The position numbers were made by a program, and so were the translations under genes. The notes under the pieces were generated by a model that worked only from the letters and a program-made list of their open reading frames with translations, made no database searches and was not told the origin of the DNA. Below are positions 1 through 64,000 of a stretch of DNA of 64,000 nucleotides, piece by piece; position 1 is the first letter of the stretch; every line of letters starts with the position of its first letter. This DNA is from Blepharisma stoltei ATCC 30299 (taxonomy: Eukaryota > Protista > Ciliophora). The DNA is taken from positions 372,001 through 436,000 of the forward strand of contig CBFDEM010000046.1 in NCBI GenBank assembly GCA_965603825.1, in the 5' to 3' direction.

Positions 1-2093
1 TTCAAAAATTTTTTGTAAAAATATCAATGATTTTTGGTCAATATATTGTTGTATTGTTGGAATATTTAAATCAAGTAATATGGGTTCAATAGGTGTTTTG
101 TCATAAACATGGCAACATTCTCTTATAATCTTATTGAATGATCTTTGAATTTGTTTAATTGCAGTTTTGCATTTAATTCTTGAGCATATTTCAAGACCAT
201 ATGTGCATCTTGGTAAGAATATTGCTTTGAAGCAGCTTATAAGAGTTTTACTTGGGATGTTAAGCATTCTTCTAATCATAGGGATTAGAGAGCAAGTAGA
301 TATTTTGCTTTTATCTTTGAGGTATTTATAATGCGCTTGGTCGAATCCTGTACCTCTTATATTTCCATTCATTATTTTGCCTAAATATTTATATTTTTCA
401 ACAACTGGTATTTCATGATTTTGGTATGATATTTTAGGTAGTTTACTTATAATATTTTTCCTATTTTTTGTTATGATTGGCATTATTGCTGTTTTTTCCG
501 GTCCTATATTCAAGTTCATATCATTATCTTTTGATCATTTATCAAGTTTATTTAAAATGTTTTCAATGTCTTTTCAATCTTCTATTACAAAAGCTGCATC
601 ATCCGCATATTGAAAATTGATTTTTGATTTTAATTGGTGATTGGGGAGGAGTTCTATATTGATGTCATTATTTTCCTTTTCTATATCATCTATATATATA
701 TTAAATAACAATGGTGATATTGCACTTCCTTGTCTCACACCTCTTGTTATGTTTATTTTTTCTGTTTCAATCCCATTTATGACAAGTGTAGTTTGTTCAC
801 CTTTTAGCATTTGTGAGATTATTTTCAGCTATCATTTTTTATTTTTTTTGCTTTAATTTTCTCTAATAGTCTAATTCTATTAACTGAGTCATAAGCTTTT
901 GAGAAATCAACAAATAATATATATGAGTCTCTACCTTTTCCAATCCTGTAATACTTACGATATTCCAGTGTAGATTTTAAGAGAAAAATCTGAGTCATGC
1001 ATGACTTTCCTTTTGTGAATCCATGTTGTCTTTCTGAGATATTAACCGTATTTTCAATTCTTTTTAGTTCTGCTTTGTCAAGAATCTTCATAAAATTATT
1101 CATTAAGGTTATGGGTCTATAGCTATTAAGTTCCTTCGGATTACCTTTTCCTTTGTATATAAGGATTGTTTTTGCTTCATTGGCTTTGTCTGGGATTCCA
1201 TTTAATTTGCAACTATTAAGGAAATGTGTAATTGCTTCTGCCATTATATCTCCACCTTTCTTTATTATCTCATTTCTTATATTGTCTGGTCCAGGAGCTT
1301 TTTTGTTTGGTAATTTTTTAATGATTTTCTGGATATCTTGGAAATCTCATAGTTCTTCTTTTGAGCATCCCTTTTGTGGTATGAATTCTATTTTACTTTT
1401 AAATTGATTTTCAAATTCTGTTGCTCAAGCTTTAATCTCTTCTTTGTTTAATGATAATGCGATTCTATTTTTATTCATCTGACGTTTTATTTTGTTTCAG
1501 GCTCCATATGGATCTTGCATACATTCTTTCAATCTGCTTTCACTGATTTTTTCATAGTTAGATAGTCTTTTTAGTTTATTTATTCATGCCTTTTTTACCT
1601 TTTGTAGTTTGTTAGCAAGTTCTCTATTATTTTGCGTTCAGCAAAATTTTATTCATTTCCTCGAGTCATTTATTCTATTTAATAAGATTTTCATTTCTGG
1701 GGTTCTAAAATGGTCTGGTTTTAAATGTTTTAGTAGGTATTTTGATTCTTCATCAATTGTTGATTTGATGTTATTAAATATTGCTAAAGGATCAAGAGTT
1801 TTGTAGATTCCTTTATTCTGGAAATTGATTCAGATTCTGTGTTGGAACGCTTCTAATTCCTTGCCTTCTAATTTATATCATGGAATCACGGATATTTGCT
1901 TTGGTATTATCTGGACACTTTTTATATGAGATAGTAATAATACGTGATTGGTGTTTAATTGTGGGACTTCTATGTATTTAATCTTTGATAGGGTTTCTGA
2001 AATAATATAATCGATAATAGTGTGTCTATTATTTCCTCTGAAAGTTGATATAGAAGTTTCATTTAATATATGTATAAGAAATTCAATTATTAT
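1..2093 (-). mobile_element. 5'-truncated non-LTR retrotransposon (LINE family A): end of APE endonuclease plus reverse transcriptase; runs off window start; one frameshift near 815-830
   Basis: With TGA=Trp one frame runs from ~2093 to 828. It gives the APE C-terminal motifs STFRGNNRHTIIDYII...LNTNH, then KAPGPD, YRPITL, QHGF.KGKSC and DFSKAYDSV. After a 1-nt frame break it gives GVRQGSAISPLLFNIY, QYADD, YKYLG and LPRCTYG. Confidence 0.92.
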
Positions 2094-2244
2094 TTATTTC
2101 ACCCATTGCAAATAATTATTAATTCTCCTACCGAATGATTTTATGATGAATTTCTTTATATTCCTATAAGGATTTTAGAATGAAAAAACTCATCGAAAAG
2201 TGTAATGCTGGGAAAAGTATATAGCTAAAATCATTATTTAGTGT

Positions 2245-3414
2245 TTAAACTTTCAGGTCATTGAAAACATCATCAGGAACCTCTAAAATTCTGATATCTT
2301 TCTTATCGAACTTCTTTCCGATCATCTTAATCCTTGCTGTCTCTGCTGACTCAGGTGTAGCAAATTCAATCAGCACGCATCCAGCTTCAGCACCCATCTT
2401 GGCTTTGTAAGGCCTCACCATTGTGCAATAATTCACCGTCCCATAAGTCTCAAATTCGGCCTTCATATCTGCCTCCATATCTCTGAACTCGCTTTCAGGC
2501 AGTTTTTTAGTTTGTTTCGGGTCCAAAAAGTCACAAATTTTGAGCACCCTGCATTTGGGTTTTACATAATCATGGTGCACAACAAAATCATTTCTCGAGT
2601 TTCCTTGAATATCTTGTATTGCAGCCACTGCAGTTGCAGCAGCCTTTGCACTGGTGCTAATATCATCATGCTTACTAAGAACGCTTTGGTTGATCCCAAG
2701 TGTCTGTCCAAGAGCTTCATTTCCTTCAATTTCTTCCTGTTTCGCTACCTTCAGTGGTCTTCCCAGCATTTTAATTCCATCCAGTCTTAGTGCTTTTGTG
2801 GCTTCTTCTTGTGATGAGAATTCCGCAATGCAAGCATTGGGCTGGTCTTCATCAATCCAAACCTTGAGGACTGGATTTTGATTTCCTTGATCGTTCAGGC
2901 GAAATTCATTCATTTTTTTATTCAGGTAGTCTTTAATATCATTCTCATTCAAATTATACTCAAACGGAACATTGGAAAGTCCTAGTCGTCTCGCTCTTCT
3001 ATTTGCTTCAATAACTTGGTTGATATTGGCAGTGCTCATATTTGATCTTGTGACCCATTGAAAGCCATCCCATACAAGTTCAGAATCTTGATCTTTCTTT
3101 GGTGCAGTTGACCCTGCAAGCTGCTTCAGCCACGGGTGAGGAGAGCGAGTTCTTGACCTTCCTACCATTCATGAAGCTGTCTGCAAGTATTCGGAGTCAG
3201 TGCTGCTTAAGCTTGATGATGAGTATCTTCTTTTGTTTCTTTTAGGAAATGGGTCTCTTTCTCTTTTTCTATAGCCATAACGCTCTTGTGGAGACCGAGA
3301 CCGTGATTTACGTCTTCTGTTGTCATCTCTTCTGTTGCCATCTCTTCGATTATCATCTCTTCTGTCGACTCTTCTATTGTCTTCTCTTCTATTATCCTCT
3401 CTTCTTCTATGCAT
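2245..3414 (-). CDS. U2AF2: U2AF large subunit-like splicing factor (RD/RS region, one RRM, C-terminal UHM), 389 aa
   Basis: ORFs 3169..3414 and 2245..3168 are contiguous through TGA=Trp. ARRLGLSNVP...NPVLKV...LDGIKMLGRPLKV matches U2AF65 RRM1. DMKAEFETYG...GCVLIEF...GKKF matches the UHM. Confidence 0.8.
3313..3408 (-). repeat. Imperfect coding tandem repeat, mostly 15-nt period (RREDN/RRDDN units), in the U2AF N-terminus
   Basis: Translation RREDN RREDN RRVD RRDDN RRDGN RRDDN. Confidence 0.8.
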
Positions 3415-3450
3415 TTATATAAATCTAGTTAAATGATTTTGCTTAAATTA

Positions 3451-5925
3451 TTATAATTCTCTTGATTTCGGCCAATCCTCAGCTGGCTTCCCTTTCTCCT
3501 CAATAAATTTCTTTATCGAAAGCGCAGGGCCATCTTCATGCAAATACGAAAGAGCCTTTTCCAAAAATTCTTTGGCTTCCTCCCATTGTCCTGAGATATA
3601 GTCGACATAGGCATGTCTGAAGGAGTCAAAGAAATGCTGTGGGATATCTTGCTGCATCCCTACAATGTCTGAGTCTAGTGTAAACATGTAGTCGACACCT
3701 TTATGCTGGAAGCTTTCGACGTTCACCGAGTCAAGCTTTTGGAGTTTTATTAATTTTCCAAGTTGGTGGGTTTCTGGGACTGGAAGCTCTTTTTCAGTGA
3801 TATCAAAGGAGTAGAGCCCAAATGTATTAGGCAGGTAATTTACATATACAGTATCAATCCTTCTACAACAAGTTTTTGCTTTAACTGATAGGTACCCATA
3901 GAAATCCTCACTCATAAGGACTGTGCTGCCATACTCTTTTCTGGCTTCAACAAGGTTATAGCCAACTGAGATATGAGGTGATAAGTAGGCTGGGTCTATT
4001 TTGGATTCAGAGCCGATGACTCCTTCAATAGACCAGCCAATGTGGATGCCTATTGTGATATCTGTAGAATATGTAGGGCCAAATCTTGAGATTATCCGTG
4101 GATGAACTTTATAAGCTTGGATGTCGCTAGCTCTCCTTATTTCTGCAAGAGTTTTAATAGCTGACACCAATGAACGGTTTGCAATGTCAGTTCTCTGCAT
4201 CGCAGGATTCGTTAAGTCGTCTTCATCAGTATCTTTGTCAGTTACTTCTGGAAGTCTCCATACAAGTAAAAATGAGCCTTGGATATTTTTTGATACCAAT
4301 CCGCCCCATTCTTTGCAACAAGCATGGATAATATTGCTAAGTTTATTGATAAAGATAGGAGATTCTTCTTGGAGACACTCTGAAATAGTTGTGAAGTTTT
4401 CTACGTTTATTATTTGAATTACGATTGAAACTTTATTCCCAGGGCGCATTAAATTAAGTTCTCCTTCGCCGCTCATCATATTTTTGCTTAAAATATCAGC
4501 GCCGTCTTCGCCAAATGACAATTGTAATAGGGAGCTTATTTTAGCTACAGTTTCTTCAAGTACATATGTGGTCTCTTCTTTTCTTATATCAGAATCTTCA
4601 GTCTTTTCTTCTTTTTCGATCTTTTTTAAAGGGTCGTCAGCTAAAGATTTAATAATCAAGACCATCTTTGTAATTGGAACAATTAAAATGGTTTGAGTAT
4701 CAGCAGTAAATGCTACAGCAGCAACAGCTAGAATAATCCCTACAAAAATTGTTGTAAAAACGTTCATTAGGGCCTCGTTCTCACTCTGACTTTTGATATT
4801 GAACCTTGCGTAAGCTTGAAGATTTTTACACCCTGCAACATCACCGTCAGTGCATTCATCAGGCGTATAAACAGCAAGCAGCATTTCAACATCTCGCAAA
4901 TGGCAATCAGAACCTACAGATTTTCCTGAACAGTTTTCACTTTGGTTTCATGCGATTCCTGACAAGTCACTTTTTTTAATGCTAGTTATTTCATGGATTT
5001 CGCCGTTTTCGAAATAGTCAGGTAAATACATCCATAGCAGAGGATATTGGGCACTGTCTCCGTCAGTTTCTTCAGTACATAAGGTATAGCGGTACACAAG
5101 CTCATACCATCCGAAGTTGGTCTCCCAGTGGATTTTGTTGGGGTCGCTGCATTCAAATTGGTCAGAGCTTGTGCAAGCGCTCCTTCCCATCCAGAAAAGC
5201 TGCTGGAGACCATATGTAGGGGCATTGTCACTTTCTGTAGATTGCATGATAGGTATGAAGATGACCATGAGAAGGACAACAATGATCACTCTTCTTGTAG
5301 TAGTGTCCGAAAGGATTTTTCCGAGCCTTGTAGGGTCCATTTCTCTGTTCATAGCAGCTTGTCTTGCAGTTTTGGCTAGTTTTTGAGCTTCTTTAAGTCG
5401 CTGCTCTTGCTCTTCAGTGTCTCGTTTGGTTACATATTTATAAAGCTTTACAATACGAACCAATCGAATAAGTCTGAATGATTTAAGAACCTTTTTGGCT
5501 ATGGACTGAGCTGATTGGCTTTGGCCTGTTGTATTGACTGTGACATTAGCTGTATAAGGAAGTCCACCAAAAATTGTAGTTATGTAGTCAAACATTCATG
5601 GAATGTCAGGAATTAGCGAAATCGCTGCAATTACGTCAAGCCAGAAGAAAAAGGAGTATTTATACTCATCCACTACTAAACTGTTGAAAAAAATATCTAA
5701 GATAAATAAGAAAAGCATGATTACATAGGAGGCAAAGAAATAGTCGTCTGCACTTTTGTCTGTGGATAGAAGCCTTATGTCATCTCCAAATAAAGCCCAA
5801 AGGGTTACGCTAGCCATTAATAGAGTAACGAATTTTCCATCCAAAATGTCTCGGATCCTTTGTCTAAGCTTTGCCTCCTCATCTTCTGGTCTTCCCGATT
5901 TCGGTTTTTTATTAGTGTTGTTCAT
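3451..5925 (-). CDS. Alveolate-type ion-channel/voltage-sensor-fused class III adenylyl cyclase homologue with C-terminal TPR-like helix, catalytically degenerate, 824 aa
   Basis: Three ORFs join in one frame through TGA at 5596-5598 and 4948-4950. The protein has S1-S3 helices (FFFWLD), S4 RLIRLVRIVKLYK, cyclase fold KNI..FLLVW / GIHIGWSIEGVIGSESKID..YLSP, and C-terminal Y.SGQW..A.....A......DGP. Confidence 0.88.
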
Positions 5926-6203
5926 ATTTTGAATTATAAATGAAAACCTAATAAATAAAACAGATTTATATATCTACCCATCAATTCTTTTAAGTAAAAT
6001 AAACATTGAGCTGTATGATAGTCTGCAACTTCTACGCATAAATATAAATTTATAAATAAAGTCTATTAAATCTTTTAATGTGAAATCTGCATATATAACG
6101 CAGCACTAATATGCAAATTCTTAAGTGGATATAATCTTTGATACTTAAAAATGAAAATAAGTGAATCTTATCGTTCTCAGATGATATTTAGGAATTTGAT
6201 TTT

Positions 6204-6533
6204 TTAATTATTTTTTGGCTGATTATAACTTTGGCGCACACGCTCTTCAGATTCTTTTGTGATTTGATTAATCCGCTCTCTTATAAGATCACTAGTCATA
6301 TTTCTATAAGGAATTTTATCTTGTTCCCAGCTATAGCCATCTTCTCCTAAATCTTCGAGAATTTCTTTTTCCATTCTGCACTGCATGTATTCTTTTGCTT
6401 GAATTTTACATTTTTTGGGAATTTTTGAAGGTCTTGAGAGGCACGCTCTGTATCTCTCTGCCTGAATTTCACAGCCTTTAACTATGTCGATTTTTGGACC
6501 ATTTACAATGGATTGAGATTCTTGATTATTCAT
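6204..6533 (-). CDS. COX19: Twin CX9C mitochondrial protein, COX19-like
   Basis: C-EIQAERYRA-C ... C-KIQAKEYMQ-CRM; the AK.Y..CRM signature is typical of COX19. Confidence 0.7.
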   Translation of the reverse strand: MNNQESQSIVNGPKIDIVKGCEIQAERYRACLSRPSKIPKKCKIQAKEYMQCRMEKEILEDLGEDGYSWEQDKIPYRNMTSDLIRERINQITKESEERVRQSYNQPKNN

Positions 6534-7200
6534 CTTTATATCTCTCTAAATAAATTGCTTTATATGCTATTACTGATGCTTCTCTACATCAGATTTATGA
6601 TCATAAAAGCATAAATTTAAAGCTACACCATTTTCTAATTCGAAATTCATGAATATGGAGAATTATTAAATAACTTAGAAATGATCCATAAAAATTGTTG
6701 TCCAATATTCAGAGCACTGAGCATTTTACTCGGTATTATCATATAAAAATTTTTATCATTAAAAAGAAATGATAAAAAGGTAATAGCAATATTATGAAAA
6801 CTTTAATTTACTGCAAATTTAGTATTCAGGAGCTTCATCAGTTTTTATTTCATTTCTTAGAGCAGCAGTTGTCTTCAATCGTTTCTGAATTATATTTTCA
6901 AAATTTATCTGATTTTTATTTTGGCGGAGTGAAAGTTATTATTTAAAACTTTAATAATTATATATTCTGATCTATATCTCAACACACTTTAAGCAATATT
7001 TTATTGAAGTTTTTTTATAATCAGTTTTAATTTTATGTCTTACCAAAAATATCGTTCAATTTTGCCTGAATTCCTTTTATGTTTTCGTCTGGACCATATT
7101 CGAATAACGAAAATGGATGGTATATGTTGAATTTTAAACACCACAGACATCTATTTCTAACTACCAAATTTTCATTGAAATAACCATCACATAATAATAA

Positions 7201-7695
7201 ATGAAATCAGGTAGAAGACATAACAACCATTCAAGACGACGAAAAATCCAAAGACCAGTGGAACCATATTACCAAGCTTCTTATAGAGAAATAATGCATG
7301 ACCTCAAATTACTCGAAGGGCTTGCTCCAAAGAAGCAAATTGCTCCAGAAGAAATTATCCTCCCACAAAAAAGACCTAGACCTGAAAGACTTGTTGAAAC
7401 AATCGAAGAGACTCAAGCACTTGAAATGCTTGTAACTTTGATCAACAAAACTGAAGTGCCAGCACCTAAAGTTCAAGCTCCAACACAAAGACAATTCAAT
7501 GCTCAGCAAATAGAAGCTTACCAAAGAGCCAATTTGATGAAGCTCGGCGCGTATTGGAATCAGCAATACTTAATGATGATGCAATGGCAAAATTATTATG
7601 CTAATATGAACTACTATGGGGCTCATATCAAAAGAATTCAAACAGAGATGCAGCAAAACGTATTTGCTGGCAGGTCTGCAAACAATGTGTTATAA
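7201..7695 (+). CDS. Hypothetical protein with basic N-terminus and Q/N/Y/M-rich C-terminus
   Basis: 164-aa ATG..TAA ORF, richer in GC than the AT-rich flanks. Confidence 0.7.
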   Translation: MKSGRRHNNHSRRRKIQRPVEPYYQASYREIMHDLKLLEGLAPKKQIAPEEIILPQKRPRPERLVETIEETQALEMLVTLINKTEVPAPKVQAPTQRQFNAQQIEAYQRANLMKLGAYWNQQYLMMMQWQNYYANMNYYGAHIKRIQTEMQQNVFAGRSANNVL

Positions 7696-8476
7696 GTTTA
7701 TGATAAATTCTATTTTTTAAGTTTTGGCTTTATCCATAGATATGGATTTTATGGTTAAAAATAAGAATCGGAGAATAAAAGTCTCCATAGAATATGCCAG
7801 TTTTAGAATAAATTTAAATCTTCCAATCTAAAGATTTATAATTATTCATAAAAAATTATAAATTCATTTACTTTTTAACTCTTCTATATGATTCTCATGC
7901 TAGATTATTTATCAAACTCTTGCTTTCTTTTTTAAAAAGCTCGATAAGATATGAGTTTATTTGAATTTTTGTTCAGCCATCAGTTTCCATATTGCAACAT
8001 AAAGTATTAATTCAGCTGGCCCAATGCTTTTTCTGCTTTAAACCTTTTAGAAGGGTTACTTTTAGGCAGAGCACTCACTGGAGTTTGAAAGAAGTGTGAT
8101 CAGCGCGACCAATAAAAGTTTTCTCGCCACATTGGTGTGTTCTCTGGATTGTTTGCAGACAAATTGGCTATCCACATAATTAGTTGAGAGTAAGCGGATG
8201 CTCTGATATTAATCCTGAGCAAGAGAGTATCACTTTAAAAATCTGAGTAATTAAGCTAAATCAAGCAACGAAAAATATTAATTTTGTTATGATTTTTAGT
8301 AAAAATGCGAATTACCCTTTTCTAAAAAATTTTATTTTCCTCATAAACATATGGTACCTCTTTTCAAATTTTACAATCAAGTCACTTTCGAGCACAGAAA
8401 GTTTCTATAAGATTCAAAATAATAATCTAAAAATTCTCAGATAAAATGTTAGCTTGCCAAAATTTAGGCGAAATAA

Positions 8477-9466
8477 ATGGTATCAATTTGGTTCTTGATC
8501 TCTCTTCTGGGTCAAACATACGCACAATCTACTTGTTATGCACTTACCATGGAAGGAGGAGGAAGCCATGGAGCATATGAAGCAGGATCTATTCAAGAAT
8601 TAGCTTATACAGCCCCAGTGAGTGTTGCCTACAATGTGGTAACAGGGATTTCCACAGGAGCTCTCAATGCAGGAGGTGTGGCTCAATTTAAACAAGGAAA
8701 TGAAAAAGCAATGGCTGATTTTCTCGTGAATACTTGGCTTACTCTAAATGGTTCCGCAAGTGTTTATGTTGAATGGGACGGCGGACTGCTTGAAGGACTT
8801 CTATTTCAAAGAGGGATTTACGACAACAAGCCTCTTGTAAAAACCTTGAACTCAAGATATACATATGGAATAAATAGAAATATTACAATCGGCTCCACAA
8901 ACTTAGACACTGGGCTCTTTGGCCAATTTAATGAAAGTTTAGGCTCCAAAGACATCATTACAGCTATTACTTGCTCTGCTTGTCCTCCTTGGTATTTCCC
9001 TCCTACAAACTTTTTGGGCAGCACTTGGGTTGATGGAGGAGTTGTGATAAATCTTGATGTTTTTGCAGCAGTTAATAGATGCCTTGATGTAACTGGAGGA
9101 GACCAGTCTAAGATCACGGTCGATATGATTTATGATTATGGAGACAGCCCACTTCCAGCGGAAACCAATATGACGACCTTATATATTTTCAAGCGAGTTA
9201 GTGAGATACGCAACTACGACAGTCAGATGTGGTTTTACTATAACGCATTAACAGCATGGCCAAAAGTTAACTACAGATATGTCATTTTCGCTAGTCAACC
9301 TATGTCTGGCGGATTTGTTCCTCTTGATTTCAACCAAACAACTCTCGAATGGGAAGTCCAGCTCGGCAAAAACGACACTGCCAAAGTCATCAGTGAAGGA
9401 ATAGATGGGAAAACAATTTTAACGGAGAGATATCTCAAGAACAAGAGTAAAATCATTTACCCTTAA
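8477..9466 (+). CDS. Secreted patatin-like phospholipase
   Basis: Signal-peptide-like N-terminus, GGGSHG oxyanion loop, GISTG nucleophile elbow, DGG catalytic Asp. Confidence 0.92.
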   Translation: MVSIWFLISLLGQTYAQSTCYALTMEGGGSHGAYEAGSIQELAYTAPVSVAYNVVTGISTGALNAGGVAQFKQGNEKAMADFLVNTWLTLNGSASVYVEWDGGLLEGLLFQRGIYDNKPLVKTLNSRYTYGINRNITIGSTNLDTGLFGQFNESLGSKDIITAITCSACPPWYFPPTNFLGSTWVDGGVVINLDVFAAVNRCLDVTGGDQSKITVDMIYDYGDSPLPAETNMTTLYIFKRVSEIRNYDSQMWFYYNALTAWPKVNYRYVIFASQPMSGGFVPLDFNQTTLEWEVQLGKNDTAKVISEGIDGKTILTERYLKNKSKIIYP

Positions 9467-9485
9467 TATTATTTCTTAATAAAAC

Positions 9486-9908
9486 ATGGCTGAAGAAGAC
9501 AAGCAGTCTTACTTAGATGGAAGCAATTTGTTCAGGTTTGAATTCATGAGAAGTAGTGTACAATGGGGAGTTGCATTAGGAGCGCTGATGGCTTGCCACA
9601 CGTTTTCTAGGTCAAGAAGGTGGGGAGAAAGCATTTTTTCTGGGTATATGTGAGGATCGACGCTGGGGATTTTGATATTTGGGTGGAATTATTTTAAATT
9701 TACACAAACGCAGAGCATGTTGAGGCTCCAGACCTATGAAAGGCAAGAAACGAATTCGAGGCAGGAATATGCGAAAAGATATTTTAGAGAAAAATTCCAT
9801 TTAGAAGAGCTTGATGATGAAAAGCTAGATATTGTGATTGAAAAGATGGAAGGGGCGTGGCAAAGAATAGAGGCAGAGCTTATGGCTCCAGATGAAGAAA
9901 GTCAGTAA
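9486..9908 (+). CDS. Small two-TM membrane protein, 140 aa (weak COX20-like layout)
   Basis: ATG 9486 is in frame with ORF 9672..9908 through one TGA=Trp (MAEEDKQ...GVALGALMACH...GYMWGSTLGILIFGW). Confidence 0.7.
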
Positions 9909-10230
9909 TACCTAGTAAAATAATAGGTATATCATATTTATAAACGATATTTAGTAAGTTTTATTGTATTTTATTAGAGATGAGTGAATCTCTTTCTTTT
10001 TCTAAAAGAAGTACCAATAACTGTATAGATAAAAAAAATGAATTTAGCTAAATAAAGAAGCTCAGATTTTTTTAGCTTCTGTCCTAATTTTCAAATTAAG
10101 TCTGACCTTCTCATACTAAGTATCTGCCCAGCGCAAATTTCATGTATAAAAGCTCACACTTAAATTTTTTAATTTAAGCTCAAAAAAAACAAATTTTATC
10201 CATATTTACAATTATTCAAGCACAACTAGA

Positions 10231-11523
10231 ATGGAAACTTCATCAGACGTTGAAATCGAGTCAGAAAGTGACCTCGAAACCATAAAAGCTGAAGCAGAAG
10301 AATTACGAGCAAAACTTGAAGAGTTAAGGAACCACCCAAAGCTCCTATCTCCTCCATCTCTGCCTACAAGCTCTCAAATTATAGACCAAGAAATCGATAA
10401 ATGCCAAGAGACAATAGCTCAAATCCATCAAGAGCTCGTCAAGGAAAAAGTTACTTATAGAAAGCTATTCGTAGAAAAAGAATACGTTCAAAGCACCATA
10501 ACTGAAGAGTAACTTATATTTAGTAGCTCAGAAGTCGCTCGGTTGTCTAAAAGAATCAACGAGTTGTCAACTGAAAACCAAAGATTAATTGAAGCAAAAA
10601 TGAATTCAGACAAAGAAGAAGCCCAACAATCATTAGAGCAGATGAGAAATAAAAACCCAAAGCTTTTTTTCTTAATGTCAAAAACAATGCAAGCTGAAGA
10701 AAATAACCAAAACCTGAAAATTGCTATGGAAGAGCTGACAAGGTCAAGAAATGACATAAGAATGGAATATTATGATGTGACCTCAAAACTTACATTTGAG
10801 GACCAGTTAAAGTCAGGACAAAGGAAAATGGAACAAGACATTGAAAATTATGAGAAAAAAAATAAAGATTTAGAAGCCAAGCTAAATCAAAGGAAATTTC
10901 AGTTGAAAGACTTTGAAAGGCTGAAGGATAGGCCGCATGTTAAAAAATATTTAAGAAGATTCCAAACGTTGGAAAAAGAGCATCAATATTTTCAAGAAAA
11001 AATCAGAGGAATTTATGATGATTTAGATGAATGCGAGCTAAAAATGCTTGAAAAAACCAAAGGGCTCACAAAAATGACAGAGACAGAAACATGCAGAAGA
11101 TTAAGAGAAGAAATAAAATCAATCGAAACACAAATTATTAATATGACCAAAGAAGATAAAGAGAAGGAGAAACAGCTGAAAGAACTGAAATTTAACTATG
11201 AAGAAATTGGGAAGCAAGTCACAGTATTTAGCAGATGTGTGACCCCTATGAGTTTGTCTCAGCAAGAGCAAAAGCCGACAGTCGCGCAAGAAAAAGAGAC
11301 AGGCTCACCTAAAAAGAAAAAAATGAGCGAAGAACAAAAAAGGCAAAAATTAGTAATTTTGCTAGAAAAAGAATTAAAAGAAGGACAGCCTGCTAAGGTC
11401 CTTAAAGAACTTAAAAATTTTGGAAAGCCGAATCAAGGCATAGCAACAAAGATTGTGGAAATCAATAGGGGTGAATTTTTAACGCGCTACAAGCGAGAAA
11501 AGGCTGGACCAAGCTTAGGCTAA
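10231..11523 (+). CDS. Long coiled-coil protein with one 15-nt intron (10509..10523)
   Basis: ORFs 10231..10512 and 10543..11523 join in frame after removing GTAACTTATATTTAG; E/K/Q/L heptad-rich sequence. Confidence 0.85.
10509..10523 (+). other. 15-nt spliceosomal intron
   Basis: GTAACTTATATTTAG contains the TAA that breaks the ORF and has A at -6 from the 3' end. Confidence 0.88.
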
Positions 11524-12476
11524 ATAGTACCTAAATAACTTATAGTGCTAGCGCTTTGCATATTAATAATCAATTCCTTTAACATGCTGATGCTTGATCG
11601 CATTAGGTATTTGGAGATAAAATAACTTCGTAAGGAGAAGGCTAAAAAAATAGAGCATAAAGCCATATTTATGCAATATTTCTAACTGTCAGCCTAGTAA
11701 TTAATGGATAAATTATAAGATAAGTTGTTGCTCATGATTATAATTGAAAAATACAATTTTTTAAAAATTGCTAAAATTTAACTAATATAGATACATAATC
11801 TATAAATTTCTTGAAAATGTAGCGATGATATTTAATTATTTTATTATTAGGTCCACTTAAAGCCAAGTATCTTGATCAATATTCTTTCTTTCTAATGCTC
11901 CATAAGAGAAATTGCCAGAAAAGCTCTGAATTAGCAGATACTGAAGAATTGTGGATCTTCGTTGAAAATATCATTAAATACGAGTTAAATAAAAATGTTT
12001 TAAAATAAAAACTACTTATAATATTAATCATTCTTTTTAAAGGACAATTATAAGTTATAAATATGATTATTCCATCCAAATTTCATCTTAAATAATAATT
12101 AAACTAATGAAAATTAAAACAATATGTTGTGAAATGCGAGCTAGATGCTATTAAAGAGGCTAGAAGGGCTACTCTATTGTATATAAAAGTCTAAGTCCAC
12201 ATGCATCAACTGAAAGAATTGTCACTTATTTTTAATTTTACTCAACATTTAAATGTTTATTTCAGCATCAATATCCACAGTAATCAGAAGTAAACATTAG
12301 ATTTGCAAATAAACCTTATAAAATTCTATTAAAATTTGAATAATCTAAAATAAAAATATTATTATCGAAGAGTTCATTCCCTTCAAGTTTTATGCTCTTT
12401 AAATACTTTTCTCTTTAAATAATTTTATGTCATCAATTACTGGCTTGATTTATTTTTGGAAATCATTAAATAGATA

Positions 12477-15400
12477 ATGAATAAGGTTAAGAAGAATTTA
12501 GAAGATGGCCATCATCTTTTCTTAGGTAAAAGTGCATCACAAAAAATAGAGAAAGCCTGGAAGCACATTTGTTCATGCTTGTTAGAAATTTATGAGCCTC
12601 GATATGATAGAAAAGTACCAATGCGAACCCAATTGCTCATGGAAATTTTATTGAATTCTATAATGACTATACAATCGGTTTCTATGTTTTGATATCCTGA
12701 AATACCCCTTCGCAATTGAGAATCATACTCAACATTTTGAGAGTATCTTTCTTTTTTTAATTACGATAGCTTATGTGAGAAATTTGGAATATTTAATTAC
12801 TGCTTCCTCAGCCATGTTTTGGTTATTTCGTATTCATTTTTGATTGTGGTGACATATATTATCTTAAAATACCTTAGTATTAGCATACCAAAATTTTTTA
12901 TTTTTTCTTGTAGAAAAGTAATATCAATTTTATCATCTTTTGCGATGATTCCAACAGCTATAATATTTCTTGTAGTTTTCAAATATTCAACCTTTAGAAA
13001 TTATCATAAAGCGCAGGAATATTACGAAAACATCATCAGCGATTTTGATTATGGTATTCCAGGAACGATTTTTAGCTCGATCTGCTTTTGCATTTTAATT
13101 CTCCTTATCTTTGCAAATGAATTGTTTACAGCTGATCTTAAACACTATCGCTCTAAAAGAAATATAAAAGCAAGGTCAAATTCTTTATGGGATTTATATT
13201 GACTTATGTTTTGCATTATTCAATGAATAATGTTCGTTTTCACCGATAAAGCTTGAATCGTTTATTATTGAGTAGTCTTACTTTTAATTTCTTTATACTT
13301 ATCAAGCAGAATGTTTAGATATTTACATTACTATAATCCTATAGAAAATTCAATTCAAGCTTGCAAAATAAGCCAAATTTGCTGTTGCTTGGTTATATTT
13401 ATAATTGGCTATGCGAAAGATGATATAATGACGATTACATTATTATGCATTTTTTTACCACCACTAGTCAGTGTGTTTATAGCAGTCAGAATTCATAAAA
13501 AATATGCTAATCTTAAGGAGCAAAAGTATACATATAATCGATATAATTTTGAAAAGTCCATTAGACATTTATTAGTTGAAAAAAATCCTGCAAATCAAGG
13601 GCGAGTTCTTCAATTATTTTCCCAATGTGCCAATCAGAGAAACATGCTATCAAGTGGAATTTTAATCGTGTGAGAAGCGAATTTCTGCATTTGTGTAGCT
13701 AAAGATAGCAGACTTGGGAGAGTTAAATTGACCAAGTTATCCTTATCGAAATCAAGTATTGAGACGACCATACAAAAAAGCCGTATTTTAAAGAAATTAG
13801 AGAGGAAAAATGTGAGGGTTTTATCAGAAATAGAATATTTGGATTATTTGACAAAAATTACAAAAGTAAAAAGATATGACGAGGATATTTGCTATACGTT
13901 GCTAGATTTATGGAGCGAAATAGGCAGAAATAACCCAGGAATAATGAAGCTTCGGTATTTCACTGAAGAGGTTTTTTACCTTTGTTCAAAACTAAGGAAG
14001 CTATACAGCTCTCTTGCAGAGAAAAACAAATATCCTGAAGTCAACGAGCTCTATGGAATGTTTCTCATGAACATCCTTGGAGAATATGAAGAAGGAAATC
14101 TGATTCTCAAAAGAAAAAACCATATAAAGGAGTTTAATTCACTAGTGGAAAGCCATTCAAAACTCACAGATTATGGAGAAAATGTTGGTGCTGTGTTGAT
14201 ATCTTTGCATCCAGATTCTTTTGGAAAGATTTCTTATATTAATGAAAAAGCAGCAGTTTTATTAAAAGTTTCTTCAACTGACATAATTGGAGCTGATTTT
14301 AGTATTTTCATTCCGAAGCCTTTTTCATTCTCCCACAATGAAAAAATGAAGAATTGTTATAAATTCTGCATCAGTACAGTACTAGAAAAGCCGCACTCAT
14401 TGGTCTTGGCTGACCATAAGGGGTACTTATTTAAGTGTGAAATTCTAATTAAGCTTACTGCGTTTAAAGACAAGTCTTACTTTATGGTTTCTTTCATTCA
14501 AAAATTTACAAAGCGGCAAGCTATTCTGATATCAGAAGAAGGAGAAGTATATGGCCATACAATGCATTTGTTGCCTTTATTAGGGCTAGGCCAAGGAATT
14601 CTTTCAGGCTCTCATATTTCTTCTTTATTCCGCCGAATTGATTTGAAGTCTATGTTTTTATTTGAGCCTTATATAATTGAAGAAAATAATACAGAATTTG
14701 CTTTAGTCCATACCACTAAACTCATAAAGCAAACTGCTGTCCATCTAATTCTTGTAATTTATGATAAAAATGAAATTGAAATATGAAAAAGCAAGCAAGC
14801 AGATGAACAACTTGACCACTACAATGAAGCCTCCCCAATTCTGAGCACAACGGTAACCAGATCCTACGAAAGATTCAGCATAAACTTCACAAATCATACG
14901 AACAGCCAGACAACTTATCCTGATAGAGCCCTAACTACGAATTACCATGAAAAAACCTTTGACACAACTGACGACGCAAAATCTACCACTCAGGCTCTCT
15001 CTTATTCACAATCATTTTTATCCCGTATTTTTTATATAGAAGCAACTTTTCGGTTCAATAAAAGAACCCATGCATCAATAATAAGGTTTCAATGGATCTT
15101 GCTCTTTGCTATTGTTTCTATGATTGGCACTAATTCTGGGATTTTAGTATATATCATTGCAGAGGTAACACATACCAATTCATTGAATATATTTAATCAC
15201 ATTGGACAGATCATGTTTCATGTTGGAAGTGCAGCTGATGTGGTGAGATCAATTGATTTGGAAATTAGCGAAGGCAAGTATAATCTGACAAGGGATTTAG
15301 GACTATTAAACCAATCAGCTAACGGTCTATTGAGTTTACAAATTGAGGTACTTAACGATACTGAAAAATGAAGCAGCTGCTCAAATACAGAGATGTTTAA

Positions 15401-16697
15401 AGAAAGTGTGATCCCAATATGAAGTTTTGATAATGTCCAGCCTGAATTGCAGTACTATAATTTATATGATATGATCACCATTTTTGTAAAATATGTACTT
15501 TCTATTTAGATGCAACATTTGTATAAAAATGCCTATACAAAAGAAGGATATAAAGAAGATATAAAATGGCTGATCATTAATAGCCTAACTTTTCCATATG
15601 GTTATATAAATTTGCTCTTGTCTAGCATTGTAGACTGCGAAAAAGGTAGAGTTAACGACACGAGTACAACAATTAATATCTTACTGTTTATGGGAATGCT
15701 TATTCTTGGAGTCTGTTTAACAGCTCTTATATATTTTACAGTATGTTTAAAAATTGTATATGAAAAATTTTGGGATTCTCTGAAGAAATCGGTTATTTCT
15801 GCTTATATTGCTCTAAAGCAAACAGCAATGGATAGATTGTCATCAGTTCATGGAATTGAGCTGAGCCAAGATGACAGTATGACATTAAAAAATATCAATT
15901 CAACGACCTTTCACATCCAGACTACACTTACCTGGAAATTCAGTTGAAGATTAAGCTTTTTCGGCGCAATTTCCTTATCTTTTTATCTCTTAATAATGCT
16001 TTACTTCTACAAAACCTGCCAAACCTATATGATCAACCGTCCAAAGCTGTTGCAAAATTTTAATACAAGACGTTCCTTATTATCCAGAATCGGCTTGTAT
16101 GCGAGAGATATTAATAATCCTGTAAACAAAGAAATTTACCCAGATTCCTATAGTTTTTCGAACTCATCAATTGAACTTCAAGATTTAATATCCCAATATG
16201 ACACTGAGTACAAACAAATGCGATCCAATAATTTATTAGACTTGTATTCAGATGATCTAAAAGCCCGGCTGTTTGAAGATCTCGACACATCAGCCGACAT
16301 TATGAAATACGGAACTGCTGCAGCTGCAAGCGCAGTCATTTTTGACGCTTATTATATCGGTGGGACTGGTGGAATCAAGACTGAAAAAGAAATTTCTGAT
16401 TTCATTTCGAATTTTACTGCTCTTCAAGAGGCGATGGCTCTGAGTTTTACAAAGGTCGATCAATGCTCTAAAGATGTGATTTCAGCACAGCTAGATTTAA
16501 TTATTGATATTACTGTAGCCTTTTCAGTTGGGCTGCTTTTGCTTTATTTTTGTTATTATTTGCCATTTTTGAAGAAACAAATTAATTTCTTAACGAAAAC
16601 AAAAATTCTGCCGAAAATGATACCGATTTTGATTACTGAAAAAAGATTTGAGGATTTTCCTAAGAAAAGCAACCTTAGTAAGCCTGGATTATATTAA
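12477..16697 (+). CDS. P1: multi-pass membrane PAS-domain protein (TmcB/TmcC-like), ~1396 aa; introns 15025..15039 and 15495..15509
   Basis: All ORF pieces share one frame with TGA=Trp. N-terminal TM bundle, helical region, PAS (YINEKAA.LLKV...IIG.DF..FIPKPFSFSHN), second PAS-like repeat, 4 C-terminal TMs, ends YYLPF...ILPKMIP. Confidence 0.88.
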
Positions 16698-16719
16698 TAG
16701 ATTTAAATAATTCTTTTTA

Positions 16720-19700
16720 TTATTTTATAGTTGTTATTTGAAAGCTTGCCTCTTGGTAATGCTTTGGTGATTTTTCTGATTTTATACTAGGTGGTATGAT
16801 TGAAATTATCACCTGAAGTTTTGATAGCCTTTCCATTTCATATTCGATATATGGAAGATAATATAAAAAATACAAGATAATTATCGTGAGAACATAAGCA
16901 ACAGCAGCATATAGGATAAAATTTGATTTTTCTAAAATCATATTTTGTGAGGTTTGATCAATAACTTCATAAATCTTAGTCATTAATTGCTGTAATTGGG
17001 TCAGGCTGTTGGTTAAATTTTGAGATGCTTCAAAAAAGTTCTCTTTATCATATTGGAGATCCCAAGCGTCATAAAAAAGTAAATTCGTATATCAAAATGT
17101 GCCATATTTGAATCCTGGAGTCGATGTGTTTTTATATTCAAATAGATTTGACTTGACAATCGAAGACATATATTGCATCCTTTGGAGCAATTGTTTATTT
17201 AAATAATAGAAAGAGCTCAGAGTTTTATCAAGTTCTTCTTCTGGATTTGAGAAAAAATAAGGGTTAAGAGTCCAAAACTCTTTACCAAACCTTTGAAGGC
17301 CTGCCTCTCTTGCCCAAAACCCAATAGCAGGAGTAAGAGCTCTTCTGGATATGTAGGTTGCTAGGAGCTCAGGCCGTTCAATTAGGTATTTTTCACATGT
17401 TGGGTATATATATACATGCACACATACATAATAAACAATAGTAATCGAAAAAAGAATCAAGAGACGCAGGATATACCTCGAAGAAACCGTAAAGTTGACT
17501 TTTTTACCCTTGCTAATATTTTTTTGCACTGCATCCTGGTATTCTTGATTGAAATTGACACCGTGAACTGATGATAGCCTGTCAATACACAAAGCAACTA
17601 AATCAAAATACGTTACAGTTGCTGCTTGAATGATAAAATTTCACAATAAATTATATCTTTTGCTTATTAAATATACTATCATAATAAGCACAATGATGCA
17701 GGTTCCTGCAAGAGCCGACTCAATGATTACAAGAAGCTTGACAGTAAAATTTAATTTGTAAATTTGATTTTTTTCACAATCAATTAGCCCATAAAGAGAT
17801 GAATTTACCTGCTTAAAAGTCTCGCCAAAACCATTTGAGATCAAGAACTGCAAGCTATCCACGTAATCCTCAGGACGATTTAAATTATAAATTAAATTTT
17901 CAGACTAAATATTGATTACATTTTCAACAAATAGATCAATTTCATCATGCAAATTCTTATAAAACACTTTTGGAGTATTCAAAAAATCCCAGGTCGATAG
18001 GAAGCTAGTTTTAACGATTTTTGAGCTGTCGCAGTAGCTTCATGAGTAATAGTTGTTCAATAAATTATTTTGATGTGTAAGAAAATTTGATTTTGAGGCT
18101 TGTAATAATTCAATATAAGTATTGATTTCAGCTTTATCATATTTTGCACAGAAATCAATAGTCCTGGCATACTGTGCAGATGCTATCATATTATACATAA
18201 TAACTCCTAGATCATTGATGGTTTCAGCAGTTTTTGTGTGATTTACAGATTTTGAAATATATATTGATATAGCTATGTTAGAAGCTGAAATTGATAAAAT
18301 CTATATAAAGTATACTGATAAAAATAATACCAATTTGAATAATTTTAAAGATTTTTGGCAATTTAATATAATGCGTGCTCCCTTATCTAAATAGTGATTA
18401 CGATTATTATCACGAGAGGAAACACTATAAGTAGCTGAGCTTAGAGTTTTTTCAAGAAAATTTGAGTTAATTTCATTACTTTTTATTATGTCAATAATTG
18501 TACTATCAGCTTCTGATGCATTTTCATCAAGAGTTGATAAATTCCGATTCGTCTGTCTCAGTAACTCATGTTTATCTGATTCTATAGATAAAAATTTAGA
18601 ATATCTTTTTATATCAAAATTATTTTCACTAGTAGTTAATATTGGCGGTTGCTCAGTATATTTTATTTGTTCATAAGCTTCCCCTTTAGTCCATGCATTT
18701 ATTTCATAAAAATCTTGCACCAGAAGAATATATGGTATTTCTGTTGACTTAAAGTCTTTTTTGCAATAAATAACTGCAATTACTTTTTCTTTCCGTTGAA
18801 TTAGTTTTGGCTTAAACAAGACCATTTTCGAAAAAACAATTTCAGGGATTACATTGTCTATATATTTATATATAAGGCATGAGCTTTCTATATTCAAAAG
18901 GCGATGAAAATCTTGTGAATGATTATATATCATTCCTTCCTTTGAAATTAAAGCAGCTTCTCTATTTTTGGTGCATGCCATCATAGAGACCATATAGTAT
19001 AGACTCTCATCAAGGGCTGTTAATCTGATTAAAAATTTGACTTCACTTAAATATCCATTATGGTCTCTAATAAATAGTGTATCTCTTTTGCCTAGTTGTG
19101 GCTCTGTACATGTATCTACAAATCTTTTCATAGTTTCTGCATGAAATTCATTATATGGTTCTGGTATATACTGGTCTATTTTATTTCCTACCATATTATC
19201 AACAGTATCTTTCAGAAGTTGAGCTGCAATCTCATTAGCATATATAATTATCCCAAAATTCCGTTTTTGAGCAGAAATCACCATATTCCCAGAATATTCC
19301 TCGAATTTTGTAATAACATTTTCATGCATCATTATTTCTTCTTCGCTTTTTAATTGGTAAACCTTATGCAACAAATTTGCTCCTTCATTGAATTCCTGGA
19401 AAATATTTTGTAGAAGGCCTCCATATAGCTCATAAACATGTGCATGATTTGTATGAAGCATTTTCTTATATCGATCTTCAACTTTTCTAATTTCGCAATA
19501 GACTTCATTTGATAAATTTTCTAGTTTATTTAGGCTTGATCTCTTTGAGGAAATTTCATATCAAAACTCTAGTAAATATCTGCATAAAAACTCATCTTCG
19601 CTCTTTGCCACTTCTAAATCAATTAAATAGACTAAAAAATTATTTGCTATTTGATCTGTTCCTGGATGCTTTTTCATCCATTCTTGGATCCTTAAAGCTT

Positions 19701-21000
19701 GTATTTCTCCCTCAATGCTTGGTAATACACTTCCCATTCGGGCATACTTTATTTTTGCAAGTCTGATATCATTCAATGTATGTAAAAAATAATATACTTC
19801 TCATGCCACCAATAATTTGTCGCGTCTGAACATGGGAGTATTATAGATTTCTGCGAATTTGTTTATGATATTACCACTGTGAGTAGTTGAAGGATCCATT
19901 AGAAACTTACGAATTTGGAGCTCAAAGGCATGTTGATCCAAGGAAACTTGGCTTTCCTTTGAATTTTCAACTAAAATTAAAATTTTACGGAAAATAAGTA
20001 TCCCAGCTGCAGGTATTATACAAATACTAAAAATAAAAGTTATTCCAGCATTATCCATTGCGATCCCAATAAGAAAGCTGAAGGAAAATCCAGATAAAAT
20101 CAAGAGCTGAGTGATTCTTATAGCGTTAAGTATCGGATTGAAATATGAGTTGAATTTAAAGGTGAGATAAGAAAACATAAGAGATAGCACGAAAACGAAC
20201 CAAATATGCCATATAAAATGATCATACCCATAAAAGACATATATAAATACTACTATAAATTTGCTGAATAATTGGGCTATGTCTAAATTTGAGTCTGACC
20301 TTGCTTTTATATTAAAATTTGAAAAAGAGTGCCGAACATCTGCAGTGAATAATTCGTAAATAACAGTTAGTAAAAAAAGTAATATTGCTGAAGAAATGCC
20401 TAAAATCGATCCAAATGCTCCTAATGGAAAATTGTTCTTTGACAGTGATGAATATAGTGTACCATCAGGATCAACTAAATATGAGTACTTGGCAGTTACC
20501 AATAAAATCATAAGAGAAGGAATATAGCCAACAGAAAATAAAAATCCAAAAAGAAAACTTGGAAGCTTTATAAAAGCTTTCGGTATTTTTCATGACCGAA
20601 ATATAAGGGTACTGATTATACTAATGTAAATTAAACTAGTTCACAGAAATGTAACTATAACCAAAAAAGCTGGAAAATAGAGGCGAGAATCAGAAATTCA
20701 TGAATCAAAGCTGAAATATCCAAAAAGCTGTCAGTAAATGCCAAATTTTTTTCAAAGTCTGATGTTCATCGTAGGATACCAAAGTAGTGTGACAATTTGT
20801 ATAACATTTAGTGAATTTATGATCACTTCCATCGCAATTTGGGTGGCTTTTTTGGTTTTTATGTTATACTTTGATTTGAAAAAAATCTGCAGAGATTGAA
20901 TCATGTAATTTTTTGCTTGTTTTAGTCAATCTTCCTTTCTTGAATCAAGGTATTTTAAGGAAAAAGAGTCCTTATCAAATTTTTCACTGTTTAAAACCAT
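16720..21000 (-). CDS. P2: divergent, inverted member of the PAS membrane family, ~1411 aa; introns 18387..18401, 18301..18315, 17905..17919
   Basis: ATG at 21000 (MVLNSEKF...LLWYP); all minus-strand ORF pieces are in one frame. Same motifs as P1 (ELFTADVRHS..NIKARS, YIPEPYNEFH, DRLSSVHG, YYLPY). Confidence 0.88.
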
Positions 21001-21789
21001 TTATCACTTAATTTTTATTTTTGACTATAGAAAGAGATTATGACAACAATATTCTTTTCCATAGATTTTTAAAGGATTTTTTTTTTATCATTTAAACCCA
21101 CGCTCCATTCTAGTATTATATAAATATTTAATTATTCTTTTGGGCACAATAAGCATCAACTTTTTTCTGTTATTATACTTTTTTAAAGTATATTATATGG
21201 CTTTTATAATAAAATCTGCTATTACAGAAGCTTTTTAATAATTTACGAAAGTTTCAAACAAACAAGAAAACAATTCCTTTAAATTAGAAAATTATTAAGC
21301 AGTTGCGAATTTTATCTTAATTATTAAAATCTAGAGGAATTGCCTTATTACACTTAGTCAATTCTTCAAGTTAATTTATTTTTTATTTATGAAGATTATT
21401 TTATAAGCTATTCTGTAAGGATAATGCATCCAGAGAAGTTGTATATTGAATTATAAAAATCCTTTTCAGCAATATTAATACTTAAAAAGCCAAATTCTAT
21501 AATCGTCCATAAACTGTGTCTAGAATTATTCTTAAAATTAAATCATTTCATTTACAATAGGGAATACTTTTTTCAATATGATTTTAAGGCCTTATTAAGT
21601 GTTAATGCATATTGCAAATCATATATAGCTTAGGGTCTGATTTTGATCTTCCAGGCTTAACTATCAGTTTTTGCTTAGTATTAAAGTTTTATCAATAAAA
21701 ACAATATAAAAAATTTTCAATTCAAATTCTTTAATGGCAAATCTATATAATTTCTTATTCACACTAAAATAAAAATATTCCTAGCTTTT

Positions 21790-21905
21790 ATTATAGAACT
21801 TATGAATTCTGATCTCAGACACTCAGCAGGTCATAAAAATTTTAAAAGCAAGGTCTAATTCATTGTGAGATTTGCTCTGCATATTATTTTTTATTGTTCA
21901 GTGCT
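21790..21905 (+). pseudogene. Short remnant of a PAS-family gene
   Basis: Reads IIELMNSDLRHSAGHKN / KARSNSLWDLLCILFFIVQC with a frameshift, matching P4 ~26870-26980. Confidence 0.75.
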
Positions 21906-22903
21906 TAGCAGCTAGACTAATAGCGAGCATCCAATAGCAATAAACGAAGGTGTTTTTGGCAAAAGATTGCACATCAAAATTTTAGTGTGTAATTTAAGTA
22001 TAAAGCATGTACTAGTAAATTATATTTCATATTAAAATAAGCAAATTTTAATGAAAACACAAAACCATTAAAAAATGTGGCGCCACAAAATAAATTCTGT
22101 TAAGAATTGCAGTTATTTTTCCCTATAAAAATTGAAATTTACTTGCCAGCTATTTTCAACTATTAAGCTTAGTTTTAGCGAACCAACATATTTGGCATCC
22201 AAAAAAAATATATTATCAAAAATAATTTAACTTTTACAAGAAAAAAATATTCTTAACAAGCATTCAATATACAAAAATCGCAGAATTCTAGAGCACCGAT
22301 GGATTTATATCATAATTAAGTATCATAATCCCGCTCTGCAAATATGTGCAACAGTTGAACATTAGTCTATTAGATAATGTATAAACGAAAATATCCCTCT
22401 CTGTAGAATTAGTTTATTAATCTTTGCATCACTTTTTCAAGTATTTTCTTATGCTTCTGATTCATTCACCAGCTAAGCCAAATTAAAGTGCTACGATTTA
22501 TCATTTACTTCAAAATAGCAAACCATAGCTTAGGAAATATGCTCTGGGAAAAAATATAAACCGCATGTGCTATTCAGCATCATAGATTATAAACTTGTTC
22601 TATTAGCTATGTGATTGCGCAATTCTAGTTAATCTCCTATCAATTTTTCATTAGCAGGGGACCTGGCATGGTGAATTAAGTATAGAGTTCACAAAAAATC
22701 TAGGGATAAAACAAAAAGCTTAACAGCTAAATTTCTAAAACTTAATATAAATACAAAAATTTTGCCTTTAAAAAAAAGCTAAAAAATAGATAAAATTTTG
22801 AGACTTTAAACATAAAAACTTGTTTATTACTGGAAACATATGTTTTATTTTTTATTCTAATTTTCTGGTAGACTTAGACATAATACTCTATATAAAAATC
22901 TTA

Positions 22904-25600
22904 ATGATAGCAGGAACTGAAAACTTTGATATCGATGACTATCAATCACTCGTGCACAAAGAACAGTCTGGCATATTTAAAAGGTTACAGAAGTTTTTAT
23001 TAGTTCATTTTATTGAAATCTTTGAGCCTGAGCTCAATGCTCAAATCTCTTATAGGAAGCAAATAACTCTCGAGATGATTTCAACAATAATTATTACCAT
23101 TCAGGTAATATCGCTTTTTTGGTATCCTGGCATGCCACTCCGTCATTGGAGCTCATATTCAATGTTTTGAGATTTTCTCAGTTATTTTTCTATTTGCATA
23201 GACTTACAAAGTATGGCTTTCTTAAAGAAAACTTTGAAGCGTATATACAAAGGTTAAGAATTTTAAAGAAATTTGAAGAAAGCACATGTGAATTGCCAGA
23301 AATTAAATATTTACACAACTTGCTAGATTTAGATGAGGCTAAAAAATCTGATGCAGAATTTTGTTTGCTTTTATTAGATTTCTGGGCTGAAATTGCGAGA
23401 AAAGATCCAAGAATAAGCAAACTAAAACATTTTGATAAAAGAATTTATGATCTTACTAATAAAACCAAGACGCTATATTACTCACTTTCACTTTCACAAG
23501 AAACTAGGAATTATGAGGTTTTTGACTTATATGGATTATTTTTGATTAATATTCTTGGAGAAGTCGAAGAAGGAAATATTATGCTTGGAAAGAAACTAAA
23601 CATAAAGAACTATGAGTCTTCAATAGAACTTCAAAATTTTAAAAATTATGATGAAAAATATGGAACTATCTTAATATCAACAGAGATCGGCGCATTAGGG
23701 ACTATTGCATATATGAATGAAAGAGCTGCAATAATGCTCAAAGTATCTTCTGCTGAAATGATTAGGCGAGATTTTAACCAGTTTATACCCAAACCGTTTT
23801 CTTTAAATCACAATCACTAAAGGCTCAATTATTATAAATCATGCACAAGCACGGAGCTAGAAAATTTTCATGCATCCTTTCTTCAGAACCGAAATGAGCA
23901 TATCTTTGAATGCAACGCTCTAATTAAGCTTACAACATTTAAAATAAAGCCTACTTCATGGTTACTTTTACCCAAAAAAAAACAGCAAGACAAATAATTT
24001 CCATATCAGATGAAGGACAAATCAGCAGCCACTCTTCACAATTAGCAGCCACAATAGGTTTAGAAAGAAAGAATTGCACAGGCATGAATATATCTGATAT
24101 AATTAGCTATGATTGGGACTAATATCGGAGTAATAGTTTATGTTATAGAAGAGGTAACACATACAAACTCTTTGAATGTTTTTAGCCATCTTGGTCAAAT
24201 TATGTTTTATATTGGGTCAACAGCAAATATAGTGAGATCGATTAATATAGAAATTGAGCAAGAGATATATAACCTTACAAGAGATTCTGGCTACTACAGC
24301 CAAAATATCGATGACCTTTCGGTTTTACAGCAAACTCTATTGAGTGGCAAATCGCAGTGAAATCATTGTCCAAGCTCTGCAATTGTAACAGAAAATATCA
24401 TTCCTCTATGGGAGTTTGACATGGGAAAGCCATATTTGAAAAAGTATAATCTTTATGATACAATTACAAATTTTATTATACATGTAAAAAATATTTAGGG
24501 TCAATCTTTATTGAAATATGCTAAACAAAAGAAATCGGATATATATATGAATCGAAATGGCTTATGATAAACAGTGTAGGATATTAATAAGCCAATCATT
24601 ATCTGACTTAGTTGAGTGTGAAATAGACAGAGTATATGATTCAAGCTTAATCATTACTTTTTTGATGTGGACTGGGGTGATTATCCTTGGTCTCTGCTTA
24701 GCGATACTTATATACTTCATAACTAAATTGAAAGATGCATATGAAAACTTTTGAAAATTCATCAAAAAATCTGTCATTTCAAGCTATACTCTTCTTAGCC
24801 AAGCTGCTTATGATAGGCTTAGATGAACCCACGGAATTAAGATAAGCAAGAAAAGATATTCCAACCACCAGAAACACAAAGCTATTATATAAAAACAAAC
24901 ATTACTTGAAAATTCAGTTGGAGATTGGCATTTTTTCTAATTATTTCAATAGCTTTTTATTTTTTGATGATCTTTTATCTCTATGGAGCATGTGAAATAC
25001 ATATGATAAATCGACCTAAATTATTACAAAACTTTAATATAAGGAGAACTTTACTTGCAAGAATTGGATAGGCCAGCAAATAAAGCATTTTATCCAGAAT
25101 CTTGTAGTCTTCCTGATCCATATATTGAGCTTCAAAAATCAGTTTTTTGATACTGGGATGAGTTCAGAAGTTTACACTCAAAAAGCCTTCACGATTTATT
25201 GTCTACCTCAATAAATAAGCGAATTTTTGAAGAAACTGATTCACCATATAACCTTATGAAATTCGGGACTGCTGCTGCGGCAAATTCAGTTATTTTCGAT
25301 GCATTTTATATGGGAGTGCACGAGTTTCGTTCACTAACAGAAAAAGATAATTTCATAACAAATTTTACAGTTCTGCAAGAAGCTATGCATAAGAGCTTCG
25401 ATATGACAGATTCAAGTTCAAAAGAAATCATTTTTTCACAATTAAATACAATTATTGATATCACTCTCGCATTCTCAATTGGGCTTGCCTTACTTTATTT
25501 CCTTTACTATTTGCCTTTTATGAAAGCTCAGTTGAGGTATTTAGAAAAAGCAAGTATTTTACCGAAGATGATTCCTGAAAATAGAAATCAAAATTTCTAG
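22904..25600 (+). pseudogene. P3: internally deleted, frameshifted paralogue closest to P4; retains intron 24484..24498
   Basis: Jumps from the N-terminal WYP..WSSYS segment to the post-TM region at ~23190 (~1 kb missing versus P4). In-frame TAA at 23818-23820. A second jump at ~24103 (~0.5 kb missing) and further frameshifts. Confidence 0.88.
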
Positions 25601-26229
25601 AAGCTATTTTTGTGGAGTCCAATTAATATGAAGAAATATAGGATAAGTTTTCATAATAACTTGATAATAAGTTTTTCATCGCTAATAAAAGAACTTAAAT
25701 CACATTATTTATTGAAATAAGTAATTTATAAGCACGGAAACAAATTTTCTTAAAATTTACAGTGACTTTTATATTTTATAAAAAATTTTAAAAAATTGCT
25801 ATCTCTTATCAAGATGACAGTAGATATTTTAATAGCAGAATAAGGTATTAAAAAAATTCTTTCTATTTTCGAAATAGCATGTACTTACAATTAATCCTTT
25901 CTTATATGTTGCATATTCTGAGCTAAAAATAAAAACATGATATACTAGAAAAAATCGATGAAGAAAAAAAAATAATTTTCTCACAATTTTGTTTCAGTAA
26001 GTTCTTCAAAAAAAGCAATCATAGAGGCAATTGAAAAAAATATATAATCCAGCAGCCGTTCTCAAGGATTCCTCTATTTTAAATAAAATTTAGAAGAAAT
26101 TGTCATTTCAATATATTTTAACGTCTTACTGATAAAGTTAAGATGATTTTATGTATTTATTATCTCTTTTATTATGTCAGTTTATTTACTAGCCTTAGTT
26201 AAAAATAATTAAATATAAAAATAACTTAA

Positions 26230-29200
26230 ATGATTGCAGATACAAAAGAATACCATCTAGGAGACCATCATCTGCTCTCTCAAAAAAAGGCATTAGGTGC
26301 ATTTAAAACATTTAAAAGGTACTTATTTGGGTGTCTGATTGACATTTTTGAGCCTGAATTCAATACAAGCATCTCTTTCAATCAGCAATTAATCCGCGAA
26401 GTGACTACGGCTATTATCATCTTAATTCAATCAGTATCGCTTTTCTGGTACCCAGATATGCCACTTCGTCATTGAAGTTCTTATTCCACATTTTGAAATT
26501 GCCTTAGATTTTTCAATTATGATTATCTGAGTGCAAGACTAAATGTTTACCCTTTTTGCATCTTAGTAGAATTTATTTTGTTTATTTACTCACTTATAAC
26601 TGTGGCGCTATACTGTATTTTTAAGCATTTTAACTACGAAATGCCTAGCTCTTTACTTTATGTTGCAAAAATCATTATCGTTTTTTTAACCTCGATACTG
26701 CTAATTCCATTTTTAACAACCCTCCTTGTTGTCCTCAAGTATTCAACAGGCAAGTATGATTACGTTCACGAGTATGATGATTATGATACTAACAGCTATA
26801 ATTTTGGAGCTCTAGGGAGTACTTTTAGCTTCCTGATTTTAGCTGCTTTTTTGCCCATATCTTTTCTGGTGGAAATTATAAAAGCAGATCTTAGACATTC
26901 GGTGGCTTATAAAAACTTAAAAGCTAGATCTAACTCTGTATGGGATTTGCTCTGCAGATTATGTTTTGTAATTCAATGTTCTCTGTTTGTTTTTTTAGAT
27001 AAAAATCTGCATGAATATCATCTAGTGATAAGCATGACTATGGGGGCATATTTACTGGTACTTGAATTTAGATATTTGCATTATTTCAACCCAATTGAAA
27101 ATTCTATTCAAGCTTGCAAGATGGGATGCATTTCAATATGTTCAGTTGTATTTTTATTTTCATATTTAACTGATAGCGCAACAACACTGACACTGTTATG
27201 CATTTTTTTGCCACCTTTATCCTGCTTTTTTATAACATTTTACATACATAAAAAATATTGGGCATTAAAATTCAATAGAGATGACCCAAAAAATCAATAT
27301 ACCTTGGAGCGCTCGATTAGACATATATTAACAGACAAAAATTGCAAAAATAAAACTGAGATAAATGAGCTGTTGTCAAAACATTTTAACTCGACTATGA
27401 AGAAGAATGCTCTTTATACTATATGAGAAGTCAATTTTTGTATTAATATTGCAAAAGATGAGAGACTTGGGAGAGTCAAATTGACAAAATGCCATTTTCT
27501 TAAACCAAACATTGAAGCTTATGTGCAAAAATTTAGAATTTTTAGGAAATTTGAAAAGAATGAAATATCATTACCAGAAATTGAATATTTAGACCATTTA
27601 CTAAGCCTCGATGAAGCCAAAAAATCAGACGAAGAAATTTGTTCTCTTTTATTAGATTTGTGAGCTGAAATTGTAAGAAAAGACCCTAGCATTAACAAGC
27701 TCAGAAATTTTATTACAAAAATTTATGATCTTTCCAATGAAATTAAGAAGCTATATGGCTCAATTTCACAAGAAATCAAGAATTCTGAGGTATTTGATTT
27801 ATACGGACTATTTTTGATTAATATTCTAGGAGAGATCGAAGAAGGAAATACAATTCTTAAAAGGAAGCTAAATATAAAGAGCGAGTCCTATATGGACTTC
27901 AAAAAACTTGAAAATTATGATGAAAAATTTGGAATTATGCTAATCTCCACAGATATTAATACATTTGGGACTATTGCATATATGAATGAAAAAGCTGCAA
28001 TAATTCTCAAAGTTTCTCCAACTGAAATGATTGGGCATGATTTTAATCAATTTATTCCCAAACCTTATTCTCTAAACCATAATGATTATATGCTCAACTA
28101 TTATAAATCATGTACAAGTACTGTTCTAGAAGAATCTCATGCATCATTTCTTCAAAATCGTAATGGATATCTTTTTGAATGCAATGCCTTGATTAAGCTC
28201 ACAGCATTCAAAAATAAAGCTTATTTCATAATTTCTTTTACTCAATGCACTCAAATGAGACAAATAATTCTCATATCAGAAGAAGGACAAATTTTCAGCC
28301 ATTCTTCGCAACTAATGTCGTTAATTGGACTAGAAAAAACAAACTATAGAAATATGAATATTTCTGATTTAATACCAGGGGTTAGTTTATCAAATTTGCC
28401 GTTATATGAGCCATTTATTATTTATCATAACAATAGAAAACTAGCATTAGTCCATACAGTAAGAAACGCAAAATTGACTCCAGTTCATCTTATTTTAATT
28501 CTAGCTGATTACTCTGAAATAGAAAAGTGAAAAAATCAAAAGTCTGACGAACAGCTGGCATATTTTTTAAAATTACCAAAAATTATTAAAGAATCACCGG
28601 ATAATGAGTATAAAGATGAAATGCTTATGCGCACTAAAACTAAAAAGTTAGCATTTAACATAAACTCTATTGAGAAAACATCATATATCTCAAGCACTTA
28701 TGATGTGCCGAACTCTGAAGTAGCTGACGAGGAAAAATCATACTCAGCTGCTCCTGTAAGTTCAGCCTACTCTCAATCAATATCGTGCGATCGTATTTTT
28801 TATTTAGGATCTGCATCAAAATATATAGTAAACACTGGAAATGCCATTAAAAAATTTCAATGGGTATTATTTGTAGCAGTATTTTTTAAATAGATCATAG
28901 CTATGATTGGAACCAATATTGGGATATTGATATACATTATAAAAGAGGTAAGACATGCAAATTCGTTGGAAACTTTTAATCGTCTTGGTCAAATTATGTT
29001 TTATATCGGCTCAACTGCAAATATTGTTAGATCGATCGATATAGAAATCAGCCAAGGGATATATAATCTTACAAGGGATTCCGAATATTATAGTAAAAAT
29101 ATAGCTGTACTCTCAAGTTTACAGCAAAGCGTATTAGATGATAAATCGCAATGGAGTTACTGCCCAAGCTCGAAAATAGTTGAAGAAAATCTTATTCCTA

Positions 29201-30480
29201 TTTGGGAATTCGATATGGGAGAACCATATCTGAAAAAGCACAACCTTTATGATACTATTGCACTATTTATTAAGCATGTAAACAATATTTAGGGTCAATC
29301 TCTATTGAAATACTCTAAAACAAAAGAAGAAAGCTATATTTATGAGTCAAAATGGCTTATAATTAATAGCATCAGTTATTCTTTTGACTTAGTAAACTCT
29401 GCATTGTCTGGCCTTGTTGAGTGTGAGAAAAATAGAATTTATGATTCAAGCCTAAGTATTGCTCTTTTGCAATGAACTGGTGTTACCATTATTTGCCTTT
29501 GCTTAGCGGTACTTGTATATTTCATAATTGAGTTAAAAATTGCTTATGAAAACTTTTGGAAATTTATCAAAAAATCTGTTAACTTAAGTTATTTTGCTCT
29601 TAGACAAGTCGCTTTTGATAGGCTTATTTCGATCCATGGGGCAGATTTGAACCAAGAAAATGAGACTCCTCTCAAGTATTCTAAATCAAGCAGCGATCAT
29701 ATAAAAACAACACTCACATGAAAATTCAGTTGGAGACTAAGCTTTTTTGGAATCCTTTCTTTTTCCTTTTATTTATTGATAATGTTTTATCTTTATGAAG
29801 ACTGCAGAACATATATGATAAACAGGCCTAAACTATTACAAAATTTCAACCTTAGGAGGACATTGCTAGCAAGAATAGGATATTTCACAAGGGATATCAA
29901 TTTGCCAACAAACAAAAATCTATATCAGCAATCTTATAGTCTTTCTGACCCTTCCATTGAGTTTGAAAAATCGATTTTGTGGTATAGAGAAGAATATAGC
30001 AGTCTACGCTCTAAAGAGCTACATGACTTATTATCAATTTCTGTAAGGCAGCGAATTTTTGAAGAAACTGTTGCCTCATTTGATTTTATGAAATATGGGA
30101 CAGGAGCTGCTAGCTATTCAGTTATTTTTGATGCCTTTTATTTTGGAGTAAACGAATACCGTTCGCCTACAGAAAAGGATTATTTTATTACCAGTTTCAC
30201 TACGCTGCAAGACTCTATGTCTAAGAGTTTTGATATGATAGATTCAAGTTCAAAAGAAGCGATTTCTTTGCAGCTGAGCATCATTATTGATATCACTATT
30301 GCATTTTCAGTTGGACTTATTTTAATTTACTTGCTTTATTACTTACCTTTTGTGAAAGCTCAAACAATATATTTAGAAAAGGCGAGAATTCTGCCAAAAA
30401 TGATTCCTGAGGTAGGAAATGAAAAACTATCAGAAATTCAGTCATTAGCAAGCTTGATTAGTGTAAATGATAGAAATTAA
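26230..30480 (+). CDS. P4: PAS membrane family protein, ~1401 aa; introns 28793..28807, 28879..28893, 29278..29292
   Basis: All ORF pieces are in one frame with TGA=Trp; three 15-nt GTA..TAG introns. Confidence 0.88.
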
Positions 30481-30927
30481 TCATCTTTTAATAAATATTT
30501 TTGATCAGTTTGATGAATTTGTTGTGAGCCAAGCATTTAATAAGCATTTTATATATTTAATTATTAAGTTTAAATTAATTTTTGTTTACTAAAATCTTTG
30601 AATATAAATTTTATTAAGAGTAAAGCCATCAGAAATGCCTATCCTGGAGATTTAACCTTTTGCTATGAGTAAAATTAATTTTCAGTATAAATTTTCTGGT
30701 AAAAATAATTTGCCAGATTTATAATTTGAAACATATACAAATTCATACAATATTTTTCAAGAAGCCACATTATATTAACATCTTCAAAGCATTGAATGGT
30801 GATTAAACAACAGGAATATCATTTAAAGATTAAAGTATGGAGCGAGATAAGTTTAATTGGAAAGCTAATAATATTTTAGAACCTAAGAATAGGTATATTA
30901 TAATTACTTTATTTTTACAAAAGAAGA

Positions 30928-30983
30928 TATAGAAATTGCCCGAGGATGGCGCTATTTTGCGGCATCCTCGGGCAATTTCTATA
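30928..30983. repeat. 56-bp palindrome (25-bp arms, 1 mismatch, 6-nt loop) bounded by TATA
   Basis: TATAGAAATTGCCCGAGGATGGCGC-TATTTT-GCGGCATCCTCGGGCAATTTCTATA. Confidence 0.95.
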
Positions 30984-31381
30984 CCTAAAATAATAGTTGA
31001 GCCGACTTCTTATTGACTTTTATATTTTTGTAACTTATGAAATCAAAGGGCAAGAAAATTTAAGGGTTATATCTAAATCATTTTGTTATAATCCGGAGAT
31101 TCATAGTGCCTAACTATTTTAATCTAGAAATACAAAATAAAAAAATAAATAGGCTTGAAATTGGAATTATTTCTACCCAGTTCCTATATCATTAATTTAA
31201 AAACTCCTTACTGATGCTTAAAAATGAAATATAAAGCTATCTGTGTTTTGGATTATCACCACAAAGAATTTTCAGCCTAACTTAATTCTTATACACAAAA
31301 TAAATTGTTAATGCTTCTTTACTAATGCTGTCTAATTTTCTCTTGCGATTAAACATTTAATAATCAGATAAAAATATTCAG

Positions 31382-34300
31382 ATGAATATCAATGATGACC
31401 CAAATTCTCACCATCTAATTTCTAGCAAAGAATCATCCAGCAACTTTAAAAATCTATTGAAATTTATATTAGAGTGCCTTTTAGAGCTCTTTGAGCCTGA
31501 ATTTTCAACTAAATCTCAAACTAAGTGCCAGATAATAATTGAAGTTATTACAAACTTAATATCAATGATTCAATTAGTATCAATTTGTTGATATCCTGAT
31601 ATGCCAATCAGCGAATGAAATTCATATTCATGGCTTTGGAATTCCTTATGAATTTTTAATTATGACAATTTATGTGAAGGATTTAGCATATTTATTTACT
31701 GTTATATCATTGAATTTTCCTTAGTTATTTATGCTTTTTTTACTGTGATTTTATGCATTTTTCTTAAATATTTTGGCTATAAACTGCCATTAATTTTTAT
31801 TCATACTGTCAAACAACTATTATTTTATTTTACATCATTGCTATTTATTCCATTTTTGATTATTTTACTTCTAGTTTTCAAATATTCAGCCTTTAAAAAT
31901 ACACAAGTACAGGAGTATTATGATAATGATTTGTCTAAATTTGATTATGGAATTTTTGGGTCAGTCTTAAGCCCATTCATTTTTTCCGTTTTTATTGCAA
32001 TGGTCTTTACCAATGAACTCCTAACTGCGGATCTAAGACATTCAATCTCGGATAAAAATATAAGAGCAAGATCTAACTCTTTATGAGACTTAATATGAAT
32101 ATCATTTTGTATCGTGCAAAGCCTTCTGTATGTTTTTATGGATCAAAGCTATTTAATTTATTATTTAATTATACTCTCAGTTATGGGCTTATATTTATTT
32201 TGATGTGGAATAAGATTTCTGCATTATTATAACTCAATAGAAATGTCTATTAAAATGTGTAAAGTTGGTTCAGTTTGCATAATCCAATTATTTTTTATAC
32301 TTGGCTATGCAATTGATGATGCTGAAACTCTTACAATCCTTAGTATTTTTGTAACACCTTGATTTTCTGCATATATCATTTATTTTATTCACAAAAAGAA
32401 TTCAGGCCTCAAAAATAGAGCATGCAATAAATTAAATCAATTTACACTCGAGCATACATTAAGACATTTTTTAATCAACAAGAGCTATGACAATAAAGAG
32501 GAAATAGTTAGAATATTTTGCAAATATTCTAATAAGAAATGCTTTATTAGTGATTATCTTTTAGTAATATGAGAAGTTAACTTCATCAGTTATACAATCA
32601 AAGATGAAAGATTAGCAAGAGTAAAATTAGCCAAAATCACAAGTTTCCCATCTAGCTTTGAAGGAATCATCCAGAAGCAAAGAGTTCTTAAAAATTTTCA
32701 AGACAAAAAATCTCAACAATTACCAGAAATTGACTATTTAGAATATTTAACTGGACTTGACAAAGCAAAAAGACTTGATGAGGAATTATGCATTATTTTG
32801 ATGGATTTATGAGCTGAAATTGCTGGGAAAAATTCAAAAATTATAAAGATACGTAATTTTTCTGATAGAGTTGCTGATCTCTCTGATAAATTAAAATCAC
32901 TATATAGTAGTCTTGCAAATAAGAACAAATATCCTGAAGTATTTGATTTATACGGGATGCTTTTAATAAATATTCTTGGGGAACCTTATGAAGGAAATAT
33001 CATGATTCAAAGGAAATATGGCATTAAAAAAATTAGATCGATTTTAAGGGATCATAGCAAGTCGGTGGATTATGGTGAAAATGTTGGTTTTATATTGATA
33101 TCAACCCATGCTGACTCTTTTGGAGCTGTTGCTTATATGAATGAAAAAGCTGCAGCGATATTGAAAGTTTCATCTGTTGAGATAATAGATCAGACTTTAA
33201 TGTTTTTGTCCCAAAACCCTTTTCATTAACTCATAATGACAGAATGAGAGAATATTATTATAATTGTGACAAAGCTATAATTGATAAGTCTCGATTTTTG
33301 CCACTTCTAGATCATAATGGATTTATAATTGAATGCAATCTTTCAATTAAACTTACAGCTTTTAGCAATGAGGCTTATTATATGGTATCTTTCTCTAAGC
33401 ATAAAACCTCCCGGCAATTAATCCTTTTATCAGAGGATGGGTTTGTTTATAGCCACACTTCACAACTATCAACCTTAATTGAATCTGAAAATGCATGCTT
33501 GCATAATATGATGATATCTGAATTATTCTTAGGAATTGATTTTAATAATTTTCGGCTATTTGAGCCAGTTATAATTCAGCTTAAAAATAAAAAGCTCGCT
33601 TTAGTTCGCATTGTAAAAGCACTAAAGGCAACCAAAATCCATACAATTTTAGTAATAAGTGATCGTAATGAGATAGAAAAGTGGTTAAAAAAAGAATCCG
33701 AAGAGCAAATTGAATATTTCAACGCGGTTAAGCTAGCAACTGATATGATTTTAGATTGCGAAAGAGACGATAATGAGATTATATAAGTGGCCAAATAAAC
33801 TCCATGTTACATTCTGTAGAGGACGCTGCTATGATTAACGCTAACAATGAAAAAAGCAATGATGAAAATCCTATTTCTCAAACCCCCGCAAGCAGTGTTT
33901 CTCAAAGTTCTACCTTTGATCGTAAATTTTAAATAGAAATAGCACTTAGATTCATAAATAGCACTAATGCTGCTATAGTCAAATTCAAATGAGTTTTGCT
34001 AATTGCTGTAATTTTAATATAGGTCATTGCTATGATAGGAGCAAATATAGGAATTTTGATATATATTGTTGATGATGTTACTCACACAGACTCTTTAGAA
34101 ACATTTAACCACCTTGGACAAATCATGTTTTATATTGGCTCGGTTGCAGATCTTTCTAGATCAATTGACATAGAACTATCTAGCGGAAAGTATAACCTAA
34201 CAAGAGATTTAGAGTATCTAGAAAATGATATAAAAGCTCTTAATGCTTTGCAAAACACTATATTAGATGACAAGTCAATGTGGAACTATTGCCCGAGCTC

Positions 34301-35549
34301 AGAAATTGTACTAAAAAATATTATCCCTATATGAGAATTCAACAAAAACATTGCAACTCTAAAAAAGTATAATTTGTATGATGTTGTTTCTAAATTTATA
34401 GAAAATGTAATTTTTACACAGGAGCAAGGCTTATTAAAAGATGCTAGAAGCAAAAATATGGAATATATCGATCATATAAGATGACTTATGATTAATAGCT
34501 TAAGCTTCTCGTATCACTACATAGAAAAAGCTTTATTAGATTTAGTTTATTGTGAAAAAAATAGAGTCGAAGAAACTGGAATAAAGATAAATGTCCTTTT
34601 GCTTCTTGGAATAATTATCCTTGGAATTTGTTTAGGCGTGCTAATATTTTTTATAGTTTCATTTAGAGTTGCATATGAAAAATTTTGAAGTTTTATTAAG
34701 AAATCTGTCGTCTCCAATTATATTTTAATAAAGCAGGCTGCTTTAGATCGCCTTGTATCAGTCCATGGAATTGATGTAGGCCAAGACAATAATTTTTTAC
34801 AGAAACCAACAAATTCCAAAAATTTCCATATAAAAACAACGCTTGCTTGAAAATTCAGCTGAAGACTGAGCTTTTTTGCCATTGTTTCATTATCTTTCTA
34901 TTTGCTGACCATGCTTTACCTGTATAAAACCTGTAAATTTTATATGATACATCGCCCAAAGCTCCTCCAAAATATTAATGTCCGCAGATCTCTATTATCA
35001 AGAATTGGGTTTTATGCAAGAGATATGAACTTCGCAGTTAATAAAAGATACTTTCCAAACTCCTATAGTTTTGCTAACTCAAGCCTAGAATTTTACAACC
35101 TAGTTAATCGATATATCTCTGAAAGCAATCAATTACGCTCGCATGATTTGTCAGTATTGCTTTCCCATAAATTAAAAGTAAATTTCTATGAATCAACGAA
35201 TTATTCAGCTGATTTTTTGGACTTTGGAACAAAAACGGCCATAAATATTTTCATGTTTGATGCTTACAATATTGGCGGGCCTGGCGGGATTCGTCCTGAT
35301 AAAGAAATATCAGACTTTATAGCAAATTTCACGGTTTTGCAAGATGCTTTGGCTGACGTATTTTATATGGCAGATTCAAGCTCTAAACAGGTTATTTCTG
35401 AGCAGTTAAATTTGATGATATGAATCACTATTATTTTCTCTGCTGGTTTGGCCCTATTATATTTATTTTATTATTTACCATTTATCAAAACTCAAAATGA
35501 TTTTTTGAGAAAAATAACAATTTTACCAAAAATGATTTATCGGAAGTAA
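31382..35549 (+). pseudogene. P5: full-length PAS family copy with two -1 frameshifts (~33190, ~33775); introns 33922..33936, 34008..34022, 34407..34421
   Basis: The frame changes twice relative to paralogues (EIIDQ where paralogues have EIIGxDF). Otherwise open to TAA at 35547-35549. It could be a recent pseudogene or consensus indel errors. Confidence 0.75.
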
Positions 35550-35978
35550 TGATAAACTTTAAAAAACTAATTTTCTGTTTGCAGACTAGATCTAATAGAG
35601 CCTTAATATTTGCTTTTATATAAACTTCTAATTTATTTTAGAATTAATTTTTCTTAGCAACCAAAATTAAAGATAGGATTTTACTATGAAAAGAGAATAT
35701 ATTTAACAAAATTCTGTCTATTACAAAAGCATGAAAAAAGTTACCGAATTTTTAGACTTCAAAAACGCTTATTTTGTGATCAAGTTTCTTTGTTTGAATA
35801 ATTCAATAGCATAATTTTGGCTATGTTGTAAAGATACCCTTCATAACAATAGAGTAAACCAATTTTATATAAAGTGATTTTAATTTATTTTATGATATTA
35901 GTTTAACAAATTAATAGATTCAGTGGTGTTAAAGCTGCTTAAATAACATTCTTTTGCGCTTTTTTCTATTAAATTAGA

Positions 35979-35996
35979 TAATAATAATAATAATAA
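35979..35996 (+). repeat. (TAA)6 microsatellite forming the 3' tail of LINE B
   Basis: taataataataataataa lies 2 nt beyond the element stop codon. Confidence 0.9.
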
Positions 35997-37695
35997 TTTT
36001 ACGTTTTATCACGCCCAAGGCGTCTTAATTTTTTGCTTTTCGTAATTATCTTGATAAATTCCTTAGCATGAGCATCAATTTCGTCAACCTGATTCCTTGT
36101 CAATTCCAGCTTGTTCTTTTTTTCTTCATATCTTCAAGAATCCAGCACAACATCCATCAAATTCAAATCTTCATCACTATCTATGTATGTCTTCAAATTC
36201 ATTAGTAATTTCGTTCTTTCGTTATTAAACCTTGGACAATCTTCTATTAAATGTTTTTCATCCTGTATTTGTCAGTCGCAATGTTCACATATCGCATTTT
36301 TCGTCTGATGCCTTATAAATTGGCACAAGTTCGTGCAGTTAAAACCTGCTCTTAACCTGAAAATTTCCCTTGCGCCGTTCACATCTTTAGGATTTAGCTT
36401 TGTGTATTCAGCCATTTTTCAGGTAACAGCATTCATATCGCAAAATAGTGTCGTGGTTTTTCAGGTTTCTTCTCGCATCCTTTGAATGCACCATTCCCTG
36501 TCCGCTTTTCATATGGCCATGTGCATTTTTCTTCGCCACCGCTTCAGATTTTCCTCTCCTAGCAACATGCAATCATCCAGCCCGTATTTGTCCAATAAGT
36601 CTCTACATCTTTTTTCTCAACCCAGTTTCTCCTCATAATTGATTTTTACTAAATTTTTGAGTATGCTCCCTTCTTTTGCATTTGATACTTTCGCCCTGAA
36701 TAATAAAGCTCTTTTATCCAGCAAGGCTCTTACAGACATCATCCCTAAGTCTATTAGATGAGTTTCATTTGCTGTGGCTTGTGGTGAATTTAGGATAACT
36801 CTTAACCCTCTACGTTGTATCTTCTCCATCTCAGCGATTATCCTTTCAGTGATTTCCTCTCTAGAGGCTGCTTCTGTTGCGTACAGAGCTACAGAGTTTA
36901 TGCATGCTTGCACCATCTGTCTCTTTGTACTTATTGTTATGCTTTTCATCGCATTTAGGATACCAAGGAACGCTCCAGATGCTACTCTCATAGACCGAAG
37001 CCTGTTTTCGAAGTGTTTTATGTCCTTTACCCTCTTTCCCAATATAAATCCTAGGTACCTGAAGTTATTTGAGACCTTTAGGATGTTTCCATTAATTCTG
37101 ACCGAGCCTTTGCATGCTTCATTAAAGCACATGACCTCAGATTTGTCCTCATTTATTGTTAATTTAAATTCCCTTGCCCATTCCTCAACCTCATGACATA
37201 GTTTCTGCAGGTTTACTTTTGATTCGGATATAAGAACTATATCATCTGCATATAACAGCAGACCAATATTTACATCAGGGCCTAGTTGAACTCCATAATT
37301 TTTCTGCTTTAATCTGATGGCTAATTCGTTCGGTATAAAGTTAAAGGCAAGTGGTGAGACACATCCTCCTTGTCTGACCCCCTTCTGTATGTGGATTCAT
37401 TTCTGAGGCTGATCATTCATAATTATTGAACTCCACTCATCTTTCATCATGGCACTGATCATGTTTATGGTTTTTCCTTCCACTCCTCTTTTCATCATTG
37501 TTTGCAACAGCAGTCTCCTGGGTACTGAGTCAAATGCTTTTCTCAGATCAAGGAACGCACATCATGTTGGCTTATTATTCGCAGTCCTGCAGTCGATTAT
37601 GGTGTCCAGAGTAAAAATTTGATCAGTCGTGCTCTTGTGAGCCATGAAACCTCCCTGCACTTCATCTATTATGTGCGCACCCTCTACTGAACTGA
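35979..37695 (-). mobile_element. 5'-truncated non-LTR retrotransposon (LINE family B): RT plus C-terminal CCHC knuckle and microsatellite tail
   Basis: One open frame (TGA=Trp) from ~37690 to TAA at 35999-36001: QGGF..STTDQIF, FLDLRKAFDSV, GVRQGGCVSP, LLYADD, FRYLG, FRLRAG, CEHC-x8-H-x4-C. It is followed almost immediately by (TTA)6. Confidence 0.95.
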
Positions 37696-38077
37696 CACAT
37701 CGAAGTACTTTTGAGAAATATGGAATAATTGTACATCGGTTTTTTTGAGTAATTTTAATAAGCAATATAACTTTTGGATTAATTATGACTTCCTAAAATC
37801 ATTTTTTTTATATTTATTCTTTATCCAAATTATACAAGATGCAACAACTTGAGTTCTTGAGCTTAAAGTAATGCTTGGTGCTACTAATTTCTGATAGAAT
37901 TCCAAATATTAATTTAAAGCACCTTGTTGGTGAAAAAAATGAAATTAAAAATGCTTTTTTTAGCATTATTAAATAAAATCAAAAATTCATAGTTTGCTTA
38001 ACTATTATAAAATAATCAGCTTTCACCGCAATAATTCATTTGCATTTAATCATTTTAACGCTAATAAAAAAACTTAG

Positions 38078-38990
38078 ATGAGAGTCATTGAAGATGAGCC
38101 AATTTCTAGTCAGCAGAAACTTTCCAAAGCTTCCAAAGAGGTATGAAAATTCTTACTGGACTGCTTGCTCGATTTCATTAGACCTTACATTCCCTATCTA
38201 GTCTCGTATAAGAGCCAAATAATAAGAGAGCTTACTAAAAGCCTAATTGTTGCTGCTCAAGTTGCATCAATATTATAATTCCCCAGTATGCGGATTTGCA
38301 ATTGAGACTCATACTTATGGTTTTGGAATTCCTTATAAATTTTCAACTATGATAATCAAAGAATTTGGCGCATACATTTTCTGCTACATCGCCCAATTAT
38401 CTTTGATTATTTATACTTTTTTGGTTTGATTTTATGCTTTATTTTTAAATATATTGGTTGGATGATTCCAATAATCATTATTTATACCGCAAAACATATA
38501 GTAATTTTTTAATTCGATATCACTTTCTCAATTTTTGCTTATTTCACTTGCTGTTTTTAAATATTCGATATTTTGAAGCACTCAAATTAAAAAATTATGG
38601 CAACAATAATCGAAGTTTGATTATGGATGCTTCGGTAAGTACTGAGCCCACTTCTTTTATTTATCATTATTATAATGTATCTGACCAAAGAGTTAAAGAT
38701 TGCTGACTTATGGCATTCAGATTATTGCAGCAATATCAGAGCGAGGTCAAACTCTATATGGGATTTATCGTGAATATTCTTTCATCATTGAATGCTCACT
38801 ATATGCATTTATGGATCAGAGCTTGCTGCTTTATTGTTGAGTTATAAATTTGCGGAATGAGATATCTGCACTATTATTCCTTAATAGAAATATTTATCAA
38901 AATAGGAAAAATGGGTCAATTTGCATTATTCAAATATGTTTTAATTGGCTATGCAATTGATGATGATGAAACTCCCAGACTCCTTAGCAA
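38078..38990 (+). pseudogene. P6: decayed N-terminal fragment of the PAS family (P5-like)
   Basis: MRVIEDE..WKFLLDCLLDF, NIRARSNSIWDLSW and GYAIDDDET remain recognisable across many frameshifts. Confidence 0.82.
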
Positions 38991-40003
38991 GATATTTAGA
39001 AAGAGTTAGTGCATTTTATTTTCTTTATTATTTGACAATTTATTAAAACCCACTGATTATTGTTAGAAAATAAAATTTTCACCTAAATAATCCAATGAAT
39101 AAAGAATTTCAACTTAAACTGGCAATTTAATAAATATATAACAATTAAGAAGATTTTTACATTAAGTCTAGTATTTAGCGATTATAAAAATAACTTACTA
39201 AAATAATTTTTGATTAATTATTCATTGCAAATTGTGAAATCGCCGTTACAATCCTTGAAAGTTATATTTCTTTATGCTTTAAAACTAGAATTTCCATTTT
39301 TGTTTTTTTATTTTCGAATAGAGTTCACAAATTTGACTTTCCTAGAATTTTAACTTTTTTTTTCTGGGAGCTTTGAAAACTAATTCTTCAAAAAATTCAG
39401 CCCAAGAAAACTCTTTTTCTTCAGCTATTATTTTTCTCAAGATTGCTTATGGCTTGGCATTCTACTGAAGCTAAATTTACTTTTATCTTTGAAAATCCTC
39501 CATTTCTAATGCAAAAATGTAATAATTTAAGTTTCTGACTAAATAAATATAAGAAATATAAAAATAGAAAAGTAAAAATTTAGCATGAAATTTGACTATT
39601 GCATTAGACTTAATTATAGAATGCCATGAACTCTCTTCTTCAATTAGATTAAGTTATTACTGGCACAAACCCTTATTACTATATCAATATATTTAATTTA
39701 TTAAGAAACATCTAAAATATAGTTGATCTGAAAATCTAATTTTAATAGAACTTATAAATAGAATAATCCATAAATGCTCACTTAGGAAGGAGCTATTTAA
39801 ATTTCTTTCTTTCCTCAGATATTTTATATACTTTATATTAAATTAATACTTCACAAAAGATTTAAGATTTTTGACTTAATGCTTCAAATAGTTTAGCCTT
39901 ACTGCTCACTAAATTCTTAAGCTTTCTGGGATTGAGATCTTTTAGTTAGTTCTGTTGTTCATTTTTTCAAGTAAATTTCGTCTATTTATAAAAATAAATT
40001 CAG

Positions 40004-43000
40004 ATGATACCAACTACTAGGGAAGCTGATTTAAATTCTCATCACTTAATTTCAAGCCAAAGCTCTTCCTTGATCTTAAAGATGTCATGAGAGTTCATTT
40101 TAAACTGCATAGTCGAAATTTTCGATCCTCAATTCAGTACCAAAACTCCTTATAGAAATCAACTATTTCTTGAGGTAGCTAAAAATACTATTATCTTTAT
40201 TCAAACTTTGTCACTATTTTGATACCCTGATATTACAATCAGTAATTGAAGTTCTTATTCGACATTTTGGAATTTTTTGTGGTATTTCAATTATGACAGT
40301 ATATGTATGAAATTGAATATTTATACTTATTGCTATATAGGCGAGATAGTGGTGATTTTTTATTCGCTTTTTATAGTAATTTTATATTGTGCATTCAAAT
40401 TTTGGGAGTATAGATTGCCTCAAATGATTATTTACTCTGCTAAAGAATTAATTTCATTTCTCTCTTCAGTATCATTTATACCTTCTTTAACGATCCTGCT
40501 AATAGTATTCAAGTACTCAGCGTTTAAATACAGTGGTGTTCAGGAATATTACGATGATGACATAAACAAATTTAATCATGGCTTATTGGGATCAATTATT
40601 TGTCCAATTCTGATAGTAATGCTAATATTATTAGCTTTCATGAATGAACTTATGACTGTTGATATGAAGCATTCTTCATGCATGAAAAACTTAAAATCTA
40701 GGTCTAATTCCGCATGGGACTTGCTATGAATTTCATTTTCTATCATTCAGTGTTTTTTATATGTGTTCATGGATAAAACTGCGGTACTATTTTATTTATC
40801 AATAGCGCTAATACTAGGCCTATATGTATTTTGGTGTGGTTTTCGGTATTTACATTATTATAATCCTGTTGAAAATTCTATACAAAATAGCAAAATTGGC
40901 TCAATTTGTGCTGTTCTCATAATTTTTCTACTTGGCTATATAATTGATAATGCTGCTACAATGACATTATTAAGCTTCTTTTTACCACCTTTTCTAATTG
41001 CTTTTATTACTTATTGAACTCATAAGAAACATTTGAAACTTCCAGGACACAAAAGGAATAGATTAAATCAATTTACATTTGAGCATTCTATGAGACATGT
41101 GCTTACAGACAAAAATTGCAAAAATATTGAGGAAATAATATGTGTATTCTCCCATTGTTTTCATAATAGTGACTTTAAAAAAAATTCACTTTTTGTCATA
41201 TGAGAAACGAACTTTATTTCCCACATTGTTAAAGATGAAAGACTGGCAAGAGTTAGATTGACACAATTTACTAAAACAGGCTTTAGCATAGAAGGGACTA
41301 TTCAGAAATATAGAATTCTAAAGAAATTTAACGGCATAAAATCCAAGAAGATATTAGAAATTGATTATTTAGAGTATTTAACTGGACTTGATGAATCCAA
41401 AAGATACGACGAGGAAATGTGCCATTTATTAATGGATCTATGAGGTGAAATAGCCTGCAAGAGTCCAGAAATAACAAAACTACGAAAATTGACCGAAAGA
41501 GTTTCAGATCTTTCCTGCAAAATAAAAGTCCTTTACAGCAATCTTGCAGATAAAAATAAATTTTCTGAGGTTTTAGATTTATATGGTACTCTTTTGACTA
41601 ATATTTTTGGAGAAAAATATGAAGGAAATTTAATGCTTAAAAGAAAGCGTAATGTCAAAGAATCTATTGGCATGCAAGGGAGCCAAAAAATGCTTGGCAC
41701 CTACAGTGAAAATCATGGAGTTATGCTTATTTCTCTTGCTCGGGCATCTTTTGGGACGGTCTCTTATATAAACGAAAAAGCTGCTATGATTTTAAAGGTT
41801 TCCCAAACTGAAGTAGTGGGTGGAGATCTCACTAATTTTATTCCTTGGCCTTTTAGTGTGAACCACAATGATAAGTTGCTTAAATTTTATAACACCTGTA
41901 CTGAAACTGTGGTAAATAAGCTTTCCTCTCTATATCTATTAGATCATAACCGCTTTATTATTGAAATATATATTCTGGTAAGAGTTACTGCATTTAATGA
42001 CCAAGCTTATTTTATGGCTTCCTTTACTCCAATTAACACAACCAGGCAAGCTCTCCTTATATCTGAATCTGGGCGAATTTATGCTCACACTGCTCAATTG
42101 TCATCAATAATTTGCTCTGAAAAAATAAATCTCTCAGATACGAATATATCAGATTTGCCTTTTGGGGTCTCAATGAAAACTTTAAAGGCATTTGAGCCCT
42201 ATATCTTTAATTTGCAGCACAGAGAAGTCGTACTAGTTTATATTACAAAATACCAGAAAGGGGTAATGATGCATATAATCTTATTAATAACAGATCATTA
42301 TGAAAAGGAAAAATGGAAAAATAGAGAATCTGATGAGCAAATTGAGTACTATACGAAGGTTTCACCAATACGTGAAGTTGCGAGCGGAGTTTATGAAAGA
42401 GAAAGCTTTGATAACGACAAAAACACACAATTGGATACCTTGATGCCTCCTAAAACTGAAAAAGCAGTCACTATTAATACTACGATGCTTTCTAGTGAAG
42501 GCCCTGAGGATGATGAAGAGGAATCTGATAAAGGACCTTCTCAAGACCCAGCTAGTGTTAGTTCGCAAGCTTCGTCAATAAATCGTAAGTTTTATATAGA
42601 AATTGCTTTTAAGCTTGCAGAAGGGACTAGTGCTGCAATAACAAAATTTCAATGGGTTTTGCTGTTTGCCGTATATTTTAATTTAGATTATTGCTATGAT
42701 TGGGACGAATATTGGGATTTTGATATACATAATCGATGATGTAACTCATGCTGACGCATTAGACACTTTTAATCATCTTGGCCAAATAATGTTCCAAATA
42801 GGATCGATAGCTGATCTTGTGAGGTCGATTGATCTAGAACTAAGACAAGGAAAATACAACCTTACAAGAGACTTGGGATATTTAAGTCAAAATATTGCTA
42901 CTTTATCAGACTTGCAGGGTACCATACTAAACGATAAATCAATGTGAAGCTACTGCAAAAGCTCAGAAATTGTTACTGAAAATAAGATTCCTTTGTGGAG

Positions 43001-44273
43001 CTTTGATGAAGGCGAGCCCAAGTTGAAGAAGTATAACCTTTATGACTCTGTTTCTTTATTTATCCAATGGGTATATTTTATATAGGAACAAAATTTATTA
43101 GAAGATGCTATAAAGGAAAATAATTATTATCATAATAATATTGAGTGGCTTATGATTAACAGCTTAAGCTTTGCGTTTTCATTTATAGAAGATGCTTTAA
43201 CAGACTTAGTTAGCTGCGAGCAAAGTAGGATAAAGGATACTGGAACTATCATAAATGGCTTATTAATGGTTGGAATTATTATTTTAGCTGTTTGCTTAGG
43301 AGTGCTTATATATTTTGTAGTTTCACTAAGGATTGTATATGAAAAATTTTGATGCTTCATAAAAAAATCAGTTGCTATAAACTATGCACACCTTAAGCAA
43401 GCTACCTTGGATAGACTCATATCAATCCATGGAGTTGAATTGGAACAGGACAATATCGGCTTTCAAAAACCACTTGATCTTCATAACTTCCATATAAAAA
43501 CTACTCTTACTTGAAAATTCAGCGCAAGGTTGAGCTTTTTTGGAGTCAGTTCTCTATGCTTTTATTTATTAACAATGTTTTATCTCTACACAGATTGCGA
43601 AGAGTACATGTTCTATCGTCCAAAATTGTTGGAAAATATCAATATACAGAGATCATATCTATCAAGAATAGGATTGTATGCAAGGGACATTAATAATGAA
43701 ATCAATAAAAAACATTACCCTAAATCCTATAGCTTTGCAAATTCCACAAGCGAATTTAATCACTTGGTCTCTGAATATCAATATCAATGCGAGATTCTGC
43801 GCTCAAAAGGCATCGCAAACCTACTCTCTAAAGAGTTAAAAACTGCACTTTATGAGTCATTTAATACGCAAGGAGAACTCTTGAAACAGGGAACGTTCAC
43901 TGCAGCGCATTCAATTATTTTTGATGCTTTTAATATTGGTGGACCTGGAGGAATTCGTTCAGATAAAGAAATTTCTGATTTTGTATCAAATTTTACAATT
44001 TTACAGGATGCTTTAGTTGGGATATTTGATATGGCTGATACAAGCTCTAAAGATGTAATTTCTTCACAGTTAAACTTGATTACTTACACAACTGTCCTAT
44101 TTTCTGCAGGTCTTGCCTTTCTATTTTTATTTTATTATTTGCCATTTATAAAGGCTCAAACCAAATTTTTGAAAAAGACCAGAATTTTACCAAAAATGAT
44201 TTCAGTTCAAGCGAGCGATAAAAAGAGTGAAGCCATTTCTTATCAAACAAATGCGATTAGTGTTGGGATATAA
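40004..44273 (+). CDS. P7: PAS membrane family protein, ~1407 aa; introns 42585..42599, 42671..42686 (16 nt), 43071..43085
   Basis: ATG 40004 (MIPTTREADLNSHHLIS). The single frame change between ORF pieces is explained exactly by the 16-nt intron. Confidence 0.88.
42671..42686 (+). other. 16-nt spliceosomal intron
   Basis: GTATATTTTAATTTAG lies at the position of the 15-nt intron of paralogues; its removal restores LLFA|IIAMIGTN. Confidence 0.88.
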
Positions 44274-45122
44274 ACTAGAGTAGTTGTGAGGCAAAAAAAT
44301 CCAAGGTCACTTCCCTCCTTTATTGTAAAAGTGATTGCAAACTGAGTTAGGCATTATTTTTAGTGAAAAAACACGGCATATCGTTAACGATAATATATTT
44401 TTACCTCACTCGAAAGTAACCATAATATTTTATTATAATACCAGAATTACAAATATAAATTAATATTTATATAATTAATTACTTGCATTAATTTTCTCAA
44501 TTCAACATAAGAATTAAAAGGTAATGAGAAATTATCTACTAGCCTGCTAAGATTTAAGAATGTGCTTTTTTATAAATATGTTATTAAGAATTACTTCAAA
44601 AATATATAATTAGTTTATACAATGATTTTTCATCCTATTCTTTTATGCTATTTGCATAATAAAATTGTAATGTTTTTAAATTTTCAAATAATCCTTTGGT
44701 TTTTGAAGCCTATATAAAAATAGCTCATTTATTGGAATTTCACAGCATTTAGCTTAAGATTGTAATTATGCATTTATAGACTTGGAAATCTCCAAAAGAA
44801 TCTTCAATTTGGAGCAAGTTCAATTCAATTTTTTTTCGAGTTAGATGCGCTCTTAAGCTATAGTAACTAAGCGATTGAATTAAGTATCATAGCTAAAAAA
44901 TTTATGTTTTAATTTCTAAAAAATTTAATTTTCTAATTTGGTTATAGAAAAATGTAAATTTATAATCAATTAAATAAAGAGAAAATATAATGTATTTTGG
45001 ATAAAAATGTGTTCTTGGAAGCTGCATATAATATTAAGAATTTTGACTATGTAATTTTTTTGAATTGCTCTGTCAAGCATTTTTGTTAGTAAATTCTGTC
45101 TATGTATAAAAAATAATTTTTG

Positions 45123-48100
45123 ATGAATAGAAACGTCAAAGAGAGTGATCTAAACTCCCATCATCTGATTTCAAGCAAAACCAACTCTAGTAGTCTCAAA
45201 ATTTCATGGCAATTCTTCTTGAACTGTATGATAGAAATATTTGAGACTCAATACAGCACAAGAGCTCCTTACAGAAATCAATTATTTATTGAAGTTGCTA
45301 AAAACATGATAATGCTTATTCAAATCCTATCATTATTTTGGTACCCAAGTATATCTGTCAGTAACTGAAGCTCCTATTCGACATTTTGGAATTTTTTGTG
45401 GTACTTTAATTATGACAGTTTATGTATGGAATTAAACATTTTCTCTTATTGCTGTATAAGTGAAGCGTTTGCGCTTTGCTATTCAATTTTTATGATAGTA
45501 TTATATTGCATACTGAAGCTCTCTAGGCATAATTTACCCAAAATATTTCTTTTCTTAGCTAAAGAATTGATATCATTTTTATCCTCAATATCCTTTATTC
45601 CTATTTTAACTACTCTACTAGTGATTTTTAAATACTCGGCATTTGAATACACAGAAGTTCAAGAATATTATGAACATGATGTAAATAAATTGAATTATGG
45701 CTTATTCGGATCAATTTTTTGCCCTATCCTTATTGGTTTCCTTTTTATGTCGGCGTTTATAAATGAGCTTGTTCGAGCAGATATAAAGCATTCCTCATTT
45801 GGGAAAAACTTAATAGCAAGGTCTGATTCAACATGGGATTTGCTATGAATAACTTTTTGTGCTGTTCAATGCTTTTTATTTGTGTTTATGGATAAATCTG
45901 CAGTGCTATTTTATTTAACAGTACTGCTAATACTAGGGTTATATATATTATGTTGCGGTTTTCGCTATTTACATTATTACAGTCCTGTGGAAAGTTCCAT
46001 ACAGAACAGCAAGATAGGCTCAATCTGTACAGTTCTTATAATTTTTATACTTGGATATACAATCGATAATGCTGCTACAATGACATTATTAAGCATCTTT
46101 CTAATGCCCTTGGTAACAGTTTTTATCACATATTGGACCCATAAGAAAAACTTAAAACTTCAAAACTATAAAAAGAACTCGTTAAATCAATTTTCCTTTG
46201 AGCATTCTATGAGACATTTTCTAATAAATAAAAGCTGCCAAAACATTGAGGGAATTATTCGACTATTTTCAAACTGTTTTCATCATGATAAATTTAAAAA
46301 TACCTCTCTCTTTGTCATATGAGAGGTAAATTTTATTCAATATATTGCTAAAGACGAAAGGCTAGCTAGAGTAAGGCTTGTCAAAATTAATAGAGCAGAA
46401 TTTAGCATTGAAGGGACCCTTCAAAAGTATAGAATTTTAAAGAAATTAAATAGCATAAAATCAAAAAAACTGGCAGAAGTTGATTATTTGGAGTATTTAA
46501 CTGGGATTGATGAAGCGAAAAGATGTGACGAAGAAATTTGTCAAACTCTATTGGATTTATGAACTGAAATCGTATGTAAAGCCCCAGAAATAATAAAGCT
46601 CAGAAATCTGACTGAAAGAGTTGCTGATCTTTCTAGTAAAGTCAAAGAACTATACAGCAGTCTTGCAGATAAAAACAAATTTTCAGAAGTTTTTGAATTA
46701 TATGGCTTTTTCTTAATAAATATTCTTGGGGAATCTCAAGAAGGAAATTTAATACTAAAAAGGAAGCATAGCTTTAAAGAATTTAGCTCAGCAACAGGAA
46801 GCCATAAAACGCTTGGAACTTATAGTGAAACTCAAGGCGTTATGCTAATCTCTACAGCTTCCGACTCATTTGGAGCTATTTCATATATTAATGAAAAGGC
46901 TGCAATGATTTTGAAAGTTTCTCAACTCGAAGTGGCAGGTGCTGATTTCAATATGTTTGTTCCTAGACCTTTTAATATTAACCATAACCAAAAACTGAAG
47001 CGATTTTACGAGAACTGCACGGAAACTGTGGTAAATAAGCTGTCTTCATTATATTTATTAGACCATGAAGGATTTATTATAGAGAGCTACATACTAGTAA
47101 GACTCACAGCATTTAATAACAAAGCTTATTTTATGGTCTCTTTTTCTCCTGTTAGCACCTCGAGGCAAGCCATTCTTATATCACAAGATGGACTGATTTA
47201 TGCTCACTCTATGCAATTGCCATCTTTACTGGGAATGGACAAACTGGATTTGTCAGATATGTATATTTCAGAGCTGCCAATGGGAGTTTTTATGCAGAAT
47301 TTAATTCCTTTTGAGCCATATGTCGTCAAATTATATCGTAAAGAAGTTATAGTCGTTTATATCACCAAAAATCAGAGGGGGGTAATAATTCATATAATTT
47401 TAGTGATAATTGATCAATATGAAAAGGAAAAATGAAAAAATAGACAATCAGATGAGCAAATTGAGTATTACACAAAGGTTTCACCAATACTTGAAGTTGC
47501 TAGTGGTGTTTATGAAAGAGAAAGCTTTGAAAATGATAAAAATATGAACATTGACTCTCTAATGCCTTCAATCGCTGAAAAAACAGTCTTAATAAATACT
47601 ACTCATGGTGCAACCAGCGAAAATCGTGAAGATGATGACATTGAAAGAACGCCAATTCTCGATAATAGTACTTCACAAGCCTCCTCAATAGACAGTAAGT
47701 GTTATATAGAAATTGCATTTAAGTATGTAGGAGAGACTAGCGTTGCTATTGTCAAATTTCAATGGGTTCTGCTCTTAGCTGTATTTTTTATGCAGATTAT
47801 TTCAATGATTGGGACAAATATGGGGATTTTAATATACATCATAGATAATGTCACTCACACAAACTCTTTGGAAACCTTTAACCATCTAGGCCAAATAATG
47901 TTCCAAATTGGGTCAGTCGCTGACCTTGTGAGGTCAATTGATCTTGAGCTCACTGAAGGTAAATACAACCTCACTAGAGACTTAGGGTATTTAAGCCAAG
48001 GAATTGACACTTTAATTAGTTTGCAAGGCACTATTCTAAATGATAAATCAACGTGAAGCTATTGCAAAAGCTCAGAAATTGTGACTGAAAAAATGATCCC

Positions 48101-49388
48101 TTTGTGGGAAATTAATGATTGAGATGTTAAGCTAGAAAAATATAACCTTTATGATACTGTTACACTTTTTATTCAACGGGTATTCTTTACATAGGAGCAA
48201 GATTTATTAAAAGATGCTACAAAGAAAAATAATTTGTATGAAGACAATATAAAATGACTTATGATTAATAGTCTGAGTTTTGCGTTTTCCTCTATAGAAG
48301 ACGCTTTGTCAGATTTGGTCCTCTGTGAGCATAATAGAATTTCAGATACTGGAAGTATTATAAATGGTCTTTTGATGCTTGGGGTGATAATTTTAGCTAT
48401 TTGTTTAGGAGTGCTTGTATATTTTATAGTTTCGCTTAGAGTTGTGTATGAAAAATTCTGGAGCTTTATTAAGAAATCAGTAGCGATTAATTATGTATAT
48501 CTTAAACAAGCTGCCTGGGATAGACTGATATCAATTCACGGCATCGAATTGAATCAAGATAACAATGGCTTACAAAAACCTGTTGATCTGCACAATTTTC
48601 ATATAAAAACTACATTAACGTGGAAATTCAGTGCAAGATTAATATTTTTTGGCGCAATCTCCTTAACTTTTTATTTTTTGGTTATGTTTTACTTATATAA
48701 AAATTGTGAAGATTATATGAAAAGCCGTCCTAAGCTATTAGAAACTATCAATCTGCAAAGATCTTTGCTTTCAAGAATAGGTTTATATGCAAGAGATATC
48801 AATAATGAACTTAATAAAAAATATTATCCGAAGTCCTATAGTTTTGCAAACTCAACAAGAGAGTTTAGTTATTTGGTTTCTCTTTATGATACTCAATGTG
48901 AATTAATGCGCTCAAGTGATATCACAAACCTACTTTCTAATGAACTTAAAGCTGCTCTTTATGAGTCATTTATTTCTTCATATGATCTTCTGAAGCATGG
49001 GGCATTTGCTGCTGCCAATTCCATTATTTTTGATGCTTACAATATAGGAGGTCCTGGAGGGATCCGGTCAGATAAAGAAATTTCTGATTTTGTATCAAAT
49101 TTTACGATTTTTCAAGATGCTATAGCTGAAATATTTGATATGGCTGATGCAAGCTCCAAAGATGTAATTTCTTTACAGCTGACTTTAATTACCTACACTA
49201 CTGTTCTTTTTTCAGTTGGTCTAACCTTGCTATATTTATTTTATTATTTGCCATTTATAAAGACACAAACGAATTTTTTAAGAAAAACAAAAATTTTACC
49301 AAAAATGATTCCAGTTTCAGCTGCTGAGAAAAAAAGAGAATCATTTTCTTCTCAAACAAATGCGTTTAGTGTTGGTGATATAAAATAA
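45123..49388 (+). CDS. P8: PAS membrane family protein, closest to P7, ~1406 aa; introns 47695..47709, 47781..47795, 48180..48194
   Basis: All ORF pieces are in one frame with TGA=Trp; near-identical blocks with P7 (CTETVVNKLSSLYLLDH, EVASGVYERESF). Confidence 0.88.
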
Positions 49389-49569
49389 AGCCATAATAAT
49401 TTGTTTTGAAATGCTTTTTGAAAGAGGAAAAGTAACTAATTTCATTAAAATTAAGATCGATCATGTTTAATTTTTGAGAGCTAATAAAAATTGCTGTTAG
49501 CATAAGTGCTGCAAATATAGAAATTGCATTTAAATTGATTCAATTATCAGAAATACCAATAAAACGGTT

Positions 49570-49900
49570 TTATTAATACTAATTTTTGCTGTATTTTTTA
49601 TATAGATTTTAGCAATAGTTGGGACAAATATTGGGATTTTAGTTTATATTGTGAGAGATGCTTACTTATAAAAATTCATTAGACACTTTTAATCATTTAG
49701 GATAAATAATGCATATGCAGCAGATTTAGTAAGATCTACAAATTCATTAGACACTTTTAATCATTAGGATAAATGCTTTCAATTGGATATGCAGCAGATT
49801 TAGTAAGATCTATTGATGTGAAAATAGAGAAACGGTTAGATTTCCTTTCAAGAGACTTGAATTACTTGAATGACTCGATATATCGTATAATTGAATTTCG
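49570..49900 (+). pseudogene. PAS-family remnant with retained intron (49591..49605) and an internal ~70-bp tandem duplication
   Basis: LIFA|ILAIVGTNIGILVYIV. The block aaattcattagacacttttaatcatt...atatgcagcagatttagtaagatcta occurs at ~49672-49738 and ~49740-49812. Confidence 0.85.
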
Positions 49901-50812
49901 GACAAGTTGCTAGGATAGTAAAATGCAGAGCTAACAGTTGAATTATTTTGCATGGCCACAGAGATCTTTCAAATAATTCGTTCATTGCTTTCTATATCAG
50001 TAAATAGCAAGTACAATTGATGAGTTAGTTTGGCAATTTTTACCAAACATATTCTCCAAATTATTAGATTTTGCATGTCGACTATATTAATAGTTTTTAA
50101 TCAGAAATAAATCCTTTATATATAAATGTTGTTAAAAATTTGAAATGGTTGATGAAATAAATTTTTTTAGATCAGAAATTATATCGTTTAATCTTTTGTC
50201 TGAATGATATTAAAAACTTTTAAAAAAGCAAATATTTTTAGATTCAGCATTAAATATTAAATTTCTTTTAATTATATATATACCTCAGTTTTCAACTAAA
50301 TTATAGAGTTAAGATAAGAAATTTATTTCTAAAATTAGAGTAATCATAAAATGGTACCATCTATAATTTCGCTTAATTAACTTCCTCCTTTGGCAGCTTT
50401 TTTAATTATATGGTTTAATTAGTGAACTTCTATTGAAACAACTGGCGGAGATTTCATAATAACTGTGACTAATTTTTGAAATTTAGAAGGCATCCTTAAA
50501 TTCCCACACAAAAATCATTAATTAGAGCACACTTTGTACAACTGATAGGAATCTGATGAAATCTTAGTAGGTAAAATGATTGCAAATTCTTGAATTGGCT
50601 TTTTAGCATATAAAATGGCCTTTTCTTATTTGTTGGAAATTTATATATAATTTAATTATGGTAAATGTTTTAAGGAATTTATTTTTATTCTTATTAATAA
50701 GCAGATATATGGATTGCCTAAATAATTATGTTATAATTTCACATTAGATGAACTCTTAAATATATGTATATATAAAGAAACTCCACCATATATAGGCCCG
50801 TCCTTAGTAAAT

Positions 50813-53800
50813 ATGAAATTCTTATCAAAAAATGAGGCTGAGAACTTCAGCCAGCGCATTTTCAGCCAAAAAAGTGGTAATTGGTATCAAATAGCCTGAA
50901 ATTCATTAGTGAATTACTTAGTTCAGGGTTTTAAACCTCAGTATAGCTACAAAATACCATATAAAATCCAACTTTTAATCGAGCTAATCAGCAATAGCAC
51001 AGTCGTTTTCCAAATAATATCTCTTTTCTGATATCCAGTGAAAACACCCCAAAATTGAAAAGCTCATTCATCACTGTGAAATGATTTAAGTGTATTCAAC
51101 TATGATTATATATGCAAAGTAAACGACCTTTACAAGTTTTGCTACTACGGACAAATTTTTGTTATTTTTAGTTCAGTTTTTGCCATAATAATCGCATGAG
51201 TGATTAAAAGTATACTAAAAAAGGTTTCGAAAATTTTTATTCGCTATTCAAAAGCAATTATAAGTGTTTCTACAAGAGTTTCATTGATCCCTAGCTTAAA
51301 AATTCTGCTTGTAATTTTTAAATACTCTGCATTTGATTTTTCAGAAGTTCAAGAATATAAAGACACCAGCCCTGATTATTACAATTATGGATTAATAGGT
51401 TTAGTATTATCTTTTATAGGGTTCATATTGCTGCTTATAATAAATTTTGCATATGAATTACTTACTGCTGATTTAAGACACTTTAATGCAAAAAGAAATA
51501 TAAGTGCAAGATCTCACTCTTCCATGAATTTATGATGAATTGTTTTTTGTGCAATTGAAGTAACGCTTTACTTATCTTTTGATTATGAGGAAGTAATTGG
51601 CTTTATGATTTTTACATTGATTACGTCAGCTATTTTATTATTAAAATTTTTATATTTTTTGCCATATTATAATTCAATAGAAAATTCAATTTACGCTAGT
51701 AAAATAACTTCAGTAGCGACAGGCTCACTCTCATTTCTACTTGGTTATTTATATGATGATGCTTATCCTATTATTTTTATTTTTGTTTTTTTTACTCCAT
51801 TTGCTATTATTTTACTTATTATTTATATTATCAAAAGGCACTCAAAGCTTCAGTTTACAAAAAATCCTTACTCAAGCCAATATAATTATGAGAAATCTAT
51901 AAGGCATTTATTGTCTGACAAGCATTGCAAAAATATAGAAGAAGTTATTGAGATGCTTTCACAATTTTCAAACAGCCAGACTTGCACAGTTGACGGACTT
52001 TTTGTTGTATGGAAAGCTAATTTTTATATTGATATTGCTAAGGATGAAAGATTAGCAATGGTAAAACTTGCTCAAATTAATAATTTCCAATCTAATCTTG
52101 AAGGATGAATTCAAAAATATAGAATTTCCAATAAATTTCATCAGAGAGGATTTACAATTTTAAAGGAAATTGAGTACTTGCAATATTTAAAAAAGCTTCA
52201 TTCTGCTAAAAATAAAGACAAAGAGCTTTGCTATATTCTGTTAGATATTTACATCGAAATTTTAAACAAAAATACTCGTATTATCAAGCTTCGATATTTA
52301 ATCAAAAAGTTATATTGTCTTACTAAAGAAATAAAAGAATTGTATAAATTTCTTGTAGAAAATTATAAATATCCAGATTCTTTTGAATTTTATGCATATT
52401 TTTTAATAAAATTCTTAGGACAAGCAAATGAAGGAAACATTTTACTAAAAAGAAAGCAAAGCATAAAAGAAGATCCAATTATTGATCAAGGGCTTGAGGA
52501 ATATGGAGAAAATATTGGAGTTATATTTTTATCAACAGAAAGTGATTTATTTGGAACAATTGCTTTTATAAACGCAAGGGCTTTATCATTGCTAAAAGTA
52601 TCATCATTAGATGCTATAGGTAAAAATTTTGATGATTTTATTCCAGCACCTTACTCTCTAAATCATATTGAAAAAATGAAAACTTTTTTGAAATCTGCAA
52701 CTAAGACAATAATCGAAAAACCTTTCTCTTTATTTTTACAGGATAACTTTGGATATATTTTTGAGTGCAATATTTCTGTTAAGTTGACAGCTTTTAAAGA
52801 CAAAGCTTATTTTTTAATATCTTTTTCTCCCATTTCTTCTAATAGGCAAGTTATTTTAATATCAGAAGAAGGGGAAATCTGCAATCATTCAAGTCAACTC
52901 TCAGCTTTATTAGGATACCCAAAAGAAAGCATGAAAAATATGCATTTTCACAGTCTCATAAATGAACTTGAGCTGTCAGATATGGAGCTATATAATCCAA
53001 CTTTAATTCAGTGCAACAATCATGACTTAGTATTTATTCACATTACTGAAAAGGTAAAATCAATTGATATTCACTTAATTTTAGTCATTTCAGATAACAA
53101 TGAGCAAGAATTGTGAAAAAACAAAAAATCAGAAGAGCAGTTAAGATTTAATGCAAAACAACTATCAAATTGCCCTATTTCTCCGAAAATTAACAGCAAA
53201 AGTTTACTTAAAAAAGAAAATGAAACTTTTAGTGAAATTAGTGAATCACATAAAGTATATTCGAAAATCAAAAATGTTTATAAATCATTAGAAGAAAATT
53301 TTGAAGTTCCGAAATCTTTTAGCCAAGTAAACAAAAATATCTCCCCTGAACGTAATTTTTATATAGAAATTGCATATAAAAACAATAAAAGGACAGCGTT
53401 TTTGCTTCAAAAATTTCAATGAATTTTGTTTTTAACTGTATTTTATATATAGGTGTTCTTTCTGGTTGCTATAAATATTGGAATTTTAGTCTATATTGTT
53501 GATAATGTAAGCAACTCGGATTTATCAGCAGTTTTTTCTACTCTAGGCAATATTGAATTAAGTATCGGTCTAGTTGCTATCTTAGGAGAAACGATTAATG
53601 ATGAAGTTTCTCTAGGAAAATTCAATCTTACTCGCGATTTAGGATTATTATATTGAACGTATAATCATCTGAATTTAGTTAAAACCGAATTAATGGATGA
53701 TTTTCCAAAATGAAGTAATTGCCCTTGCTCTGATATTGTGACTGAAAATATTGTGCCAATATGGGAATTCAATTCAGGAGAAATGCTAAGAAAATACAAT

Positions 53801-54994
53801 CTATATGATGCTTTGTCAATGTTTATTGATTATGTATTTTATATTTAGACTCAAAAATTAATGAGCGATGCCAAAAGCCGAAAAGGATATGAAGACGATA
53901 TTAAATGACTCATGATAAATGGAGTTACTTATTCCCTAAAATATGTTCACAAAGTATCAAAAGATTTATTAGAATGTGAAAAAAATACCAAAAGTGATAA
54001 AAGTATGGTTATTAATGTTTTATTTATTATTGGAATTTTAATTTGCGCAATTTTTATAGCATTGCTGATGGCTTTTGGCTATTTTTTAAAAACTGTTTAT
54101 GATAAGTTTTGATCAAATTTAAAAAAATCAGTTACTTTGAGTTCTGATTTTTTGAAAAGCACTATTTTCGAAAGGCTTTTGTCAGTTCATAGCCAAGATT
54201 CAATTTATTATGATACCTATTACAATAATTCCAAAAAATTATCAAGCTATCATATAAAAACAACCCTTGCTAAAAGATTATTTTATAGATTAAGCTTGAT
54301 TATTATCATTTCTCTTTGCTTTTATTTAGTCATGATATTCTTTTTATACAAACAATGCCAAGAATCAATGATAGATCGATCGAGGCTATTGCAAAATTTT
54401 AAGTTCAGAAGCATTTTAATATCAAGATTGGCCTTGTATATTAAAGAAATAAATGATAATTTATTCTTAAAATATTATCCAGAATCTTATGCTTTCACGG
54501 ATCCTTATACAGAATTTTATAAAACTATTGATGAGTATGACTTTGAATATAAAAAATTGCTATCAAGTAAATGAGATTATTTATTATCAAAAGATATCAA
54601 AGAAAGTCTTTTTGAATCGACAAATTATCCTTTGGCTTATATGAAATTCGGGCTTATTTCTGCCTCAGAGTTGGTTATAAGTGATTCATTATTTCTAAGC
54701 CGAGTTTACTCAGATAGTCTATATTCGAAATATTATATAAGCACTATTACATTGCAAAGCGGTTTATCCAGCAGCTTTACGCTAGCTGATGCAAGCTCAA
54801 AAGATTATATTGATAGTCAGCTAAATTCGATGGTATCCCTTACAATTCTATTTTCAGCTATTCTCGGAACTTTAAGTTTGTTTTACTATTTACCGTATTT
54901 AAGACAAGAAAAGAAATTTCTTGACAAAGCTTGCTTTTTGCTGGAAATCATTATGAATTCTAAAGAAAATCAAGCAAAACTTACCTTAAAATAA
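50813..54994 (+). CDS. P9: PAS membrane family protein, ~1378 aa; introns 53352..53366, 53438..53452, 53834..53848
   Basis: ATG 50813 (MKFLSKNE); all ORF pieces are in one frame with TGA=Trp. Confidence 0.87.
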
Positions 54995-55049
54995 AATATT
55001 AATTTATAGTTTAAGGAAAATTAATAATTAAATAAAGATTAAATTACTA

Positions 55050-55640
55050 AATGAAGCATCATAAAATAGTAAATAAAGCAAATCATAATTGACTGCTTGA
55101 TTCAGATATTTAAGCCTTACTTTACTCATAGAAACAATATCAATATTCAAGTAATTATTGAAATTATTACTAATTTTACAATGTTTCTGCAGGCTGCATC
55201 CAATTTTTAATTATGACTGCATATGTGCAAATTAAAATATATATATATATATATATTTATTGCTTCGCTGGGAAATCTTGGCAGCAGTTGTCAAAATAGA
55301 GAAGAAGTCCTAGCTATAATTTTTTATTACTCATGTAATAAATTTTTCGCAAAGAGTCATCTCTTTATCATATGAGAAGTTAAATTTTTAATGCGCGATG
55401 TTAAAGATGAGAGGGTTGAAAGGGTAAAATTTAAAAAAAATTCCATTTATACAGGCCAAGCTGGAAGGGAATATGCAAAAACGCCGAATTTTGGAGAAAT
55501 TTTATGAAAAAGAGTTTAGAGATTTGAATAAAATAGAATATTTGCACTTCTTAACAGATCTTCGTAAAGCTGAAAAAGAAAAGATAGGAAAATTTGTTAT
55601 GCTATATTAAATCATTGGGCTGAAATAGCGCAAAAAGCCA
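55050..55640 (+). pseudogene. Highly decayed PAS-family remnant containing (AT)10 at 55237..55256
   Basis: Recognisable pieces DCLIQIFKP..QVIIEIITN, FNYD, LFIIWEV..VKDER and IEYL. Confidence 0.7.
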
Positions 55641-56153
55641 ATTTTCAAATATTTAGATTTTTAACAGAATATCTTAAGATTTTTCAATACAAATGAAGCT
55701 ATTTTATGTTATTAAGCTTCTATGATTGCATTATCTATTAACCTTAATAAAAGATCTAATAATGATAACCAAACCTTGTTTTAACTAACTATATTTGAAA
55801 ATTCAATGCCTAGTAAATATAAGACACAAAATTAGCAATTAAAAACTAAACAATCATATGCAATTTGATTTATTAGAATAATTAATTTAATGATCAAAAC
55901 TTAATTTTAGAATTCCGACGAAGCTCTTTTTATAAGATTACCTAAAAAGCGTTTCAGCCAAGATTTTTATAATTATAAATTAATTATTTATATGATAAGC
56001 CATAGCATTTTTATTTTATAATTTATTATTTATGTTTCGGTTCTCATCTTTACCAATTAAAGTTCAATATTTATGAGGTAAATGTCGCTTATTAAGTAAA
56101 ATTTTTGCTATTTATGCAGACATAATAATTCGAATAATTATTAAAATTTAATA

Positions 56154-59100
56154 ATGATTGATAATTTGGTGGAAGATCTTGAGAACATAAGCTATCCATT
56201 TGCAAGAAAAGAAACGCTAAAAGACTGAGAAAAATTAAAAGTATATTTTTATGATTTTTTGACCTGTTTCTTTCAACCTCAATTCAACAAAAAAATTCAA
56301 TATAAAAACCAATTGCTTATAGAAACAATCAAACATGTCATATTATGCACACAAGTAATATCAATTCTCTGATACCCGAGTATGAAAATTAAAGGCTGAA
56401 GTTCATGCTCAATTATATGGAAATTTATCTGATTTGTTAATTATGACAGCTTACTTACACATTTAAGAATTTATCGTCTTGGCTTCATAATACAAGTTTC
56501 AATTATGGGCTATTTATTCATAATTTGATTGCTATTCTTTATACTGAATTTTTTCAATCGTAGAATTTCACAGGGGTTTATCTATGTGTCACAAATTATT
56601 ACGAGCTTTTTAGCTACAATATCTTTTATTCCTTCATTGACGATTTTATTGGTAACTTTTAAATACTCAACATTTGATTTTAGTGAAGTTCAGGAATATT
56701 ATGAAAACGATAAATCAAGCTTTGATTGCAGTATTTATGGAGCTATATTGTCTCCTATCTTTTTAGTATTCTTAATTTTAGTAGCATTTTTGAATGAATT
56801 TTTTACAGCTGATCTTAAGCATTCAAATTCAACAAAAAATATTAGAGCAAGATCGCATTCTACACTAGATTTAATATGGCTTGCATTTTGTATAATTCAG
56901 GTAAATATATTTATTTTTGTGGATCAAAAACTGATGGCTTGATATTGAACTGCTTTATTGATCATGTCAATATATCTTCTTATACAGTTTTGAATAGACT
57001 TGCCATATTACAGCTCTATGTTGAACTCAATACACACAAGCAAATTTGGCATAATATCTGTATGTTCAATAGCATTTCTATGTGGATATTGAAATGATGA
57101 TGCAAGAACCTTGACTGTCTTATGCATTTTTTTCCCTCCATTAGTTATATTTCTTTCATTTGCTTTGACATTCAAAAGATATTCGAGATTGAAAACTCAT
57201 ACAAATTCTCCAAGACATCAATTTCATTTTGAAAGATGCCTTCGGCATTCTCTAGTAGATCAATATTGTGATAATATAGAAGAAATAATAAAAATATTTT
57301 CAGAATGCTTTAATAAGAAAAAGATAGACATGGATGGACTATTTGTTATATGAGAAGCAAATTTCTGCATTAGTATTGCTAAAAATGAAAGGCTAGGAAG
57401 ATTAAAATTAACTAAAATGAGTCAAATCAGGGAAAATATAGAAGCAAATTATCAAAAATTCAGAATTATAAATAAATTAGGGAAGAAAAGTTTGTCTAAC
57501 TTATCAGAAATTAAATATATGGAATATTTAACAAAACTTGATGAAGTAAAAAAATATGACAAAAAAATCTGTTATGAATTATTTAAATTTTGGACAGAAA
57601 TTTCTTCCAGAAAACCAAAATTTACGAAGCTAAAGCCCATGATGGAAAAAATTTCGAATCACTCTATAAAAATAAAAACACTATATAAGTCAATTTTGAC
57701 TAACAATAATTACTCAGAGGCTTGAGAATTATATGGAACTTTTCTCAAAAATATCCTTGGAGAGCACGAGAAAGGGAATTTAGTGCTAAAAAAAAGGAAT
57801 GAAAATAAAGAAATGAACTCAACTCGAGTTTCCAACTCAAAAATCGAGTATAATGAAAATTTATGTGTTATTTTAATATCTTTGGATGCAGACTCATTTG
57901 GGACCATATCATATATAAACAAAAAAGCTTCACAAGTCTTAAAAGTTTCTCTTGACGAAGCAATAGGGAGAGACATCAATGACTTTATCCCAAAACCATA
58001 TTCCTTATTCCACAGTGAAAAAATGAAGCAATTTTATGTAAACGGTATAAAAACAAGACTGGAAAGGTTAAATTTTTTAGTGCTACAGGACGGATATGGA
58101 CATATATTCGAATGCAATTTAGTAATTGAACTTACTGCATTTAACAATAAAGCATATTTCATGGTTAGATTTATAGAAATCTTGTGTAATAGGCAAGTAA
58201 TTTTATTATCCAAAGAAGGAGAAATTTATAATCATTCAGAAAATTTAGGACCGATTATTGGATACCAACAAAAAGATTTTAGCCATTTGAATATATCAGA
58301 TGTTTTTCCAGGAGTCAAGCTAAATAAACTGTATTTATTTTTGCCGAAAATAATAATGTCAAATGAAACTAAGCTCGCCTTGGTTCATGTTCAAATAGCA
58401 ATAAACTTATATACAATCCATTTAATTTTCGTGATAAGTGACAGTCTTGATATAGAAAAATGACAAAATGAAGAAGCCCCTGAACAAATAGAATTTTTCG
58501 GACAATCTGAATGCCAACTTAATGAAAATTATGAAGAAATTAGACACAAAAATCCTAAAAATACTTTGATATCAATAAATTCTGCTGATCAAATTTCTAA
58601 AGCATTTTTATATGAGGAAAACCTATGGGAAAAGGCTGCAGATTACAGAGTGGATCAAAATCAAGAAAAAAACATACTAGCAGACCGTATTTAATATCTA
58701 GAGTTATCAGCTCGATATATAAGAAGGACCGAATATTCGATCAGAAAGTTTTGATGGATTTTACTTTATGCTGTATTTTTCATATAGATTTTAGCAATGA
58801 TAGGTACAAATACAGGAATTTTGATATATATTATAAACAATGTCAACCATACAACTTCTATGGAAGTGTTTTCGAATCTTGGAAGCATAATATTCTATAT
58901 TGGAACTACGCCAATTTGGATTAGAGTCGCTGAGTCAGAAAAAATGCAAGGAGAGTTTAACTCAACAGAAGCAATGATAAATCTAAAATACATTAGAACA
59001 TCACTAATTCAACTTCAAAATTCACTGAAAAGTGATTATTCTGAATGAAGCTATTGCCCTAGCTCTGAGATAATAGTTAGAAACATTGTTCCCGTATGGG

Positions 59101-60335
59101 AGTTTGGGCAAGAGCCTAAAATAAAGCACTATAACTTTTACGATTTCGTTTCATTGTTTATTGAATATGTATTTTTTATGTAGATAGGAAAAACAATAGA
59201 AGATTTCTCTACAAAAATCTCATATAAAGATGATATAAAATGGCTAGAAGCAAATTCATTAAGCTATCCTTTCCAGTATTCAAATGCAGCTTTAGAAGAT
59301 CTCGTAGAATGCGAGAAAAATAGAATTTATGATAAAAGTCAAGTCGTTATAATTTTGATAATTGTTGGAACTCTGATTTGTGGTGCATGCTTGGCATTGC
59401 TTATGTATTTCAGTTTTATACTGAAATTTATATATGACAAAGCATGGACATATTTAAGAAAGTCTGCCATTTTTAATCACATTTTGCTTAAACAAGCCTG
59501 CTTGGACAGACTTATATCTGTTCATGGCGTTGAAATGACAAATGAGCACATATTATATGAAATAATCCCAAAAAATATGAATTTTAATATAAAAACAACT
59601 CTCACAAAAAATTTCTTCATAAGACTCTGCATTTTTGTCATAATTTCGCTATGCTTTTATTTATTTACTGTTTTTTATTCTTATGATATCTGCGAAAATT
59701 ACATGATAAATCGGCCAAAATTGCTACAGCTCTTCAATAAGCAAAGAATAGTACTTGGAAAGATTTTGTACTATACTAAAGAAATAAGTGAGTCATGCTT
59801 AGATGATTATCCAAATTCCTGTGCTTTTCAAGATCCAAGAACTGAATTTGATAAATTAATTGAAGAATATCAAAATTTAGACTCTAATAAATTGCTTTCA
59901 AACGGAATGATTGAATTTCAGTCTGATGATATGAAAAGAGACCTTTATGAAAAAACAGATTATTCTGGCGATTATTTGAAGTATGGATTAATCCCTGCAG
60001 CGCATTCTTTAATTTTTGACTCTATTTATATGAGAGGTAGCTATAATGAATCAGAGTTTCTTAACCTCTTTTCAGAGTCCACATTTTTGCAATTAGCCAT
60101 GTCAGAGTTTTTACCATTATCGGAAAAACGAACAAAGCATGCAATATTTTTTCAGCTAAATATAATTGTATATACAACTGTTATTTTTTCAATAGCTTTA
60201 GGAGCTTTGTATCTCTGTTACTACTTGCCTTATTTAAAAAGAGAGATTTCATTTCTCAAAAAGTCAAGAATTTTGCCAAAAATCATTTCAAATTTGACAT
60301 CTCATAAGAGTGAGGTAGAGTATAAGCAAGCTTAA
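56154..60335 (+). CDS. P10: PAS membrane family protein, ~1378 aa; introns 58687..58701, 58773..58787, 59169..59183
   Basis: ATG 56154 (MIDNLVED); one frame. The in-frame TAA/TAG codons I found all lie inside the three 15-nt introns. Confidence 0.87.
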
Positions 60336-60616
60336 CTAATTCAATATTTTATATAATAAGCATAATTGCATATAACTTTTTTATTGCTTAAATTTAATAA
60401 AAAATAGGGATTTTGCTGACTCTGAAAGGGGAAAGCAAAAAAAGTAATAAAATCTATATGCTTTTTATCAAACTGGATTTTATGGGCTCATTTAATTTTC
60501 TGCTAAAATCAATTTTATAGATTAGTTAGATATGCATCCTAGATAAATTATTTGGAATTTATATAAATAATCAAAAATTATAAATATTTTTAATCGCTGA
60601 TAATTTTTATATTTAT

Positions 60617-61699
60617 CTAATATGTACCGAGAATGCTCAATATTTCTTTCGTCAGTAATTCTTGGATTTTTTCTGGATCACTAATTACTTTGCAAATTTC
60701 TTTTATATCATCGATTGAAGTAGGCATCGTGTCCAGTCCAAAATCATAGTCTAGGTTCAATACAAGCTTTTCTTTGTCATCCATAATTTGAAAATTTTGT
60801 TTTAATTTCTTGACTATCTTTAAATTGTGTTGTAGACTTCCTACTATTTGATCAATTGAATCTTTAAAATCAGAATTCGTAACATTTTTGAACTCTTCGA
60901 ATTTTTGCCTTAAATCTTCAGTTGTTCTTTGGATTATCTCTATTATTTTTTTTTCTGCAATTTCAATGCTATTTTTCATAATTGATTCTCCAAGCCGAGA
61001 AACATATTGGGTGATTTCATCATATGATTTTGTCCACATATTTATTTGGGCTTCAAATTTGGATTCTAACTCGTTGAGGAGCTCCGTTTTTTTACAAATT
61101 AGTTCGGAAACCTTCTCCGATTCTAGGTCTATACAGTTATGAAATTTATGGCTAAAAAGGCATTTTCCACAGCAAAGTGAAGAATGATCTTGACAAAAGC
61201 CTATTAAATATAAGCCATGTTCTGGACATCTTTTTCTTGAATTATCAGCTTCTTGTAGCAGCGCATAATTTATAGGCAAAAATTCTATAAATGAGTTAAA
61301 AGGTTTTCTGTCATAAGGGCATTGCGCCATTCCTATTGTAATTTTTATTTTTCCTAAGCAAACTCGGCAAAAAGTATGCCCACAAGGTAGGCATATAGGT
61401 TCTCTTTCAACAGAATTATAAGTATTTAAACATATAGGGCACCTTTGATAGGAACCCCAAAGATACTTGCCTATCGAGCTATCTCAGCTATATTGATTTA
61501 ATTTATCGATCAGCGTTTTCCCACTTTGTATATCCCAAGCGATTTTTTCAAAGGCTGAATCTATCACGTTGTAGGAAGAAGATGGGAAATGAACGGCGTT
61601 TGAATATTTTGATTTCCTGGGGTAGGTTTGGTTACGAGTTGGCTCTTTTTTTGGAGAGTAAAGGCTATTTCTGGCCTTTCTTATTCTAAGCTTTACCAT
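60617..61699 (-). CDS. RING (C3HC3D) / B-box / coiled-coil TRIM-like E3 ubiquitin ligase, 360 aa
   Basis: ORFs 61484..61699 and 60617..61330 join via TGA=Trp. This reveals CPIC...LPCGHTFCRVC...CPYD, then B-box CPEH...FCQDH..LCCGKC...HKFH and a coiled coil. Confidence 0.88.
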
Positions 61700-62595
61700 T
61701 ATAAATATAAGCTGAAATTAATGATTATAGCAAATAATTTTATTAATTTAATTGATAAGCAATTGAAGACTCGCAGCTATTTGATCACAATTTTTCTGGA
61801 AAGTTTAATTTTCGTGTATTCATGATTTTGCTGATTCGGGAATATTCCATCAGTACCATAATTTTTGTTAGCTAACTAAAACCAACAACTATTAAATGTT
61901 AAATGGAACCATTTGAAGCTTAATTTGAGTGAATTTTATTATTAATTTTGCTAAAAATCCAACCTTAAAACACATCAGCTAGAAATTTTCTAACTTATAT
62001 ACTTAAGATTTAAAAGCAAATAAAAAACTAGTGAAATTTGTAAAAAATAATTTTTAAATTAGAACTCTTAGGCTGGTAAGAGAAGTAAAAGACAAATTTG
62101 ATGCTATTTTTATATTTCGGTTTAATTATTGATTAATAGGGACTAAGATGTGAGAAAATTGGGTAAGGGTAAATAAGTAAAGACTTTTATTTAAGAAAAT
62201 TAAATTTATAAAAGTTGCATGGGCGTTAAGGTCAAGATTGCTTCAAAATAAGCAGAGGAGAATTTTTAGAAATGGTGAGCATATTTACATTTCTTGAAAG
62301 TCAGAAATATCAAATCTTTCGGAATTTTAAACTATAAAAGTATTTCGCAAATGCTCTATACAAATATATGGTAAAGAGATTGATATAAAAACTATTTAAA
62401 CGAAAGAATTTAGATTTATTTATCTAAAAACCACTCAGAAATGCACAATTGCTAGCTGTTACATCTCTAAGTTGAATTACTTTAAATAATTATTATTCGG
62501 CCATAGAAAAATTTCCTTTTTATAATTATTTACAACAAATTCATCGGCCATTTGTTGGAGAGATTTTTAATTCTAACTAAATTTAAGTTTTAAAT

Positions 62596-62961
62596 TTAAT
62601 TTTTACGTTTTTTCTCAGCAAGCTTCAAAACTTGAGGCACTTCTTTCGTCTTCACAAAATAGTTTATTCCGAGGGATGACAATAAGCATAAAACAATTGC
62701 AAAATTCTTATATTTCGAAAACACCTTACAGAGAGTCGATAAGCTTTCTATTTTACTTGTATATTTTAGCAGAAATCTGAACAAGATATAGGCATAAATC
62801 CCAAGTCTTGTAGACTGTGATATCAGCTTTTTTATATCGAAAGCAGCTGAGACTAGCCTTTTGGCTTCGTTTTCTTGATGCTGTTTGAGCATAAACTTCT
62901 CATATCCTCCATCATCGCATTCATAGCACTCGTCTATTTCAGGTATTTTATCAAGAGCCAT
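62596..62961 (-). CDS. Hypothetical small protein with hydrophobic segments
   Basis: 121-aa ATG..TAA ORF downstream of 63018..63761 on the same strand. Confidence 0.6.
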   Translation of the reverse strand: MALDKIPEIDECYECDDGGYEKFMLKQHQENEAKRLVSAAFDIKKLISQSTRLGIYAYILFRFLLKYTSKIESLSTLCKVFSKYKNFAIVLCLLSSLGINYFVKTKEVPQVLKLAEKKRKN

Positions 62962-63017
62962 TTATAATTATAGCGAATTATCTGGTTTAAAATATAGCAA
63001 TATGAAGCTGAGTTTTA

Positions 63018-63761
63018 TTATACTAAATAATCGTGAAGAATTTTATAACGGTCTGATTGGTCTCCAGGGTCGTTTCTTCTGTAAATCCTTAGCTTTTTTA
63101 CTGAAGGAATAACATCTGACTGTTGTTGAGGAATAACTACTTGCAAGTGCTTAATAGGTTTAAATTTCGTTTCAAGGCTTATTTGTGGAATATTTTCAAA
63201 ATCAGCTGAATCAGTTTGTTGGCTTTCGTCAATAAATTTTTTTACCTTATTTTTATTTTTAGCGAAAAAGTCTTTTAAAGATTCTGCACCAATTTCATGA
63301 ACTAGCATTGGGGATCGTAATTTATATCGGAACTCAGGAGATGGCGACCTTGATCCTGGAGTGGGGACTTCACTATATGTAAGAGGTAAATTTCTAAATG
63401 AGTCTAAATTGCTACGATTTGTAATAAATGATGTATCGATTTCTCTTCTGTCTGTAGTTGGAATCAAAGGAGGGAGGATTTTTGCTGATTTTTCAGATTT
63501 ATCCTGGTTTTGGTTCAAGTTTTCGTAATTTTGCTTAATCCTCATATAACTCACTGAAATCTTGCTTTTAAATATTCCGTTTGGGGATTTTGATATCCTG
63601 AAAGCAGGCAATTCAGGTCTTTTAATTTTTGGCTCACTTTCTTGTTTTGCCTTCTCTAAAAAGCTTTTTTCAATAATCCTTCGTTTAGGAGATACATAAA
63701 AGTGGCTATTTTTTTCGATTTTTAGAGGAGTTAGTGGGGTGAATTTATTTGTACTTTTCAT
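63018..63761 (-). CDS. Hypothetical low-complexity, SP/TP-rich protein
   Basis: 247-aa ATG..TAA ORF. Confidence 0.7.
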   Translation of the reverse strand: MKSTNKFTPLTPLKIEKNSHFYVSPKRRIIEKSFLEKAKQESEPKIKRPELPAFRISKSPNGIFKSKISVSYMRIKQNYENLNQNQDKSEKSAKILPPLIPTTDRREIDTSFITNRSNLDSFRNLPLTYSEVPTPGSRSPSPEFRYKLRSPMLVHEIGAESLKDFFAKNKNKVKKFIDESQQTDSADFENIPQISLETKFKPIKHLQVVIPQQQSDVIPSVKKLRIYRRNDPGDQSDRYKILHDYLV

Positions 63762-64000
63762 TAATGTTGGACATTAATTTTAATTATTTGGAAATTTTTC
63801 CAACTATTAATATAAGAATAATTCATATAATTATTCCTAATAATTATTTTATCAGAGCGAAATAAATTCCTGACCCGAATTATAATAATTTATTAAGACA
63901 AATATATTGCTTTCATTATTAAAAGTAACCAAAATTTACCAAAGATTAATTGAATTTGTCTTAACCAGTGCTACCAAAATTAGCTTTCATCAGAGCTTTT

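Follow-up and report, generated by a model that had tools for sequence, protein, structure and literature searches.

Introduction

The receptor adenylyl cyclases (TMACs) of Trichomonas vaginalis are 1450-1700 aa long. They begin with 6-8 TMHs, followed by a conserved ~300-aa domain in the cytosol, by two extracellular domains set apart by 4-6 TMHs, and by a cyclase at the C-terminus; they are encoded by ~123 genes, 46% of which are pseudogenes and which are seldom in tandem (Cui et al. 2010, PMC2914791). TmcB, a second relevant protein, is known from Dictyostelium genetics alone, and in the account given by PMC12750705, citing Muramoto 2005, tmcB regulates the cAMP pathway in sexual development. 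In Blepharisma stoltei, orthogroups OG0000018 and OG0000052 were described as clustered genes with <40% identity and eroding pseudogenes (Singh et al. 2023, PMC9942806 supplement), whose products have an N-terminal domain of at least 7 TM helices and, in some members, a central PAS (PMC9942806). Our search of the literature on TmcB, ciliate PAS expansions and PAS-cyclases found little else, and receptor-level chemical and oxygen sensing in ciliates is poorly understood.

Here we analysed a 64,000-nt stretch of the B. stoltei genome (the window), which carries a cluster of genes for large membrane proteins. The OG0000018 and OG0000052 clusters probably include these genes, matched by description and not by gene ids. 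The genes are already annotated, the family is known and larger family arrays are present on other B. stoltei contigs, and the window itself adds little that is unique.

Gene content of the cluster

An earlier note on this DNA had listed 13 homologous loci, and all of them were recovered by tblastn (code 4) where it had placed them: seven intact copies, one frameshifted but transcribed copy, two pseudogenes and three remnants (Table 1). B. stoltei genes read TGA as Trp and have introns of 15-16 nt; the standard and TAR-readthrough codes gave short frames, and long ORFs appeared solely under TGA=Trp. Retranslation with table 4 and splicing gave stop-free models of 1378-1411 aa for copies A, B, D, G, H, J and K. 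Splicing is obligatory in copy K, since its intron at 58687 contains an in-frame stop. The proteins of copies H, J and K are identical (100%) to the NCBI proteins CAG9328656.1, CAG9328658.1 and CAG9328660.1. The chance level of the search was set with copy H against 20 shuffled windows (best E 0.15), and the remnants at 49505 and 55277 scored E 6e-11 and 1.7e-6; the weakest, at 21784, scored E 0.001 with copy H over the whole window and 2.9e-8 with copy D over a 4.3-kb stretch.

Table 1 Positions of the family loci in the window and of the domains of copy H
Feature	Position (strand)	Length (aa)	Introns	Description
Copy A	12477..16697 (+)	1396	15025-15039, 15495-15509	Intact; intron 2 missing
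Copy B	16720..21000 (-)	1411	18401-18387, 18315-18301, 17919-17905	Intact
Remnant	21784..21907 (+)			From N-terminal TM bundle; tblastn vs copy D
Copy C	22904..25603 (+)			Pseudogene, nearest D; 2 large deletions (~aa 97-416, 717-879), several frameshifts, one stop
Copy D	26230..30480 (+)	1401	28793, 28879, 29278 (all 15 nt)	Intact
Copy E	31382..35549 (+)			Two frameshifts (near 33188; 33730-33795)
Copy F	38093..38988 (+)			Decayed 5' fragment, many stops; directly 3' of non-LTR RT fragment
Copy G	40004..44273 (+)	1407	42585 (15 nt), 42671 (16 nt), 43071 (15 nt)	Intact
Copy H	45123..49388 (+)	1406	47695, 47781, 48180	Intact
H: TM bundle	45270..46166 (+)			8-TM N-terminal bundle, aa 50-348; alignment and AlphaFold model
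H: helical region	46188..46793 (+)			Cytosolic, with TPR_TmcB (PF25474, aa 446-552), E 3e-11
H: PAS1	46830..47162 (+)			FixL/DosP-like; His621 (46983-46985) at FixL proximal-His position
H: PAS2	47163..47480 (+)			Degenerate; PAS-like strand pattern
H: linker	47487..47675 (+)			Predicted disordered (pLDDT < 50)
H: module 1	47763..48437 (+)			TM, modelled four-helix-bundle loop (aa 896-1064; Cys971, Cys1053), TM
H: module 2	48627..49253 (+)			TM, helical loop (aa 1178-1338), TM
H: tail	49296..49313 (+)			LPKMIP, then 24 aa and stop; family consensus LxxxIP
Remnant I	49505..49928 (+)			From module 1; 15-nt intron survives at 49591
Copy J	50813..54994 (+)	1378	53352, 53438, 53834	Intact
Remnant	55277..55669 (+)			From helical/TPR region; tblastn
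Copy K	56154..60335 (+)	1378	58687, 58773, 59169	Intact

The loci do form a cluster, but not the single tandem array that had been described, because copy B is encoded on the minus strand, tail to tail with copy A and 22 nt from it, and FastTree placed it in another subfamily as a divergent paralogue. Copy E, described before as carrying one frameshift, is indeed broken but has two; its RNA is transcribed and spliced, and the public annotation is a 615-aa fragment. RNA contigs from four runs cover the last exon of copy D, and about 0.8 of the words of copy G are present in four runs with spliced RNA; expression is seen in contigs that carry no stage or level. The DNA that separates the copies is not of the family and appears unrelated, and the same holds for a non-LTR RT fragment at 35999-37792.

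Architecture of the intact proteins

The intact genes encode enzyme-less 12-TM membrane proteins. Twelve hydrophobic helices were found, eight in an N-terminal bundle and four around two loops of ~165 aa, and copy H was taken as the reference for domain and residue coordinates. In the AlphaFold model of residues 1-1200 (pLDDT 85, pTM 0.71) the strands are confined to the PAS domains and one small hairpin, and no enzyme fold is present. All 29 family members inspected stop 0-29 aa past the tail match and thus have no output enzyme. A hidden C-terminal exon was ruled out, as no tiny intron lengthens the frame in these 29 members. No C-terminal class III cyclase was found either: a coordinate comparison placed none of the 85 PF00211 cyclase matches in the genome at a family locus, and the frames end after the tail. 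On contig C34, a histidine-kinase ATPase match lies 1.6 kb past one family member, in a gene of its own. The receptor-like layout without a catalytic domain, proposed from the letters alone, was thus borne out, while details of it were adjusted: the stop is near the tail and not directly at it (3-29 aa beyond in the window copies), the wording LPKMIP is verbatim in A, D and H alone among the intact copies, and the "helical region" is helical but includes a Pfam TPR_TmcB domain.

This domain places the proteins almost certainly in the TmcB/TmcC family. PF25474 (TPR_TmcB, gathering score 27) was above cut-off in H (43.8 bits), K (52.2), J (27.5) and A (34.1, E 2.9e-8), and a PAS above cut-off follows the TPR in K (PF00989, 30.2 bits) and J (PF13426, 28.7 bits). 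With the multi-pass layout and the lack of a catalytic domain, this agrees with the membership suggested earlier, and copy H is listed in UniRef as "TmcB/TmcC TPR repeats domain-containing protein". The B. stoltei genome has at least 149 PF25474 matches and at least 150 loop-2 matches; about 120 family loci, including long-frame members on contigs C30, C57 and C44, are counted by coordinates alone. Relatives without a cyclase were found in Blepharisma, Stentor and Fabrea and among distant metagenomic eukaryotes.

A FixL-like PAS domain with a candidate heme site

The sequence and the model indicate that PAS1 is a FixL-like PAS domain with a proximal His, and heme binding is putative. The best PDB sequence match was FixL (E 5.8e-6) with the His aligned, and the fold search gave FixL at Z 11.7 and DosP at Z 10.7. 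The PAS fold and the proximal His in helix F (P.P....H) are both present, and His621 is kept in 67 of 81 homologues and in 7/7 intact window copies. No conserved Arg, as at the distal O2-binding position of FixL, was seen when the alignment was judged by eye in columns 636-650, which we take to be the corresponding stretch.

Two related membrane modules

The two C-terminal TM-loop-TM modules were homologous in profile comparison (hhalign P 90%, E 1.7e-6, 215 columns), which indicates an internal duplication. In the model, loop 1 folds as an antiparallel four-helix bundle flanked by a TM helix on either side. It matched PcaY_PP (Z 12.2, rmsd 2.6, 140 aa), Adeh_2942 (Z 12.0), PilJ (Z 11.5) and a TM-plus-sensor fragment of NarQ (Z 11.3, 192 aa) in the fold search, with the caution that helical bundles with Z below ~13 may be generic and that de novo designed four-helix bundles matched equally high (Z 13.1 and 12.8). 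Loop 2 is all-helical in a low-confidence single-sequence model of the last exon of copy K (pLDDT 46). For 81 members, the list of the 25 families with most matches contained none of 4HB_MCP, TarH, PilJ and NIT, the loop profiles matched no sensor in PDB by sequence, and nothing meaningful was found there with profiles of the tail, loop 2 or the TM bundle. The two cysteines of loop 1, Cys971 and Cys1053, co-occur strictly (58 both, 23 neither and 0 single in 81 homologues). Both are conserved in 7/7 intact copies, although the motifs WSYCPSS and LVECE, under which the earlier note had reported them, are verbatim in D and K alone.

Proposed function

We think that the intact proteins are 12-TM sensors without an enzyme which would signal by binding a partner, and we give this reading a probability of roughly 0.6. 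Both loops would lie outside the cell or in a lumen, where the two of one chain might associate much as the periplasmic halves do in the dimer of NarQ or a bacterial chemoreceptor. A bound ligand would then displace the long helices, which cross the membrane and reach the cytosol; O2 or redox state may be sensed from inside by the TPR and heme-PAS module, and the signal would leave as altered binding to a partner. The most plausible place for this partner would be cyclic-nucleotide signalling, but this specific assignment is tentative and less likely than not. Less likely still is the complete picture, in which the proteins are an enzyme-less counterpart of trichomonad receptor cyclases, single-chain, pseudo-dimeric four-helix-bundle receptors that are gated by a heme-PAS and control cyclic-nucleotide enzymes in trans, and form a Blepharisma chemosensory repertoire of ~150 genes. 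If true, this repertoire would be a eukaryotic analogue of the bacterial chemoreceptor sets. If the proteins are two-sided sensors, PAS1 and loops 1 and 2 would be expressible domains for heme and ligand tests, and TmcB genetics might be linked to the trichomonad receptor cyclases.

Possible relation to receptor adenylyl cyclases

The earlier note had suggested a derivation from receptor cyclases, with a tail like the helix in front of class III cyclase domains, and this stays a hypothesis. In its fuller form, the family and the Trichomonas TMACs have a common ancestor, the family lost the C-terminal class III cyclase but kept the LxxxIP helix in front of it, and this cyclase-less sibling or descendant regulates cyclases in trans; we consider this possible but doubtful. 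Class III cyclases are preceded by a helix of the form LL..(I)LP..va..L, and the tails of slower-evolving members (L.rLIP.d....il) resemble it. The order of parts in TMACs is that of the Blepharisma proteins up to the stop (PMC2914791), and TmcB acts in cAMP signalling as summarised in PMC12750705. As weak evidence, the Atlas cluster nearest to the C-terminal module is made up mainly of Parabasalia (0.98, 227/256 features). However, no cyclase-bearing homologue was found among the full-length matches inspected or the named Atlas clusters, the relatives reached by protein searches and a metagenome scan were ciliate-type or other cyclase-less ones only, and the tail profile matched no cyclase in PDB at E<=10. 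Homologues of the tmcB family are reported to be absent from sampled metamonads except Carpediemonas (PMC8516963). The cyclase-less forms were seen in Blepharisma, Stentor and Fabrea as well as in distant metagenomic eukaryotes, so that, should TMACs prove homologous, a gain of the cyclase would be an equal possibility.

Selection and diversification

The intact copies are under purifying selection, with a mean identity of 39% and dN/dS of about 0.1-0.3. Since dS exceeds 1 in every window pair, the duplications are old, and as six copies form a local clade (FastTree), the cluster goes back to an old local expansion, to which one separate paralogue (B) is added. This clade and the 6/13 broken loci accord with the birth-and-death history proposed before. 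The emphasis of the earlier note, a rapidly diversifying receptor repertoire with positive selection on the external loops, fared less well and we regard it as improbable. It is favoured by the size of the family, whose arrays hold many pseudogenes, and by loops that among 81 homologues vary more than TPR/PAS, by 5-8 identity points (in 88-97% of pairs, which are non-independent). But PAS2 equals the loops in variability there, and surface loops outvary TPR/PAS cores for structural reasons alone. Within the window, where the loops had been predicted to be more variable than the cytosolic parts, the prediction failed: loop identity is 0.41 and 0.38, against 0.41, 0.46 and 0.38 for the TPR/PAS parts, and between G and H, the closest pair, identity is 0.76 in the loops and 0.63-0.70 in the cytosolic parts. 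The dN/dS of this pair is 0.09-0.14 (loops 0.09 and 0.14, dS > 1). There is no sign of recent or adaptive diversification in the window.

A primary function in the 8-TM bundle, as a PAS-regulated transporter, channel or scaffold with the four-helix loops structural, seems to us even less probable. The bundle is well modelled (pLDDT ~90), has conserved polar residues (Q67, D98, K170, E181, H223, N291) and no sequence match in PDB or Pfam families. But no transporter or channel appeared in the Pfam, Foldseek, VIA or Atlas lists, in which the bundle was seen within the model of aa 1-1200, the records of some homologues lack the first TMs (P0172 and P0177, maybe gene-calling artefacts), and a PAS with a TM-4HB-TM layout is typical of sensors. 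A further alternative is that most of the array consists of decaying duplicated DNA or arose as an artefact of the assembly. The broken loci, and the low coverage and eroding pseudogenes reported for such clusters (PMC9942806), could speak for it, but it is refuted for the intact copies by seven open ~1400-aa frames with 39% mean identity and low dN/dS, conserved introns and spliced transcripts, and has a negligible probability.

Comparison with known systems

An enzyme-less sensor acting through a partner remains our preferred reading, and its parts can be set beside known ones. In bacterial four-helix-bundle sensors (Tar/Tsr, PcaY, PilJ, NarQ) the TM-4HB-TM fold is like that modelled for module 1; this likeness is at the fold level, as the loops have no sequence-level match to any Pfam sensor family. 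Unlike these sensors, the Blepharisma proteins have two modules fused in one chain and neither HAMP nor an MCP signalling domain. With FixL and DosP they share a PAS with a proximal His, here in TmcB-family proteins, but the distal Arg is not conserved, there is no kinase, GGDEF or EAL domain, and the PAS lies N-terminal of the sensor modules, behind the 8-TM bundle and TPR. The plan of 8 + 4 TM helices and two ~165-aa loops matches the TMACs in topology only; the TMACs carry an active class III cyclase at their end, short of which the Blepharisma proteins stop, and the genes of the latter are in arrays, whereas TMACs are rarely tandem. Compared with the account of OG0000018 and OG0000052 (PMC9942806), what is added is the TmcB assignment, the candidate heme-PAS, the C-terminal sensor modules and a proposed function, which that paper does not give. 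The nearest likeness is to Dictyostelium tiny macrocysts proteins B and C, which are also polytopic, ~1400-1750 aa long and without an enzyme, with PF25474 followed by PAS; it is set by Pfam domains and layout, with no Dictyostelium sequence among the homologues retrieved. The copy number differs, with at least 149 loci in B. stoltei, many of them in arrays.

Composition of the array and its neighbours

The genome searched comprised 41.46 Mb in 64 contigs, with the window on contig C46 (CBFDEM010000046.1); GC content of the window was 30%, and long frames appeared only when TGA was read as Trp. Tblastn recovered all 13 homologous loci claimed in the earlier note, spanning 12477-60335, and removal of introns gave seven intact, stop-free proteins of 1378-1411 aa (copies A, B, D, G, H, J and K), so the array is real. 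The introns removed are of the GT-AG type, 15-16 nt long, and occupy three positions conserved across copies, and H, J and K were 100% identical to the Blepharisma stoltei NCBI proteins CAG9328656.1, CAG9328658.1 and CAG9328660.1. Copy E (31382-35549) is frameshifted as described before, but it carries two non-compensating frameshifts, not one. Two large deletions and several frameshifts disrupt copy C, and copy F is a decayed 5' fragment; the three further remnants are real, because shuffled windows gave a best E of only 0.15.

The adenylyl cyclase homologue upstream of copy A has both metal-binding Asp positions replaced (QIINV and KNIQGS; by eye) and gave no match to PF00211; it is likely a dead cyclase, and nothing observed ties it to the array. 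One reverse transcriptase frame lies between the broken copies E and F, in somatic DNA, and the patatin-like, RING/B-box and RRM-type genes flanking the array are ordinary.

Features of the window and of the reference protein H
Feature	Position	Strand	Remark
Non-LTR reverse transcriptase frame	819-2093	-	somatic DNA
RS-rich, RRM-type, splicing-factor-like gene	2245-3414	-	by eye
Adenylyl cyclase homologue, voltage-sensor/channel type, C-terminal TPR	3451-5973	-	6.5 kb upstream of copy A
Patatin-like phospholipase	8477-9466	+	E 7e-20
Non-LTR reverse transcriptase frame	35999-37792	-	RVT_1 E 1e-19; TGA = Trp
RING/B-box protein	60617-61717	-	
Intron 1	15025 (A), 18401 (B), 28793 (D), 33922 (E), 42585 (G), 47695 (H), 53352 (J), 58687 (K)		
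Eight TM helices	H 50-348		AlphaFold
Helical/TPR region	H 356-557		AlphaFold
Two PAS folds	H 570-786		AlphaFold
Linker, disordered	H 789-851		AlphaFold
TM helix, then four-helix loop with one hairpin	after linker in H		AlphaFold
Continuous helix crossing membrane (next TM follows)	H 1038-1122		AlphaFold

Introns and expression

About 0.8 of the words of copy G were present in four runs of a single study. The contigs of these runs placed on 28721-34700 covered the last exons of D and parts of E, which bore out the expectation that array copies are expressed. One contig lacked exactly 15 nt at 34008 (copy E), and the loose contig ends AAATAGCACTTA and ACCTTTGATC matched the exon flanks of the E intron 33922-33936; this marks X2 and X4, at the least, as runs of spliced RNA. 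The contigs indicate presence and carry neither level nor stage. Its frameshifts notwithstanding, copy E yields a spliced transcript. Its second break was crossed gap-free by one contig and is therefore not an assembly error; the first break, where contig sequence extends about 26 nt to one of the two sides, is putative.

In most copies intron 1 preserves the reading frame and contains no stop (in K it does contain one), so its retention would insert five residues before the TM helix. Intron 2 is precisely missing from copy A (15110) and kept in E and every other intact copy, which at sequence level is a clean intron loss. Between D and E, one low-depth contig of run X4 skipped 129 nt with TA..TA ends (30893-31023), and in this single contig the stretch resembles a TA-bounded excised segment.

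Family membership and spread

Copies A, H, J and K scored above the Pfam cut-off for PF25474 (TPR_TmcB), J and K also for PAS, in agreement with the TmcB/TmcC-like layout proposed before. Genome-wide there were at least 149 matches to PF25474 and at least 150 to a loop-2 profile, with larger family arrays on contigs C17, C4, C35, C32 and C25, most loci beyond the window being assessed by coordinates; relatives were found in Stentor coeruleus, Fabrea salina and metagenomes. The top-scoring PF25474 loci (C30:448215, C30:543942, C57:528322 and C44:448686) include stop-free frames of about 1600 aa and, from coordinates, are probably a slower-evolving subfamily. A FastTree tree built from 41 proteins united copies A, D, G, H, J and K in one group (99) and placed B with a gene on another contig; the array thus combines a locally expanded group with B, an unrelated neighbour. 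According to the supplement of the B. stoltei genome paper (PMC9942806), genes of orthogroups OG0000018 and OG0000052 occur in clusters and have at least seven N-terminal TM helices and a central PAS; identity is below 40%, the duplications are old and the pseudogenes are eroding. Matched by description, not gene ids, these are very likely the same family, and the array is an addition to a family already known, annotated and briefly published.

Sequence divergence of the copies

Mean identity among the seven copies was 0.39 overall, 0.41 and 0.38 in the loops, 0.41 in TPR, 0.46 in PAS1, 0.38 in PAS2 and 0.19 in the linker. In the closest pair, G/H, identity was 76% in the loops and 63-70% in the cytosolic regions, and loop dN/dS was 0.09 and 0.14, ratios that are rough because dS is saturated (above 1 in all copy pairs). 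Across 81 homologues, the loops were 5-8 points more variable than TPR/PAS and about equal to PAS2. Thus the diversifying external loops of the earlier note were not borne out in the window, where loops are as conserved as cytosolic parts, and of its birth-and-death repertoire the duplication and gene death held, without demonstrable diversifying selection. The overall picture is of genes that duplicated long ago, are under purifying selection and in part have died.

Predicted architecture

AlphaFold modelling of H residues 1-1200 (60-sequence alignment; pLDDT 85, pTM 0.71) showed no catalytic alpha/beta domain. The C-terminal tail motif has the family consensus LxxxIP. In all 9 window copies that have a tail, and in 20 copies examined at other loci, the stop codon follows within 0-29 aa of the tail match; in none of these 29 is the frame prolonged by a tiny intron, and all full-length database relatives inspected end in the same way, so the claimed absence of an enzymatic output domain stands. 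None of 85 cyclase matches in the genome coincided with a family locus (coordinates compared by eye), and a His-kinase match near a family gene was rejected as a separate gene.

The 8-TM bundle had no match by sequence. The top PDB profile match of PAS1 was FixL (E 5.8e-6, proximal His aligned), and fold searches by Foldseek and VIA agreed (DosP, FixL Z 11.7). His621 is present in 67/81 homologues and all seven intact copies; no conserved Arg occupies the FixL distal position in the 81 homologues (position by eye). Cys occurs near the predicted heme pocket at column 632 in 46/81 and at 655 in 61/81, and these may be ligand or redox residues.

Loop 1 matched PcaY (Z 12.2), PilJ (Z 11.5) and NarQ including TM helices (Z 11.3), and designed bundles matched equally well, so the resemblance is at fold level only. 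The TM-loop-TM modules 1 and 2 are homologous (hhalign 90%, E 1.7e-6, 215 columns), suggesting that each chain corresponds to a fused receptor dimer. Cys971 and Cys1053 are both present in 58 of 81 homologues, both missing in 23 and never single, a pattern that would fit a disulfide in a non-cytosolic loop; it is supportive rather than proof because the homologues are not independent.

Proposed mechanism and comparison with known systems

We propose, with a probability of about 0.6, that the array encodes two-sided sensors, each of which acts on a partner protein. Outside, a pseudo-dimer of four-helix bundles would be coupled to the cytosol via long helices; inside, TPR and the predicted heme-PAS module would form the second input side, and the output would be action on the partner. 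By analogy with Dictyostelium tmcB, linked to cyclic-nucleotide signalling in a passage of PMC12750705 citing Muramoto 2005, and with the Trichomonas TMACs, the partner is suggested to belong to cyclic-nucleotide signalling.

The earlier note derived the family from receptor cyclases by loss of the catalytic domain. The published TMAC topology equals that of the array proteins plus a C-terminal cyclase (PMC2914791), which could be read as loss or gain, and in the Atlas the C-terminal module lies nearest to a mainly parabasalid cluster, a lead only. However, the relatives retrieved include no cyclase-bearing homologue, the tail profile found no cyclase match in PDB, and tmcB-family genes are reported missing from most metamonads (PMC8516963), so cyclase loss is a possible origin, though less likely than not.

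The reading as a two-sided sensor turns an orphan family into something testable. Compared with the sensor domains of chemoreceptors and kinases (PcaY, PilJ, NarQ), loop 1 is similar in fold only; PAS1 shares the fold and proximal His of FixL but has no conserved distal Arg; and the Blepharisma proteins, without the C-terminal cyclase, have the same topology as the Trichomonas TMACs.
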